Origin: the human T2T-CHM13v2.0 reference genome, Homo sapiens
DNA: 64,000 bases
Assembly: GCA_009914755.4 (NCBI GenBank)
Contig: CP086569.2
Coordinates: 8,000,001 to 8,064,000 of the forward strand
Direction: 5' to 3'
Part shown: positions 1 to 64,000 of the stretch, piece after piece
Layout: every line of letters starts with the position of its first letter
How positions within the stretch are numbered: the first letter of the stretch is position 1
Made by a program: the position numbers and the translations under genes
The notes under the pieces: model-generated
The model's database searches: none
The model's input: only the letters and a program-made list of their open reading frames with translations
Told to the model about the DNA's origin: nothing

Positions 1-1221
1 TTATATGGCTCTCCTGCTCGGACCTTGCCAACCTGGAGTAACATATTTCTAGGCTAGGCACACAGGTGATGATACTCTTTTGTCAGGGCTATGCTTTATA
101 GAGGACGTTGTGACGAATCTCAGGGTCTATCACCTAGGTGAAGGGACTCTCTCCTTGGGCCCTACTGAAATAAAGCACTGTGGAATAAGCAGAAAACCTA
201 CAACTACATGATGTAACCCTCTTTGCTTGTTGCTGTCCTAAGACAGCCTTGTGACATATTTCAGGACCCAGCATCCGAGTGATGTGGCTCCTCTACTTGG
301 TTTCTGCCCATGTGTTACATTGTGACATATTTCCAGGGAAGCACCTGGTGATATGACTCTGCTCATATGCCTGAGCCTTGCCTACTGGAGACATTGGGAC
401 ATATCTCTGAGCCCATCGCCTAAGTGATGTGATGTTCTTCATCCGCCTGGGACTTCACAATAGGAGGATTTTGACATATTGCTGAGCCCAGCACTCAGGA
501 TAGGTGACTCACCTCTTTTTCCCGATCCATACCCACAAAATAATGTATTTTGATTTATTGCATGGCCCAGCATTCAGATGATGTTACTCTTCTGCCTGGG
601 TTCTGCATAAAGGGAAATTTATGACATATTGTATATTGCTGGACTCAACACCCTTATCATGTGTCTCTCCTGCCTGTTCTGGAGCCACCGAAGGTTTTTT
701 GACACATCTTGGACCTATTATATAGGTGTTTTGCCTCTCATAACTTGGCTGGGTTTTTCCACATGTGGAATGGTGTCATGTTCCTGGGTCTGGCACCCAG
801 TTATTGTGACCCAAATTCCTATACACTGTCAAAAGAAGGAATTGTGACAGAGCACCACATGTGACAAATGTGGCATAGCATCACAAGGCATTGTGATACA
901 GCATCTAAGTGATGTTAACCTTCTGCCCCATTTTATGCCCACAAATGGGATTATGACATGTACCTTGCTTCAGTTCAAAGACATGGTGATCAAATGTATA
1001 TTTGGATTCAGCCAATAGGAGATATTTTACCTCACATTGCTAAGCTTAGGGCAATAGGTAAACTCCTGGATTGTATATTGATTCCAAGTTGACAGAAGTT
1101 TACAACACCAACTTATATTATATAAACTCTTTGATGGTAGAGAGTTTCATAACAGGACCTAATGAAAAGTTGAGATTGGGACTCTCGATTATGCACCCAG
1201 GCAAAATCAAAAGTTTTCACC
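1..1221 (-). repeat. Beta-satellite-like tandem repeat, ~70-78 bp degenerate monomers, reverse orientation relative to the main array
   Basis: Recurring attgtgacatat and ggtgatatgactct motifs, the reverse complements of the atatgtcacaat and agagtcatatcacc motifs that dominate 8.3-53.8 kb. 1070-1221 reverse-complements to the segment seen at ~15400-15700. Confidence 0.7.
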
Positions 1222-2457
1222 TTCCCAAAAACTGGATAGCCATATTACAAAAGCTGAAACTTGATCCCTTCTTTACACCTTTTACAAAAATCAATTCAAG
1301 ATGGATTGAAGATTTAAATCTTAGGCCTAAAAGCATAAAAACCCTAGAAGAAAACCTAGGCAATATCATTCAGGACATAAGCATGAGCAAGGACTTCATG
1401 ACTAAAACAGCAAAAGCAATGGCAACAAAAGCTAAAATAGACAAATGGGATCTAACGAAACTAAAGAGGTTCTACACAGCAAAATAAACTACCATCAGAG
1501 TGAACTGGCAAGCTACAGAACGGAAGAAAATTTTTCCAATCTACCCATCTGACAAAGGGCTAATATCCGGAATCTACAAAGAACTTAAAGAAATTTACAA
1601 GAAAAAATTTAACAACCCCATCCAAAAGTGGGCAAAGGATATAAACAGACATTTTGCAAAAGAAGACATACAAGCAGCCAATGGACACATGAAACAATGC
1701 TCATCATCTCTGGTCATCAGAGAAATGCAAATCAAAACCACAATGAGATACCATCTCACACCAGTTAGAATGATGATCATTAAAAAGTCAGGAAACAACA
1801 GGTGCTGTAGAGGATGTGGACAAATAGTAACGCTTTTACACTGATGGTCGGAGTGTAAACTAGTTCAAACATTGTTGAAGACAGTGTGGAAATTCCTCTA
1901 GGATCTAGAACTAGAAATACCATTTGACCTAGCCATCCCATTACTGAGTATATGCCCAAAGGATTGCAAATCATGCTACTATAAAGACACTTGCATACGT
2001 ATGTTTATCGCAGCAGTATTCACAATAGCAAAGACTTGGAACCAACCCAAATGTCCATCAATGATAGACTGGATTAAGAAAATGAGGCACATATACACCA
2101 TTGAGTACTATGCAGCCATAAAAAGGATGAGTTCATGTCCTCTGTAGCGACATGAATGAAGCTAGAAACCATCATTCTGAGCAAACTATTGCAAGGACAG
2201 AAAACCAAACACCGTATGTTCTCACTTGTAGGTGGAAATTGAACAATCAGAATGCTTGGACACAGGGCGGGGAACATCACCACTGGGGTCTGTCCTTGGG
2301 TGGGGGAATGTGGGAGGGATAGCATTAGGAGAAATACCTAATGTAAATAATGAGTTAATGGGTGCAGCAAACCAACACGGCACTTGTATACATATGTAAC
2401 AAACCTGCACATTGTGCACATGTACCCTAGAACTTAAAGTATAATAATAATAATAAA
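1222..2457 (+). mobile_element. 5'-truncated L1 (L1PA-like): ORF2 C-terminal region, 3'UTR and poly-A, flanked by target-site duplication aaaagttttcac
   Basis: Translated ORFs 1071-1487 and 1500-1844 match L1 ORF2 C-terminus ([21 protein letters not shown]...KIDKWDL...[19 protein letters not shown]). 3' end ggtgcagcaaaccaacacggcacttgtatacatatgtaacaaacctgcacattgtgcacatgtaccctagaacttaaagtataataa. The 12-13 bp direct repeat lies at ~1208-1221 and ~2458-2470. Confidence 0.85.
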
Positions 2458-3062
<605 letters not shown>

Positions 3063-3500
3063 CCACTTCATGTAGGTTTTATAAAGCCCATGGATATTGT
3101 AGAGAGTGTCATATACTGACCCAGCTCACATGTGAGACTGTGAATCTAATATACACACAGCTAAAAATTAGAAGTATCGACCTGAAAAATGTTGAGATTG
3201 TGTCATGTCACTGGGCCTACTATCCAGATGTTGTGAGATTGTGGCTCTATTTTCTTTCCATGGGTGCATTGTTATGTATTGCTGGGTCAGAATAAAAATA
3301 ATGTGACTTTTCTGCCTGGGCCATGTCAACAGGAGATATTATCACGTATCTCTGGGCCTATCCGCTAGGTGATATGTCTCCCCAGCCTGTGCCCTGCCCC
3401 CAAGTACATTTTGAAATATGGCTGAAACTAGCATCTAGGTAATGAAATTCTCCTCCCCTGCCTGGATACTGCTTACCAAAGGAATTGTGACATACAGCTG
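3063..3500 (-). repeat. Beta-satellite-like tandem repeat (reverse orientation)
   Basis: Monomers containing aattgtgacatacagctg and cacctaggtggtatgtctc. Reverse complement matches plus-array monomers. Confidence 0.6.
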
Positions 3501-3867
3501 AATGCAAAACCTAGGTGGTATGTCTCTTTTCTCCATTCAAGGGTTTATTTCTGTGCTGCATTCTGTTTCATTACTTTAGTGTTCTAGTTTTATATCAGTA
3601 CCAAAGTGCTTTGGTTACTGTAGGTTTTTGTGTGTGTATGAAAATTGTTAAGTGTGAGGCTTCCAATATTTTTCTTATTTTTCAAGATTGTCAGACTATT
3701 CATGGTCCCTTGAGATCTTACAGGTTTTTTTTTCTATTTTTGAAAAATATGATTAAAAATAACAAGGGGTATGTTGAGCATTGGGTCACTTTAAGCAGCA
3801 TGGACATCTTCGCAATATTATGTCTTCCAACCCCTGAAAAAAAAAGCCTGCTCAAAAGTGTGTTGTT
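3500..3867 (-). mobile_element. Old L1 fragment (distal ORF2, reverse complement), cut by the Alu at 3868
   Basis: cagtaccaaagtgctttggttactgtagg and gcattgggtcactttaagcagcatggacatcttcgcaatattatgtcttccaacccctgaa correspond to the L1 minus-strand blocks ccagtaccatactgttttgattactatagc and gcattgaatctgtagattgctttgggtagtatggacattttaacaatattaattcttccaatccatgaa. Confidence 0.6.
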
Positions 3868-4115
3868 GGCTGAGCATGGTGTCTCGTGCCTGTAATCCCA
3901 GCACTTTGGGAGTCCGAGGAGGGTGCATGGAGAAATCAGGAGATCGAGACAATTCTGGGCAAAATGTTAAAACCTCATCTCTACTAAAATACAAAAAATT
4001 AGCTGGGCGTGGTGGTGTCTGCCTGTACTTACAGCTACGTGGAAGGCTGAAGCAGAAGAATCCTTTGTCCCCGGAAACTGGAGGTTGGTGACAGAGCGAT
4101 ACTCCATCAAAAAAG
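3868..4115 (+). mobile_element. Alu, plus orientation, with internal deletions
   Basis: ggctgagcatggtgtctcgtgcctgtaatcccagcactttgggagtccgagg ... ggaggttggtgacagagcgatactccatcaaaaaag. Confidence 0.85.
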
Positions 4116-4281
4116 AAATTTTAAAAAATCTGTGTTTTTAAATATTATATTGTTTGAATTCTTCAGCTTTTCTTCTTTTGCTGATTTCTAGTTTCATTCC
4201 ATTCGGGATGTAAATAATTGTAAAATTTCAATAAAAAAATTGTTACTGCTTCTTTTGTAGTGTCACAAGTGGTTCGTGTAG

Positions 4282-4603
<322 letters not shown>

Positions 4604-5850
4604 AGAAAATGTTTTATGAGCTTTTGAAATGAATGTATATGCTGTTGTCTGTATACAGTTGTTAAATGTAATTATTGTATAGTGCATTCAATTATTTTGT
4701 TTCCTTATTGATATTCTGTCTTGTTTATTTTTTTGAAAGTGTGATGTTGATGTATGCATCCATTATTATATTGCTGTCTATTTTTGCATCAATTCTGTCA
4801 ATGTTTGCTTCATGTGTTTGGGAAAACTGTCATATATTTATAGGTTCTCCGTGAATGAACCCTCTTCTATAATTGAATGTCCTACTTTGTCTCTTGCAAA
4901 ATTTCACTAAAACTAAATTTTATTAAATATGACAGTTGCCAACTTAATAATTGTTGTCTCTTCTCCTCTCATTTGGTTAACACTTGCATGGAATGTATTT
5001 TTCACCCTGGCATTTCCAGTTTATTTTTTTATTTGCTTTGAAGTGAGTCTCTTGAAGCCATGACATAGTTAGATCTTGATACAGAACATGATGTAGTTAG
5101 ACTAATTTTTTTATTTTGAGTGATACTTTTGCTGGATATAGTATTCTTGCTTAGACTTTTTTCCTATGTTTTGACTATGTCATTCTCCTCTCTTCTCGCC
5201 TGAAAGATTTATGTTCATAAATTTACTGGTAATCTTACAGAAGCCTGCATATAAATAACATATCTATTTTTGCTCCTGGCATTACAGCTTCTCTTCGTGT
5301 TTGTGACATTCAAAACATTCCTTATGTTTTGTCTTGTTAGAAATCTCTTTTTGTTAAACTCAGTTAAAATTTTCTGAGATTCTTGATTTTCTTATTTTTT
5401 TTACTAATGTTGAAGTGCATATTAGTTTTTTTGGTTCTCATACTCCAAAATTTGTATTTCTTTTTGTGCATTTTTTTGTTGGTTTCATTTTTGTTCTTTC
5501 ATTTTGCCTGCTTTATTTCCATTTGCTCACTGAGCATCATTAAGATGGTAATTTTGATAGTTTAGGATAATTTATTCTTTTCTTTTAACAATAGATCTAG
5601 AATTTAAATCTGATTGTTTCAGGTAATTCTTCCATCTTCATTTTTTAATAACTGAATCCTGAATATTTATTTTTGTTTTTGATTGAGTCATATTATCTTG
5701 ATGTTTGCTGTATGTTCTAATCTTAGGTTGCAATTTATTTAATAAAAAGGCATATGTCAAAATCTTGAAAAATAAGTTACACATTTTTTTAGGCTAGAGA
5801 TTCTTGGAGTCTCTCAAGCCTGTTCTATGAATATTTTCCCTTAACTTGTG
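4604..5850 (-). mobile_element. Probable continuation of the old L1 (more 5' ORF2/ORF1 region, reverse complement), AT-rich
   Basis: AT-rich sequence typical of L1 antisense (e.g. gagtgatacttttgctggatatagtattcttg resembles the L1 antisense block gctggatatgaaattctgggttgaaaattcttt). Family assignment not verified. Confidence 0.4.
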
Positions 5851-5879
5851 TGATTTTTTGTTTAAAAAGTTCCCCCATG

Positions 5880-5912
5880 TTTTTTTCTTGCTCTTTTTCT
5901 TTTCTCTCTTTT

Positions 5913-5959
<47 letters not shown>

Positions 5960-6006
5960 CTCTCTCCTCCTCTTTCTTTCCTTCTTTCTTTCTTTTCCTC
6001 TTTCCT

Positions 6007-6073
<67 letters not shown>

Positions 6074-6077
6074 CTCT
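5880..6077. repeat. (TTTC)n/(CTTT)n microsatellite, the expanded A-tail of the adjacent minus-strand Alu
   Basis: About 200 bp of tttc/ctttc repeats. This explains the K/E/R-rich and F/L/S-rich ORFs at 5794-6187. Confidence 0.95.
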
Positions 6078-6350
6078 TTGTTTCTGTCTTACTCTTGTTG
6101 TCCAACCTAGAGTGCAATGGTGCAATCTTAGCTTACAGCAAACTCCACTTCCAGGCTTTAAGCAATTATCCGGCCTCAGCCTCCTGAGTAGCTGGGATTA
6201 CAGGTGACTGCCATCACACCCAGCCAATTTGTGTATTTTTATTAGAGATGGGATTTCACCATGTTGACCTGGCTGGTCTTGAATTTCTGACCTCATGTGA
6301 TTCACTGGCTTCAGCCTCCCAAAGTGCTGGGATTACAGGCATGAGCCACG
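6078..6350 (-). mobile_element. Alu, minus orientation
   Basis: ttgtccaacctagagtgcaatggtgcaatcttagc...cctcagcctcctgagtagctgggattacaggt...cccaaagtgctgggattacaggcatgagccacg. Confidence 0.9.
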
Positions 6351-6847
6351 ACTTTTTCCATGTTTCTAATTAAGGTCCTGTAGTCAGTTGCTATTTCCAT
6401 TGTCTGTCAATGATACTGATGTCTCTCTTCTCTTGTAACAGTCATTTACATTTGATTTCAGTTGTCCAAAAGTGTCAAAGTGCACCACCTTTCTTTTCAA
6501 CACTCTCATGGAATATAGAAATTAGTCTTTTGTAAGGTCACAAAAATCCAGAAGCATGGACATAGGTGTCACTATTTTACTTATTTTTGGAGGAGTAAGG
6601 AAGGAGTTGGGAGTCTATATTTATAGTCATAATAAAATGAAGAATGGCAAATGCTTAACTGATTATTAGACTTCTCACAAAGACATTTTTGTCCATATAT
6701 TTCTGTTGAGTTTATATGTTTATAAAGGAATTAGTACCTGTGGTATTTTATTGTCACCTTGTTAATGTGTTTTGTATAATTATGCATTTGTAAAGTGTAT
6801 TCACCTGCACTTAATGAGGGAGGAATTCTGTTGTTCTTTTTTTTTCT

Positions 6848-8090
<1,243 letters not shown>

Positions 8091-8289
8091 TAAGGCCCAA
8101 ACCAGAGAACGGGCCAGCAGTTTTGCTGCACCTAAGCAGCTTCTGCACTTTTCCAAGCACGTCTCATTCTGTTCATGCTTCCAATTATTTCACCAGCAGC
8201 TTCTCATTTGTCCCAGTTATTTTTGACCCCCCACAAACTATGATTTTGAAACTCCTCTGAAGACTGCATGAGCCAAGCACTAAGGTTCA

Positions 8290-9121
8290 CAGTGCTCTAG
8301 CCTACTCAGTTTCACCTGAGGACAGAAACAAGGCAGGAGAGTCTTGTCACCTGGATTCTGTTCTCAGGATATGTTATAATCTTCTTTGGAGGCAGCGCAG
8401 AGTCAGAAGAGTAACATCATTTGTGTACAGCCTCAAGTAATATGACACTATGTCCACTATAGACAGATTTGAAGAAAAACAGGAGAGTCACACCACCTAG
8501 GTGATAGGCCTAGCAATATGAAATTATCCTCTTTCTTGGCTGACTCCAGAATAAAGAAGAGAGTTGCATTACCTAGGTTTTGCACTCAGTGGTATGTCAC
8601 AATTCCTTTATCTGGCAGGACCTAGGCCAGAGAGGAGTCACATTTCCTAGATGCTACTTCCAGAGATGTCACACAGGCAAAATAGACAAATCTCCTAGCT
8701 AATAGGCTCAGAGATATGTGATAATATCTCTTGTTGGCAGGACCTGGGCAGAAGAGTCACATTATTATAATTCTGACCCAACAATATGTAGCAATGCACA
8801 CATGGAAAACAATTTAAGCAAAAGTTTTTATACCTTGGTAGTCTGCCCAGTGATGTGACATAATCTCTTCATCTTTGAGGGTCACAATTTTTACTGTGAG
8901 CTTGTTACTTGTATCAGTTAATATTTCACGTGTGTGCTGGACCATTGCATGAAACCCTCTACAGCATCAGAGGGCTTTATACATCATGCAAGAGAGTTGC
9001 AAACTACTCTGTGACTCACATGCTCATATGTACTCATAATGTTATATATTGCCTTAAATCGAGATACGATAGAGGTATGATAGTGTATTTCTCTCATTTA
9101 GGCTGAGTTCAGGAATGAGAC
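8290..9121 (+). repeat. Beta-satellite-like tandem array, plus orientation: start of the main array
   Basis: First recognisable monomers caaggcaggagagtcttgtcacctggattctg...gagtcacaccacctaggtgataggcctagcaatatg. Homologous to the ~17260-17480 segment. Confidence 0.7.
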
Positions 9122-9418
9122 TTTTTTTTTTTTTTTGAGACAGAGTCTCACTCTGTCACTCAGGCTGGAGTACATTGGCACAGGGCACAATCTCGGCTCG
9201 CTACAACCTCCACTTCCCAGGTTGAAGTGATTCCCCTGCCTCAGCCTCGCAAGATATGGAATTACAGGTGCCTGCCAGCATTCTCTGCTAATTTTTTTGT
9301 ATTTTTAGTAGAGACAGAGTTTCACTGTATTAGCCAGAATAGTCTCAGTTTTGGCCTCATGATCTGCCTTCCTCAACCTCCCAAGCCTGGGATTACATGA
9401 GTGAGCCACCCTATGCCT
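9122..9418 (-). mobile_element. Alu (older, AluJ/S-like), minus orientation, inserted in the satellite
   Basis: Poly-T then gagacagagtctcactctgtcactcaggctggagtacattggcacagggcacaatctcggctcgctacaacc...cccaagcctgggattacatgagtgagccacc. Confidence 0.85.
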
Positions 9419-12050
9419 GTGAACTCAAGATACATGATAATTTTCAAAACTGAATCACGATTGAACCTGTGGCCAGATCCGCATACAAAAGTCAAAATTC
9501 ATTCTTTGTACGCTTTCCCTTGTTAAACCCAGTACTTCAACAGTGAGCTTTGTAAATTTGCAGTGGTGAAAACTTTTACTTTCAACTGGGTGCGTAATTG
9601 AGAGTGACAATTTTAACGTTTTGCAGCGCCTTGTTATGGAACTCTCTGTATCACCCAAGGAGTTTGTAGAAGAGGAATTAGTGTTGTAAATTTCTGTGAG
9701 TCTTCTACAAAAATGCAACCCAGGATTTTACCTATTGCATTAGTTTAGCGATGGGAGGCAAAATATCTTCTACTGGCTGAATCTCAGTATATGTTTGACC
9801 ATTATGCATGTGAACTGAAGCAAGGTATATGTTATAATCCCATTTGCGGGCAAAAGCTTAGAACAAAGAATGAAATATCTTAGGTGATGTGGCAAGCAAC
9901 ATGTCACAGTGCTTTCTCTAGGCAAAACCTAGAAAGGAGGGTCACATTATCTGTTTGCTGTACTGATTGATATGACACAATTCCACATGTGGAAAGACGT
10001 AGCCAAGGGTTGAGAGCCAAACACCTACAGAATGGACTGAAGATATGTCAAAATACTTTCTGTGGCTCAGGCACAGGCAGGACAGTAGCATCATCAGGGT
10101 GCTAGGCCCACCAGTATGAAAAATTCCCTCTTTATTCAGGTCTCTGGCAGAAGACTAACATCATCTGGGTGCAATAGGTCAAAATTTTCCCTTGTGGCAT
10201 AATTCATAAAAAATGAATAGAGTCACATGACCTAAGCTGGGCTCAGCAATATGTCAAAATCCCACCTTTTTAAAGGCATAGGCCATGGACTCATAGAAAT
10301 GTCTTAATGTCTCCAGTAGGCAGGGCTCTGGCAGATGAGGAGAGTCATATCACCTAGGTGTTTCCCAAAGATTCAGTCACAATGTAACATGTGGGCAGAA
10401 ATCAGGCAAAAGATCCACATCACTTGGGTGCTGGGTCCAGAGATATGTCACAAGGCTCTCTTAGGACAGCATGCAGGCAATACAGTTACATCACATAGGG
10501 CCAGGTTCTCTGCTTATGCCACAGTGTTCCATAAGGGTAAGGCCCAAGGAGGGAGCCACTTCACCCAGGTGATAGGCCCAGAGATTTATCACATTGTCCA
10601 CTAAGAAGCATAGCCCTGGCAAGAGGACCTTCGCCTGTGTTCTTGTCCTAAAACTGTGTCACTGTCCATGTTCGCAGGGCAAAAACAGAGAGCCACATAA
10701 CCTGGGTAATAGGCCAAGAGATATATCACAATGCCCTCCACTGGTCATGGCTCTGGGGAAAAATATCTTCACCTCTGTGCCTGGCCTTACATTATGTCAC
10801 TATCCTTCCTTTGTGCAGGGTCCATTCCAGAGAAGAGGGTTGCATCTCCTATGAGGTAGACATAAAAATATGTCACAAAAATTTTGTTGGGCATGGTGCA
10901 GGCAAGAATGTAAGATCACCTGGGTGCTAGATCCAGTGATATACCACAATTCTTACTGAGAGAAGGTCCCAGGCAGGAGAGTCACATCACCTTGAGATTG
11001 GCCTAGGTAGATATCACAATCCCATATATGGGCTGGAATAAGTCTGAAGAGTGAAATTGCAAAGCTGCTTCCAATGATTTATATCACAATCACATGGTCA
11101 GAAAATTTCACACATGAAATTTGCAATACCACAGGTATCTTGTTTTCATGTGTGACACTTGGCCTCATCCATGTGAGATCATGACAGTCTTGACTGCCAG
11201 CTGGGTTTGCATAGAAGAGTCACAATTTCATCTGTGTGCTGAGCCCTGCTTTGACTCTGTCTTTATAGCCTAAAGACTTTGTAAAATATGTGTGGGTGTT
11301 GTAATCTTTTGTGACCTTTGAGCCAGGAGGTGATCCATGACATCAAACATTTTCATAAACCTAGTTATAATAATCAAAATATTCTCTATTGGCTGAATTC
11401 GCATATGAGACTCACTATCATTCTTGTGAGCCACACCTAGATATATGCCACAATATTTTCTGTTGTTATGAAGCAGGCAGAACAGCCACATTACCTCAGT
11501 TCCGCGACAGAAGTATTTCTATATTCTCTTTGTAGGCAGGGTACTGTCAAAAATGTCACATAACTTGAGTGCTAGTTCCAGCTCTGTGGAACTATGTCCC
11601 TTGTGGGCAGTGTCCAGGCAGAGGAGGAGAGTCATATCACCTAAATGATGGACCCAGATATATTTCACAATGCTCCTGTTGATAAGGCCCAGGCAAGAAA
11701 GTCATATCATTTGGAATCAGTTTTTAGAAATGCTACAATTACCAAAAGAAGCAGGTTACAAACAGGTTAGGGGTGTCATGTAACCTAGATGATTGGTCCA
11801 GATGTATGTTACAATCCTTCCTGAGGATATTGTCACATCATCTGGATGCTGGTTTCAGTTACATCAAATCTCCCTGTGTAAGCAGGACTTCAGCAAGAGA
11901 GGAGGTTCATTTCACCTAGGCAATTGGCCTAGATATATGTCACAATGACCCTTTTGTGCAGTAGGAAGGCTGGAGACTGACCTCACATTGTTGTTAAGCC
12001 CAGCAACATATCACAATCTCCCTGTGGTCGGGGCACAGGCAAAAGCAAAA

Positions 12051-12093
<43 letters not shown>

Positions 12094-15000
12094 CCTAGGT
12101 GCTAATCCAAGTGATATGTTACAATGTTTCCTGTTGACACAACCCAACCTGGGTGAAGTGAAGAGCTACATGTCAAAATGCGTTGTAAATGCAGGGCCAA
12201 AGAACTAGAAGGGAGTCACATCACTTATGTGAAGGACCTAAATATAAGACGCAATTCTTTTTGTAGGCAGGTTTCAGGATGATAATTCACATCACCTGGC
12301 TGATGGTCCCAGTGATCCCCAATCCCACTTAAATATTTTGTTACAATAGGGGAGTCACAGCACCACAGGTGTGCTGAATTCTGGTTCAAGTGTTACCAAA
12401 CCACCTGTGCATGTGATCCATGTATGAGAGTAATTATTTCAACCTTCGACTGCTTTATATGTGTGAGATTTAGTACCTTATTCCCAGGCCATGTTCATGT
12501 GTGAGAATGACAAATGTGTCAGCTAGGCGTTCATAAAAGAGTTCCATTCTCACCTTATTGCTGGTGTCTGTTATGACACTCTTTGTATCATGAATGCTTT
12601 TTATAATACAACTGAGTATTATAATCATTTGTGAACTTTATATAAGTGAAAAACACAGGACTTTACTCATGGCGATGAGAGTGACTATGACAGTAAAAAT
12701 ACATCTGCTGGCTGGGTTCAGGTATGAGAGTTATTATGGTGCATGTTTGCTTAAACCAGGTATATGTCACAGGTTCACCTGTGAGCAGGGCCAAGGCAGG
12801 AGAAGCACATCACTTGGGTGCTGAGCCAGTGATAGAGTATAATCTAATTTTGAGGCTGGACCTAGTCAGAAGAGTCACATTACCTGGGTGCAGCTTCAAA
12901 TAGTATGTCACCAAGACCACTATAGAAAGGGAAGAAGAAAGAGAAAAGAGTCACTCAATCTATTTACTGGGCTCTGCAATATGTAATAAAGCCCACTTTT
13001 GGCAGAGTCTAGAATATGAAGGAGAGTCATATAACCTAGATTTTTCAATAATCAGTATGTCACCATTTCCTTAGTTAGCAGGACGCAGATAGGAGATGAG
13101 AGTCACATTACCTAGGTGTTGTCAAACAATATTTAACAATGTTGTCTGAGGGCAGGGAACTGGCATTGGATATAAATTACCTAGCTTACAGGGCCAGAGA
13201 TAAGTGACAATATTCCCCATTGGCAGGGTCCAGGTGGAAGAGTCACATTATTATGACTCTAAGCCAGCGTTATGTCACAATGTACCCATGGGAGGGAATT
13301 TAAGCTAAAAATTCTCAACACCTGGGTATTAGGCTTAGGAGTATGACAAATCTTCTTATCTTTGGAGGCGACACTATTAACTGTGAACTTGGTGTGTATA
13401 TGAAAGTCACAATTTCACATGTTTTCTGGGCCATTGTATGACACTCTACAACATTTGAAGGCTTTATACAGCATTCATGAGAGTTGCAAACCACTGAAAC
13501 CTACAAGCTTGTATGCATTCACAATCTTAAATATTGCCTTAATCCTAGGCTTAATAGTCAACATCTCTTCTGTAAGCTGTATTTGGAATAATACTCATTA
13601 TTATGCCTGTGAGCTGGATTCAGAAATGAGTCACAATCCCATCTGTGGCCAGATCCACATATGAATGTCACAATTACAGGTTTGTACTTTACTCATTTAT
13701 TAGACTAGGACCTGAACAGTGTGGTTATGTTATGTGGGATGGGGAGAACATTTGCTTTCATCTGGGAGTGTAATTGAGAGTCCCAATCATAACTTTTTGC
13801 AGCTGCCCATCATGAAACCCTCTGTACAACACTAGGAGGTTATACATTATGAGTTAGTATTGTAAAGTTTTGTGAGCTTGGTACAAATATGCAACTCAGG
13901 ACCTTATCTATTCAATTAAGCCTAGAGATGAAAGGCAGCATATCTTCTATTGTCTGAATTTCACTACAAGTTTGACAATCATACTTTAAACAGAAGTAAG
14001 GCATATGCCATATTCCCATTTGAGGGCAAAAAACTAAGTAGGAGGGCAACATCACTTAGCAGCTGTGTTAAACAACATGTGAAAATACCCACCCTGGGAA
14101 GAGCATAGGAATTAGAGTCACATTAAATGGGTGCTAGACTCAGCAATATGAACCATCCAACATGTGGAAAAACAAAAACAAAAACAACAAACAACAACAA
14201 CAACAAAACAGCCAAGGGATGAGAGCCAAAACACCTACATAATTGGCCCACAATCTGTCAAAATACCTTCTGTTGCTTTGGCACAGGCATGAGAGTCACA
14301 CTATCAGGATGCTGGGCACAGCAATATGTCATAATTCTTTCTGTATGCTGGACCAGGAAAAAGAGTATCATTAACTGGGTGCTGGCCTCTGCCATAGGTC
14401 AAAATTTCTGTTTGTGAGCAAGGTTTGAGGAAAAAAAACAAGAGTCATATAACCTGAGTGTTGGTATCAGTAATATGTCACAATTCCCCCAATGTAAAGA
14501 CCAGGCAGAAGAAGAGAGCCATTTCATGTAGGTCGTGGGCTCAGAGCTATATCTCAGTGTCCCTCCTAGGCATGTACGAAGTAGAAAATGAGTCCCATAT
14601 CACCTAGGTGCTTCCCTAGTTATATCACTTGGGTACAGCCTCAAGTAATGTGTCAGCATGCCAAATGTAGATGGGTTAAAGAAAAAAAGAGAATCACACA
14701 ATCTGGTTTCTGGGCTCAGCAATATTTAATCATTCTCTCTCTTGGCAGAGTTCAAGACGAATAGGAGAGACAGGTCACCTAGGTTTTGCACTCAAATAAT
14801 ATGTTACAATGGACATACGTGAAAATTCCTGTTTCCAGAGCCCAGGCAGAAGACACACATTATCATGATTTTGACCCATAATGCTCTTATGGAGAGGAAT
14901 TTAAACAAAAAAGACTCAACACCGGGATACTAGGCCAAGGGATATGACACAATCTCCTCATCTTTAAGGGTGACATCATTAACGTTAGATAGTTGTGTAT

Positions 15001-17990
15001 ATGAGCATCACAATCTCATGTGTGTGCTGACCATAGTATGACACTCCCTACAACATCTGAGAATTTTATACAAGAGGCATGAGAGTAGCAAAACTCTGAG
15101 GCCTATATGGTTATATGAACTCACCATCTTACATATTGCCCTAAACCCAGGTATGACAGTCAACATCTCTCCTATAGGCTGGCTTCAGGGATGAGACCAT
15201 TATTATGCCTGTGAGCTGGGTCCAGAAATGGGTCACCATCACACCTGTGGCCAGATTCATTTCTGAAATTCACAATTCCAACTTTGTGCTTTATTCACTT
15301 GTTAGACTCATGACCTCATCAGTGGGCCTTGTAAATGTAGAATAGTAACAACTTTTACTTTCACCTTAGTTTGTAGTCTAGAGTCATAATCTTAACTTTT
15401 TGCTGGGTTCTGTTATAAAACACTCTGTTCCACCCAAGAAGTTTGTATGATGTGAGTTGGTGTTGTAAACTTCTGTGAGATTTGTACACATTTGCAGTGA
15501 AGAACCTTACCTATTGACATAATCCTAGGGGTGAGAGGCATCCTATCTCCTATTGGTTGAATCCCAATATAAGCTTGATCATTAGGTTTTGAACTGAAGC
15601 AAGGTATATGTCACAATCCCATTTCTGGGCAAAAAAGTAGGCCGAAGGTTAACATCACTTTAAGTGTTCTGCCAAGCCATATATCACAATGCCCTCTCTA
15701 GGCAGAGCCTAAAAATGAGGCTGACATTAACTGTCAGTTTAAGCCAGAAATTTTATACAACCACAAGTGGAAGAATCCTAGCAATATGATGAGAGCCAAA
15801 GTACTTACAGAATGGGACAAAGATATGTCAAAATATCTTCTATGGTTCTGGCAAAGAAAGGAGAGTCTCATGATTAGTGTGCTAGGCCCAGCAATATGCC
15901 ATAATTTCCTCTTTATAAATGACCTAGGCAGAAGAGTAACATCATCTGGGTGCTGGGCCTTGAAATACAGTAAGTGTCCTGTTTGTGGGCATTGTTCAGC
16001 AAGAAGACATAAGTCATATTACCTAAGTGCTGGGCTCATCAACATGTCACAATATTCCCATTGTAAAGGCCCAGAAAGAAGTCATGTCACTTAGGTTATG
16101 GGCTCAGAGATATGGCCCAATGTAACCAGCAGGCATGGCTCAGGCAGAAAAAGACAGTCATATTCCCTAGGTGCTTCTTTAGGTATATGTTGCAATTTAA
16201 TATGTTGGCACAACCCAGGTAGAAAAGCAAAATCACTTTGTCCTGGGTCATGAGATATTCTTAAGTCACCCTTAGAGAAGGACCTAGACAAGAGAGTAAC
16301 ATCACCTAGATGCAGGTTTCACCCTTATGCCACAATGATACATGTGGGCAGAACCAAGCAGGAAGTCACATCAACTAAGTGATAGGCCCAGAGATATGTT
16401 CCAAAGCCCTCCTTAAAGCATGGCCCTGACAAAAGAGTACCATCACTTTTGTGCCTTGCCTAGCAATATGTCACTATTCAAGTCAGCAGGTCCCAAGCAG
16501 AAGAGCCATATCACCTACATGATATGTTCTGTGATATGTAAAAATGCCCTTTTTTGAGCATGGCCCTTGCAAAAGAGTATCATCACCTGTGTGCCTGGCC
16601 TAGAAATATGTCTCTGTTCTTCCCTGTGCTGCAGGACCGCTTCCAGAGAGGAGAGTTATGTCTTCTAGATGATGGACACAGTCATATATCACAATGATGT
16701 CTGTGGGCATGGTGTAGGCAAGAATGTAACATCACCTAGGTGCTGGATCCAGTGATGTCACCATTCTTGCTAAGCATGATCCAGGCAGAAGAGTCACATC
16801 ATTTCAAGGTTGACCCATGTAGATATCAAAATCCCATATATAGTCTAGATCCAGTCTGAAGAATGAAATCATGCAGGTGCTTGCCATAGATTTATATCAC
16901 AAAGTTCTGGAATTATAGGCATTAGCCACTGTGCCCGGCCTTTGAGTACAACTTTGTGTGAGATTTAGTACTTTATTTGTACCTGTTCTTGTGAGAGAAT
17001 AAAAATGAGGTCAGCTGGGTGTGCAACCAAGAGTCACAATTGCATCTGGTTGCTGCTGTTCCCTGTTATGACACTCTTTGTATTACTCAGGATTTATATG
17101 ATATGCCTGAGTTTCATAATCCTCTGTGAAATTCATGCAATTATGAGACCAATTACTTTACTTATTGCTGTAAGACTGACTATGAGATCCAAAATATCTC
17201 TCCCTTCTGGATCCAGGTATGAGAGTTATATTAGTGCATGTGAGTTGAACCTAGGTATATGTCACAATTTCACCTGTGGGCAGAAACAAGGCAGGAGGGT
17301 CTCATCCCCTAGATTCTGAGCTCAGGATGCATTATAATCTTCTTTGCAGCCAGGGCAAGTCAGAAGTGTTATATCACCTGGGTAAAGCCCCAAATAATAT
17401 GACACCATGTTCCCTGTAGACAGGGTGTGAAGAAAAAGAGGAGAGTCACACCACCTTGGTGCTGGGCTTGGCAATATGTAATAATCTCCTTTTTTTGCAG
17501 ACTCCATAATAAAAGGAAGAGTTGCATTACCTAGGTTTTGCACTCAGCATCATGTTGCATTACTTAATGCAACATAATGCACTCAGCATTATGTCAGTAC
17601 CATAATGCACTCAGCATTATGTCATGATTAGTTTAGTAGGCAGGACCCTGTGATCAGGGCCTAGAAAAGACAATCAAATAATTCATGGGCTGGGCAAAGG
17701 CTGTTGTCTTAATTACACTCTCAGTAATATTTGGAAATAAGTCTCACATCCCACACAAGTCCTGGTTTTGTACATGTGAGTCAAATCTTTCTATGAGTTT
17801 TTGTATATGTGAGTATATGAGTTTTGGTATATGTGAGTCAACTCTTTCTATGAGTTGGGTCAAAGTAGTCGAGTCACAATCTCAACAATGGGTAAGATTT
17901 ATGTGTAAGAACTCCAATCGCACTTGAAGATTGTGTTTCAGTAGGGGAATTACAGCATGACAGGTGTGCTGAATCATGATTTAAATATTG

Positions 17991-18290
17991 CTCACTCCTT
18001 CAATCCCGACACTTTGGGAGGCCAAGACAGGAGGATCACTTGAAGCCAAGATTTTAAGACCACCCTGGGTAACATAGCAAGACCCTATCTCTACAAAAAA
18101 TTGAAAAATTATCCAGGCATGGTGGTGCATGCCTGTTGTCCTAGCTACTCAAGAGGCTGCAGAGGGAGGATCGCTTGAGCCCAGGAGTTTGAGGTTACAG
18201 TGAGCTGTGATTGTCCCACTGCACTTCAGCATGGGCAACAGAGTGAGACTTGTCTCTGAAACAAACCAATACTAAATTAAATAAAACATA
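17991..18290 (+). mobile_element. Alu (5'-truncated by ~12 bp, older subfamily), plus orientation, inside the satellite
   Basis: ctcactccttcaatcccgacactttgggaggccaagacaggaggatcacttgaagcc...gcccaggagtttgaggttacagtgagctgtgattgtcccactgcacttcagcatgggcaacagagtgagac. Confidence 0.85.
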
Positions 18291-18510
18291 AGCACAAATA
18301 CACACTCACACACATACAAGAGTATATATATATCCTAAAGTTTATTCCACAGTAACCATAGTAATATATAGAGATTTTTCTAATTCTTTTTACAGCTGCA
18401 TAATAATCGGTTGTGTTAATCTTCATAGTTTATTTAACTATTCTGTGTTATTGAATATTTGGATTATTTGCAATCCACTTGCTATTAAAAACGGTGGTTC
18501 AATAAAAAAA
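18291..18510. other. Unclassified ~220 bp non-satellite insert just 3' of the Alu, ending in a short poly-A; the satellite resumes in phase afterwards
   Basis: Sequence ataagcacaaatacacactcacacacatacaag...ccacttgctattaaaaacggtggttcaataaaaaaaatt has no satellite motifs. The array resumes with accaaagcacctgtgaatctgatctatgtatgagag, homologous to 12390. Confidence 0.4.
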
Positions 18511-19439
18511 ATTACCAAAGCACCTGTGAATCTGATCTATGTATGAGAGTAATTATTTCAACCTTTGACTATTTTATATGTCAGATATAGTACCTCATTC
18601 CTAGACCCTGTTCAAGTTTGAGAATGACAATCATGTCAGATAGGTGTGCATACAAGAGTCACATTCTCAACTGGTTGCTGGTCTCTGTTATGACACTTTG
18701 TACCACTAAGTGTTTATGTGATAGGCCTGAGGGCTATAATCCTTTATGACCCTTATACAAGTGAAAAATCCAGGACTTTACCCATGACCATAAGACTGGC
18801 TGAGAGTCAAAATATCTCTACTGGCTGGGTCCAGGTGTGACAGATATTATTATAAATGTGTATTTAACTCCGGTATATGTCACAATTTCACCTGTGAGCA
18901 GGGACAAGGCAGGAGAGTCACATTACCTGAGTGCTGAGCCAGTGATACACTATGATATCATTTGCAGCCTGGTCTTATTCAGAAAGGTCATATCACCTAG
19001 GTAAAGCCTTAAATAGTACGTCACCAAGCCCATGACAGACAGGGAAGAAGAAAAAAAGGAGAGTCACTCCACTAAGGTGCTGGGATCTTCAATATGTAAT
19101 AATTCCCTCTCTTGGCAGAATCTAGAATATGAAGAAGAGCCACATCACCTAGGTTTTGCAATCAGTAGTATGTCATAATTTCTTTTGTCGTCAGGACCCA
19201 GGCAAGACATGAGAGTCACATGACCTAGATTAGTTAGCCAAATGATATTTCAGAATATCCTCTGGGGGCAGAGGCAGGAGAGAAAAATTGCCTAGCTTAC
19301 AGGCCAAAAGATATGTCATAATATTCCCCATTGTCAGGGTCCAGGCAGAAGAGTCATATTATTATGATTCTAACCTGGAGATATGTCACAGTTCATCTGT
19401 ATGTAGGAATTTATGCCAAAACATCTCAACACCTTGGTA

Positions 19440-19905
19440 GTAGGCCTACATCTCCTAGACGAGTCAGCTGCTCCCACAGAATCCTCACACGACCACCCCA
19501 ACCTCTCACCCTCAATAATTATCTTTCTATGCTATTAAAATTAATTGTGACCACCACCCCATCATACTCAAATATTCATTGGACCAATGCCAACTCTCTT
19601 AATAATTCTAATAATAAAGACCCTCAAATATCAGTAGTTGACCCTCATGTTTCAGGATATTCCTTAATAGTGATAGCCACAGTATAACCAAAAACAACCA
19701 TCATATCACCTAAATAAATAAAAAAAAGACTATTGACCCTATGAAACCCCCAAGAAAATTCAACACAATTCCACAACACACAGCATCACTAATAATTAAC
19801 TCTAGGCCTCCATAAATAGAAGAAAGTTTTGAAGAAAAACCTACAAACCTTACAGCCAAGGGAATACTTAATAAAAATAAAGCATATTACATTATTCTCA
19901 CATGG
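19440..19905 (-). pseudogene. MT-ND6: NUMT-derived MT-ND6 (partial, encoded on the complementary strand)
   Basis: ctatgctattaaaattaattgtgaccaccaccccatcatactc matches human cctacactattaaagtttaccacaaccaccaccccatcatactc. Lies upstream of tRNA-Glu as in mtDNA. Confidence 0.7.
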
Positions 19906-19974
19906 ACTATAACTATGACTAATGATATGAAAACCATCGTTGTACTTCAACTATAAGAACATTAATGACCAATA
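19906..19974 (-). pseudogene. MT-TE: NUMT-derived tRNA-Glu
   Basis: tattctcacatggactataactatgactaatgatatgaaaaccatcgttgtacttcaactataagaaca matches human tattctcgcacggactacaaccacgaccaatgatatgaaaaaccatcgttgtatttcaactacaagaac. Confidence 0.8.
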
Positions 19975-19976
19975 CT

Positions 19977-21078
19977 CACAAAACACATTGCTAATAAAAT
20001 TATTAACTACTAATTCATTGATCTTTCCACACCATCTAACATTTCTACATGATGAAACTTTGGATCACTTCTTGGTGGCTGCCTAATTCTCCAGATCCTC
20101 ACAGGATTATTCTTGGCCCTGCACTATACTTCAGACACCTCAACTGCATTTCCTTCAGTTGCTCATATCAGCCAAGATGTAAACTGCAGTTGAATGGTTT
20201 GTTATTTTCAGGACAATGGCCCTTCAATATTTTTCATCTGCTTCTTCTTATGTGTTGACCAAGGCTTATATTACAAATCATTTCTATTCCTGGAAACCTG
20301 AAATATTGGCATTATCCTCCTATTCACAACTATAGCATCAGCATTCATAGGCTACATGCTCCCATGGGACAAATATCATTTTGAGGCACTACAGTAATTA
20401 CAAATCTGCTATCAGCCATACAATATATTGGAACTGACCTGGTACAATGAATCTGAGGCAGATTCTCAGTGAACAAGGCCACCCTCAAACAACTATTCAG
20501 ATTCAATTTCATCTTACTTTTCAACCCTACAGCTCTAGCAACGATTCACCTTTTATTCTTGCATGAGAGAGGATTTTTAGGAGTTTCATCAGACCCAGAC
20601 AAAATCATGCTCCACCCCTACTATAAAACCAAAGATATCTAGGTTTAATTTTTCTTCTCCTTCTAATAACTCTAGTACTGTTTTCACCAGACCTCCTTAA
20701 CAACCCAGATAATTAGAGTTTAGCCAACCCCCTCAATACTCCACCCCACATTAACCAATACCTTTTTTTGGTGTACCCAATCTTACTACCTATCCCTAAC
20801 AACCTAGGAAGTGTACTGGCCCTCATATCATCCACTCTCATTCTAGCAGTTATTTCTGTACTTCACAAGTCTAAGCAACAAGGCATCATATGCCAGCCAT
20901 TAAATCAATGCATATTCTGAATCCTAGTGGCTGTTCTGTTTACATTCACATGAATCGGAGGGAAGCCATCAAATACCCTTTTATTGACATCAGACAGACA
21001 GCATCTATCATGTACTTCTCTACCATCCTCACCCTTATGCTGCTCACTACCCTAATTGAAAATAAATTACTTAAATGA
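19977..21078 (+). pseudogene. MT-CYB: NUMT-derived cytochrome b (near full-length, degenerate)
   Basis: ttaatgaccaatactcacaaaacacattgctaataaaatt...catgatgaaactttggatcacttcttggtggctgcctaattctccag matches human atgaccccaatacgcaaaactaaccccctaataaaatt...gcatgatgaaacttcggctcactccttggcgcctgcctgatcctccaa. Ends ...attgaaaataaattacttaaatga. Confidence 0.85.
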
Positions 21079-21081
21079 AAA

Positions 21082-21150
21082 TTCTCTTGTAGTATAATTC
21101 AATACTCTGATCTTCTAAACCAGAAATGGAGAATCCCCTCTACAGGACAA
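21082..21150 (+). pseudogene. MT-TT: NUMT-derived tRNA-Thr
   Basis: tctcttgtagtataattcaatactctgatcttctaaaccagaaatggagaatcccctctacaggaca matches human gtccttgtagtataaactaatacaccagtcttgtaaaccggagatgaaaacctttttccaaggaca. Confidence 0.75.
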
Positions 21151-21218
21151 CTCAAGAAAAAAGCATTTCTACTTCACCGTCAACTCCCAAAGCTGAAATT
21201 CTAATTAAATTATCCCTG
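21151..21218 (-). pseudogene. MT-TP: NUMT-derived tRNA-Pro
   Basis: caagaaaaaagcatttctacttcaccgtcaactcccaaagctgaaattctaattaaattatccctg matches human cagagaaaaagtctttaactccaccattagcacccaaagctaagattctaatttaaactattctctg. Confidence 0.75.
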
Positions 21219-22532
21219 AATTTTTTTACAGCACACACTTTAACTACTATGTCAGTATTAATCAACTAACACTAATACATTAGTGCTTTTATGTATTTTG
21301 TACATTACTGCTATCCCCATGAATAGTATGTATTACTATAATTGTTTATTCATACTTTCATACATGCAGATACATTACAAATCTGCTCCACATACATATA
21401 AGCATGTATTAACCTTCCCTTAATCAACTATGCTATATCTACTATTATTGACAGTACAATACAAATCTAATTTATATGAATATTGACCTATATTAGATAT
21501 CCTTAATATGACATAGTGCCTACATTTATTTTTCAGACATAACACATTTCTGTCAAGAAATCTCTTGTCAACATGGATATCCTCTACCAAATCCTGATCT
21601 CTTAATCTACCAACTTCTGTGAAATCACCATCCTAATTGGGAGTACTACCCACCTCATTCTGGGCCCTTAACACATGTGGCTGACTATTTTGAAAGTATA
21701 ACTGGCAACTGGTTCTTACTTCAGGACCATGAAACTAAGATCACTCACATGTTCCCCTTAAATAAGACATATTGATAGACTAAAGGCTACCACCATATTA
21801 ACCAGTAATGGGAGCACTATCATGCATTTGATATTTTTAACTTTGGAGGCTGCTGTCACTCACCATCAAGGAAAGCCTAGTCTCCTCTGAATCTGCTGTA
21901 CATGAATTCAGATTTAATTCCTGCCAAATCAATGGTAGAAACTGAGCTCGTATTGAATATTCTGGGCTGGCACAGGAACCATAGCTGTTAATTAATTCTT
22001 GCTTAAAAGACATAACAATTAGTCATTAGGCACGTATGTTCATGAAGGTATGCTCACTTTCAAGAACTACTTCTGATTAAATCCACAAACTCCTCCTCCC
22101 CTCATCACTGACTTTACCATCAACCAAGGTAAATTTATCTTTGCCAAATTCCAAAAACAAGAGACTAAACTGGAACACAGCTAGAACTCAAAAATCATAT
22201 TTTAACCATGAATACCCCAACTTCTACCCCAGGATTGAGGAAATTTTCCTAAAAATCTTAAGACCCAACAAATCAAGCCTCCATTTTATATAATGAATAT
22301 AATAACTAAACTTCCATCTTAACACTAATATAATAACCTGAGCATATCTCTCTAAAAGCGCCACCCCATGTATTATACCTTAAATCAATTATATTCTAAT
22401 TATGAGTAATCCTCTCAACTCAATCTCTGCCAATTCAACTTCAAAGGCCGTGAATTCTCAGAAGTGTAAATGACTACTTATATTTACTTCTCTCCTTCTC
22501 ATATTCTAATTTTAGACTTAAGTATCTATACA
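21219..22532 (+). pseudogene. NUMT-derived mitochondrial control region (D-loop)
   Basis: Lies between the tRNA-Pro and tRNA-Phe copies. Retains the conserved block ttcaggaccatgaaactaagatcactcacatgttccccttaaataagacat (human cttcagggtcataaagcctaaatagcccacacgttccccttaaataagacatcacgatg). Confidence 0.7.
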
Positions 22533-22605
22533 GTTAACATAGCTTTATTATTTCAAAGCAAGACACTGAAAATGTCTAGATGGGTCTAGACAATCCCATA
22601 AACAA
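22533..22605 (+). pseudogene. MT-TF: NUMT-derived tRNA-Phe
   Basis: gttaacatagctttattatttcaaagcaagacactgaaaatgtctagatgggtctagacaatcccataaacaaa matches human gtttatgtagcttacctcctcaaagcaatacactgaaaatgtttagacgggctcacatcaccccataaacaaa. Confidence 0.75.
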
Positions 22606-23120
22606 ACAGATTTAGTCCAGGCCTTTCTATTAGATCCTAGTAAGATTACACAAGCAAGCATCCCTGAGCCGGTGAAAATGCCTTATAGATCACCCGGATC
22701 AAAAGGAGTAAGAATCAAGGATGCACAAATGCAGCTCAAAACACTTTGCTCAATCACAACCCTGTGGGAAACAGCAGTGATAAATATTTAGTAATAAATG
22801 AATATTTAACTAAGCTATGCTGATATCCAGGGCTGGTCAGTTTCATGCCAGCCACCATGGCCATACGATTAACCCAAGCTAATGGAACACTGCATAAAGA
22901 GTGTGTAAGTTCTGCTCTCACTAAGGCTAAACTCCATCTAAGTTGTAAAAAACTCCAGCTGAAAAACAATATACTATGAAGGTGGTTTTATTATCCTGAA
23001 GGCACAATAGCCAAGACCCAAACAGGAATTAGATAACACACTATGCTCAGCCCTAAACTCTAATAGTTACATTAACAAAACCACCAGAATACTACAAGCA
23101 ACAGCTTAAAATTTAAAGGA
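22606..23120 (+). pseudogene. MT-RNR1: NUMT-derived 12S rRNA, 5' ~515 bp, split from the rest by the L1 insertion
   Basis: tagatttagtccaggcctttctattagatcctagtaagattacacaagcaagcatcc...gccagccaccatggccatacgattaacccaagctaatgg...acagcttaaaatttaaaggac matches human 12S up to ...cacagcttaaaactcaaaggacctggcgg. Confidence 0.85.
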
Positions 23121-25450
<2,330 letters not shown>

Positions 25451-25892
25451 AAAGGACTCAGCGGTGCTTTATATCCCTCTAGAGGAGCCTGTTTTTTAAT
25501 CAATAAAACCTGATATACCTCACCACTTCTTGCCCCCAACCTATATATCCCCCTCTTTAGAAAACCCTAAAATGGTTATAGAGTAAGCACAAGCATACCC
25601 ACAAAAATGTTAGATCAAGGTGTAGCTCCTGAGCTGGCAAGAAGTGGACTACATTTTCTGTACCCAGAATATCTCATAACAACTTCTATGAATTCTAAGG
25701 GCTCAAGGAGAATTTAGCAGTAAACCAAGAGCAGAGTGCTTGGTTGAATAAGGCCATGAAGCATGCATATACCACCTGTCACCCTCCTCAAATATTATTC
25801 TAGAAATTACTATTACTGAAAATTCTCCATGCACTTATAAAGGAGCTCCATGACAAAATGGTAAGCATACTGAAAAGTGTGCTTGGACAAAC
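25451..25892 (+). pseudogene. MT-RNR1: NUMT-derived 12S rRNA, 3' ~440 bp
   Basis: ggactcagcggtgctttatatccctctagaggagcctg...gtaagcatactgaaaagtgtgcttggacaaac matches human ...catggtaagtgtactggaaagtgcacttggacgaac. Confidence 0.85.
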
Positions 25893-25965
25893 AAAAGTGT
25901 AGTTTAACCCAAAGCATCTGGCTTACTCCCAGAAGATGTCATCACAACCTGATCACATTGAGCCA
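25893..25965 (+). pseudogene. MT-TV: NUMT-derived tRNA-Val
   Basis: aaaagtgtagtttaacccaaagcatctggcttactcccagaagatgtcatcacaacctgatcacattgagcc lies between the 12S and 16S copies. Compare human cagagtgtagcttaacacaaagcacccaacttacacttaggagatttcaacttaacttgaccgctctgagc. Confidence 0.7.
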
Positions 25966-27510
25966 GCTCTAGTCCCAAACCTCTCTAAAAATATAATAAA
26001 CTATCTTAATCATACTATTTATCTTAGACAAAAGTATAGGTGATAAATTTTTTTACCCTGGTGCAATAGACATAGTACCATAAGGAAAAGATGAAAAAAC
26101 TGAATAAAGCATTAGAAGGCAAAAACAAACCCTTTTATATTCTGAATAATGTATTGACTAGAAATAACTTTACACAGAGAACCATAGCCAAGTCCCCCAA
26201 ACCGGACTAGCTACTCAAGAACAGCTAAAAGAGCACAGAGTAGGAAGATTCATGAGTAGCAGTGACAAGCCTACTGAGACTGGTGATATCTGGTGGTCCA
26301 AGATAGAATCTTAGTTCAACTTATACTTACCCACAGAATTACTTAAACTCCCTGTAAGTTTAAATGTTATTCTAAAGAGGGACAGCTCTTTAGACCTTAG
26401 GAAACAACTTTCCTAGAGAAACTAAAAAATATTACCACCATAATTGGCCTCAAAGCAGCCCCGATTAGGAAAGCATTCAAGCTAAACATCCAATTACCTT
26501 AAATTCTAATCACCACACTAAACTTTAATATCACTTTGGACTAACTTATTACTTAATATAAGCAATAATGTTAATATAAGTAACATGAAAATATTCTTCT
26601 TTGGATAAGCTTATGTGAGACTGGAATAATTCACTGATAGTTAATAGCCCAATATTAATAATTGATATAATAAGCACCCTATTATTTATACTGTTAATCC
26701 AACACAGGTATGCTCTAAGGAATGATTAAAAAAACTAAAAGGAACTCAGCAAATCTTACTCTGGCTGTTTACCAAAAACTTCACCTCTAGCATTATCAGT
26801 ATTACAAACACTGCCTGTCCAGTGAAAAATGTTCAATGACCATGGTATCCTGAATGGACAAAGGTAGCATAGTTACTTGTTCCCTAAATAGGGACTTGTG
26901 TGAATGGCCATATGAGGGTTCATCTGTTTCTCACTTTTAATCAGTGAAATTGGTGACCTATCCATGAAGATGTGGATATAAACAAATAAGATGAGGAGAC
27001 CCTATGGAACTTTAATTCATTAATGTAAATAAAAACTCAAAAAATCCTCCAGACCCTAGTGTACTATCGCTGCATTAAAAATTTGGGTTATGGTGACCTT
27101 GGACCATAATTTAAACTTTGCACAACCTAAACTAAGACTGCACTAGTCTAAGAGAGTTGACACACATTGATCCAATAATTTCATCAATGAAATAAGTTAC
27201 CCTAGAGATAACAGCATAATCCTATTCTAGAGTTTATATCAAGAATAGGATTATGACCTATTGACCTTCATGTTTGATAAGGACATGCTAATGGTGTAGC
27301 CAGTATTAAGGATTCTTTTGTTCAGTGATTAAAGTCCTACATGATTTGAGTTCAGACCAGAGTAACCCAGGTCGGTTTCTATCTATTTAACTTTTCTCCT
27401 AGTATGAAAGGACAAGAGAAACAGGGCCCACTTCATAAAGCACCCTCACCCCACAGATGATGTTATCTTACTCTAATATATCACCATGCACCCTACCCAA
27501 GAGCAGGGTT
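25966..27510 (+). pseudogene. MT-RNR2: NUMT-derived 16S rRNA (near full-length)
   Basis: gtaccataaggaaaagatgaaaaa, ggaactcagcaaatcttactctggctgtttaccaaaaacttcacctctagcattatcagtatt, gggataacagc-like gagataacagcataatcctattctagagtttatatcaagaatagg, and the 3' end cagagtaacccaggtcggtttctatctattt...agcagggttt all match conserved 16S blocks. Confidence 0.85.
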
Positions 27511-27585
27511 TGTTAAGATGGCAGAACCTGGCAGTTTCATAAAACTTAAAGTTTATAATCAGAGGTTCAACTCCTCTTCTTAACA
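27511..27585 (+). pseudogene. MT-TL1: NUMT-derived tRNA-Leu(UUR)
   Basis: gttaagatggcagaacctggcagtttcataaaacttaaagtttataatcagaggttcaactcctcttcttaacaac matches human gttaagatggcagagcccggtaatcgcataaaacttaaaactttacagtcagaggttcaattcctcttcttaacaaca. Confidence 0.85.
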
Positions 27586-27587
27586 AC

Positions 27588-27956
27588 ATGCCTATAATTA
27601 ACTTTGTCCAACTTATTACTCCCACTCTAATTGCTATAGCATTCTTTACGCTCATTGAACAAAATATCTTAGGCTATATACAACAATGCAAAAGACTTAA
27701 CACTGTAGGTCCTACGGACTGATTCAACCATTCACTGATGGAATACACTACACACTGTATATTCACCAGAACTCTATATCACAAATTTTATTACAAAGAC
27801 CTTCTTTTACCCACCTTGTTTTTATAAATTGGAAGAGCATACCTCCAATTTAACTGTGAACACCTCACACATTTTCTATGAAAAAAAATTTCTATCACTT
27901 ACACTAGCATTCTGCATATATCACAATGTCTGTCCTAATTTTGAGCATTACACCCC
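27588..27956 (+). pseudogene. MT-ND1: NUMT-derived ND1 with a large internal deletion (~370 bp retained of ~956)
   Basis: 5' end ctaattgctatagcattctttacgctcattgaacaaaatatcttaggctatatacaacaatgcaaaagacttaacactgtaggtcctacggactg matches human ctaatcgcaatggcattcctaatgcttaccgaacgaaaaattctaggctatatacaactacgcaaaggccccaacgttgtaggcccctacgggct. The 3' end runs straight into tRNA-Ile. Total length is far too short for an intact ND1. Confidence 0.7.
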
Positions 27957-28026
27957 AAAGAAAATATGTCTGACAAAATAATTACTTTGACAGAGTAAAC
28001 AATAGGTGTTAAAATCCTCTTATCTC
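27957..28026 (+). pseudogene. MT-TI: NUMT-derived tRNA-Ile
   Basis: agaaaatatgtctgacaaaataattactttgacagagtaaacaataggtgttaaaatcctcttatctc matches human agaaatatgtctgataaaagagttactttgatagagtaaataataggagcttaaacccccttatttc. Confidence 0.8.
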
Positions 28027-28097
28027 TAGAATATAGGAATTGAACCTGCACCTGAGAATCCAAAATTCTCTGTGCTACCTATTACACCACGTCCTAA
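28027..28097 (-). pseudogene. MT-TQ: NUMT-derived tRNA-Gln
   Basis: tagaatataggaattgaacctgcacctgagaatccaaaattctctgtgctacctattacaccacgtcctaa matches human taggactatgagaatcgaacccatccctgagaatccaaaattctccgtgccacctatcacaccccatcctaa. Confidence 0.8.
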
Positions 28098-28098
28098 A

Positions 28099-28166
28099 TT
28101 AAGGTCAGCTAAATAAGCTATCAGGCCCATACACTAAAAATGTTGGTTATATCCTTCCCAAAGTAA
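28099..28166 (+). pseudogene. MT-TM: NUMT-derived tRNA-Met
   Basis: attaaggtcagctaaataagctatcaggcccatacactaaaaatgttggttatatccttcccaaagta matches human agtaaggtcagctaaataagctatcgggcccataccccgaaaatgttggttatacccttcccgtacta. Confidence 0.85.
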
Positions 28167-28655
28167 TTAATCCATTAGTTCAACTTATTATCTCCATTAC
28201 TATTTTCACAGAAACCCTTATCACAATGCTAGACTTACACTGATTTCTCATTTGAATGGAAATAGAAATAAATATAATTGATTTTACCTCAATCTCCATT
28301 AAAAAATAAGTTTCTGCTCTAGAGAAGCAGCCACCAAATATTTGTTTACACATACAACTGCATCTATAATTCTCATGATAGGTATTCTTTCCAATAAACT
28401 TTCCTCCAGGCAATGAATACTATTAATCAAATTTACCCTTAATAATAATAACTGCCCTAGTAATACGACTCAGAATAGCCCCCTTACTTCTAAGTCCCAG
28501 AGATAACCCAAAGAACCTCTCTTATATCTGGCATAATTCTCCTCACATGAGTAAACTAGCCTGTATCTCGATTATGTTTCAAATCTTCCATCAATGAACA
28601 TGAACATCCTCCTATCTATCAAGAACCTATCCATTATAGAGAAAGCTAAGTATTT
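28167..28655 (+). pseudogene. MT-ND2: NUMT-derived ND2, 5' ~490 bp only
   Basis: attaatccattagttcaacttattatctccattactattttcacagaaacccttatcacaatgctagacttacactgatttctcatttgaatggaaatagaaataaatat matches human attaatcccctggcccaacccgtcatctactctaccatctttgcaggcacactcatcacagcgctaagctcgcactgattttttacctgagtaggcctagaaataaacat. Mito-like sequence ends ~28650, where satellite monomers (atatggcacaatctaacatgtgggcagaaa) resume. Confidence 0.8.
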
Positions 28656-31600
28656 ACCAAGTTATATGGCACAATCTAACATGTGGGCAGAAATGAGGCA
28701 GAAGAGCTACATCACCAGGGTACAGCCCCTAGTAATGTGCTACCATGCCAAGTGAAGACAGGTATGAAGAAAAACAGAGAATCGCACCACCTGGGTGCTG
28801 GACTCAGAAATATATAATAATTCCTTCCCTTGAAAAAGTCAGGACAAAGGGGAGAGTCATGTCACCTAGGTTTTCACTTAGTGGTAGGTTACAATTTCTT
28901 TTGTGGGAAGGATCAAGGCAGGAGATAAGAGTCACATTACTTAGAAGTAATTCCACTGATATTCTAGTGGAATATCAGTGACCACCATAAACATGGCACT
29001 GGCAGCAGAGACAAAACACCTAGCCAATAGGCCTGGAGGTATATAAAAGTATTCTGTTTGCAGAGCACAGGCAGAAGAGTCACATTATCATGATTTTGAA
29101 CCTGTGATATGTAACAATGCCTTATGAAAAGGAATTAACCCAAAAAGTCTCAACCCAGAGGTACTAGGCCAAGGGATATGACAAAATCTCCTCATCTTTG
29201 AGGGTGACACCATTAACTGTTAGCTAATTGTGTATATAAGAGTCACAATCTATCCTGTTTGCTGGCCATTATATGACACTCTCTACAACATCTGAGAACT
29301 TTATACAAAATGCATGAGAGTTGCATACCTCCTTGAGGTCTAGATGCAAAATCTTTTTTGTTGCCCTAAACACAGGTATGACAGTCAACATCTCTCCTGT
29401 AGGCTGGCTTCAGGGATGAGAGTACTGTTATACCTGTGAGCTGGGTCCAGAAACGAGCCGCCATCCCACCTGTGGTCAGATTAAGCTATGAAAGTCAGAA
29501 TTCCAACTTTCTTCTGTATTCACTTCTTACAATCAGGACTTCAACAATGGGCTTTGTAAAGGTAGAATGGGAAAAACTTATACTTTCACTTGAATGTATA
29601 GTCAAGAGTTACAATATTAAATTTTTGCTGGGCCCTGTTATGAAACTCTCTGTACCACATAAGAAGTTTTTATAATATGAGTTAGTGTTGTTAATTTCCG
29701 TGAGCTTTATAAAAATATGCAATGAAGGACCTTACCTATTAACCTAAACCCAATGGTGAGAGTCAAAATATCTCCTTTTGGCTGAGTCTGAATATAAGGG
29801 TTAATCATTATGTTTTTGAATGAAGGAAAGTATATGTCATAATCCCATTTGTGGGCCAAAAAAAAAAATAGGATGTTAACATCCTTAGGACCTGTTTCAA
29901 GGAATATATCAAGGCAGGGTCTAGGAAAGACAGTCATATTAACTGAGGGCTGGAGCCAGCAATATGATACAACCACTAGTGGAGAAAATCCAGCAACGTG
30001 ATGAGAGCCAAAACACCTACACAACTGAACAGAGATACGTCAAAACACTTTCTATGGCTCTGGAACAGGCAGGAGAATCTTATCATTAGGGTGCAGGACT
30101 GAGCAGTAGGCTGTAATTTCTTCTTTATGCATGACCTAGGCAGAAGAGCAATATCATCCCAGTGCTGCAATCTGAAATACTGCAAAAGTCCTGTTTGTGG
30201 GTGTTTTTTGGCTACAAAACAAGAGCCACATTACCTAAGTGCTGGGCTCATCAATATGTCACAGTCTTCCCATTGTAAAGACCCAGACAGAAAAAAAGTC
30301 ACATCACTTAGAACATGGGCTCAGAGATATGACCCAATGTCATCAATATACAGGGCTCAGGTAGAAGAGAATCATATCACACCTAGGTGCTTCTTTATGT
30401 ACATGTCACAACCTAATATGCAGGCAAAATTATGGTGAAGAGCCACATCACCTGGTCCTGGGTTCTTAGATAATCACAAGTTCCCCTTAGAAAAGGCTCA
30501 GGCTAGAGAGTTATATCATCTAGGTGCAGGTTCCACCCTTACGTTACAAAGTTCCAAGTGGGCAGGGCCAAGTAGGATGTCATATCACCTAGATGATAGG
30601 CCCAGGGATATGTCACAAAGCCTTCCTAAAAGCATGGCCCTGGCAAAAGAGTACCATTGTGCTTGGCCTGGCAATGTGTCACTATACAAGTAGGCAGATC
30701 CCAAGCAAAAGAGCCGTATCACCTGCCTGATGGGCCCTGTGATATGTCAAAATGCCCTCTTTTGGTCATGGACCTGGCAAAATGGTATTATTACCTGTGT
30801 GCCTGGCCAAGGTATATGTCACTATATTGCCCTGTGTGTAGGGCTCATTCCAGAGAGGAGAGTTACATCTTGTAACTGATTGATGGAGTGATATGTCACA
30901 ATGATGTCTGTAGGCATGGTGCAAGCAAGAATGTAACATCATCTGGGTGCTGGATCCAATGATGTCACAATTCTTACCGAGAGCAGGTTCCAGGCAGAAG
31001 AGTCATATCACCAGGTAGACATCAAAATTCCCAATGTAGGCTGGAACCACTCTGATGAGTGAAATCACACAGGTGCTTGGCAAAGAATTATATCACTGTC
31101 ATGATAAAATAAAATTCTAGGGATTAGATTTAAAATACCACACATGTCCTGCTTTAATGTAAGACAGTTGCCTTCATCTATCTGTGATTGTGAAAATCTT
31201 TAAATCAGCTTGGAGCACATATGGGCTAAAAATTTCCTGTGGGTGCTTGGCCTTGTTATGACACTCTCTATAAAATCAAGGGTGTTATATAGTATATGTG
31301 ATGGTTTTAATATTCTGTGACCTTTTTACCAGAAGGAAATGCTGGACATCACTCATGTCCCTATACCTAGTTATGAGAGTCAACATTTCTCCTATCGGTT
31401 GAGTGTACGTATAAGAGTTATAATCTTGCCTTTGAGCTGTGCCTTGGTATAAGTCACCATCACCTCCTGTGGTTATTAAATAGTCAGGATAATTACAAAA
31501 CCTATATCCTAAGCCAGAAATATTCCAATATTATCTTTGAGACAGAAAAGTCACAAACCTTTTGTTCTAGGCCCAGCTCTATGGCATAATGCCCCTTGTG

Positions 31601-34600
31601 GAGAGTGTCCAGGCAGGAGAGTCATATCACCTGGATTATGGGCCCAGAGATATGTTACAATGCCTCCTGTTGAAAGGGTCCGGGGAAGAGACTCATGTAA
31701 TTTGGATGCAGGGCTTAGAAATGTTATACTCTTCACTAGAAGCAGGGTTGAGGCAAGAGAGGAGAGTCACATAACCTAGACTATGTGTCCAGAGATATGT
31801 TATGATCCCTTCTGAGGACACTGTGAAGACACAAGGGTCAAATCACCAAAGTCCTTGGCCCAGGTACATGTCAATATGCCATCTGTGGGCTAGAATTAGG
31901 CAGAATTATTAAATCACTCAGGAGAAAAGTAAATGTCACTATAACACCTGTGGACATGTTCAGGGATGAGAGTCATCATCCTGTATACATCTTGGCTCCA
32001 GGTACAAGAGTTGTTATTAGGCCTTTGACCTGGTCTTAGGTGTATGGCATAATATCACCTGTGGTCCAGGAGAAGAAAGGACAGCCGCATCACCTTAGTG
32101 GGTGCTGGTCTAGTGAATTATTACAATGTATTTTTGGGGCAGGACTCCGGAAGATGAGTCACATCACCAGGATACTTGTTTCAGTGATATATCTAAATCC
32201 CCACTATGGGGAGGGCTGAGGCAGGACAAGAGACAAAGTTCACATACTCAATTGGCCTGGATATATGTCACAATTTCCCCTGTGTGCACAAACATACAGG
32301 AGAGTAACCTCACCTTGGTGCTGGGTTCAGCAATGTGTCACAATCTCCCTGGTTGTCAGGGCCCAGGCAAGAGGGAAGAAACATCACCTAGGTTCTGAGA
32401 CAAGTGATATGTTACAAATTTTCCAATTGGCAGAGCCCTTGCACAAAAGAGTCACATCACCTGGGTTGAGATACCAGTTATGTGTCACAATGCACCCCAA
32501 GTGTCAGGCAAAGGCAATAGAAGGAATTCATGTCACTTACATGATGGACCATGATAAAAGCCACAATGCTCCTTGTAGGCAGGGTTCAGGCCAATATTTC
32601 ACATCAGCTGGGTGCTTGTCTCAGTAATACGAAAAAGTGCCCTCTGTCACATTGCCAAACAAGATGTTGTATATTGCATATATGCTTGATGCATATATGT
32701 CACAATTTCAACAGCGGTCTGGGCCTACAAAGGAGAGACAAAACACTCAGATGCTGGACAAAGTCATACTTCTCAATTACACAGTCAAAAATGTTCAGAA
32801 ATAAGTTTTACAGTCCCACAGAAGTCCTGGCTTCTGGTATGAAAGTCAACAGCTCCTATGATTTGGGTCAAAGTACAGGAGTCACAATCTGAACAATGGG
32901 CAATATCCCTGTATAAGAACCCCAGTTCCACTTGAAGACTGTTCCAAGAGATGAGTCAAAGCACTACAGGTATGCTGAATTATGGTTGAAACATCATCAA
33001 ACTACCCATGGATCAAATTCATGTATGAGAATACAACTTTAAGCTTTGACTGCTTATGTGTGTGATATTTAGTATCTCACTCATAGGCTCTGTTTATTTG
33101 TGAGAATGACAACTGTGTCAGCTGGGTGTGGATCCAAGAGTCACAATAGCCACTTGGTTGCTGGTGTCTGTTATGACACTTTTTGTACCACTCAGACCTT
33201 ATATAATATGTCTAAGTAGCATATTTTTCTGTAAATATTTACAGGTGGGAGATCTAGGACTTTACCCATGGTCCTAAGACTAGCTATGATAGTTGAAGTA
33301 TCATTCCTGGCTGGGACTAGGTATGAGAGTTATTATTGTGAATATGAGCTGAAGAAGGGTAGCACAACTTAGGTGTTGTGCCAAGCAATATGTCACAATG
33401 CTCTCTTTAGGCAGGGTCCAGTAATTAGTGTTACATTAACTGGGTGCTGGACCCAGCAATATGACACAATCCCAATGTGGGGGGCGGGGAACAGAAAAGT
33501 AATGAGAGCAAAAGAGCAAAAACACCTACAGAATAGGCCCACAATATGTGAAAATACTTTCTGTCACTCTGGCACAGGGAGGAGAGTTACATCATCAGGG
33601 CGTGGGGCCCAGAAATATGCCCTAATTATCTCCTTAGGCAGGAGTGAGGTAGAAAAGAAATATCATCTGGTTCCTGGCCCCTGCCAATATGTCAAAATTT
33701 CTTTTCATGGGCATGGTTCAGAAGCAAAAGTAGAGTCATATTGCATAAGTATTAGCCTTAGCGATATGCCACAACACCCCATTGTTAAGGCTCAGGGAGA
33801 AGAAAAGAGTCACTTCAATTAAAAAACAATCTTACATATATAGTCCAATGGCCCAAGTAAGCGGGGATCTGGCAGTAGAGAGGAGTCATATCACCTAGGT
33901 GCTTCACTAGGTATATGACATAATCTAACATGTGAGGTGAAAGGAGGTAGAGGAGCCACATCACCTTGATGCTGGGTTCTTAGATGTGTCACCAGGCTCC
34001 CTTAGGACAGGACCCAGGCAAGACTGTTACAACAAATAGATGCAGGTTCCACACTTATGTCACAAGGCTCCATGTGATCAGGGCCCAAGAAGTAAGTCAT
34101 ACCACCTAGATGACAGGCCCAGAATTATGTCACAATGTCCTCTTTGAGGCATAACCCTGTTGAAAGAGTGTGATCACCTGGATGCCTAGCCTAGCAATAG
34201 GACACCATCCAGGGAAAGCAGGACCCAAAAGGAGAGCAACATAACTTAGGTGATAGGCCAAGCGATTTTTCACAATGTCCCTCTTAGGACATGGGCCTAG
34301 CATAGGAGTGCCATACCCTGTGTGCCTGGCCCAGCTGTATGTTACTATTCCCCACTGTGTGAAAGGCCCATTCTAATGAGGAGAGTTATGTCACCCAAGT
34401 GGTTGACATAGTGAAATGTCACAATAATTTCTGTGGGCATGGCTCAGGAAAATGTAATATGACCTGGGTGCTGGATCTGGAGATATGTCATGATTCTTAC
34501 AGACAGCAGGGCCCAGGAAGGAGAGAAATATCACCCAGAGGTGGGTGGATACCACAATAACATATGTGGGCAGAAACCAGTATGGAGTGTCAGATCACAC

Positions 34601-37600
34601 AAAAACTCTACAAATACTTATATTACAATCACACTTGCAGAAAATTCCCAAAAGGAGATTTACAATATCACACCTGTCCTGTTTTCATGAGTGAGAGTTG
34701 GCTTCATATATGTGAGATGGTGACAGTTCTTACTGTCAGCAGGGTGTGCATATGCGACTCACAATTTCACCTTTTCTGCTGGGTTCTGTTATGACACTCT
34801 CTGTATAAGCCAAAGAGTTTAAGAAATATCTGAGACTGTTGTAATCTTATTTGAACTTTTTTTTTACCAGAAAGATATTTAATCACTCTTGTTACTAAAG
34901 CAAGTTATGAGAGTCAAAATTACTCCTTTTTGTGGGGTCTACATATAAGAGTCATTATCATGCCTGTGAGCTGTGCCTAGGTATATGCCATAATTTACTC
35001 TATGGTAATGAAACAGACAACACAGACAAGTCACCTAAATGCTGAGCCAGAAATTTTCATATATTCTCCTTGTAAGCAACTCCCTAGAAGAAAAGTTGCA
35101 TGTCTTGGGTTTACACTGAGATGTATGGCATAATGCCCCTTGTGGGCAATGTCTAGAAGGAAAAAGAGACTCATATCACCTAAACGATAGGCCCAAAGCT
35201 ATGTCAAAACTTCTCCTGTTGAAAGGACCCGGCAAGAAAGTCATATGAATTTGATGCAGTGCTTGGAAATGCTACAATCCCCAGTGGAATCAGGGTCTAG
35301 GAAGGAGAGTCAGGTAACAAGATGATGAGTCCAGCAACATGTAGCAGTCCTCCCTGAGGATATTGTTAACACAACAGAGTCAAATCACCAAGGTGCCCAG
35401 CTGAGGTAAGTGTCCAAATGTGTGGGTTGCACTTAAGCAGAATATTCAATCACTCATGAGCTGGGCAAAGGTATATGTCACAATAACACTGGTGGAAAAT
35501 TCCAGGAATCAGAATCATCATCATGCGTATAACCTGGCTCCAGGTTTAAGAAGAATGATTAGTCCTTTGATCTGCTCTCAGGTATATGGCACAATATCAC
35601 CTGTGGGAAGAGGAAAAGCAGGAAGGTCACGTCACCTGGGTAGGTGCTGGTGCAATGAAATGTCACAATTCTTGTAGGCAGAATCCTGAAAGAAGGGTCA
35701 TATCATATGGATGCTGGTTTAAGTAATATACCAAAATTCCACCTGTGGGTAATGCTTAAAATTAGAGTAGACTCAATTCATCTAGGCGACCGACCTAGAT
35801 ATGTCACAATAGCTTCTATGTCCAGGACCAAGGTATTGAAATGACCTCACCTTGGCACTGGGGTTAGCAATATGTCACAATATCCCCTGTGTTCAGGGTG
35901 AGGCAAGAGAGGAGAAACATAACCTAGCTGCTGAGCCAAGGGATAGGTTACAAAGATTCCTGTTGGCATAATCCAAAACACAGAGTCCAATCACCTGGGT
36001 GCAGTACCTAGTTTTGTGTCACAATGCACCGTAAGTTCAGGGCCAAGAGAGTAGAAAGGAGTCACATCACTTATGTGATGGGCCTAGATATAAGCCCAAA
36101 TACTATTTACAGGCAGGAATCAGGTAAATAATTCACATTACCTGAGTGCTGGTTCTAGTGATATGTAAAAGTGCCTTTTGTAGGCAGGCCCAGGCACCTA
36201 GACTTAGGTGTATACTCCACATATGTCACAATTTTATCTGTGGTCATGGTCTAAAAAGGAGAGTAAAATTATTCAGGAGCTGGGCTAACTTTTATGTCCT
36301 AATCACACACTAAGCAATATTCAGAAATAAGTTACACAGTCCCACACAAGTCCTGACTTTGAGTATGTGAGTTCATATCTCCTATGAGTTGGTCAAAGCT
36401 GAGAAGTCACAATCTCAACAATGGGCAAGATCCATATATTAGATGCCCAATCCCACATGAAGATTGTGCTTCAGTAAGGGAGTCGTGGAACCTCAGTTGC
36501 TGAATTATGCATCACCAAGTGACCTCTGTGTCAGATCTGTGTATGTGATGACCAATTTCAACTTTCAACTGCTCTTTTTTTTGTGAGATTTAGAACCTTA
36601 CTTCTGGGCCCTGTTCTTGTGAGAGAATGACAATCAGGTAAGATGAGTGTGCATCCAAGAGTCACAATCACACCTGGTTTCAGTTCTGTGTTATGATACT
36701 TTTTGTACCACTCAGGTTTAATGTGATATGCCTGAGTGTCATAATCCTCTGTGAACTTTATACAGTTAGGAGACCCATTACTTTACTTATGGTCATAATA
36801 TTAGCTATGAGAGTCAAAATTTCTTTCTCTTCTGGGTCTAGGTATGACAGTTATTTGTGATGTGAGCTGAACAAAGGTATATGTCACAAATTCACCTGTG
36901 TACAGAAACAAGGCAGGAGAGTTTCATCACCTGGATTCTGAAGTCAAGATACCTTACAAACTCCTTTGCAGGCCAGGCCAAGCCAGAAGAGTCACATCGC
37001 CTTGGTACAGCCTCAAATAATATGGCACCATGTCCACTGTAGACAGGTTTGTAGAAAAAGTGGAGAGTTACACCACCTAGGTCCTGGGCTCAGCATTATG
37101 TAATAATCTCCTCTTCTGGCAGACTCCAGAATAAAGAGGAACATTGCATTACCTTGTTTTCCACTCATCAGTATATTATAATTCCTTCAGTGGGCAAAAC
37201 CTAGACAGAAGACAAGAGTCACATTTCTTAGATGCTACATTCAACGATGTCACAAAGTTCCTTGAGGGTAAAGCACATGCAAAATAGACAAATCACCTAG
37301 TTGATAGGGTTGGAGATATGTGATAATATCCCTTTTTGGCAGAACCCAGAGAGAAGAGTCACATTATTATGATACTGACCCAATGATATGTCGCAATGCA
37401 CACATGGGAAACAATTTAAGCAAAATTTTAACATCTAAGTACTAGACCCAGTAATATGATGCAATCTTTTCATCTTTGAGGATGACACCGTTAAGTGCTA
37501 GCTTGGTGTATATATGAGTCACAATGTCACGTGTGTGCTGGGTCATGATATGACACACTCTACAACATCCAAAGGCTTTATATAGCATGCAAGACAGTCA

Positions 37601-40600
37601 GAGACTACTCTGACGCCCACTGGCTTATGAGAACTGACAATCTTAAATACTGCCTTAAACCCAGGTATGATAGTCAACATCTACCATTTAGGCTGAGTTC
37701 AGAAATAAGACTCATTTTTATACCTGTGAGCCTTGTCCAAAATGAGTCATGATCACACCTGTGGCCAGATCCACATATGAGAGTCACAATTCCCCCTTGG
37801 TACTGTTTTCCCTTGTCAGACTCAGTAACTCAACAGTGTGCTTTCTAAACGTGGTATGATGACAACTTTTACTTTTACCTGGCTGTGTAATTTAGATTCA
37901 CAATCTTAACTTTTTGCTGGGCCTTGTTATGTAACTCTCTGTACCACCAAAAGGAGTTTATACAATATGAGTCAGTGTTGAAAACTTCTGTGAACTTTGT
38001 ACAAATTTGAAACCCAGCATTCTACCTGTTACCTTACTCATAGTGATGAGAGATAAAATCTCTCCTATTGACTAGATTCCATTATAAATTTGACCATCAT
38101 GCCTGTGAACTGAAGCAAGGCATATATCATAATCCCATTTGTGGACAAAAGTTAGGAATAGAGTAACATCACTTAACTTAAATGATGTGGCAAGAAATAT
38201 GTCACAATACCGTTTCTAGGAGGATATGTCAAAATACACTCTGTGGTTCTGACACAGGCAGGACACTAGTATCTTCAGGGTGCTAGGCCCACCAGTCTGA
38301 CATAAATCCCTCTTCATTCAGGAATCTGGCAGAAGAGTGACATCATCTGGGGGAATAGGACAAAATTTCCCTTAGTGGGCATAGTTCAGAATAAAGAAGA
38401 GAGTCACATGACCTAAATGCAACGCTTAGCAATATGTCACAATGCCACCATTTTAAAGGCACAGGTAGGGGAAAAGAGTCATATCCCTTAGGTCATGGGC
38501 TTAGTGATATGTCTCAATGTCCTGAGTAGGCAGGGCACAGTAGACAAGAAGAGTCACATCGCCTAGGTGCTTCCCTAGGAATATATCACAATGTAACATG
38601 TGGGCAGAAACCAGGCAAAATAGCCAGATCACTTGGGTGCTGGGTCTTGATATATGTCACTAGGCTCTGTTAGGACAGCACCTGGGCAAGAGAGTTACAT
38701 CACCCTGGTGCAGGTTCTCTGCTCATGCCTACAATATGTGTAGGGCCCAAGGAGGGAGTCATTTCACCTAGGTGATAGGCCCAGAGATCTATCACAATGT
38801 CCACTATGAAGCATAGACCTGGCAAAAGAGTACCATCACCTGTGTCCATGGTATAGAAATATGCCAGTCTCCAGGTTGGCAGGGTAAAAGCAGGAGAGCC
38901 ACATAACCTAGGTGATAGGCCCAGAGATTTGTCACGATGCCCTCCTTCTGTCATAGCTCTGGCAAAAAATATCTTCACCTGTGTGCCTTTCCTTGCATTA
39001 CATAACAATCCTTTCTTTGTGCAGGGTCCATTACAGAGAGGAGAATTACCTCCTATGAGGTAGACACAAAACTATGTCACAATAATCTTGTTGGGGATGG
39101 TGCAGGCAAGAAAGTAACATCACCTGGGTGCTAGATCCAGTGATATATCACAATACATACTGAGGGAAGGGCCCAGGCAGGAGAGTCACATCACCTCTAG
39201 GTTGGCCTCAATAGATATCACAATCCCATATATGCGCCTGAACAACTCTGGATAGCCAAAATACCCAGGTGCTTTGCAAAGATTTATATCACGATCACAG
39301 TCTCAGAAAATTTCACAGATGATATTTACAATATCACACGTTTTGCTTTTATGTGTGACAGTTGGCTTCATCCATGTGAAATGATGACAGTCCTTACTGT
39401 TCAGCTGGGTGTGCATACAAGAAACAGAATTTTGCCTGTGGGCAGAGTCCTACTATGACTCTGTCTGTAGAACTCAAAGACTTTGTAAAATATATGTAAG
39501 TATTGTAATCTTTTGTAACCCTTGTACAATAAGGTGATCTAGGATATCACACATGTCCCTAAACTTGGTTACAAGAGTCAAAATATCCTCTACTGGCTGA
39601 CTCCCCATAGAAGAGTCATTATCAAGCCTGTGAGCCATACCTAGGTATATGTTCCACTTCCCTCTGTGGTTGTGAGGCAGGCAGAACAAATACATCACCT
39701 AAATGCTGGGCCAAAAATATTCCAATATTCCCTTTTTAGATGGGGTCCTGTCCAAAATGTCACAAAATTTGTGTGCTAGGATCAGCTCTATGACACAATG
39801 TCCCTTGTGGGCAGTTTCCAGGCAGAAGATGAGAGTCATATGATCTAAATGATCAGCCCAAAAATATGTTACAATGCCTCCTGTTGGCAGGGCCCAGGCA
39901 AAAATTTCATATCATTTGGATGCAGTTTTTAGAAATGCTGCAATTACCAAAGGAAGCATGGTACAGGCAGGAGAGGAGAGTCATGAAATGCAGATGATGG
40001 GCCCAGAAATATGATACAATCTACCCTAAGGACATTGTTAAGATACCAAGAGTCAAATCACTAAGGTGCTTGTCTCAGGTATTTGTCAAAATCTCATTTG
40101 TGGGCTACACTTGAGCAGAATTATTAAGTCACTCAGGAGCTGGTGAAAGGTATATGTCACAATTACATTTGTGGAAATGTCTAAGAATAAGGGTCACCAT
40201 CATGCACATATCCTGGATCCCGGCATATGAGTTGTTATTAGGCTCTTGTTATGGTCTTTAGTATATGGCACAATATGACCTGTTGCCAGAGAGAAGGCAA
40301 GAAAATCACATCACACACGTGAGTGCAGGTCCATTGAGATGTCACAATCAACCTTATGGGCAGGACCCTGGCAGAAGTGTCACATAATCTGGTTTCTGGT
40401 TTTAATGTCATATCAAAATCTCCTCTGTGGGCAGAAATTTGGCAGAAGAGGAGACACACTTCACCTAGGGAATCAACCTAGATATATGTCACAATGGCCA
40501 ATATGTGCACTACCAAGGCTGGAGAGTGACCTCACTTTGGTGCTGGGCAAGAAATATGTCACAATCTCCTTGTGGACAGGTTCCACTGAAAAGCAAAGAA

Positions 40601-41516
40601 ACAACACCTATGTGCTGAGCCAAGTGATATGTTCCAATGCTTCCTGTGGGCACAACCCCAAAAGGAGAATCATGGCACATTTGTGCAGTACTGAATTACG
40701 TGTCACAATGCGCTGTTTGCGCAGGGCCAAGGCAATAGAAGGAAGTCATATCACTTGCATGATGGACGTAGATACAAAACACAATTATTTTTGTAGGTAG
40801 GTTTCAGGCAGACAATTCACATCACCTGGGTGATGGTCCCGGTGATACATAAAATTTATCTTTATGGACAGAACAAAGGAAGATGGTGTTTATTCTATAT
40901 ATGGTACAATTTCATCTGTGTCCTGGGCCTAGAAAAGACAGTCAAATTATTCCTGTGCTGGGCAAAATTAACCTGTGACAATCACACTCTCAGAAAGGTT
41001 CAGAAAGAATTTTTACATCACACAGAAGTCCTGGCTTTTTTTAGGTGAGTCAAATCTTTCTATGAGTTGGGCCGAAGTAGAAGAGTCACAATCTCAACCT
41101 TGGGCAAAATCCATGTATAAAAGCCCAAATCTCACTTGAAGATTGTGTTCCAGCAGGGGAGTCAGAGCACCACATGGGTGCTGAATAATGGTTCAAATAT
41201 TACCAATCCACCTGTGAATCAGATCCATGTGTGAGAGCTATTATTTCAATCTTCAACTTCTTTTTATGTGTGAGATTAAGGACCTCATGCCTAGGTCCTG
41301 TTGATGTTTGAGAATAACAATCGTGTCAGCTAGGTCTGCATATAAGAGTCACATTCTCACCTGGTTGCTGGTCTCTGTTATGACACTCTTTGCACAATTA
41401 AGGCTTTATATGATATACCTGAGTCTTATAATCCTTTGTGAACTTTATACAAGTGAAAAACCCAGGACTTTACCCCTGGCTATGATATTGGCCATGATAT
41501 TCAAAATATCTCTACT

Positions 41517-41808
41517 GGGCCAGGCGTGGTGGCTCACGTCTGTAATTCCAGCACTTTGGGAGGCCAAGGCGGGTAGATCACAAGGTGAGGAGATTGAGAC
41601 CATCCTGGCTAACATGGTGAAACCCCATCTCTACTAAAAAATACAAAAAATTAGCCAGGCGTGGTAGTGGGCACCCGTAGTCCCAGCTACTCAGGAGGCT
41701 GAGGCAGGAGAATGGCGTGAACCAAGGAGGCAGAGCTTTCAGGGACCAGAGATCGCACCACTGCACTCCAGCCTGGCCTACAGAGCGATACTCTGTCTTA
41801 AAAAAATA
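41517..41808 (+). mobile_element. Alu (AluS/Y-like), plus orientation, with imperfect target-site duplication in satellite
   Basis: ggccaggcgtggtggctcacgtctgtaattccagcactttgggaggccaaggcgggtagatcacaaggtgaggagattgagaccatcctggctaacatggtgaaacc...gtcttaaaaaaataaa. Flanks aaatatctctactgg | Alu | aaatctattggctaagtccaggt. Other units read uninterrupted caaaatatctctactggctgggtccaggt. Confidence 0.9.
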
Positions 41809-43694
41809 AATCTATTGGCTAAGTCCAGGTTTGTGAGTTACTATAGTGATTGTGTACTTAACCAAGGTACATGTCACAATTTCACCTGTGAGAAGGCACA
41901 AGGCAAGAGAGTCACATCACATGGGTGCTGAGCCAGTGATACAGTATAATCTCATTTGTAGGCTGGGCCTAATGTGAAGAGTCACATCACCTGGGTAAAG
42001 CCTCAAATACTATGTCACCAAGCTCACTATAGAGAAGGAAGAGAAAAAAGGAGAGAATTATTCCACCTAGGTACTGGGATCTGCAATATGTAATAATTCC
42101 TTCTCTTGCCAGAGCCTAGAATATGAAGGACAGTCACATAACCTAGGTTTTGCAATCAGCAGCATGTCACAACTTCTGTGGTGAGCAGGACCCAGGCGGG
42201 AGAGGAGAGTCACATTATCTGGATGTTAAGTCAAACAACATTTTACAATGTCCTCTGGAGGCACAGTACAGGCAGGGGAGACAAATCACCTAGCCTATAG
42301 CCCAAGAGATATGTGATAATATCCCCTGTTTTCAGGGTTCAGGCAGAAGAGTCACATTATTATGATTCTAACCAGTGATATGTAACAATGCACCCATGAG
42401 AAGATATTTAAGCCAAAAATCCTCAACACCTGGGTATTAAGTGAAATAATTTGCCAAATCTTTTCATCCTTGAGAATGATACTATTAACTGTGAGCTGGA
42501 TGTGCATATTAGAATCACAATCTTATGTTTTTCCTTGGCCATTGTATGAAACTCTACACATTCAAAAGCTTTATCCAGCATCAATCAGTGTTGCAAACCA
42601 CTTTGAAGCCTACGTGCTCATACGAATTCATGATCTTGTAATTGCCCTAAACCGAGGTATAATATTCAATATCTTTATTGTAGGCTGCATTCAGGGATGA
42701 GACTCATTATTATTCCTGTGAGCTAGATTAGGGATTAAGGCACCATCCCACCTGTGGCCAGATTCACATATGAAGGTCACTATTCCAACTTTGCTCTGTA
42801 TTAACTTATTAGTCTCATGATCTTAACAGTGGGCTTTGGACATGTGGGATTGTGACAACATTTGCTTTCACCTGGATATATATATAGGAATTCCAATCTG
42901 AACTTTTTGTTGGTCACTATCATGAAACTCTCTGTACCACATAAGGAGTTTATACATTAAGAGTTAGTGTTGTAATGTTCTCTGAGCTTGGTACAAATAT
43001 GCAACTCAGGACTTTACCTATTCCCGTTAGCCTAGTATTGAAAGGCAAAATATCTTCTATAGGATGAATCCCAGTATAAGTTTGAAAATCATGCCAGTGA
43101 ACTGAAGTAATGCATATGTGATGCATTTTGGGGAAAAAACCTAGGTGGGAGGGTAACATCACTTAGGTGCTAGCTATGCCAAGCAATATGTTAAAATGCC
43201 CTCTCTAGGCAGAAAATAGGAATGAGAGTCACATTAAATGTGTGCTGGACTCAGGAATATGACACCATCCAACATGAGGGAAAAAGCAGGCAAGTTATGA
43301 GAGCCAAAACACCTACATAATTGGCCTAGGATATGTCAAAATACCTTCTGTGTCTCTGGCATAGGCATGAGAGTCACATTATCAGGGTGTAGCATTTATA
43401 GTAGGTAGGACAGAGGCAGAAAAGGAGAGTCATTTCTCCTAGGAGTTTCCATAGTTACATGTCACAATCTAACATGGGAGCAGTAATAAGGCAGAAGTGC
43501 CACATTACCCGTGTACAACCTCAAATAATATGTCACCATAGCTAATGTAGACAGGTTTGAAGAGAAAAAAGAGAAGCACACCACCTGGTTGCTCTGCTCA
43601 GCAATATATAGTAATTCCCTCTCATGGCTGAACCCAGGACAAAGAGAAGAATCATGTCACCTAGGTTTTGCAGTACTGGTATGTCACAATTTCT

Positions 43695-43994
43695 TTTTTT
43701 TAAATTTTATTATTATTATACTTTAAGTTTTAGGGTACATGTGCACAATGTACAGGTTTTTTACATATGTATACATGTACCATGTTGGTGTGCTGCACCC
43801 ATTAACTCGTCATTTAGCATTAGGTATATCTCCTAATGCTATCCTTCCCCGCTCCCCCACCCCACAACAATCCCCAGAGTGTGATGTTCCCCTTCCTGTG
43901 TCCATGTGTTCTCATTGTTCAATTCCCACCTATGAGTGAGAATATGCGGTGTTTGGTTTTTTTGTCCTTGCGATAGTTCGCTGAGAATGATGGA
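43695..43994 (-). mobile_element. Severely 5'-truncated L1 (3'UTR end only, ~300 bp), minus orientation, with ~21 bp target-site duplication
   Basis: Poly-T then ttattatactttaagttttagggtacatgtgcacaatgtacaggtttt...ggtgtgctgcacccattaact..., the reverse complement of the L1 3' end. Identical actggtatgtcacaatttctt on both sides (43675-43694 and 43995-44015). Confidence 0.9.
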
Positions 43995-46900
43995 TGAAAC
44001 TGGTATGTCACAATTTCTTAAGTGGGAAGGATCCAGACAGGAGAGTAGAGTCATATGTCACAATTTCTTAAATGGGCAGGATCCAGGGAGGAAACTAGAA
44101 TCATATAACCTAGATGCTATGTCTAGTGATTTGTAACAGTGTCAATTGCCAGCACGGAACTGGCAGGAGAGACATCTCACCTAGCCAGTAGACTCAGAGA
44201 TATGGGAAAATATACCCTGTTTGCAGGGCCCTGGCAGAAAGTTATCATCATTATCACATTATCGTGTGATAATGATATACCATCATTATACACCATCACA
44301 TTATGATGATTCTGACCCATAATGCCCTTAGGAAAAGGAATTCACTCCAAAAATTCTGAACACCAGGGTACTAGGCCAAGGGACATAACACAATCTCCTG
44401 ATCTTTAATGGTGATATCATTAGTGATCAGGTAGTTGTGTATAGGAGAGTCATAATCTCACATGTGTGCTGGCCATTATGTGACACTCTTTACAACACCT
44501 GAGAACTTTATAAAATATGGATAAGAGCTGCAAACCTCTCTGAGGCCTACATGCTTATATGGACTCATGATCTTGCATATTGCCCTAAACACAGAAATGA
44601 CAGTCAAAATTTCTCCCATAGGCTGGCCTCAGTGATGAGACAATTATCATGTCTGTGAGCTGGATCCAGAAATGAATCACCATGCCACATGTTGACAGAT
44701 TCACTTATGAAAGTCATAATTTCAACTTTGGGCTGTATTCATTTATCAGGACCTCAGCATTGGGCTTTGTAAATGTAGGATGGTAACAAATTTTACACTC
44801 ACCTGAGTGTGTAGTTGAGAGTCACAATCTTCACTTTTTGCTGGGCCCTGTTAAGAAACTCTCTGTACAGCCCAAGAGTTCTTGTGATATCAGTTAGTGT
44901 AGTAAAACTCTGTTAGATTTGTATGAATATGCAATGAAGGACCATCCATATTGACCTAAGCCTGGTGGTTAGAGTCAAAATATCTCCTACTGGCTGAATC
45001 CAAATATAAGCTTAAACATCATCACTTTGAACTGAAGCAATTTGTGGGCAAAAAACTAGGCAGAAGGTTAACATCACTTAGGGGCTAGGCCAAGCAATAT
45101 GTCACAATGCCTTTTCTAGGCAGGGCCTGGGAAAGAGGTGAAATTAACTGGGGGCTGGAGCCAGCAATGTGATACAACCACACAGGGAAGAAACACAATA
45201 AAGTGATGACAGCCAAAACACTTCTAGTATGGAAAAAAGATATGTCAAAGTAACATATGTGGTCCTGCAAAAGAGTCACATCATTAGCGTGCTGGGCCAA
45301 TCAATATGTTCCAATTCCCTCTTTATTCGTGACCTAGGGAGAAAAGTAACATCATCCAGGTACTGGGCCCCAAAATTCAGCAAAAATCCTGTTCATAGGC
45401 ATTGTTCAGCAAGAAGGCGGGAGTCACTTTACGTAAGTCCTGGGCTCATCAATATGTCACACTCTTCCCATTGTAAAGGCCCAGACAGAATAAGAGAGTC
45501 ACATCATGTTAGCCGTGGGCTCAGAGATATGGTTCAATGTCACCAGTCAGAAGGGCTCAGGCAGAAAAAGAGTCTTATCACCAATATGCTCTTTACATAT
45601 ATGTCACAATTTAATATGTGGGCAGAAACCAGGCTGAGGGGCCGCATCACCTGATCCTCAGTCCTGAGATATTCACAAGTCCCCTTAGAAAAAACCCCAG
45701 ACAAGAGACTTACATAACCTAGGTGCAGGTTCCACTCTTTTTGTCACAAAAATCCATGTGAGAAGGGCCAATCAGGAAGTCACCTCACCTAGGTAATAGG
45801 TTCAGAGATATGTCACAAAGCTTTCCTTAAAATATAGCCCTGGCAAAAAGAAGTTGCATCACCACTGTGCCTAGCCTGGCAATATGTCACAACTCAAGCG
45901 GGCAAGTCTCAAGAAGAACAAAATTATCTATATGATACACCCTGTGATGTGCCAAAATGCCCTCTTTTGGGTGTGACCCTGGCAAAAGAGTATCAACAAC
46001 TGTGTGTCTGGCCTTGGTATATGTCACTATTCTGCCCTGTGTGCAGGGCCCATTCTAGAGAGGAGAGTTTCTAAGTAATGGACACAGTGAAATGTCACTA
46101 TGATATCTGTGGATATGGCCCAGGCAAGAATGTAACATCACCTGTGTGCTGGATCCATTGATGTCACCATTATTACCGAGAGGAGGGCCCAGGTAGAAGA
46201 GTCACATCACTTCAAGGTTGGCCCATGTACTTATCAAAATCCCATAAGTAGGATCAAACCAATCTGAAGAGTGAAATCACACAGGTGCTTGACAAAGATT
46301 TATATCACAGTCAAAATGGAAGAAAATTATTGGGACTAGATCTACAATACAACACATATCGTGGTTTCATGTAGAACAGTTACCTTCATCCATGTGATAG
46401 TGAAACTCCTTACTGTCAGGTGGGTGTGCATGTCAGACTCACAATTTCCTCTGTGTGCTAGGCCCTACTATGACACTCTCTATACAACACAAGTTTGTTA
46501 TAAAATATATGTGAGCATTGTAATCTTCTGTGACCTTTTTATCAGAAGGAGATCCTGGATGGCACTCATGTTTCTAAACACAGCTATGAGTCAAAATTTC
46601 TCCTATTAGCTGGGTCCTCATATGAGAGTCATTTTCATGCCTGTTAGCTGTGCCTAGGTATATGTCATTATGTCACCATCCCCTCTGAAGTTATTAAACA
46701 GGTAGGATAGCCACATCACCTTAATATTTTCTTTGTAGGCAGGGACCTAACACAAAATCAGAACACTTGGGTGCTAGGCCCAACTGTATGGCATAATGCC
46801 TCTTATGGAGAGTGTCCATGCAGGAGAGAAGAATCATATTACCTCAATGATGGGCCCAGAAATATGTCACATGACTCATGTTGAAAGGGCCCAGGCAAGA

Positions 46901-48780
46901 GATTCATGTCTTTTGGATACAGTGCTTAAAATGCTACACTTCTCATTGGAAGTAGGGTTCAGGCAGTAGAGGAGACACATAACCTAGACAGTGCGTCTAG
47001 AGATATGTTATAATATTTTCTGCAAAAACTGTTAACACAGGAGAGTCAAATTAACGAGGTTCTTGGCACAGGTCTATGTCAAAATGTCATCTGTGGGCTA
47101 TAACTAGGCAGGATTATTAAATCACGCAGGAGCTGGGCAAAGGTACATGTTACAATAACACCTGTGGAAAGGTTCAGTGATGAGAGTCACCATCCTGCAC
47201 ATGTCCTGGATCCAGGTACAAGAGTCATTATTAGGCCTTTGTTGTGGTCTCAGGTATATGGCTCAATATCACCTGTGGGCAGGGAGAAGAAAGGAAAGTC
47301 ACATCGCTTGAATGGGTGTTGGTCTAGTGAAATGTCACCAGCCTCCTTGTGGGCAGGACCCTGGAAGAAGAGTCACATCATGTGGATTCTGGTAGCAGTG
47401 ATATATCTGAATCCACACTGTGGGTAGTGCTTAGGAAGGAGAGGAGACGAACTTCACATAGACTATTAGTCTTCATATGTGTAAAATGGCACCTATGTGC
47501 AGGACAAAGGCAGGAGAGTGACCTCATCTTGGTGCTGAGTTCAGCAATATGTCACAATGTCTCTGGTGGTCAGAGCCCAGACAAGAGAAAAGAAACATCA
47601 CCTAGGTGCTGAGCCAAGTGATATGTTACAATGCTTTCTATTGGCAGAACACTCCTCCCCCCAAAAAAAGAGTCACATCATCTGGGTACAGGACGCTGTA
47701 TTGTCACAATGCGCTATAAGGGCAGAAGCAAGGCAGTAGAAGAAAGTCACATCATTTTACACGATGGACCTAGATAAAAGCCACGATGCTCTTTTTAGGC
47801 AGGGTTCAGGCCAAGATTTTACATTAGCTGGTTGTTGGTACCAGTGATATGTAGAAGTGCCCTTTGTTGCATTGACAAAGAAGGTGCTATATAATGCTTA
47901 GGTGCTTGGTGCATGTATGTCACAGTTTGAACTGTGCTATGGGCCTAGAAAACAGGGTGAAAACCTTCAGAGGCAGGTCAAAGTCATACTTCTCAATCAT
48001 ACACTTGAAAATGTTCAGAAATAAGTTTGACAGTCCCACAAAAGTCCTGGCTTCAGGCATGTGAATGAACACCTCCTATAAGTTGGGTTCAAGTACTACA
48101 GGAGTCACTATCTCAACAATGGGTAAGATCCATATATAAGAGCCCCAATCCCACTTAAAGATTGTGGTCCAGTAGGAGAGTCAAAACACTGCAAGTCTGC
48201 TGAATCATAATTCAAAAGCCACCAAGCCACCTGTGGGTCATATTCATGTATGAATGTAACAATTTCAAGCTTCTACTGTGTACGTGTGTGAGATTTAGTA
48301 CCCTATTCCTAGGCTTTGCTCATGTATGAGAGTGACAATCGTGTCAGCTGTGTGTGGATCCAAGAGCCACAATAGCACCTAGGTGTCGGTGCCTGTTATG
48401 ACACTATTTGTGTCACTCAGGTTTTATATGATATGCCTGAGTAAGTAGCATACTTCCCTCTGAATTCTTACAGGTAGAACATCTAGAACTTTACCCATGG
48501 CCATAAGACTGGCTATGAGAGTTGATATATTTCCCCTGGTGGGGTCTAGGTATGAGACATATTATTGTGCATATGAGCTAAATCCAGGTTTATGTCACAA
48601 TCTCACTTTTGGATAGAAATATGACAGAAGAGTCACATCATCTGGGTAATGAGCCAGGGAAACATTTTAACCTCCTTTGTAGGCAGGAGCCATGCAGAAG
48701 AGTCATAGAGCATGGATAAAGTCTCCAACAATATGTCATCATGCCCACTGTATACAGGGCTGAGAAAAAAGCGGATACTC

Positions 48781-49113
48781 GGCTGGGCATGTGGCTCATG
48801 CCTGTAATCTCAGCACTTTGGGAGGCTAAGTTGATTTGATCACCTGAGTTCAGGAGTTCAAGACCAACCTGACCAAGATGGTGAAACACCGTCTGTACTA
48901 AAAATATATAAAAAAATAGCTGGGTGAGGTGGCAAGTGCCTGTAATCCTACCTACTTGGGAGGCAGAGGCAGGAGAATCGCTTGAAACTAGAAGGCGAGG
49001 TTGCAAAGAGCTGAGATTGTGCCCTTGCACTGCAGTGTGGGTGATAACAGCAAAACTCCATTTCAAGGGAAAAAAAAATATATATATATAGTGGATATAT
49101 ATATCGTGGATAG
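48781..49113 (+). mobile_element. Alu (AluS-like), plus orientation, with (TA)n-containing tail, in satellite
   Basis: ggctgggcatgtggctcatgcctgtaatctcagcactttgggaggctaag...gcaggagaatcgcttgaaactagaaggcgaggttgcaaagagctgagattgtgcccttgcactgcagtgtgggtgataacagcaaaactcc, then aaaaaaaaatatatatatatagtggatatatatatcgtgg. Confidence 0.9.
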
Positions 49114-52100
49114 TCACACGCTCTGGGTGCTGGGCTCAGCAATATGTTATAATTACCTCTTCCGGCAGAGTGCAGGACAAAAGAGAGTCACATCACCTAG
49201 GTTTTCCACTCAGTGGTATGTCACAATTTCATCACTGGACAGGATTCAGGCAGGAGAGGAGAGTCATATTACTTAGATGCTAGATCTAGCGATATGTCAC
49301 AGTGTCCCCTGTGGGTAGGGCACTGGCAGGAAAGACACATCATCTAGTTAATAGTCCAGAGATATGTGATAATATTCCCTGTTCCCTGAGTTCAAGTAGA
49401 AGAGTCACATTGTTATCATTCTGACTCAGTGATATTTCTCAATGCACCCATGGGAAAGAACTGAAATAACATAGTCTCAACACCGGGTTACTAGTTCTAG
49501 TGACGTGACACAATCACCTTATCTTTTAGGGTAGCACCTTTAATTGTTAGCTTGGTGTGTATATGTAAGAGTCACAATCTCACATGTGTTCTTCTTCAGC
49601 TTATAACACAGTCTAAAACATCTGAAGGCTTTATGCAACATGAATGTGAATTGCAAACCATTCTAAGGCCTATGTGCTCATATTGACCCAAAATCTTACA
49701 TATTGCCCTAAATTCAGTTATGATAGTTAACATCTCTCTTATAGGCTGGGTTCAGACAGGACACATCTTGTTATGTCTGTGACCTGGTTTCAGAAAATAA
49801 TCACTATGTGACATGTACCAAGATCCACAGATGAAAGTCACAATTCCATCTTTCTAATTTATTTATTTGCTAGACTAAGACCTTCAACAGTGGGCTTGTT
49901 AATGTGAGATAGTGACAACTTTTGCTCCCACCTGCATGTGTAATCAAGAGTCACAACCTTAACCTTGTGCTGGGCCCTGTTATGAAGGTCTGTGTACCAG
50001 CAAAGGAGTTTACAGTGTATGAGTTATTATTGTAAACATCTGTGAGCTTTGAACACTATGCAACTCATAACCTTATATATTGCATTAAGCTTACTGATGA
50101 GAGACAAAATACCTATGACAGGTGGAATCCCAATTTAAGTTTGATTATCATGCCTGTGAAATGAAGCAACATAAAATTTATAATCCCATTCACAGAAAAA
50201 TAAACTTGGCAGGAGTGTAGCATAATTTAGCTGCTGTGAATATGTCACAATGCTTTCTCTAGGCAGGGTCTAGTAATGAGGGTTACATTAACTGTGTGCT
50301 GGAACCAACAATATGACACAATGCTATATACATATATAAAACAACCCAGACAAATGTTGAGAGCAAAACCCCTAGAGATTTGCCGAAGGTATGTAAAAAT
50401 ACTTTCTGTTGCACTGGCACAGGCAGGAGAGTTATATCATCAGGGTGGGGGGCCCAGCAATATGCCATAATTCTCTCTTTATGCAGGACACAGGTAGAAG
50501 AGAAATGTCATCTGTGTACTGGGTCCTGCAATACATCCAACATCCTTTTCATGAGCATGGTTTGGGAAAAAAAAAGAAGAGTCACATTACCCAAGGATTG
50601 GGCTTAGCAATATGTCACATCATCCCATTGTAAAGACTCAGGCAGAAGAAAAGAGTCACATCACATAGGACACGGGCCCAGATATATGGCCCAGTGTCCC
50701 AAGAAGGCATTGGTCAGGCAGAATAGAAGAGTCATATCATGTAGGTGCTTCCCTAGGTATATGACACAATCTAATATGTGAGTTGAAGCCAGGCAGATGA
50801 GTCAAATCAGCTTGATGGTAGGTCTATAGATATGCTGCATGTCTCCTTAAGAAAAGACCCAGGTCAGAGAGCTACAACAAATACTTGCAGGTTCTGACCT
50901 TATGTCACAATGCTCCTTGTGGATAGGGCTCCAGCAGGGAGTCACATCACCTAGGTGATAGACCTAGAGACATATCACAGTGTCATCCTTGTGGCATGGT
51001 CCTTGTGAAAGAGCTCCATCTCCTGTTTGCCCGGCCTAGCAATATGTCACTATCAAGGTAAGCAGGATCCAAGGTGGACAGCAACATCACCTATGTGATA
51101 GGCCCAGAGATTTTTCACAGTGCCCTCTTCAGGACACAGCATTAGCAAAAGAGTACCATCACCTGTGTGTCTGGCCCAGCCATATGTCACTATCTTCCAC
51201 TGTGTACAAGGCTCATTCTAATGAACAGAGTTATATCACCTAAGTGGTTGAAACAGTGATATGTCACAATTATTCATTTGCATGTTGCTCAGTCAAAAAT
51301 GTAACATAATCTGGGTGCTGGATCTAGTGATATGTCACGATTCTTACGGAGAGAAAGGCCCAGGCAGGAGAGTCACATCACCTAGAGGCTGGCCCAGGTA
51401 GATATCATAATGATATATGTGGGCTGGAACCAGTCTGGGGAGTCAAATCACACAGGTGCTGGGCAAAGATTTATACCACAATCACACTGGCAGAAAATTC
51501 CTGAGTTGAGATTTACAATACTACACATGTTCTGTTTTCATGGGTGACAGTTGGCTTTATATATGTGAGAGGGTGACAGTCCTTACTTTCAGCTGGGTGT
51601 GCATATGAAACTCATAATTTCACCTTTCTGCTTGGTTCCATTATTACACTCTCTGTACAAACCAAGGGCTTTATAAAATATCTGAGGCTATAATAATCTT
51701 CTGTAGCCTCCTTTTCTATCAGAAAGAGATTTAATCACTGATGTTTCTAAAGCAAGTTAGGAAACTCAAAATTACTCCTATTTGTGGGATCTATATATGA
51801 TGGTCATTATTATTCCTGTGAGCTGTAACTAGTAAATTGTGTGTATCACAATTTACTCTGTGATAACGAAAGAGTTACAACAGCCAAGCCACTTAAATGC
51901 TGAGCCAGAAATGCCTATTGTTGTCAGTGTCCAGGCAGAAGAGGAGAGAATATTACCTCAATGATAGGACCAGATATGTTTCAAAATGTCTCCTGTTGAA
52001 AGGACTAGGCAAGAGAGTCATATGATTTGAATGGAGTGCTTATAAATGCTACAATCCCCAGTAGTACCAGAGTTCAGGCAGGAGAGGAAAGTCTGGGTAA

Positions 52101-53794
52101 CCTAGATAATGGATGCAGAGACATGTTACATCCTTCCTGAAGGTATTGTTAAGACATGAGAATCTAATCAGCAAGGTGCTCAGCATAGGTGAATGTCTAA
52201 ATATTATGTGTGGGCTACACCTCAAAAATTGATTAAATCACTGAGAAAGTTGGGTAAAGGTATATGTCACAAAAACACAGGTGGAAAGTTCCAGGAATGG
52301 GAATCACCATCATGCATATATCTTGACTCCAGGTTTAAGAGACATGATTAGTCCTCTTATCTTGTCTCAGGCATATGGCACAATATGACCTGTGGGCATA
52401 CAGAAAGCAGGAACGTCACATCCCCTGGGTGAGTGCTGGTCCAGTGAGATGTCACAATTCTTCTTGTGGGCAAGACCCTGAAAGAAGAGTCACATCACCT
52501 GGATGCTGGTTTTAGTGATACATCAAAACTCCCCCTGTGGGCAGGGCATAGGAAGGTGAGGAGACTCACTTCACCTAAGCAATGGGCCTAGATATATATC
52601 ACAATGGCCGTTATGTGCAGGAGCAAGGTATGAAAGTGACTTCCTCTTGCTTTATTTAGCAATATATCACAATCTCTCCTGTGTTCAGTGTGAGGCAAAA
52701 GAGGAGCAACATCACCTAGGTGCTGAGCCAAGTGACATGCTATAAAGCTTCCTATTGTCAGAACCACAAACTCAGAGTAGCATCACCTGGGTGCAGTACT
52801 GAGTTATGTGTCACAATGCACCATAAGTGGAGGGCCAAGGCAGAAGAAGGGAGTCACATCACTTACATGATGAACCTAGATACAATCCACAATGCTTTTT
52901 ATAGACAGGGATTAGGCAAAATTTCACATCACCTAGGTGCTGGTCCAAATGATATATAAAAGTGCTCTTTGTAGGCAGGTCCAGGCAAATTTTCTTAGGT
53001 GTATGGTCCACATATCTCACAATTTTATCTGTGGTCATTGCCTAAAAAGGAGAGTAAAGTTATTCAGGAGCTGGGTTAACTTTTATGTCCTAATCACACA
53101 CTAAGAAATATTCAGAAATACGTTTCAAAGTCCCAAACATGTCCTGGCTTCGTGTATTTCAGTCAACATATCTTGTGAGTTGGGTCAAATCAGAGGAGTC
53201 ACAATTACAGCAATGGGCAAGATCCACTTATAAGATGTCCAATCACACATGAAGATTGTGTTGCAGTAGGGGAGTCATAGCCTCATAGGTGAAAGTCCTT
53301 ACTGTCAGCTGAGTGTGATATGAGACTCACAATTTTACCTTTCCTCTAGGTTCTGTTATGCCACTCCATACAAGGCAAGGGCTTTGTAAAGTATCTGAGG
53401 CTATTATAATCTTACGAGACCTTTTTACCAGAAAGAGATCAAAGACATTACTCTTGTTTCTAAAGCAAGTTACAAGAATCAAAATTACTCCTATTTGTGG
53501 GGTCCACATATGATACTCATTATCAGGTCTGTGAGTTGTGCCTAGGTATATGTCAAAATTTACTCTGTGGTAATGAAAAAGGCCCGACAGCTACATAACC
53601 TAAATGCAGAGGCAGGAATTGTTCCAATAGTTTCCTCATAGGCAAGCTCCTGACAGAAAAGCCCTATAACTTTGGAGCTATGCCCAACTGTATGGCACAA
53701 TGTCCTTTGTGGGCAGTGTCCAGGCTGAAGAGGAGAATCATATAATGTAAATGACAGGCCCCAAGTACGTCACAATGCCTCCTGTTGAAAGGGC

Positions 53795-55330
53795 GAGGCA
53801 TGTATGTTTTCTAATTATAGTCATTTTAACTGGAGTGGCTTGGTATCTTATTGTGGCTTTGATTTGCAGTTTTCTATGAATAAATAATGATGAGCATCTT
53901 TGCATGAACTTGGTCACTTTTGTCTTCTTTGGAGAAATGTCATTTAAGCTCTCTTGCCTATTATTAAATTTTGTGTTATTTTTGCTGTTAAGTTTGTTGT
54001 ATATTCTGTATCTTTTCCCTGTGTCATATGTATATTTTGCAAATTATTATTCTATGCTGAAAATTGTCCCTTTACTCTGCTATTTTTGCTATGTAAATAT
54101 TGTTTAGATTCTGGTGATTTCACTTGTCTGCTTTTGCTTTTGTTGCCTGTGCTTTTGAGGTCCGATTTAAAATATTTTTCCCTCTCCTATTTGGTAAATA
54201 ATTTCTCCATGTTTTATTCAAATACTTTTATAGGTGTCAGTTTTATATTTAAATCTTTTTTATTTTTATGTAAGTTCTTTTATGGTAACAGGTAGGCACC
54301 TAGTTGTTTTCATTTAATCAATTTTCCTTGACACTGTTCATTGAAACTACTGTCTTGCCTTAAATGCATACACTAAACAACTTAAAAATTACTTGGCAAT
54401 AGGTTTATTAACTGATTATTGTGATCACTGCATACTTTGGTCTATATGTCTGTTTTCCATGCCAATATCATTCTTTCTTGTTATTAGTTTTGTCATATAT
54501 TTTGAAGTCAGTTAGTCTGATGCTTTCAGCTTTATTTTTTTCACAAAATTTCTTTGGCTATTTGGGAAGTTATTTTGTTCCTTATAAATTTTAGGCCTGC
54601 TTTTTCCATTTCTGTGAAAAAAAAAAAGTCATTGGTGTTTTTGTAGGCTTTGCACTGCATCTGTAGATTGCTTTGAGTAGCATAGCCACTTTAATAATAT
54701 TTTTTATAACTCATGAGCAAAAAAATTGCTAAAATTTTTCATTTTTTTAGTTTCTTCATCAGTGTTGTATAATTTATAGTGTAGAGGGCGGTTTATCTTT
54801 TTAATTAAGTTTATGGCTAGCCACCTTTATCTTTTATTTTAGGTGCACTAAAATATTTGGAAAATTTTAACATGCCTTTGTGATTAAAACAACTGAATAA
54901 ATTAGGTGTAGATAGTATTTACCTCAAAACAATTAAGGTAACATATGAAAAATCAAGACCTGATATCACACTGAACAGAGAAAGAAGAAATCTTTTTATT
55001 TAAGATCTAGAACAAGACGATGATGTCTACTTTTACCACTTTTATTGAACAGAGTACTGGAAATCTCAGCCAGATCACTTATGCAAGAGAAAGAAATAAA
55101 ATACATCCAAATAAAAAAGAGAAAATTTAATTATCTCTGCAGATTACATAATTGTTTATATAGGAAAGTTTAAATACTACACTAAAAAGCTTGAAAACAA
55201 AGAAATTTAATAAAGTGGCAGACTACCAAATTAAACTACAATAATTAGTAGTAGCATTTTTACATGCCAAGAATAAGCCATTTGGAAAATAAATTCAAGA
55301 AAAAAAATCATTCTCAACAGCTGTAAAATT
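53795..55330 (-). mobile_element. Ancient L1 (L1M/L1PB-like) ORF2 3' portion, minus orientation, abutting the right edge of the satellite with no 3'UTR or poly-A
   Basis: Reverse complement of 53850-53990 translates to FSKED...IIYS*KTANQSHNKIPSHSS, i.e. L1 ORF2 FSKEDIQMANKHMK...[20 protein letters not shown]. Further ORF2-antisense-like sequence (RIYKELL region) extends to ~55330. Confidence 0.7.
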
Positions 55331-55499
55331 AAAAGTCTTACTTCATTTTATGTTCATTGTTGTAATGAACCTTACCCCAACATTTTTTATCATTTAGATG
55401 TTCAGTGTTCTTCAAGCCATTTGTTAGTCAGACTGTGCCTTTCTCATTCTGAGTGACATAGACAGAAAATAGCCAAGGAAACTTTTAACATTGTGAGTG

Positions 55500-55970
55500 A
55501 TAGAGGAGAATGTCAAGGGTCCTGGGCAAAACTCTGCCATCTAAAACAGCTGGAAGCCTGAAAAACTTAAACTGTGGATTTTGGATGAAGCTGGCCATTT
55601 TCTGACTCTTTCTCTTTAAGTAATACCCACCTGTGCACTGGGAAAAGAAGGTGGAGCCATGGAAATTCACATTTTTTGAAAGGGGAGAAGCCTGGATTAT
55701 TCGGTTGCTATGTGGACACCTGGTGTTCACCAATCTGTGTGGTGGGGGCCCGTTAACAGGATAACCTCTCATTTTGCTGACAGTTTTGTTTGTTTGTTTG
55801 TTTGTTTCTGTTTCCATTTTGCCCAAAATCTTTTCTCCTCATGCTTCAGTGTGTCCATTATCTTATACCTTCCTGGTCATGTGACAAGTTCATAGTTTTA
55901 GCTGAAATAAGGAAAAAGTTCTACAGTTCAGTGTCTACATGTGAGGCTTGAGGAAATGTAAGATGTAAAT
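55500..55970 (+). mobile_element. LTR-like interspersed repeat, copy A (family not identified)
   Basis: Homologous at ~70-75% to 60130-60590 over ~460 bp. Shared blocks aaacagctggaagcctgaaaaact, cacctgtgcactgggaaaagaaggtggagccatggaaa, ctggtgttcaccaatctg and cctggtcatgtgacaagttcatagttttagctgaaataaggaaaaagtt match ...cctgcatactgggggaagagagtggagccacggaaa...ctggtgttcagcaatctg...cctagtcatgtgacaagaacccaattttactgaagtaaggagaaagtt. Confidence 0.45.
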
Positions 55971-58900
55971 CAATTTTTTTTTCTCTTTTACTTGTAAGCC
56001 TTTTCATCCTTGGACTTCTCCCGAGGGTAGAGGAAACCATGCACCACCCCACCATAACAGCCCAAAGTACATGCGAGATGACAGGTGAATGTCGGCTTTT
56101 AACCCCCATCTCTTCTGGGATGTAAAGTGCCAGAAATTTACGATGTCTTCCCCTTCAATGCCCAAGAGATCCAGCCTCATCCAACAGCAATTAAGTTTTT
56201 CACTGGGTTGAAGGAACCCTATTACATAAGAATAAAAATTTTCTTCCCTGCCCTACATTTTAGACTTTTTTTTTCACCCTGTCAGCAGTTTATTTTTAAG
56301 AAAAAGGCCTTTTTTCTTCTTAGAAGAGGTTTTGCTGGGCTAGGACCCCAGTGATCACTGCTTATATTCTTTGTAGAGTATTAATTTGAAAGGGTATTTG
56401 TGATATTGGTCTTGAGCTGCGGCCAATCTGGTGTGCTTTGTATGTCATTCTCTATGTTTGCTATGAAATTTTACTGTAGGCCTCCATCTTGTTGTATGTT
56501 TTTAGGACTGTGACCTGTAATCACATGGTGATGTTTCGTTTTGGACTCTGCCATTTTACAATGGTGGCTCAGGTTTAATCTTGGCTTAGGAAGTGAGTGC
56601 CTTCTGGTTTCATATCAGCATGTGACTTTTGCCATTTTCAGATTCTCTTTTCCTTCACAAATTGCCTTATATTGTTTTTTTCTGACCACCTGGTAAATTA
56701 TCTTTAGTAAAGTTGGAAAGCCAGAAATACTGGCTGCTTGGGGCTGGTAGAGTCAGGTAAAAAAAATAATAAAATAATTTTCTTAAAGTGTGCTCAACTT
56801 AATTAAAAGTGGATATCCAAATTATAGGCATATTTAAAAGGCCTGTATGTTTTTCTCTTCTGGGATCTTGTTTTGCTGGTAAAAGGTTTTTTCTCCACCA
56901 ACTGAATTATTTTTCTTTATTATGTCTTGCCATTGTAGTGCATGCATGTCAGAGCAGTAATTTAATCAGAAAATTGGCAAACAAAAAATCTTATGGCTAC
57001 TGGGTTTTCTTCTGCCTGTATATGTATATATATATGTGTGTTGTGTCTGTGATGTCTATAAAAAGAGCTCTAATAAATTTAATTGAAAAATAAATACAGC
57101 CTTAAAAGTGATCGGTAAAACACAAATGTCATCAATATATGAGTAGGTGGACTAAATTATTCAGGTCAGATACTAGGTTTGCTAAATGTTTCAAAATTAT
57201 AAACTGCTTTTTTTTGAGAACAGTTTAACCTTGCTTCACAATTGGTAAGGCCTGAGGACAAGTGGAATTAACAACATCCTTAATTATGTTGAAAAAAGTG
57301 AAACTCTTGGCTACACCTAGCACTTACTTAATAAAATTTACCTGGTTTTATACTAAAGTTAAAATTGTTAGAAATTACCATTACAATATGTAATTGAAAC
57401 CACTGGAAGTAGATTTACATATGAGGTGTGTAAGAGCAGTAAAATGTGTTTTTAAGAAAAGACTAAAAGTCATGGAAATATAAATTCTTGCCTAGGGTCA
57501 AGCAATTGTTTTGAATTACATAAGATAAAGCAAAAAGTTCAAACAAGTTGTAGAAGTCTTGTAAAAATAAATGTTGACAGAGGAATTCTCTGTGTGAATG
57601 TTAATTAAATTCAAAAAGGTATTATATGGGTTTTTTGTAAATTGAGCCTTAAAATAAAAGCACACAAGTTACTTTTAAGGCATGTGTCTATTCTTTAGCA
57701 AAATTTGTAAAGAATTTATAAAAGCTTTTTGCTTTTTAAATTTGTAAGTCATCATTTTGGTTAAATAAGTAATTTATGGTAATCTGGAATTTTATTTTAT
57801 AACATCTAGTGTTTTAAACCCCTAACATGTAACATCCTTCTCAAAATCAAACTTTAGTTACAAAATTGTTTTTCCCACCTTGTGGCTTTTGGATGCTAAA
57901 GGGAGCCCCTAGAGTATCCACAAGAGAGGTAAACAGGATTATATGGCATGTTTAGTTACATAGAATTGCCAAAATGGTGTTCAATATTCTGTAGATGATA
58001 TTTTGATGAATAATACTTATACATGTTCAAAAATTGTATGGGATTTCAAAAATTCTAATGTCTGAAGTATATGCTATCAATCAAAGTGAAGATTGTTTAA
58101 GATATTGTAAACCACAGAATAAACTGAAATTTTTTGTCAATCTTATTTCTGACTGTAACTACCCTGGGCAATTTGTTATACACAGACAATTGTTGTCTGT
58201 TTTGATTTTTTTTATAAAGTGGTTTTTAATCAGCTACAGATCTTTGACAGGTCCTCTCAATTGCAGGTTTCTAATCACTTTGGAGCTTGTGACATTGGAA
58301 TATAAGAAAAAAGTACAGCATAATGAAGAGCTAAAATGTTCATGAATATCAAACAAAACAAGAGTTAACTGAAAGGGGTGGACTAATAGAAAACTGAAGT
58401 ATTTTTTCTGACTTTTGATTGTAACATTACTGCTTCTTCTATTGTTTACCAGAGTCAAGGCAACTTATTTTGAGCTATTTACAGCCTTTAACATTTGAGT
58501 AAGGTGTACTCCTGTGAACAAAATATAGAATATGTTTGCCTCTCTCTGCCTGGCTTCTCCAGAATTTGAAAAGTAGTTCTGAGTCTTCTAAACTTATGGC
58601 AATATAACTGCTTGCATCAGAGCAATAATAATCCATTTTCTTTTCCAACAGGGCACACCTGCAGAAACTGGTTGTTTTACCAAGGACTTGATTGAAAGGG
58701 TTTGCTTCCCTTTAAGGAGTCAAGCTCAACTTGCAGAGCCAATAAAAGCCCCTTGGAAAAACAGGACTCATACCTCATCTATACAGTCATAGTGCAGGTT
58801 TATCTGTGGAAAGTAAAGAATGACACTTTCTGACAGCCCCAGGGACTCCAACTTTATCTTGGGACCATAAGAGGAGAGAATCACCCAACTCATAAGTATT

Positions 58901-60129
58901 TAAGGGTAAAACCCATGGCTGGGCTTCACATTAGAAGGTCTTATCTGAAATTTCTTGTTGAACAGAGTTCCATCAAAGCCAATGTAAAAGACCTATGATG
59001 AAATAATTCCATGTAATCCACTGAGAAACATTTTTATCCCAACCTCAATTTCAAGCTTCAGGTCAAAGCTCTAGGAAAGATTACTGGATCTGAGAAAATC
59101 AGAGGCTGATGATAATGGAGGTTAAAAAACTGTGCAGGTTGACATGACTAATTGGAGCTGATAATGCCAACCCTCCCATTTCATGGATAAGGATTATGCC
59201 AGCATCCTTGTCATAAATGAGGTCGAGTGAACTCCAGAACTACTAACAGCAGGGGAGATAGGGCATATGTAGGTAAGAGCAGATAGTTTCCCTCCCCAGA
59301 TCTCCCTGTTAACATGGATGAAAACTGCCTTGACACCCAGGAGTGGCAAACTGTAACAATTATGGGACTCAGGGGTACAAGGATTGAAAAGGGAAAGAGA
59401 ATATTCTTTCTCCTATATCTCAACATACCCTGGGTATTTGCTAGGAAGAGAAAGAAACTAGAGACACCTCCTCCTCTCTCTCTTTCTAGATAAGTAGCCA
59501 TTCATCTTCATTTTATACTTTTTTCAAATGCATCCTGAACCCTTGGAACTCCTTTGAAAAAATGCTTACTTTTTTTCATTTATTCTCCTGTGTATTCTCT
59601 TTACAGATAGGTAATCAGGTCTCAATACTGTGGGACACTCTTCTTGGTGCATCCTTTGAATTTGAAAGAGTTAATTTCCCAAACCTTAGACTGGTTTGCT
59701 TAGGATTCAACTCAGGAGAAAAGAACCCAGAACCCAGAAAACTGACATGCTCGAAAAGGGTAAGGGTAAAATTTTTGTTGTTCCATTTGGGCTTTTGATC
59801 TCCCTTTCCCTATGCAAACTGGTAAAAGACCTAGGAATTTGTGAGCTGTCCTTGCCCCCATTCCCCTTGTTTCATTTTAATACATTTTTAAAAAATAACC
59901 CAGTTTGATTCTTCTCACCTTCAGGCTATGAAACTCCAAACAGTCATGCAGCAATAGGCTTGGACAATGGCACTTTTAACTGGGGACACTTAGGCCTCTT
60001 AGGGAGTTCTGACTGCCATTTTTTTTTTAAACCAAAGCCCCCAGTCAGCAGGAAGCACTTAAAAGTGGTTTTTGTCTTCATGCTTATCGTTATTCCAACC
60101 ACAGTAAGATGTACTTATTTAGTGGGGAA

Positions 60130-60590
60130 ATAACAGAGTTAGGGAACAGCCAAGGGTCTTGGGTGAAACCCCGCCTTCAAGCCTAAAACAGCCTGCAGGC
60201 TGAAAACTGAGACTGCTGGTCTCAGAAAAAGCCTGCCTTTTTCAAACTGATTCTCTCTGAATAATGTCCACCTGCATACTGGGGGAAGAGAGTGGAGCCA
60301 CGGAAAGCTCAGGCCTTGTACATAGAGGAGGATCTGGGACTCTTCACTTCCTGTGTGATGGTCTGGTGTTCAGCAATCTGGGAGGAGAGGCCCTGTAAAC
60401 AGAACTCCCACTCACTTTTTTGAGAGTTGTTTTTTTTTTCTTCCTTTATTTTACTCAATCAACTCTACTCCTCATCCTTCAGAGTGTCCCTGACCTAATG
60501 TTTCCTAGTCATGTGACAAGAACCCAATTTTACTGAAGTAAGGAGAAAGTTTTGCAATGTGAGGATTTGGAACCCCCGTTTAAGATAAGT
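60130..60590 (+). mobile_element. LTR-like interspersed repeat, copy A' (paralogue of 55500-55970)
   Basis: See copy A. Same orientation, ~4.6 kb downstream. Confidence 0.45.
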
Positions 60591-60764
60591 TGACTGTATC
60601 TGGCTTCCCTTACTGTTTCAGAATTTATTTTTCTATCTATGCCAGCATCACTCTTTTGATTATTATAACTTTGCAAAATGTTTTGAAATAAAAAGGAATT
60701 ATGCCTCTGAGTTTATTCTTATTTCCAGGCTGTTTGACTACTTGTGGTTTTCTGAGTGTTTATA

Positions 60765-61055
60765 GAAACTACAGGGCAATATTTATTGTCTCACTATGTG
60801 ATCCCAGAACTGTGGAAAGCCAAAGTAGGTGGATTGCTGTAGCCCAGGAGTTTGAGACCAGCCTGGGAAATATGGTGAAACACTGTCTCTACAAAAAACA
60901 TAAAAACTTGCTGAGCATGATGGCATGCACCTGCAGTCCCAGCTACTTGTGAGGCTGAGGTGGGAGGATCAATTGAACTTGAGAGTTCAAGGCTCAGTGA
61001 GCCATGATTATGACATGGCACTCCAGGCTGGATGACACAGCAAAATATTGATTCA
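60765..61055 (+). mobile_element. Alu (older, diverged), plus orientation
   Basis: gtctcactatgtgatcccagaactgtggaaagccaaagtaggtggattgctgtagcccaggagtttgagaccagcctgggaaatatggtgaaacactgtctctacaaaaaacataaaaacttgctgagcatgatggcatgcacctgcagtcccagctacttgtgaggctgaggtgggaggatc...cactccaggctggatgacacagcaaaat. Confidence 0.85.
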
Positions 61056-61399
61056 AACATTTTAGAGCATTTTAGTACTTCTCCAGAAAGAACCACTGTT
61101 ATTTTTTAAAAAGAGATCTCATTGATTTGTAGATCATTTTGAATACCTTTAACATCTAAAGAAACTTGCATGTTTTAACTCTTGAAAAATACTATGCTCA
61201 AGAATTGGTCTAGTTTTCATATATATGCAGATGTGCTGTTTTCTTTTTGTTTTTAACTTCCCATTATATTACTGTGGACAGAAATAATACCTTTCGTGAT
61301 TGCCGTCTGTTTAAATATGCTGAAATGTGCATCTAGCATAGAAGTTTGCCTATCTGACAAAACATGTTGTACGTAATTATAAATATAATGTTTTATGCT

Positions 61400-61950
61400 G
61401 TTGTTGGGTGAAATGTTTTGTAGATTATGCCCACAGCTTATTTCTTTATCCTTTTATTTCTCTGTATATTTGTCTTTATCTCCATTTTGTTTATTTTATT
61501 TATTTACTTTGTTTTTATTAATAATTTAATTTCACTTCTATTTTTTATTTTATTTTTCTTATTATAGTCCCTTCATTTCAAATTTTCTCCAATTTGTATC
61601 TTGTTTGTAATATTTTATTTATTGTTTTGTTTTTATTAATTTATTTTCATTCATGTCCCTTCATATTATTTTATTTCCTTTTTTAATTTTATTTTTAGTT
61701 TTCTCCTCATTCTTGCATTTTTCTTGTTTTATTATGTTGCTAATTATTTCTGTTTATTTCTCTTAATTTATTTTATTTATTATCTTCATCTTTTTATTTA
61801 TTTTTCCTGATCTTAATTACATTTTTTTCCTTATTTTCTCTATTTTATTTTAGTTTATTTACCATTACTATGTTTTACTTCAAATTTATTTTTAATTTTT
61901 ATTTTATTTTTCTTTATTTCATTTTTTTAACTTTATTTTTTGTTTTACAA
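61400..61950. repeat. AT-rich low-complexity tract (TTTATTT/TTATTT-rich), ~550 bp
   Basis: Long run of ttttatttatttactttgtttttattaataatttaatttc-type sequence. No coding potential. Confidence 0.8.
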
Positions 61951-62377
61951 AACAGAAGAGATGAGCTATTTTAAACTGACCCAGCCAGCGTGGTCAAGAC
62001 TCAAGTTTGCTGAGACTCTATGGTAGCCACTCTACCCCAGGAGTCTCCAGTCTAGGGTATAGTCAGTGACTCCTGGCAGGATTGCTAAAACACCTGCGCA
62101 GATCTTTTATTGTTACAGGCCTATCTAGTATTCAGAGTCACAGGCCATTTCTGCTACTTTCAGAAGCCCCATGCAAGCCTCAGTGTAGCTGGGCTGAGGC
62201 CATGACTATGTCTTTATTTGTGTCCCAGTGAATCCTCCCCACATAATCCAGGGTGCTGACTCTTCTTCCTTTTTTCCTGAACAGGCTCCACAACCACTCA
62301 ACTCCACCCATGCATGTCTTGACCATATGTGTGTCTTTTTCTTGTTGAAAAAGGACAAAAATTGTTTTCTTTTGTTT

Positions 62378-62590
62378 TGAGACAGAATCTTGCTATATTG
62401 CCCAGGCTTCAGTGCAGTGGTGTGATCTCAGCATACACAGCTATTTCTTTCTTTCTTTTTTTTTTTTGTATTTTTAGTAGAGATGATGTTTCACCATATT
62501 CACTTCACTGGTTTCAATCCACAGACCACAAGTGATTCACCCCCCTCAGCACCCCAAAATGTTACAATTACAGGTGTAAGCCACTGAGTT
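62378..62590 (-). mobile_element. Alu, minus orientation, internally deleted
   Basis: gttttgagacagaatcttgctatattgcccaggcttcagtgcagtggtgtgatctcagc...tttgtatttttagtagagatgatgtttcaccatatt...ttacaattacaggtgtaagccactgag. Confidence 0.8.
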
Positions 62591-63879
62591 TAGCTGATAC
62601 TTTATTTTATTTTATTTTAACTTGACATTTAACTGAATTATGAAAATATCAGCTTTATGGGTAGATATACATGCAAATAGGTACAAAAATGCTAATGATG
62701 TGAGAAGTTTAACATTTCTTCACTTTCTTTAATGATTTTATGGAGTTACTATTTTACATTCTCCTGTCTTTATCTCTATGTTCAGTTAGAAAATCCTCAG
62801 TGAATACTTTTCAGTATGATAGACAAAATGTTGTGCAATCGATCATTGATAGATGCACACTGAAGTAATTTCTGGTTTTCATTTGGAGCTTTTACACCTA
62901 GGAATGAAAACTGTTGCTTGTAAACTCACATAATATGGAGTTATACTATGCTGTCCTCTTCTGCACATTTGTCTACCATCACAGTTTGAATGTGCCACTG
63001 AAAAAAGGTGGGAAATTGTTTCCCTCAGACCTACTCATCTTCCTTTTATAGGTTTTCAGGTGGTGCATTGTCCAGATTGCTTAGAAGCTCATGATCACAG
63101 AGGTCATATTTGACAAGAGAAAGCACTGTTGCACCAGGACTAAGTGAAGGTGATTACCACCCCATGCCTAAGGCTTCTCCAGAGCCAGGATGGAGCTTAA
63201 AAACCATTACTGAAGCCAGAAAGTGATGACAGAAGTTGAGGGCTGCCCACAGGAGAAAGCAAAATCCTCCCTTTTGCTTTCCAAGTGTTCACTGTTTATT
63301 TGGTCATTAATGTTCCTTCTGACCATGATGTGTTTCTTGTTCATCTTTCCTGGTATTCCACTGAAAGTGCGTCTAAGGAAATGAGCCCTGGATGATAGTG
63401 ATAAAGAGAACAACTGCATCCTTCTATAGATGATGCCTTGGTGAGCTTTGAAGCACATTGAGCAGATCCTGAAATCCTTCCTTAGTATGGGACAAGTTTT
63501 GTCAAATTCAACTTCCATGTAAATGGTACTAGGTTCAAGATGTCAAAGAAGAGACTCAGAGTTAATAAATGGGATATGGAGTTTTGCTGGGGACTTTCAC
63601 AAGGGGAGAAAGTCCAGTGTCAGTGGGCTTAGCAGGACAACCCTGTGCAATTGCAAAAAGCATGCAGTGTGCATAAAATTTTTATTAAGCACATTTTTCT
63701 GAACAATCTTTTACTTGTTATCCTTCATTTAACAAAAATTAAGGGCCTCAATCCCCTGTGTGGCCTGTGTTCCATGCAACAGCATGGGAAGACCAAGGGC
63801 TTAGTTGCTCCTCATAGATAAAGAGTAATCTCCAGGTTGGTCACTACTAGATTTTTTTGTTGTTGTTGATATTGTTTTT

Positions 63880-64000
63880 TTTAACTTTATTTTATTTTAT
63901 TTTTTATTATACTTTAAGTTTTAGGGTACATGTGCAAAATGTGCAGGTTAGTTACATATGTATACATGTGCAATATTGGTGTGCTGCACCTAGTAACTCA
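63880..64000 (-). mobile_element. L1 3' end (minus orientation), running off the end of the window
   Basis: ttttttattatactttaagttttagggtacatgtgcaaaatgtgcaggttagttacatatgtatacatgtgcaatattggtgtgctgcacctagtaactca is the reverse complement of the L1PA 3'UTR terminus. Confidence 0.85.

What the first reader, a model, noticed from the sequence alone, without database searches (positions are those of the whole stretch)
8290..53790. 45 kb degenerate tandem array with ~70-78 bp monomers and irregular multi-kb higher-order repeats
The gagtcacatcacctaggtgctgg and atatgtcacaat motifs recur every ~70-78 bp. Kilobase segments recur with higher identity: 12370-13360 matches 18540-19440. A distinctive non-monomeric block (tgtatgagagtaattatttcaac...gtcagctaggtg..gagtcacaat...ctgttatgacactctttg) appears at 12375, 17960, 32965, 36500, 41185 and 48205. 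That gives unit lengths of roughly 5.3-5.6, 3.5, 4.7 and 6.7 kb after removing insertions. So the higher-order units are not uniform and suggest unequal crossing-over between sub-blocks, such as the A/A' internal duplication at 12880-13400 versus 14600-15000. From memory the monomer resembles the beta-satellite (Sau3A, 68 bp) family, but the consensus was recalled, not aligned.
Basis: partly seen in the sequence, partly recalled or inferred. Interest (0 to 1): 0.5.

Follow-up and report, generated by a model that had tools for sequence, protein, structure and literature searches.

The report
Decayed beta-satellite relative beside zinc-finger pseudogene
The 45-kb region is an old, decayed tandem repeat related to primate beta satellite, lying next to a dead zinc-finger gene; this arrangement was described for primate zinc-finger gene clusters in 1998, so it is real but ordinary.

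Summary
A profile built from the window finds 298 head-to-tail monomers, all on the + strand, from 8347 to 53794. Their modal spacing is 71 bp (range 68-78). Multi-kb repeats sit on top of this period.

The monomer consensus is 75-77% identical to canonical 68-bp beta satellite. I recovered the canonical sequence independently from primate-contaminant contigs. The window's array lacks the Sau3A site, the conserved GATCAGTGC block and the 68-bp period. It is therefore a diverged relative, not a canonical member.

The "non-monomeric" blocks are strongly diverged monomers. They mark a hierarchy:
- a ~1.6-1.9 kb unit;
- a ~4.7-5.2 kb unit made of three of these;
- irregular copies, plus duplications of 15 kb or more.

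The best copy pairs are only 77-79% identical. Substitution looks neutral, so this is a fossil array.

A second arm in inverted, mirror-image register (1-3541) lies across a decayed C2H2 zinc-finger exon (~6880-8080). The same 71-bp variant flanks KZNF genes in marmoset and macaque. This matches the beta-satellite/ZNF-cluster architecture of Eichler et al. 1998.

The 9.2-kb gap in the array is a ~6.9-kb mitochondrial DNA insertion (NUMT) carrying a nested L1. The chromosome could not be determined. Interest is low.

The parts
8347..53794 (+). Main array: 298 detectable ~71-bp monomers, all in one orientation. It is interrupted by a NUMT/L1, four Alus and one short L1 fragment.
   Evidence: nhmmer profile hits; k-mer periodicity; motif counts against shuffles
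1..3541 (-). Inverted arm of the same satellite, cut by the window edge. Monomers lie at 11-976, 2558-2655 and 3181-3519. Read in reverse complement, it mirrors the start of the main array.
   Evidence: 18 minus-strand profile hits. In inverted alignments 3068-3538 matches 8549-8993 and 1-1227 matches 9565-10700, both ~70%.
6880..8080 (+). Decayed C2H2 zinc-finger exon (KZNF pseudogene remnant) between the two arms. It has frameshifts and stops, and there is no KRAB exon in the window.
   Evidence: TRF 84-bp period at 7146-7936; translations; Pfam zf-C2H2 and zf-H2C2_2; best protein hit 'ZNF736 [Callithrix]', 65% identity; motif scan
12317..12744 (+).
   Evidence: gap clustering; motif CTGTTATGACACTCTTTG
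16908..17238 (+).
18494..18857 (+).
32735..33366 (+). Block D copy 4
36435..36860 (+). Block D copy 5
40939..41517 (+). Block D copy 6, followed by an Alu
47878..48571 (+). Block D copy 7
53053..53528 (+). Terminal block with similarity to both D and C
11050..11424 (+). Block C copy 1. Other copies: 31050-31428, 34587-34962, 39237-39626, 46200-46573, 51489-51897.
13351..14048 (+). Block pair A + B, separated by one monomer, copy 2. Other copies: 8871-9060 with 9440-9809 (split by an Alu), 14961-15593, 29194-29830, 37548-38101, 42350-43155, 44400-45070, 49403-50220.
28880..36504 (+). Multi-unit segment duplicated as 44049-53293. The sub-alignments are 28880-33353 with 44049-48582 and 33353-36504 with 50211-53293.
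   Evidence: 77.4% and 78.4% identity, K2P 0.27 and 0.26; strongest offset peaks at 15.2 and 16.75 kb
9441..14311 (+). Segment with its closest copies at 37733-43389 (offsets 28.3-29.1 kb)
   Evidence: 79.2% and 79.3% identity
19449..23121 (+). NUMT part 1: ND6 part, tRNA-Glu region, cytochrome b, control region, tRNA (22533-22604), 5' half of 12S
   Evidence: Pfam Cytochrome_B E=1.2e-61; Rfam mtDNA_ssA and tRNA, both below gathering score; G-poor composition; mitochondrial-code translation
23122..25448 (+). L1 fragment nested in the NUMT's 12S. Its 5' 1.5 kb is inverted: the RT ORF (23697-24641) reads on the minus strand, and the 3' part ends in an A-run at 25441.
   Evidence: Pfam RVT_1 E=9e-29; inverted and direct matches to other L1 pieces; A-run
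25449..28659 (+). NUMT part 2: rest of 12S, tRNA (25893-25961), 16S, tRNA-Leu (27512-27585), ND1 start with about 0.6 kb missing, tRNA-Gln (minus strand, 28024-28098), tRNA-Met and ND2 start
   Evidence: Rfam LSU rRNA 97 bits and tRNAs; ARAGORN tRNA-Gln; mitochondrial-code translations; a weak Pfam NADHdh match (16.2 bits, below Pfam's cut-off of 27)
9130..9410 (-). Alu inserted between blocks A and B of the first unit
   Evidence: blastn with a recalled AluY consensus, 77.6%
17990..18256 (+). Alu insertion
41518..41806 (+). Alu insertion
   Evidence: 88%
48791..49066 (+). Alu insertion
43699..43991 (-). About 290 bp of L1 3'-end inserted in the array
   Evidence: 90% inverted match to 25161-25453 and 87% to 2169-2453

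Best explanation
This is a fossil satellite block. It is an ancient ~71-bp relative of primate beta (Sau3A) satellite.

Proposed history:
1. The monomers grew by unequal exchange into a ~1.6-1.9 kb unit: one strongly diverged block plus about 18 monomers.
2. That unit tripled into a ~4.7-5.2 kb higher-order unit, in the order A/B, C, D.
3. Irregular copies followed, lacking or doubling sub-blocks.
4. Multi-unit segments of 15 kb or more were duplicated.
5. Homogenisation then stopped. The array has since decayed neutrally and collected a NUMT, L1 pieces and Alus.

The array forms one arm of an inverted pair around a dead zinc-finger exon. It belongs to the family of beta-satellite-like blocks interspersed among primate KRAB zinc-finger genes.

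Its most likely 'role' is passive. It is a recombination-prone, heterochromatin-type spacer that accompanied, and possibly mediated, duplication of KZNF gene cassettes. It is not a sequence under selection today.

Shown here: the anatomy, the homology to beta satellite, the hierarchy, the inverted arm, the absence of detectable constraint, and the presence of the same variant in marmoset and macaque KZNF loci. Inferred: the order of events, the age, and any part in gene-cluster expansion.
For: Monomers and period.

Homology to canonical beta satellite:
- 14 contaminant contigs are pure 68-bp arrays with one GATC per monomer and the GATCAGTGC block.
- PMC2671837 names GATCAGTGC as the conserved beta-satellite block.
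- The window consensus is 75-77% identical to the canonical consensus, far above shuffles. The canonical-only profile hits 75 window monomers.

Hierarchy:
- The four block classes recur in a fixed order.
- Blocks B, C and D share a ~200-bp core and the motif CTGTTATGACACTCTTTG, spaced 1.6-1.9 kb apart.
- The series of monomer lengths is conserved between copies, for example 70,72,68,72,77,71 and 111,71,74,76,70,74,73,76,71.

Age and decay:
- The best copy pairs have K2P 0.245-0.27; adjacent units have 0.35-0.43.
- CpG observed/expected is 0.08.
- The Alus and the NUMT are not shared between copies.

No constraint: mismatch rates between paralogous monomers follow base composition (G/C positions 0.2-0.33, A/T positions 0.1-0.2). 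The ATATGTCACAAT core is no lower than other A/T positions.

Inverted mirror arm and ZNF remnant.

A family present at many loci:
- 12 metagenome contigs carry paralogous pieces, 76-89% identical, with the same length barcode.
- The same GATC-less 71-bp monomers lie beside KZNF genes in marmoset (L118) and macaque (L119, both orientations).

Against: - The chromosome is unknown. The ZNF remnant's nearest named proteins are ZNF736, ZNF679 and ZNF735. From memory, their human namesakes lie at 7q11.21 rather than 19p12. Identity with the published 19p12 blocks is therefore not shown.
- Eichler 1998 itself could not be read. The comparison of inverted symmetrical blocks rests on my memory of its abstract.
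- Three KZNF loci from other primates had no monomers within 10 kb (L085, L117, L120), so the association is not universal.
- The constraint test has limited power and is biased at monomer ends by local-alignment ascertainment.
- The age estimate depends on an assumed neutral rate.
Confidence: 0.8

Rival explanations
1. It is a 'beta-composite' array in the T2T sense: beta-satellite monomers interspersed with LSau elements. Blocks A-D would then be decayed LSau copies rather than diverged monomers.
For: The T2T centromere preprint describes beta-composite arrays with interspersed LSau. PMC2671837 describes beta-satellite plus LSAU tandem units. The blocks recur every 1.6-1.9 kb among the monomers.
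Against: Block consensus sequences contain repeated CACCTGGGTG...GAGTCACAAT pairs in the monomer arrangement. They give 8 monomer-profile hits of at least 5 bits, against 0 in shuffles. The blocks are 39-44% GC. No LSau reference sequence was available, so this was not tested directly.
Confidence: 0.12
2. It is a canonical beta-satellite array that is still being homogenised, like those at acrocentric short arms, 1q12 or 9q12.
For: Homology of the monomer to beta satellite; higher-order structure.
Against: TRF finds no array. Copies are at most 79% identical. The Sau3A site and the GATCAGTGC block are absent. The period is 71 bp. CpG is depleted. Old retroelement and NUMT insertions lie inside the array.
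Confidence: 0.02
3. The array is kept by selection as a functional element. For example, it could be a binding platform for a zinc-finger protein, or a heterochromatin nucleation or boundary element for the neighbouring KZNF genes.
For: Two monomer cores (ATCACC.. and ATATGTCACAAT) carry the highest information content among the 298 monomers. The same variant is retained beside KZNF genes in marmoset and macaque. A KZNF protein is reported to bind beta-satellite at 4qA (PMC4787827 abstract).
Against: Between paralogous copies the core positions change as fast as other A/T positions. The overall K2P of 0.25-0.43 is what long neutral decay gives. High information at the cores can be inherited from the active phase of the satellite, and is inflated by profile-based detection.
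Confidence: 0.06

Closest known systems
Beta-satellite blocks interspersed in the primate KRAB-ZNF cluster at 19p12 (Eichler et al. 1998, Genome Res 8:791)
   Same: - A large block (36 kb net, 45 kb gross) of beta-satellite-related monomers with higher-order structure.
- Immediately next to a ZNF91-related zinc-finger (pseudo)gene.
- A second arm in inverted, mirror-image register.
- An ancient origin.
- Presence in New and Old World monkeys.
   Different: The chromosome was not established; the nearest named ZNF relatives point as much to the 7q11.21-type cluster. The paper could not be read here, so monomer length, block classes and unit sizes could not be compared with its figures.
Canonical beta (Sau3A) satellite, 68-bp monomer (Waye & Willard 1989; Repbase/Dfam BSR/Beta)
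   Same: Homologous monomer (75-77% consensus identity). It shares ACATCACCT.GGTG and ATATGTCACAATGCCC. The organisation is head-to-tail and higher-order.
   Different: - Modal period of 71 bp.
- No Sau3A site.
- No GATCAGTGC block.
- Lower GC (45% in the window's monomers, against 47% in my canonical contigs and 52% in the T2T figure).
- Copies at most 79% identical.
Beta-composite arrays (beta satellite + LSau), for example the D4Z4/DUXY neighbourhoods
   Same: Monomer runs are regularly interrupted by a longer repeated block, giving kb-scale units.
   Different: Here the interrupting blocks look like diverged monomers. LSau identity was not tested, and no DUX-type ORF is present.

Membership tests
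Beta (Sau3A) satellite, canonical | Tandem head-to-tail monomer of 68 bp | tested here: not met
   Modal spacing is 71 bp, with a median of 71 over 234 adjacent pairs and a range of 68-78. Canonical contigs give a period of 68. The definition is quoted.
Beta (Sau3A) satellite, canonical | One Sau3A (GATC) site per monomer | tested here: not met
   27 of 298 monomers contain GATC (2.0 per kb). Canonical contigs have 170 GATC in ~170 monomers (14.7 per kb).
Beta (Sau3A) satellite, canonical | Conserved block GATCAGTGC in most monomers (PMC2671837) | tested here: not met
   0 exact copies and 2 with one mismatch in 45 kb. Canonical contigs have 99 exact and 134 within one mismatch in ~170 monomers.
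Beta (Sau3A) satellite, canonical | Sequence homology of the monomer to the family consensus | tested here: met
   53/69 (76.8%) and 53/71 (74.6%) identity. Score is 35 against a shuffle mean of -9 and maximum of 7. The canonical-only HMM hits 75 window monomers and 0 in a shuffled window.
Beta (Sau3A) satellite, canonical | Higher-order repeat organisation | tested here: met
   Multi-kb offset peaks; in-register identity of 70-79% against ~57% out of register; conserved monomer-length series.
Beta (Sau3A) satellite, canonical | GC-rich (about 52%) with dense CpG | tested here: not met
   Window monomers are 44.8% GC with CpG observed/expected 0.08. The T2T figure of 52% is quoted. The difference is consistent with methylation-driven decay.
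KZNF-cluster beta-satellite blocks (Eichler 1998 type) | Block lies beside a ZNF91-related KRAB-ZNF gene or pseudogene | tested here: met
   The ZNF exon remnant ends at 8080 and the first monomer starts at 8347.
KZNF-cluster beta-satellite blocks (Eichler 1998 type) | Inverted blocks with symmetrical higher-order structure | tested here: met
   The arm at 1-3541 on the minus strand mirrors the first unit of the + array in the same block order. The published description is recalled from the abstract, not read.
KZNF-cluster beta-satellite blocks (Eichler 1998 type) | Location in 19p12 | not testable with these tools
   No primate reference genome could be searched by DNA. Protein hints are mixed: ZNF736/679/735-like. 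A marmoset ZNF429-like locus (L118) and a macaque ZNF679 locus (L119) both carry the variant.
KZNF-cluster beta-satellite blocks (Eichler 1998 type) | Multi-locus family predating the anthropoid radiation | tested here: met
   Paralogous HOR pieces occur in 12 metagenome contigs at 76-89% identity. The same 71-bp GATC-less monomers occur in marmoset and macaque KZNF loci.
Beta-composite array (beta satellite + LSau) | Interspersed LSau elements | not tested
   No LSau reference sequence was available. Blocks A-D show monomer-derived structure instead.

The most novel reading that the evidence does not exclude
The 71-bp variant, which lacks the Sau3A site and the GATCAGTGC block, would be a separate and very old sister lineage of beta satellite. 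It would be specific to KZNF clusters, with a three-tier unit structure. It would mark the inverted junctions of the duplications that built more than one primate KZNF cluster, the 7q11.21-type as well as 19p12. That would extend the 1998 model beyond 19p12.
Probability: 0.15. Interest if true: 0.35.

Novelty: already known. Interest (0 to 1): 0.15.

Why it matters
The result matters mainly as a clean negative. The finding is a real feature, but a previously described kind of one.

It illustrates how a satellite can freeze in place. Once homogenisation stops, its nested amplification history stays readable. Such blocks sit at the edges of KZNF gene cassettes and are plausible substrates for the duplications that expanded this gene family.

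A practical point also follows. These arrays are too diverged for Tandem Repeats Finder, and they lack the diagnostic Sau3A site. Only profile-based or RepeatMasker-type annotation will label them.

Tried and rejected
- TRF with default settings found no array.
- Full-text searches for printed beta-satellite sequence strings found only unrelated primers. PMC4787827 prints no BSR sequence.
- Four papers are not held: Eichler 1998, Waye & Willard 1989, Huntley 2006 and the journal version of Altemose 2022.
- A search for a KRAB exon in all six frames found none.
- No gene encoding the marmoset 'ZNF736' protein P0001 is on record, so its locus could not be examined.
- The Pongo ZNF735 (L085), M. 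fascicularis (L117) and Aotus ZNF679 (L120) loci have no monomers within 10 kb.
- The test for reduced substitution in the conserved monomer cores was negative.
- The simple 'L1 insertion' reading of the 9.2-kb gap was rejected once Rfam hit mitochondrial rRNA and tRNAs.
- Alternation of two monomer length classes was tested and rejected: lag-1 and lag-2 correlations of monomer length are about 0.
- A literature search for BSat/ZNF/chr19 in T2T papers found nothing.

Full report
**Setting.** The window is primate DNA. Alu elements are scattered through it, and an 84-bp periodic stretch at 7146-7936 is a run of C2H2 zinc fingers. GC content is about 40-43% across the claimed region. It dips between 20 and 28 kb.

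- Exact 8-mer matches within 8290-53790 pile up at offsets of 70-77, 140-152 and about 217 bp. A shuffled copy gives about 1 per offset.
The longer motif behaves the same way.
- I built a profile from 25 anchored monomers and iterated it with nhmmer. It finds 298 monomers on the + strand between 8347 and 53794, and none on the + strand outside that range.
- Start-to-start spacing has its mode at 71 bp (60 cases). There are further peaks at 70 and 76 (35 each) and at 74-75. The median over 234 adjacent pairs is 71.
- Tandem Repeats Finder reports nothing for the array. Out-of-register self-alignments are only about 56-60% identical, which is too diverged for it.

**Higher-order structure.** After masking insertions, 11-mer matches show sharp offset peaks against a median of 8 per 50-bp bin. 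The peaks lie at 1.6, 1.9, 3.5, 4.45-5.15, 6.1, 7.0, 8.2, 11.7-12.2, 14.2, 15.2 (the strongest, 251), 16.75, 28.2 and 29.1-29.4 kb.

The stretches the monomer profile does not recognise fall into four recurring classes:
- A, about 250 bp;
- B, about 350 bp, one monomer after A;
- C, about 375 bp;
- D, 430-630 bp.

Their order along the array is: A/B, C, D | A/B | A/B, D, D | [insertion] | A/B, C, D | C, D | A/B, C, D | A/B | A/B, C, D | A/B, C, D-like.

It shows they arise from sub-blocks of about 1.6-1.9 kb being left out or doubled. The series of monomer lengths is itself conserved between copies, for example 70,72,68,72,77,71 between B and C, and 111,71,74,76,70,74,73,76,71 between C and D. 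That confirms the register independently.

The copy placed at 17960 starts near 18494, after an Alu. A partial copy at 16908-17238 was missed.

**The blocks are diverged monomers, not foreign DNA.**
- Real blocks give 18 weak profile matches, against 0.3 per shuffled set.
- Consensus sequences built from the 6-8 copies of each class give 8 matches of at least 5 bits, against none in 50 shuffled sets.
- These consensus sequences visibly contain CACCTGGGTG followed about 10 bp later by GAGTCACAAT. That is the monomer's own arrangement.
- B, C and D share a core of about 200 bp that includes CTGTTATGACACTCTTTG. That motif recurs at 1.6-1.9 kb spacing.

I infer that the 4.7-5.2 kb unit is a triplication of an older 1.6-1.9 kb unit.

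**Age and mode of growth.**

| Comparison | Window segments | Identity | K2P |
|---|---|---|---|
| Closest pairs, far apart | 28880-33353 / 44049-48582 | 77.4% | 0.273 |
| | 33353-36504 / 50211-53293 | 78.4% | 0.257 |
| | 9441-11956 / 37733-40173 | 79.2% | 0.245 |
| | 12695-14311 / 41802-43389 | 79.3% | 0.244 |
| | 12393-13337 / 18512-19448 | 78.5% | 0.256 |
| Adjacent units | several pairs | 67.5-72% | 0.355-0.433 |

The last growth steps were therefore duplications of multi-unit segments, not only local slippage. At commonly used mammalian neutral rates, a K2P of 0.25 between copies implies tens of millions of years. This is an inference and depends on the rate assumed.

None of the Alus, and neither the NUMT nor the L1 pieces, is shared between copies. 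CpG observed/expected is 0.08.

I tested for constraint by comparing paralogous monomers position by position. The overall mismatch rate is 0.19. G/C positions run at 0.2-0.33 and A/T positions at about 0.1-0.2. The ATATGTCACAAT core is no slower than other A/T positions. The low values at the monomer ends come from local-alignment ascertainment. The array looks like a neutrally decaying relic.

**Relation to beta satellite.** No printed consensus could be found in the paper library. I therefore scanned the bacterial/archaeal genome collection for two ATGTCACAAT motifs spaced one monomer apart.

Fourteen short contigs turned out to be pure tandem arrays; several carry very low coverage values in their record names. 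I take them to be primate, presumably human, contamination. TRF gives them a period of 68 and this consensus: GATCAGTGCAGAGATATGTCACAATGCCCCTGTAGGCAGAGCCTAGACAAGAGTTACATCACCTGGGT.

They carry one GATC per monomer and the block GATCAGTGC. PMC2671837 names that block as the conserved beta-satellite block. The 68-bp definition is quoted.

Against this independent reference:
- The window consensus is 74.6-76.8% identical, with a score of 35 against a shuffle maximum of 7.
- A profile made only from the canonical contigs hits 75 window monomers and none in a shuffled window.

Homology is therefore established. Three defining features fail: the period (71, not 68), the Sau3A site (27 of 298 monomers) and the GATCAGTGC block (0 exact). 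I therefore call it a diverged relative of beta satellite rather than a canonical member.

**Surroundings.**
- Eighteen monomers lie on the minus strand at 11-976, 2558-2655 and 3181-3519.
- Read in reverse complement, this left arm mirrors the start of the main array. 3068-3538 matches 8549-8993 (monomers plus block A). 2456-2744 matches the A/B junction of other units. 1-1227 matches 9565-10700 (block B plus monomers). All are at about 70% identity.
- Between the arms (3542-8346) lie Alus, a (TTTC)n run and a decayed zinc-finger exon at about 6880-8080. The exon has several frameshifts and stops.
- No KRAB exon is present in the window.
- A stitched translation of the exon finds 'zinc finger protein 736 [Callithrix jacchus]' at 65% identity. 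ZNF679-, ZNF735- and ZNF736-like proteins follow at 44-47%.

**The same thing elsewhere.**
- Twelve metagenome contigs that contain the D-block motif carry pieces 76-89% identical to window units. They have the same length barcode and a gap of about 600-666 bp at the D block. Some are closer to a window unit than any unit inside the window, so whole blocks were copied to other loci.
- In marmoset, 22 monomers lie 5 kb downstream of a ZNF429-like gene (L118). The median spacing is 71 and 1 of 22 has GATC.
- In Macaca thibetana, 43 monomers lie in both orientations at the 5' end of ZNF679 (L119). The median spacing is 71 and 2 of 43 have GATC.
- Three other KZNF loci had none within 10 kb.
- From memory, the marmoset record (51.7 Mb) corresponds to the homologue of human chromosome 19, and the macaque record (185 Mb) to the homologue of human chromosome 7. 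If so, the variant occurs in both cluster types.

[quoted passage not shown] 1998. From memory of that abstract, blocks of about 25 kb of inverted beta-satellite with a symmetrical higher-order structure bound the ZNF duplications, which date to about 50 million years ago. The window fits this on every point I could test.

The chromosome remains open. The paper itself could not be read.

The T2T preprint distinguishes simple from 'beta-composite' arrays, the latter with LSau. I could not test LSau identity for blocks A-D. Their monomer-like content argues against it.

**Verdict.** The attribution is correct as a family resemblance but not as canonical membership. The kind of feature is already known. 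Interest is low.

**The gap in the array.** The 9.2-kb gap (19449-28659) is a NUMT of about 6.9 kb in mitochondrial gene order:
- part of ND6;
- cytochrome b (Pfam E=1e-61);
- the control region;
- tRNA;
- 12S;
- tRNA;
- 16S (Rfam, 97 bits);
- tRNA-Leu;
- ND1, with about 0.6 kb missing;
- tRNA-Gln;
- tRNA-Met and the start of ND2.

An L1 fragment (23122-25448) is nested in 12S. The two 12S parts add up to about 961 bp. The L1's 5' 1.5 kb is inverted, as twin priming would leave it.

Noticed in passing
window 19449-23121 and 25449-28659: An old NUMT of about 6.9 kb in mitochondrial gene order, running from ND6 and cytochrome b across the control region to the start of ND2. About 0.6 kb of ND1 is missing. 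It was inserted into the satellite after the higher-order copies formed, because it is absent from all paralogous units.
   Followed up: yes
window 23122-25448: An L1 fragment nested inside the NUMT's 12S rRNA. Its 5' 1.5 kb is inverted: the RT ORF at 23697-24641 reads on the minus strand. The 3' part is on the plus strand and ends in an A-run at 25441. This is a twin-priming-like structure. The colinear L1 copy in macaque locus L117 shows that the inversion is specific to this insertion.
   Followed up: partly
L009, L018, L030, L047, L049, L052, L061, L066, L075, L076, L080, L081, L083, L084: Short contigs (several with very low coverage in their record names) in deposited bacterial and archaeal assemblies and MAGs are pure canonical 68-bp beta satellite. 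Examples are Actinomadura cremea JCM 3308, Streptomyces malachitofuscus JCM 4493 and a Legionella sp. They are almost certainly human or primate contamination.
   Followed up: partly
window 2775-3053 and 9130-9410: Each of the two inverted satellite arms carries an Alu near block A of its first unit. Both Alus are on the minus strand, so they are independent insertions rather than copies made by the inversion. An A-rich target in that block may attract insertions.
   Followed up: partly
window 6880-8080: The zinc-finger exon remnant is most similar to a marmoset protein annotated ZNF736 (65% identity), then to ZNF679- and ZNF735-like proteins (44-47%). From memory their human namesakes map to 7q11.21, so the window may come from that cluster rather than 19p12.
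   Followed up: partly
L119 3-12604 and L118 41797-44565: Macaque ZNF679 and marmoset ZNF429-like loci carry the same GATC-less 71-bp monomers. In macaque, three runs alternate in orientation (+, -, +) within 13 kb, right at the gene's 5' end.
   Followed up: partly
window 5880-6101: A (TTTC)n microsatellite of about 210 bp, with an overlapping 20-bp repeat, lies upstream of the ZNF exon remnant and next to an Alu at 6107-6349.
   Followed up: no
window 53808-55327 and 1228-2453: L1-derived sequence directly abuts the outer end of the main array (53808 onward). More L1-derived sequence interrupts the left arm (1228-2453). No monomers are found beyond 53794 up to the window end.
   Followed up: partly

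What the first reader, a model, noticed from the sequence alone, without database searches (positions are those of the whole stretch)
19440..28655. Ancient 9.2 kb NUMT embedded in the satellite array, collinear across the D-loop
The insert reproduces the mtDNA order ND6(-)/tRNA-Glu(-)/CYTB/tRNA-Thr/tRNA-Pro(-)/control region/tRNA-Phe/12S/tRNA-Val/16S/tRNA-Leu/ND1/tRNA-Ile/tRNA-Gln(-)/tRNA-Met/ND2. It therefore spans the origin of the conventional mtDNA map. It comes from a continuous ~7 kb mtDNA fragment, about 43% of the genome. Divergence from human mtDNA is roughly 15% in the 12S block compared, so the insertion is old, predating great-ape divergence or older. A large NUMT inside tandem satellite is notable because array homogenisation would normally erase or duplicate such inserts, yet only one copy is present in 45 kb.
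Basis: partly seen in the sequence, partly recalled or inferred. Interest (0 to 1): 0.6.

Follow-up and report, generated by a model that had tools for sequence, protein, structure and literature searches.

The report
Old mitochondrial DNA insert on human Y
The region is a real, very old and heavily decayed copy of about 44% of the mitochondrial genome, later split by an L1 element. It is already catalogued and PCR-validated on the human Y chromosome, so it is an ordinary known feature.

Summary
The finding is real but already known. Window 19449-28659 holds one collinear mitochondrial fragment running ND6 to ND2 across the D-loop, covering mt positions ~14238-16569 and 1-4962 (44% of the mitochondrial map). 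A 2.3 kb 5'-inverted L1 with a 15-bp target-site duplication interrupts it, and ~585 bp of ND1 are missing.

My BLAST blocks against human mtDNA reproduce HSA_NumtS_575, 576 and 577 of RHNumtS.2 (human chrY, hg18 8,291,603-8,300,755). All 14 PCR primers published for those entries occur exactly once in the window.

12S is 75.7% identical to human mtDNA, and the other parts range from 58% to 88%. At sites invariant across mammals the copy differs at 11-12% (non-CpG) and about 50% (CpG).

CYTB residues and rRNA site patterns place the source near the base of anthropoids, roughly 40-60 Myr ago.

The surrounding "satellite" is a fossil array that looks like beta satellite. Its monomers are 52-72% alike and its larger units 67-79% alike. 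It was not being homogenised, so a single surviving copy is not surprising.

One loose end remains. A chimeric metagenome contig carries a less decayed relative of this insert, possibly a paralogue.

The parts
19449..28659 (+). Whole NUMT including the L1 insert. It corresponds to HSA_NumtS_575, 576 and 577, human chrY hg18 8,291,603-8,300,755.
   Evidence: Unique DNA lies between repeated flanks. The BLAST blocks and identities equal those in the RHNumtS.2 table. All 14 published primers match exactly.
19455..19892 (-). ND6 pseudogene, lacking ~89 bp of its 3' end, 67.7% identical to human.
   Evidence: Global alignment to human mtDNA. Translation with the mitochondrial code shows stops.
19893..19960 (-). 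tRNA-Glu remnant, 88% identical to human.
   Evidence: ARAGORN in mitochondrial mode reports a tRNA-like hit at c19892-19961 with a broken anticodon.
19965..21082 (+). CYTB pseudogene, 70.4% nucleotide identity to human, with three frame shifts and at least five in-frame stops.
   Evidence: The conceptual protein matches cytochrome b at E = 1e-154 in PDB and E = 4e-154 in the large protein database.
21083..21149 (+). tRNA-Thr remnant.
21152..21220 (-). tRNA-Pro.
   Evidence: ARAGORN places it at c21151-21219.
21221..22532 (+). Control region, 1312 bp. The left and central parts align to human up to ~21837. The right domain aligns only to the relative in contig L040.
22533..22604 (+). tRNA-Phe.
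22605..23122 (+). 12S rRNA, 5' part (up to mt ~1175).
23123..24620 (-). L1 insert, inverted 5' segment. It covers ORF2 from residue ~567 onward and contains a 315-codon open frame.
   Evidence: Six-frame translation. It is 93% identical to human L1 ORF2p 8sxt over 288 residues. It matches another L1 in the window on the opposite strand.
24621..25458 (+). L1 insert, direct 3' segment with an A-tail at 25441-25448. The right copy of the target-site duplication lies at 25444-25458 and the left copy at 23108-23122.
   Evidence: Sequence reading and self-BLAST.
25459..25892 (+). 12S rRNA, 3' part.
25893..25961 (+). tRNA-Val remnant, no longer recognised by ARAGORN.
25962..27512 (+). 16S rRNA, 76.1% identical to human.
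   Evidence: Rfam reports an LSU rRNA hit at 26960-27388 with 97 bits.
27513..27586 (+). tRNA-Leu(UUR), with a mutated anticodon.
27589..27960 (+). ND1 remnants. About 585 bp (mt ~3458-4057) are deleted at ~27740-27763.
27961..28029 (+). tRNA-Ile.
28027..28097 (-). tRNA-Gln.
28099..28166 (+). tRNA-Met.
28167..28659 (+). ND2 pseudogene, first ~490 bp (to mt ~4960).
8307..19448 (.). Left flank: a degenerate tandem array that looks like beta satellite.
28660..53800 (.). Right flank: the same degenerate array.

Best explanation
This is a dead nuclear copy of mitochondrial DNA (a NUMT) on the human Y chromosome. It is the one catalogued as HSA_NumtS_575, 576 and 577.

Origin: a single linear mtDNA fragment running from inside ND6 through CYTB, the control region, both rRNAs and ND1 to the first third of ND2 was joined into an already old array that looks like beta satellite. 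The joining was most likely repair of a double-strand break by end joining. That step is inferred: no target-site duplication is visible.

Timing: the source mtDNA belonged to an early anthropoid ancestor, roughly 40-60 Myr ago.

Later history: the copy has drifted neutrally ever since, probably faster than average because it is Y-linked. It lost ~585 bp of ND1. Much later it received a 5'-inverted (twin-primed) L1PA-type element inside 12S. It has no function.
For: Shown:
- All 16 mitochondrial features are in mitochondrial order and on one strand, with no foreign DNA except the L1.
- My blocks mt 14274-..., 596-1175 (77.6%), 1159-3458 (74.5%) and 4057-4959 (71.8%) are the same numbers as in RHNumtS.2 for chrY.
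- All 14 validation primers hit once each, in the right order, and window coordinate + 8,272,116 equals the hg18 chrY coordinate.
- Pseudogene state: there are frame shifts and stops in CYTB, ND6, ND1 and ND2. CpG observed/expected is 0.09 against 0.35-0.43 in live mtDNAs. The copy differs at 11-12% of non-CpG sites and ~50% of CpG sites that are invariant in human plus 3-8 other mammals, even inside blocks of 15 or more invariant columns.
- Age from CYTB: the copy shares 13 anthropoid-specific residues and keeps the non-anthropoid state at 9 sites. It is ancestral at 21 of the 24 informative hominoid-derived sites (33 inferred changes in all).
- Age from rRNA: at sites fixed in the non-primates but changed in human, it has the human state at 50-56%.
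- L1: the target-site duplication is AAAATTTAAAGGACT / AAAAATTAAAGGACT at a TT|AAAA site, and there is an A-tail. The inverted segment abuts the direct segment in L1 coordinates. The reverse-transcriptase region is 93% identical to human ORF2p with a 315-codon open frame, so the L1 is much younger than the NUMT.
Against: The date is soft. No non-human primate mtDNA nucleotide sequences could be obtained, so no proper tree was built. The decay level would give more than 60 Myr at autosomal rates and needs the faster Y rate, which rests on established knowledge and was not tested here. Three hominoid-type and several platyrrhine-type CYTB residues blur the placement. End joining is inferred only from the lack of a duplication, and the empty site cannot be rebuilt because the array units are too diverged. 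The related sequence in contig L040 is unexplained.
Confidence: 0.95

Rival explanations
1. The insert is younger than the catarrhine-platyrrhine split (about 25-40 Myr), and its heavy decay simply reflects the high Y-chromosome mutation rate.
For: Three hominoid-derived CYTB residues (L43, L209, T362) are present. The relative in L040 carries only ~4-5% private change, which fits 35-40 Myr at autosomal rates. Male-driven mutation is established knowledge.
Against: The copy is ancestral at 21 of the 24 informative hominoid-derived CYTB sites (33 inferred changes in all) and keeps 9 non-anthropoid residues. Only half of the human-lineage rRNA changes are present. The right domain of the control region cannot be aligned to human.
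Confidence: 0.3
2. These are three separate mitochondrial insertions that happen to lie side by side, as the three catalogue entries might suggest.
For: RHNumtS.2 lists three IDs with gaps of 288 and 783 bp between them.
Against: The gaps are themselves control-region sequence. Window 22058-22532 aligns at ~81% to the D-loop right domain of the L040 relative and runs straight into tRNA-Phe. Strand, order and level of decay are uniform.
Confidence: 0.03
3. The mitochondrial source was a New World monkey lineage, or the window is not human.
For: The best CYTB protein hits are all platyrrhines. The copy shares many states with the L040 sequence against human mtDNA.
Against: The window is human chrY by coordinates and by 14 exact primers. 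The copy lacks the clean platyrrhine-wide residues K111, S158, T243, I320 and I364. The platyrrhine hits are explained by their slowly evolving CYTB. Polarity at the fast rRNA sites is uninformative, with a 45:38 split.
Confidence: 0.01
4. It is a recent insertion, a contamination or an assembly artefact.
For: None.
Against: Identity to human mtDNA is 58-88% by feature. The coding regions carry stops and frame shifts. An L1 with a target-site duplication sits inside it. Simone et al. 2011 amplified and sequenced it independently by PCR (PMC3228558).
Confidence: 0.01

Closest known systems
HSA_NumtS_575 / 576 / 577 (RHNumtS.2, Simone et al. 2011, PMC3228558; earlier IDs 183 and 184)
   Same: It is the same locus. 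The mitochondrial coordinates, block identities, 2.3 kb gap, ND1 gap and primer sequences all match.
   Different: The catalogue splits it into three entries and does not join them across the D-loop. Here they are shown to be one collinear fragment with its control region intact in between.
HSA_NumtS_308, chr8 hg18 47,858,025-47,869,814
   Same: It has nearly the same mitochondrial extent (14424-16569 plus 1-5133), also crosses the D-loop, also has an internal ND1 gap (3521-4246) and has similar identity to human mtDNA of 72-78%.
   Different: It lies on a different chromosome and carries a ~5 kb insert at mt ~670 instead of a 2.3 kb L1 at mt 1176.
L1 insertions with 5' inversion (twin priming; recalled from the literature, Ostertag and Kazazian 2001)
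   Same: It has a 15-bp target-site duplication at a TT|AAAA site and an A-tail. The inverted 5' segment ends about 23 nt from where the direct segment starts in L1 coordinates.
   Different: Nothing unusual.
Beta (Sau3A) satellite, 68-bp monomer in higher-order units (PMC8125562)
   Same: The array has a ~70-76 bp period, higher-order spacings of 3.5-5.2 kb, and a monomer consensus with the blocks AGAGTCACATCACCT and GATATGTCACAAT.
   Different: It is far more degenerate than active arrays, with 52-72% monomer matches. The match to the family consensus rests on memory only.

Membership tests
NUMT (nuclear mitochondrial DNA segment) | Significant similarity to mtDNA over several genes | tested here: met
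   BLASTN to human mtDNA gives bit scores of 450-1420. CYTB matches at E = 1e-154. Rfam finds an LSU rRNA and a tRNA hit.
NUMT (nuclear mitochondrial DNA segment) | Collinear with the mitochondrial gene order | tested here: met
   All 16 features lie in vertebrate mitochondrial order and orientation.
NUMT (nuclear mitochondrial DNA segment) | Embedded in nuclear DNA | tested here: met
   The flanks are a tandem array, L1, Alu and a ZNF pseudogene. The locus maps to chrY in RHNumtS.2.
NUMT (nuclear mitochondrial DNA segment) | Not the live organelle genome: loss of coding capacity and nuclear-type decay | tested here: met
   There are stops and frame shifts. CpG observed/expected is 0.09. The copy differs at 11-12% of mammal-invariant sites.
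NUMT (nuclear mitochondrial DNA segment) | Independent confirmation that it is not an assembly artefact | not testable with these tools
   This rests on the PCR and sequencing reported in PMC3228558 Additional file 3. Only the primer sites were checked here.
L1 retrotransposition by target-primed reverse transcription with twin priming | Target-site duplication, A-tail and endonuclease-type target | tested here: met
   The duplicated copies lie at 23108-23122 and 25444-25458, with A8 before the right copy and TT|AAAA at the left.
L1 retrotransposition by target-primed reverse transcription with twin priming | Inverted 5' segment contiguous in L1 coordinates with the direct 3' segment | tested here: met
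   Window 23126-23505 matches another L1 copy at 1607-1228, and 24621-25448 matches it at 1631-2456. ORF2 homology ends at 24620.
Beta satellite | 68-bp monomer related to the family consensus | tested here: inconclusive
   The period is 70-76 bp. Similarity to the consensus was judged from memory because no repeat library was available.

The most novel reading that the evidence does not exclude
The Y-linked insert and the less decayed relative seen in contig L040 may be paralogues of one ~50-Myr-old insertion that was duplicated between chromosomes early in anthropoid evolution. HSA_NumtS_308 on 8q11.1 is a candidate for that relative, but no sequence comparison with it was possible. If so, the roughly 2:1 ratio of private changes (about 10% against 4-5%) would be an internally controlled, long-term measure of male-driven mutation. 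The insert would also date the origin of this block of Yp11.2.
Probability: 0.3. Interest if true: 0.35.

Novelty: already known. Interest (0 to 1): 0.1.

Why it matters
It matters little. The locus is a catalogued human NUMT and behaves as expected for an old pseudogene.

It has three minor uses:
- It shows that three catalogue entries are one fragment.
- It gives a worked example of dating a NUMT from decay at invariant sites together with lineage-specific residues.
- It flags a possible paralogue pair that could be used to measure Y-versus-autosome mutation rates.

Tried and rejected
- A scan of viral contigs for a mammalian 12S motif found nothing.
- Four exact-protein look-ups found nothing on record: an Aotus CYTB, two versions of the L1 open frame and a junction ORF. 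Primate mitogenomes and orthologous loci could therefore not be fetched.
- I pursued the idea that the host or the source was a New World monkey. The grounds were that the best CYTB hits are platyrrhines and that the insert groups with the non-human part of L040 against human mtDNA. I dropped this after the L1 proved close to human L1 and the catalogue and primers fixed the locus on human chrY.
- I also considered L040 to be a live monkey mitogenome, because its tRNAs fold and its CpG is retained. That reading would need a control region and variable 16S that changed only 3-8% in more than 40 Myr. A nuclear paralogue fits better, but this is unproven.
- The outgroup relative-rate test proved uninformative, because polarity at the fast sites is about 50:50.
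- The empty insertion site could not be reconstructed from paralogous array units.
- HSA_NumtS entries of similar size on chr2, 5, 7, 8, 11, 17, 19 and X were checked and do not match.
Full report
**What is there.** GC skew turns strongly negative at 19-23 kb and 27-29 kb. Rfam finds a large-subunit rRNA piece and a tRNA there, and ARAGORN in mammalian mitochondrial mode finds Glu-like, Pro, Phe, Leu-like and Gln tRNAs in mitochondrial order. Self-BLAST of the window shows repeated DNA up to 19448 and again from 28660. Between them, 19449-23125 and 25454-28659 are unique, and 23126-25453 matches other L1 pieces in the window.

**Reference mtDNA.** No mitochondrial database was available. I therefore fished mammalian mtDNA out of contaminated bacterial and metagenome assemblies using a 12S motif. 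Several loci translate to the human ND1, ND2 and CYTB proteins. Others are pig-like or other non-primate mammals.

**Anatomy.** A global alignment to a human reference in rCRS numbering gives the following map.

| Feature | Window position | Identity to human |
|---|---|---|
| ND6(-), lacking ~89 bp | 19455-19892 | 67.7% |
| tRNA-Glu(-) | 19893-19960 | 88.2% |
| CYTB | 19965-21082 | 70.4% |
| tRNA-Thr | 21083-21149 | 66.7% |
| tRNA-Pro(-) | 21152-21220 | 64.7% |
| Control region (1312 bp) | 21221-22532 | 58.2% |
| tRNA-Phe | 22533-22604 | 74.6% |
| 12S (split by the L1) | 22605-23122 and 25459-25892 | 75.7% |
| tRNA-Val | 25893-25961 | 69.6% |
| 16S | 25962-27512 | 76.1% |
| tRNA-Leu(UUR) | 27513-27586 | 86.5% |
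| ND1 remnants | 27589-27960 | 68.7% |
| tRNA-Ile | 27961-28029 | 82.6% |
| tRNA-Gln(-) | 28027-28097 | 81.7% |
| tRNA-Met | 28099-28166 | 86.8% |
| ND2, first ~490 bp | 28167-28659 | 68.0% |

The fragment spans mt ~14238-16569 and 1-4962, which is 7.29 kb or 44% of the genome. About 585 bp of ND1 (mt ~3458-4057) are missing. The "about 15% divergence in 12S" is wrong; it is about 24%.

**Identity of the locus.** The human NUMT catalogue RHNumtS.2 (PMC3228558, Additional file 1) lists three entries on chrY, plus strand, in hg18 coordinates:
- HSA_NumtS_575: mt 14274-16017, chrY 8291603-8293329, 70.2% identity.
- HSA_NumtS_576: mt 16294-16561, 68.5% identity.
- HSA_NumtS_577: mt 596-1175 at 77.62%, then a 2.3 kb gap, then 1159-3458 at 74.5%, then 4057-4959 at 71.84%, ending at chrY 8300755.

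These are the same block ends and identities that I had obtained independently. Window coordinate plus 8,272,116 gives the hg18 coordinate. All 14 PCR primers that the paper used to amplify and sequence these entries occur exactly once each in the window, in the right order and orientation. The window is therefore human Yp11.2, and the insert is already known and validated at the bench. The catalogue splits it in three.

**The L1.** The insert at 23123-25458 has three parts:
- an inverted segment at 23123-24620, covering ORF2 from residue ~567;
- a direct 3' segment at 24621-25449 ending in A8;
- a 15-bp target-site duplication, at 23108-23122 and 25444-25458, at a TT|AAAA site.

Against another L1 copy in the window, the inverted segment ends 23 nt before the direct one begins. 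This is the signature of twin priming. The reverse-transcriptase region keeps a 315-codon open frame and is 93% identical to human L1 ORF2p. The L1 is therefore an L1PA-type element much younger than the mitochondrial copy.

**Decay.**
- CYTB has three frame shifts and at least five in-frame stops under the mitochondrial code, and ND6, ND1 and ND2 are equally broken.
- At columns identical in human and 3-8 other mammals, the copy differs at 10.8-11.9% of non-CpG sites and 43-47% of CpG sites.
- The non-CpG figure is 11.3-12.6% even within runs of 6-15 or more invariant columns, so it is not an alignment artefact.
- CpG observed/expected is 0.09, against 0.35-0.43 in live mitogenomes.

**Age.** Three rough lines of evidence agree.
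1. *CYTB residues compared with named primates.* The copy shares 13 residues specific to anthropoids. It keeps the non-anthropoid state at 9 sites where both anthropoid groups are derived. It is ancestral at 21 of the 24 informative hominoid-derived sites (33 inferred changes in all), and it lacks the clean platyrrhine-wide residues. This places the source near the base of crown anthropoids.
2. *rRNA site patterns.* At rRNA sites fixed in all the non-primates sampled but changed in human, the copy has the human state at 50-56%. That puts it about half-way along the human mitochondrial lineage since the split from the other mammals sampled.
3. *Amount of decay.* The 11-12% neutral decay is about twice what an autosomal locus would accumulate since the catarrhine-platyrrhine split. 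The higher Y-chromosome mutation rate is established knowledge but was not tested here. If it applies, this also points to roughly 45-55 Myr.

I put the insertion at 40-60 Myr. A somewhat younger date is not excluded.

**Context.** The flanks (8307-19448 and 28660-53800) form a tandem array with a 70-76 bp monomer and higher-order spacings of 3.5, 4.7 and 5.0-5.2 kb. The monomers are only 52-72% alike, and the best unit-to-unit identities are 75-79%. From memory, the consensus resembles beta satellite. Two copies that are 21-25% apart have each drifted about 10-12%, the same amount as the mitochondrial copy. The array therefore stopped duplicating at about the time of the insertion or before it. 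A recent survey of great-ape telomere-to-telomere genomes does report that satellites are depleted around NUMTs (PMC13629686). The location is thus mildly unusual but not new.

**A loose end.** Contig L040 (ENA ERZ1034133) is a chimera. Its middle is 100% human 12S. Its control-region right domain, tRNA-Phe, 12S end, tRNA-Val and 16S start are non-human and 81-89% identical to the window copy, in places where human mtDNA is 59-81% identical or cannot be aligned at all.
- The two share six changes at sites invariant in human and eight other mammals.
- Private change is about 10% in the window copy and about 4-5% in L040.
- A live mitogenome could hardly have changed so little in its fastest regions over more than 40 Myr.
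- I therefore read L040 as a nuclear paralogue of the same ancient insertion, on a chromosome that mutates more slowly.
- HSA_NumtS_308 on 8q11.1 has almost the same ends and also an ND1 gap. The L040 chimera junction falls at mt ~670, where that entry carries a 5 kb insert. This link is unproven.

**Mechanism.** Shown: the content, the single-fragment structure, the pseudogene state and the L1 retrotransposition hallmarks. Inferred: capture of a linear mtDNA fragment at a chromosome break by end joining, on the grounds that no target-site duplication is visible at 19448/19449 or 28659/28660; neutral drift since then; and no function.

**Verdict.** The finding is real, correctly recognised and old, but it is already known and ordinary. 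Interest is low.

Noticed in passing
L001-L007 (genome-contig hits): Mammalian mtDNA sits in assemblies filed as bacteria. Human pieces are in CALTZA010000022.1 (Francisella MAG), SEIO01000104.1 (Lentibacillus lipolyticus), BMRF01000083.1 (Actinomadura cremea JCM 3308) and SUSS01000108.1 (Tissierella creatinini). Contigs of whole-mitogenome length (16.5-16.7 kb) carrying non-human mammalian mtDNA are in CAAFXG010000492.1 (Lachnospiraceae MAG, pig-like), CALGBW010000058.1 (Chlamydiaceae MAG) and QFWI01000030.1 (Vampirovibrio MAG).
   Followed up: partly
L040:1-2279: This is a chimeric metagenome contig. Human 12S (100% identical) is flanked by a less decayed relative of the window's NUMT, and an 80-nt ND1-like piece is inserted in 16S. 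It may be a nuclear paralogue, with HSA_NumtS_308 on chr8 as a candidate.
   Followed up: partly
window 7064-8036: There is an array of about 9.5 zinc-finger-like 84-bp repeats with no long open frame. It is a decayed KRAB-ZNF-type pseudogene next to the satellite array.
   Followed up: no
window 4288-4603 (-): An Alu with AluSc/Y-type diagnostic bases and an intact A-rich tail lies here. By eye it is about 6% from the consensus I recall.
   Followed up: partly
window 1228-2456, 43699-43991, 53808-55167, 63885-64000: Further L1 fragments lie at these positions. The one at 43699-43991 sits inside the satellite array and is 90% identical to the 3' end of the L1 that splits the NUMT.
   Followed up: no
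window 9527-9593, 10792-10866, 28937-28993, 37051-37117: ARAGORN in mitochondrial mode calls tRNA-like folds inside the satellite array. They lie outside any mitochondrial homology and look like false positives of that permissive mode.
   Followed up: no
window 21221-22532: The control region of the copy is 1312 bp against 1122 bp in human, with 209 extra bases in the alignment. Whether the ancestral control region was longer or the copy gained sequence was not resolved.
   Followed up: no
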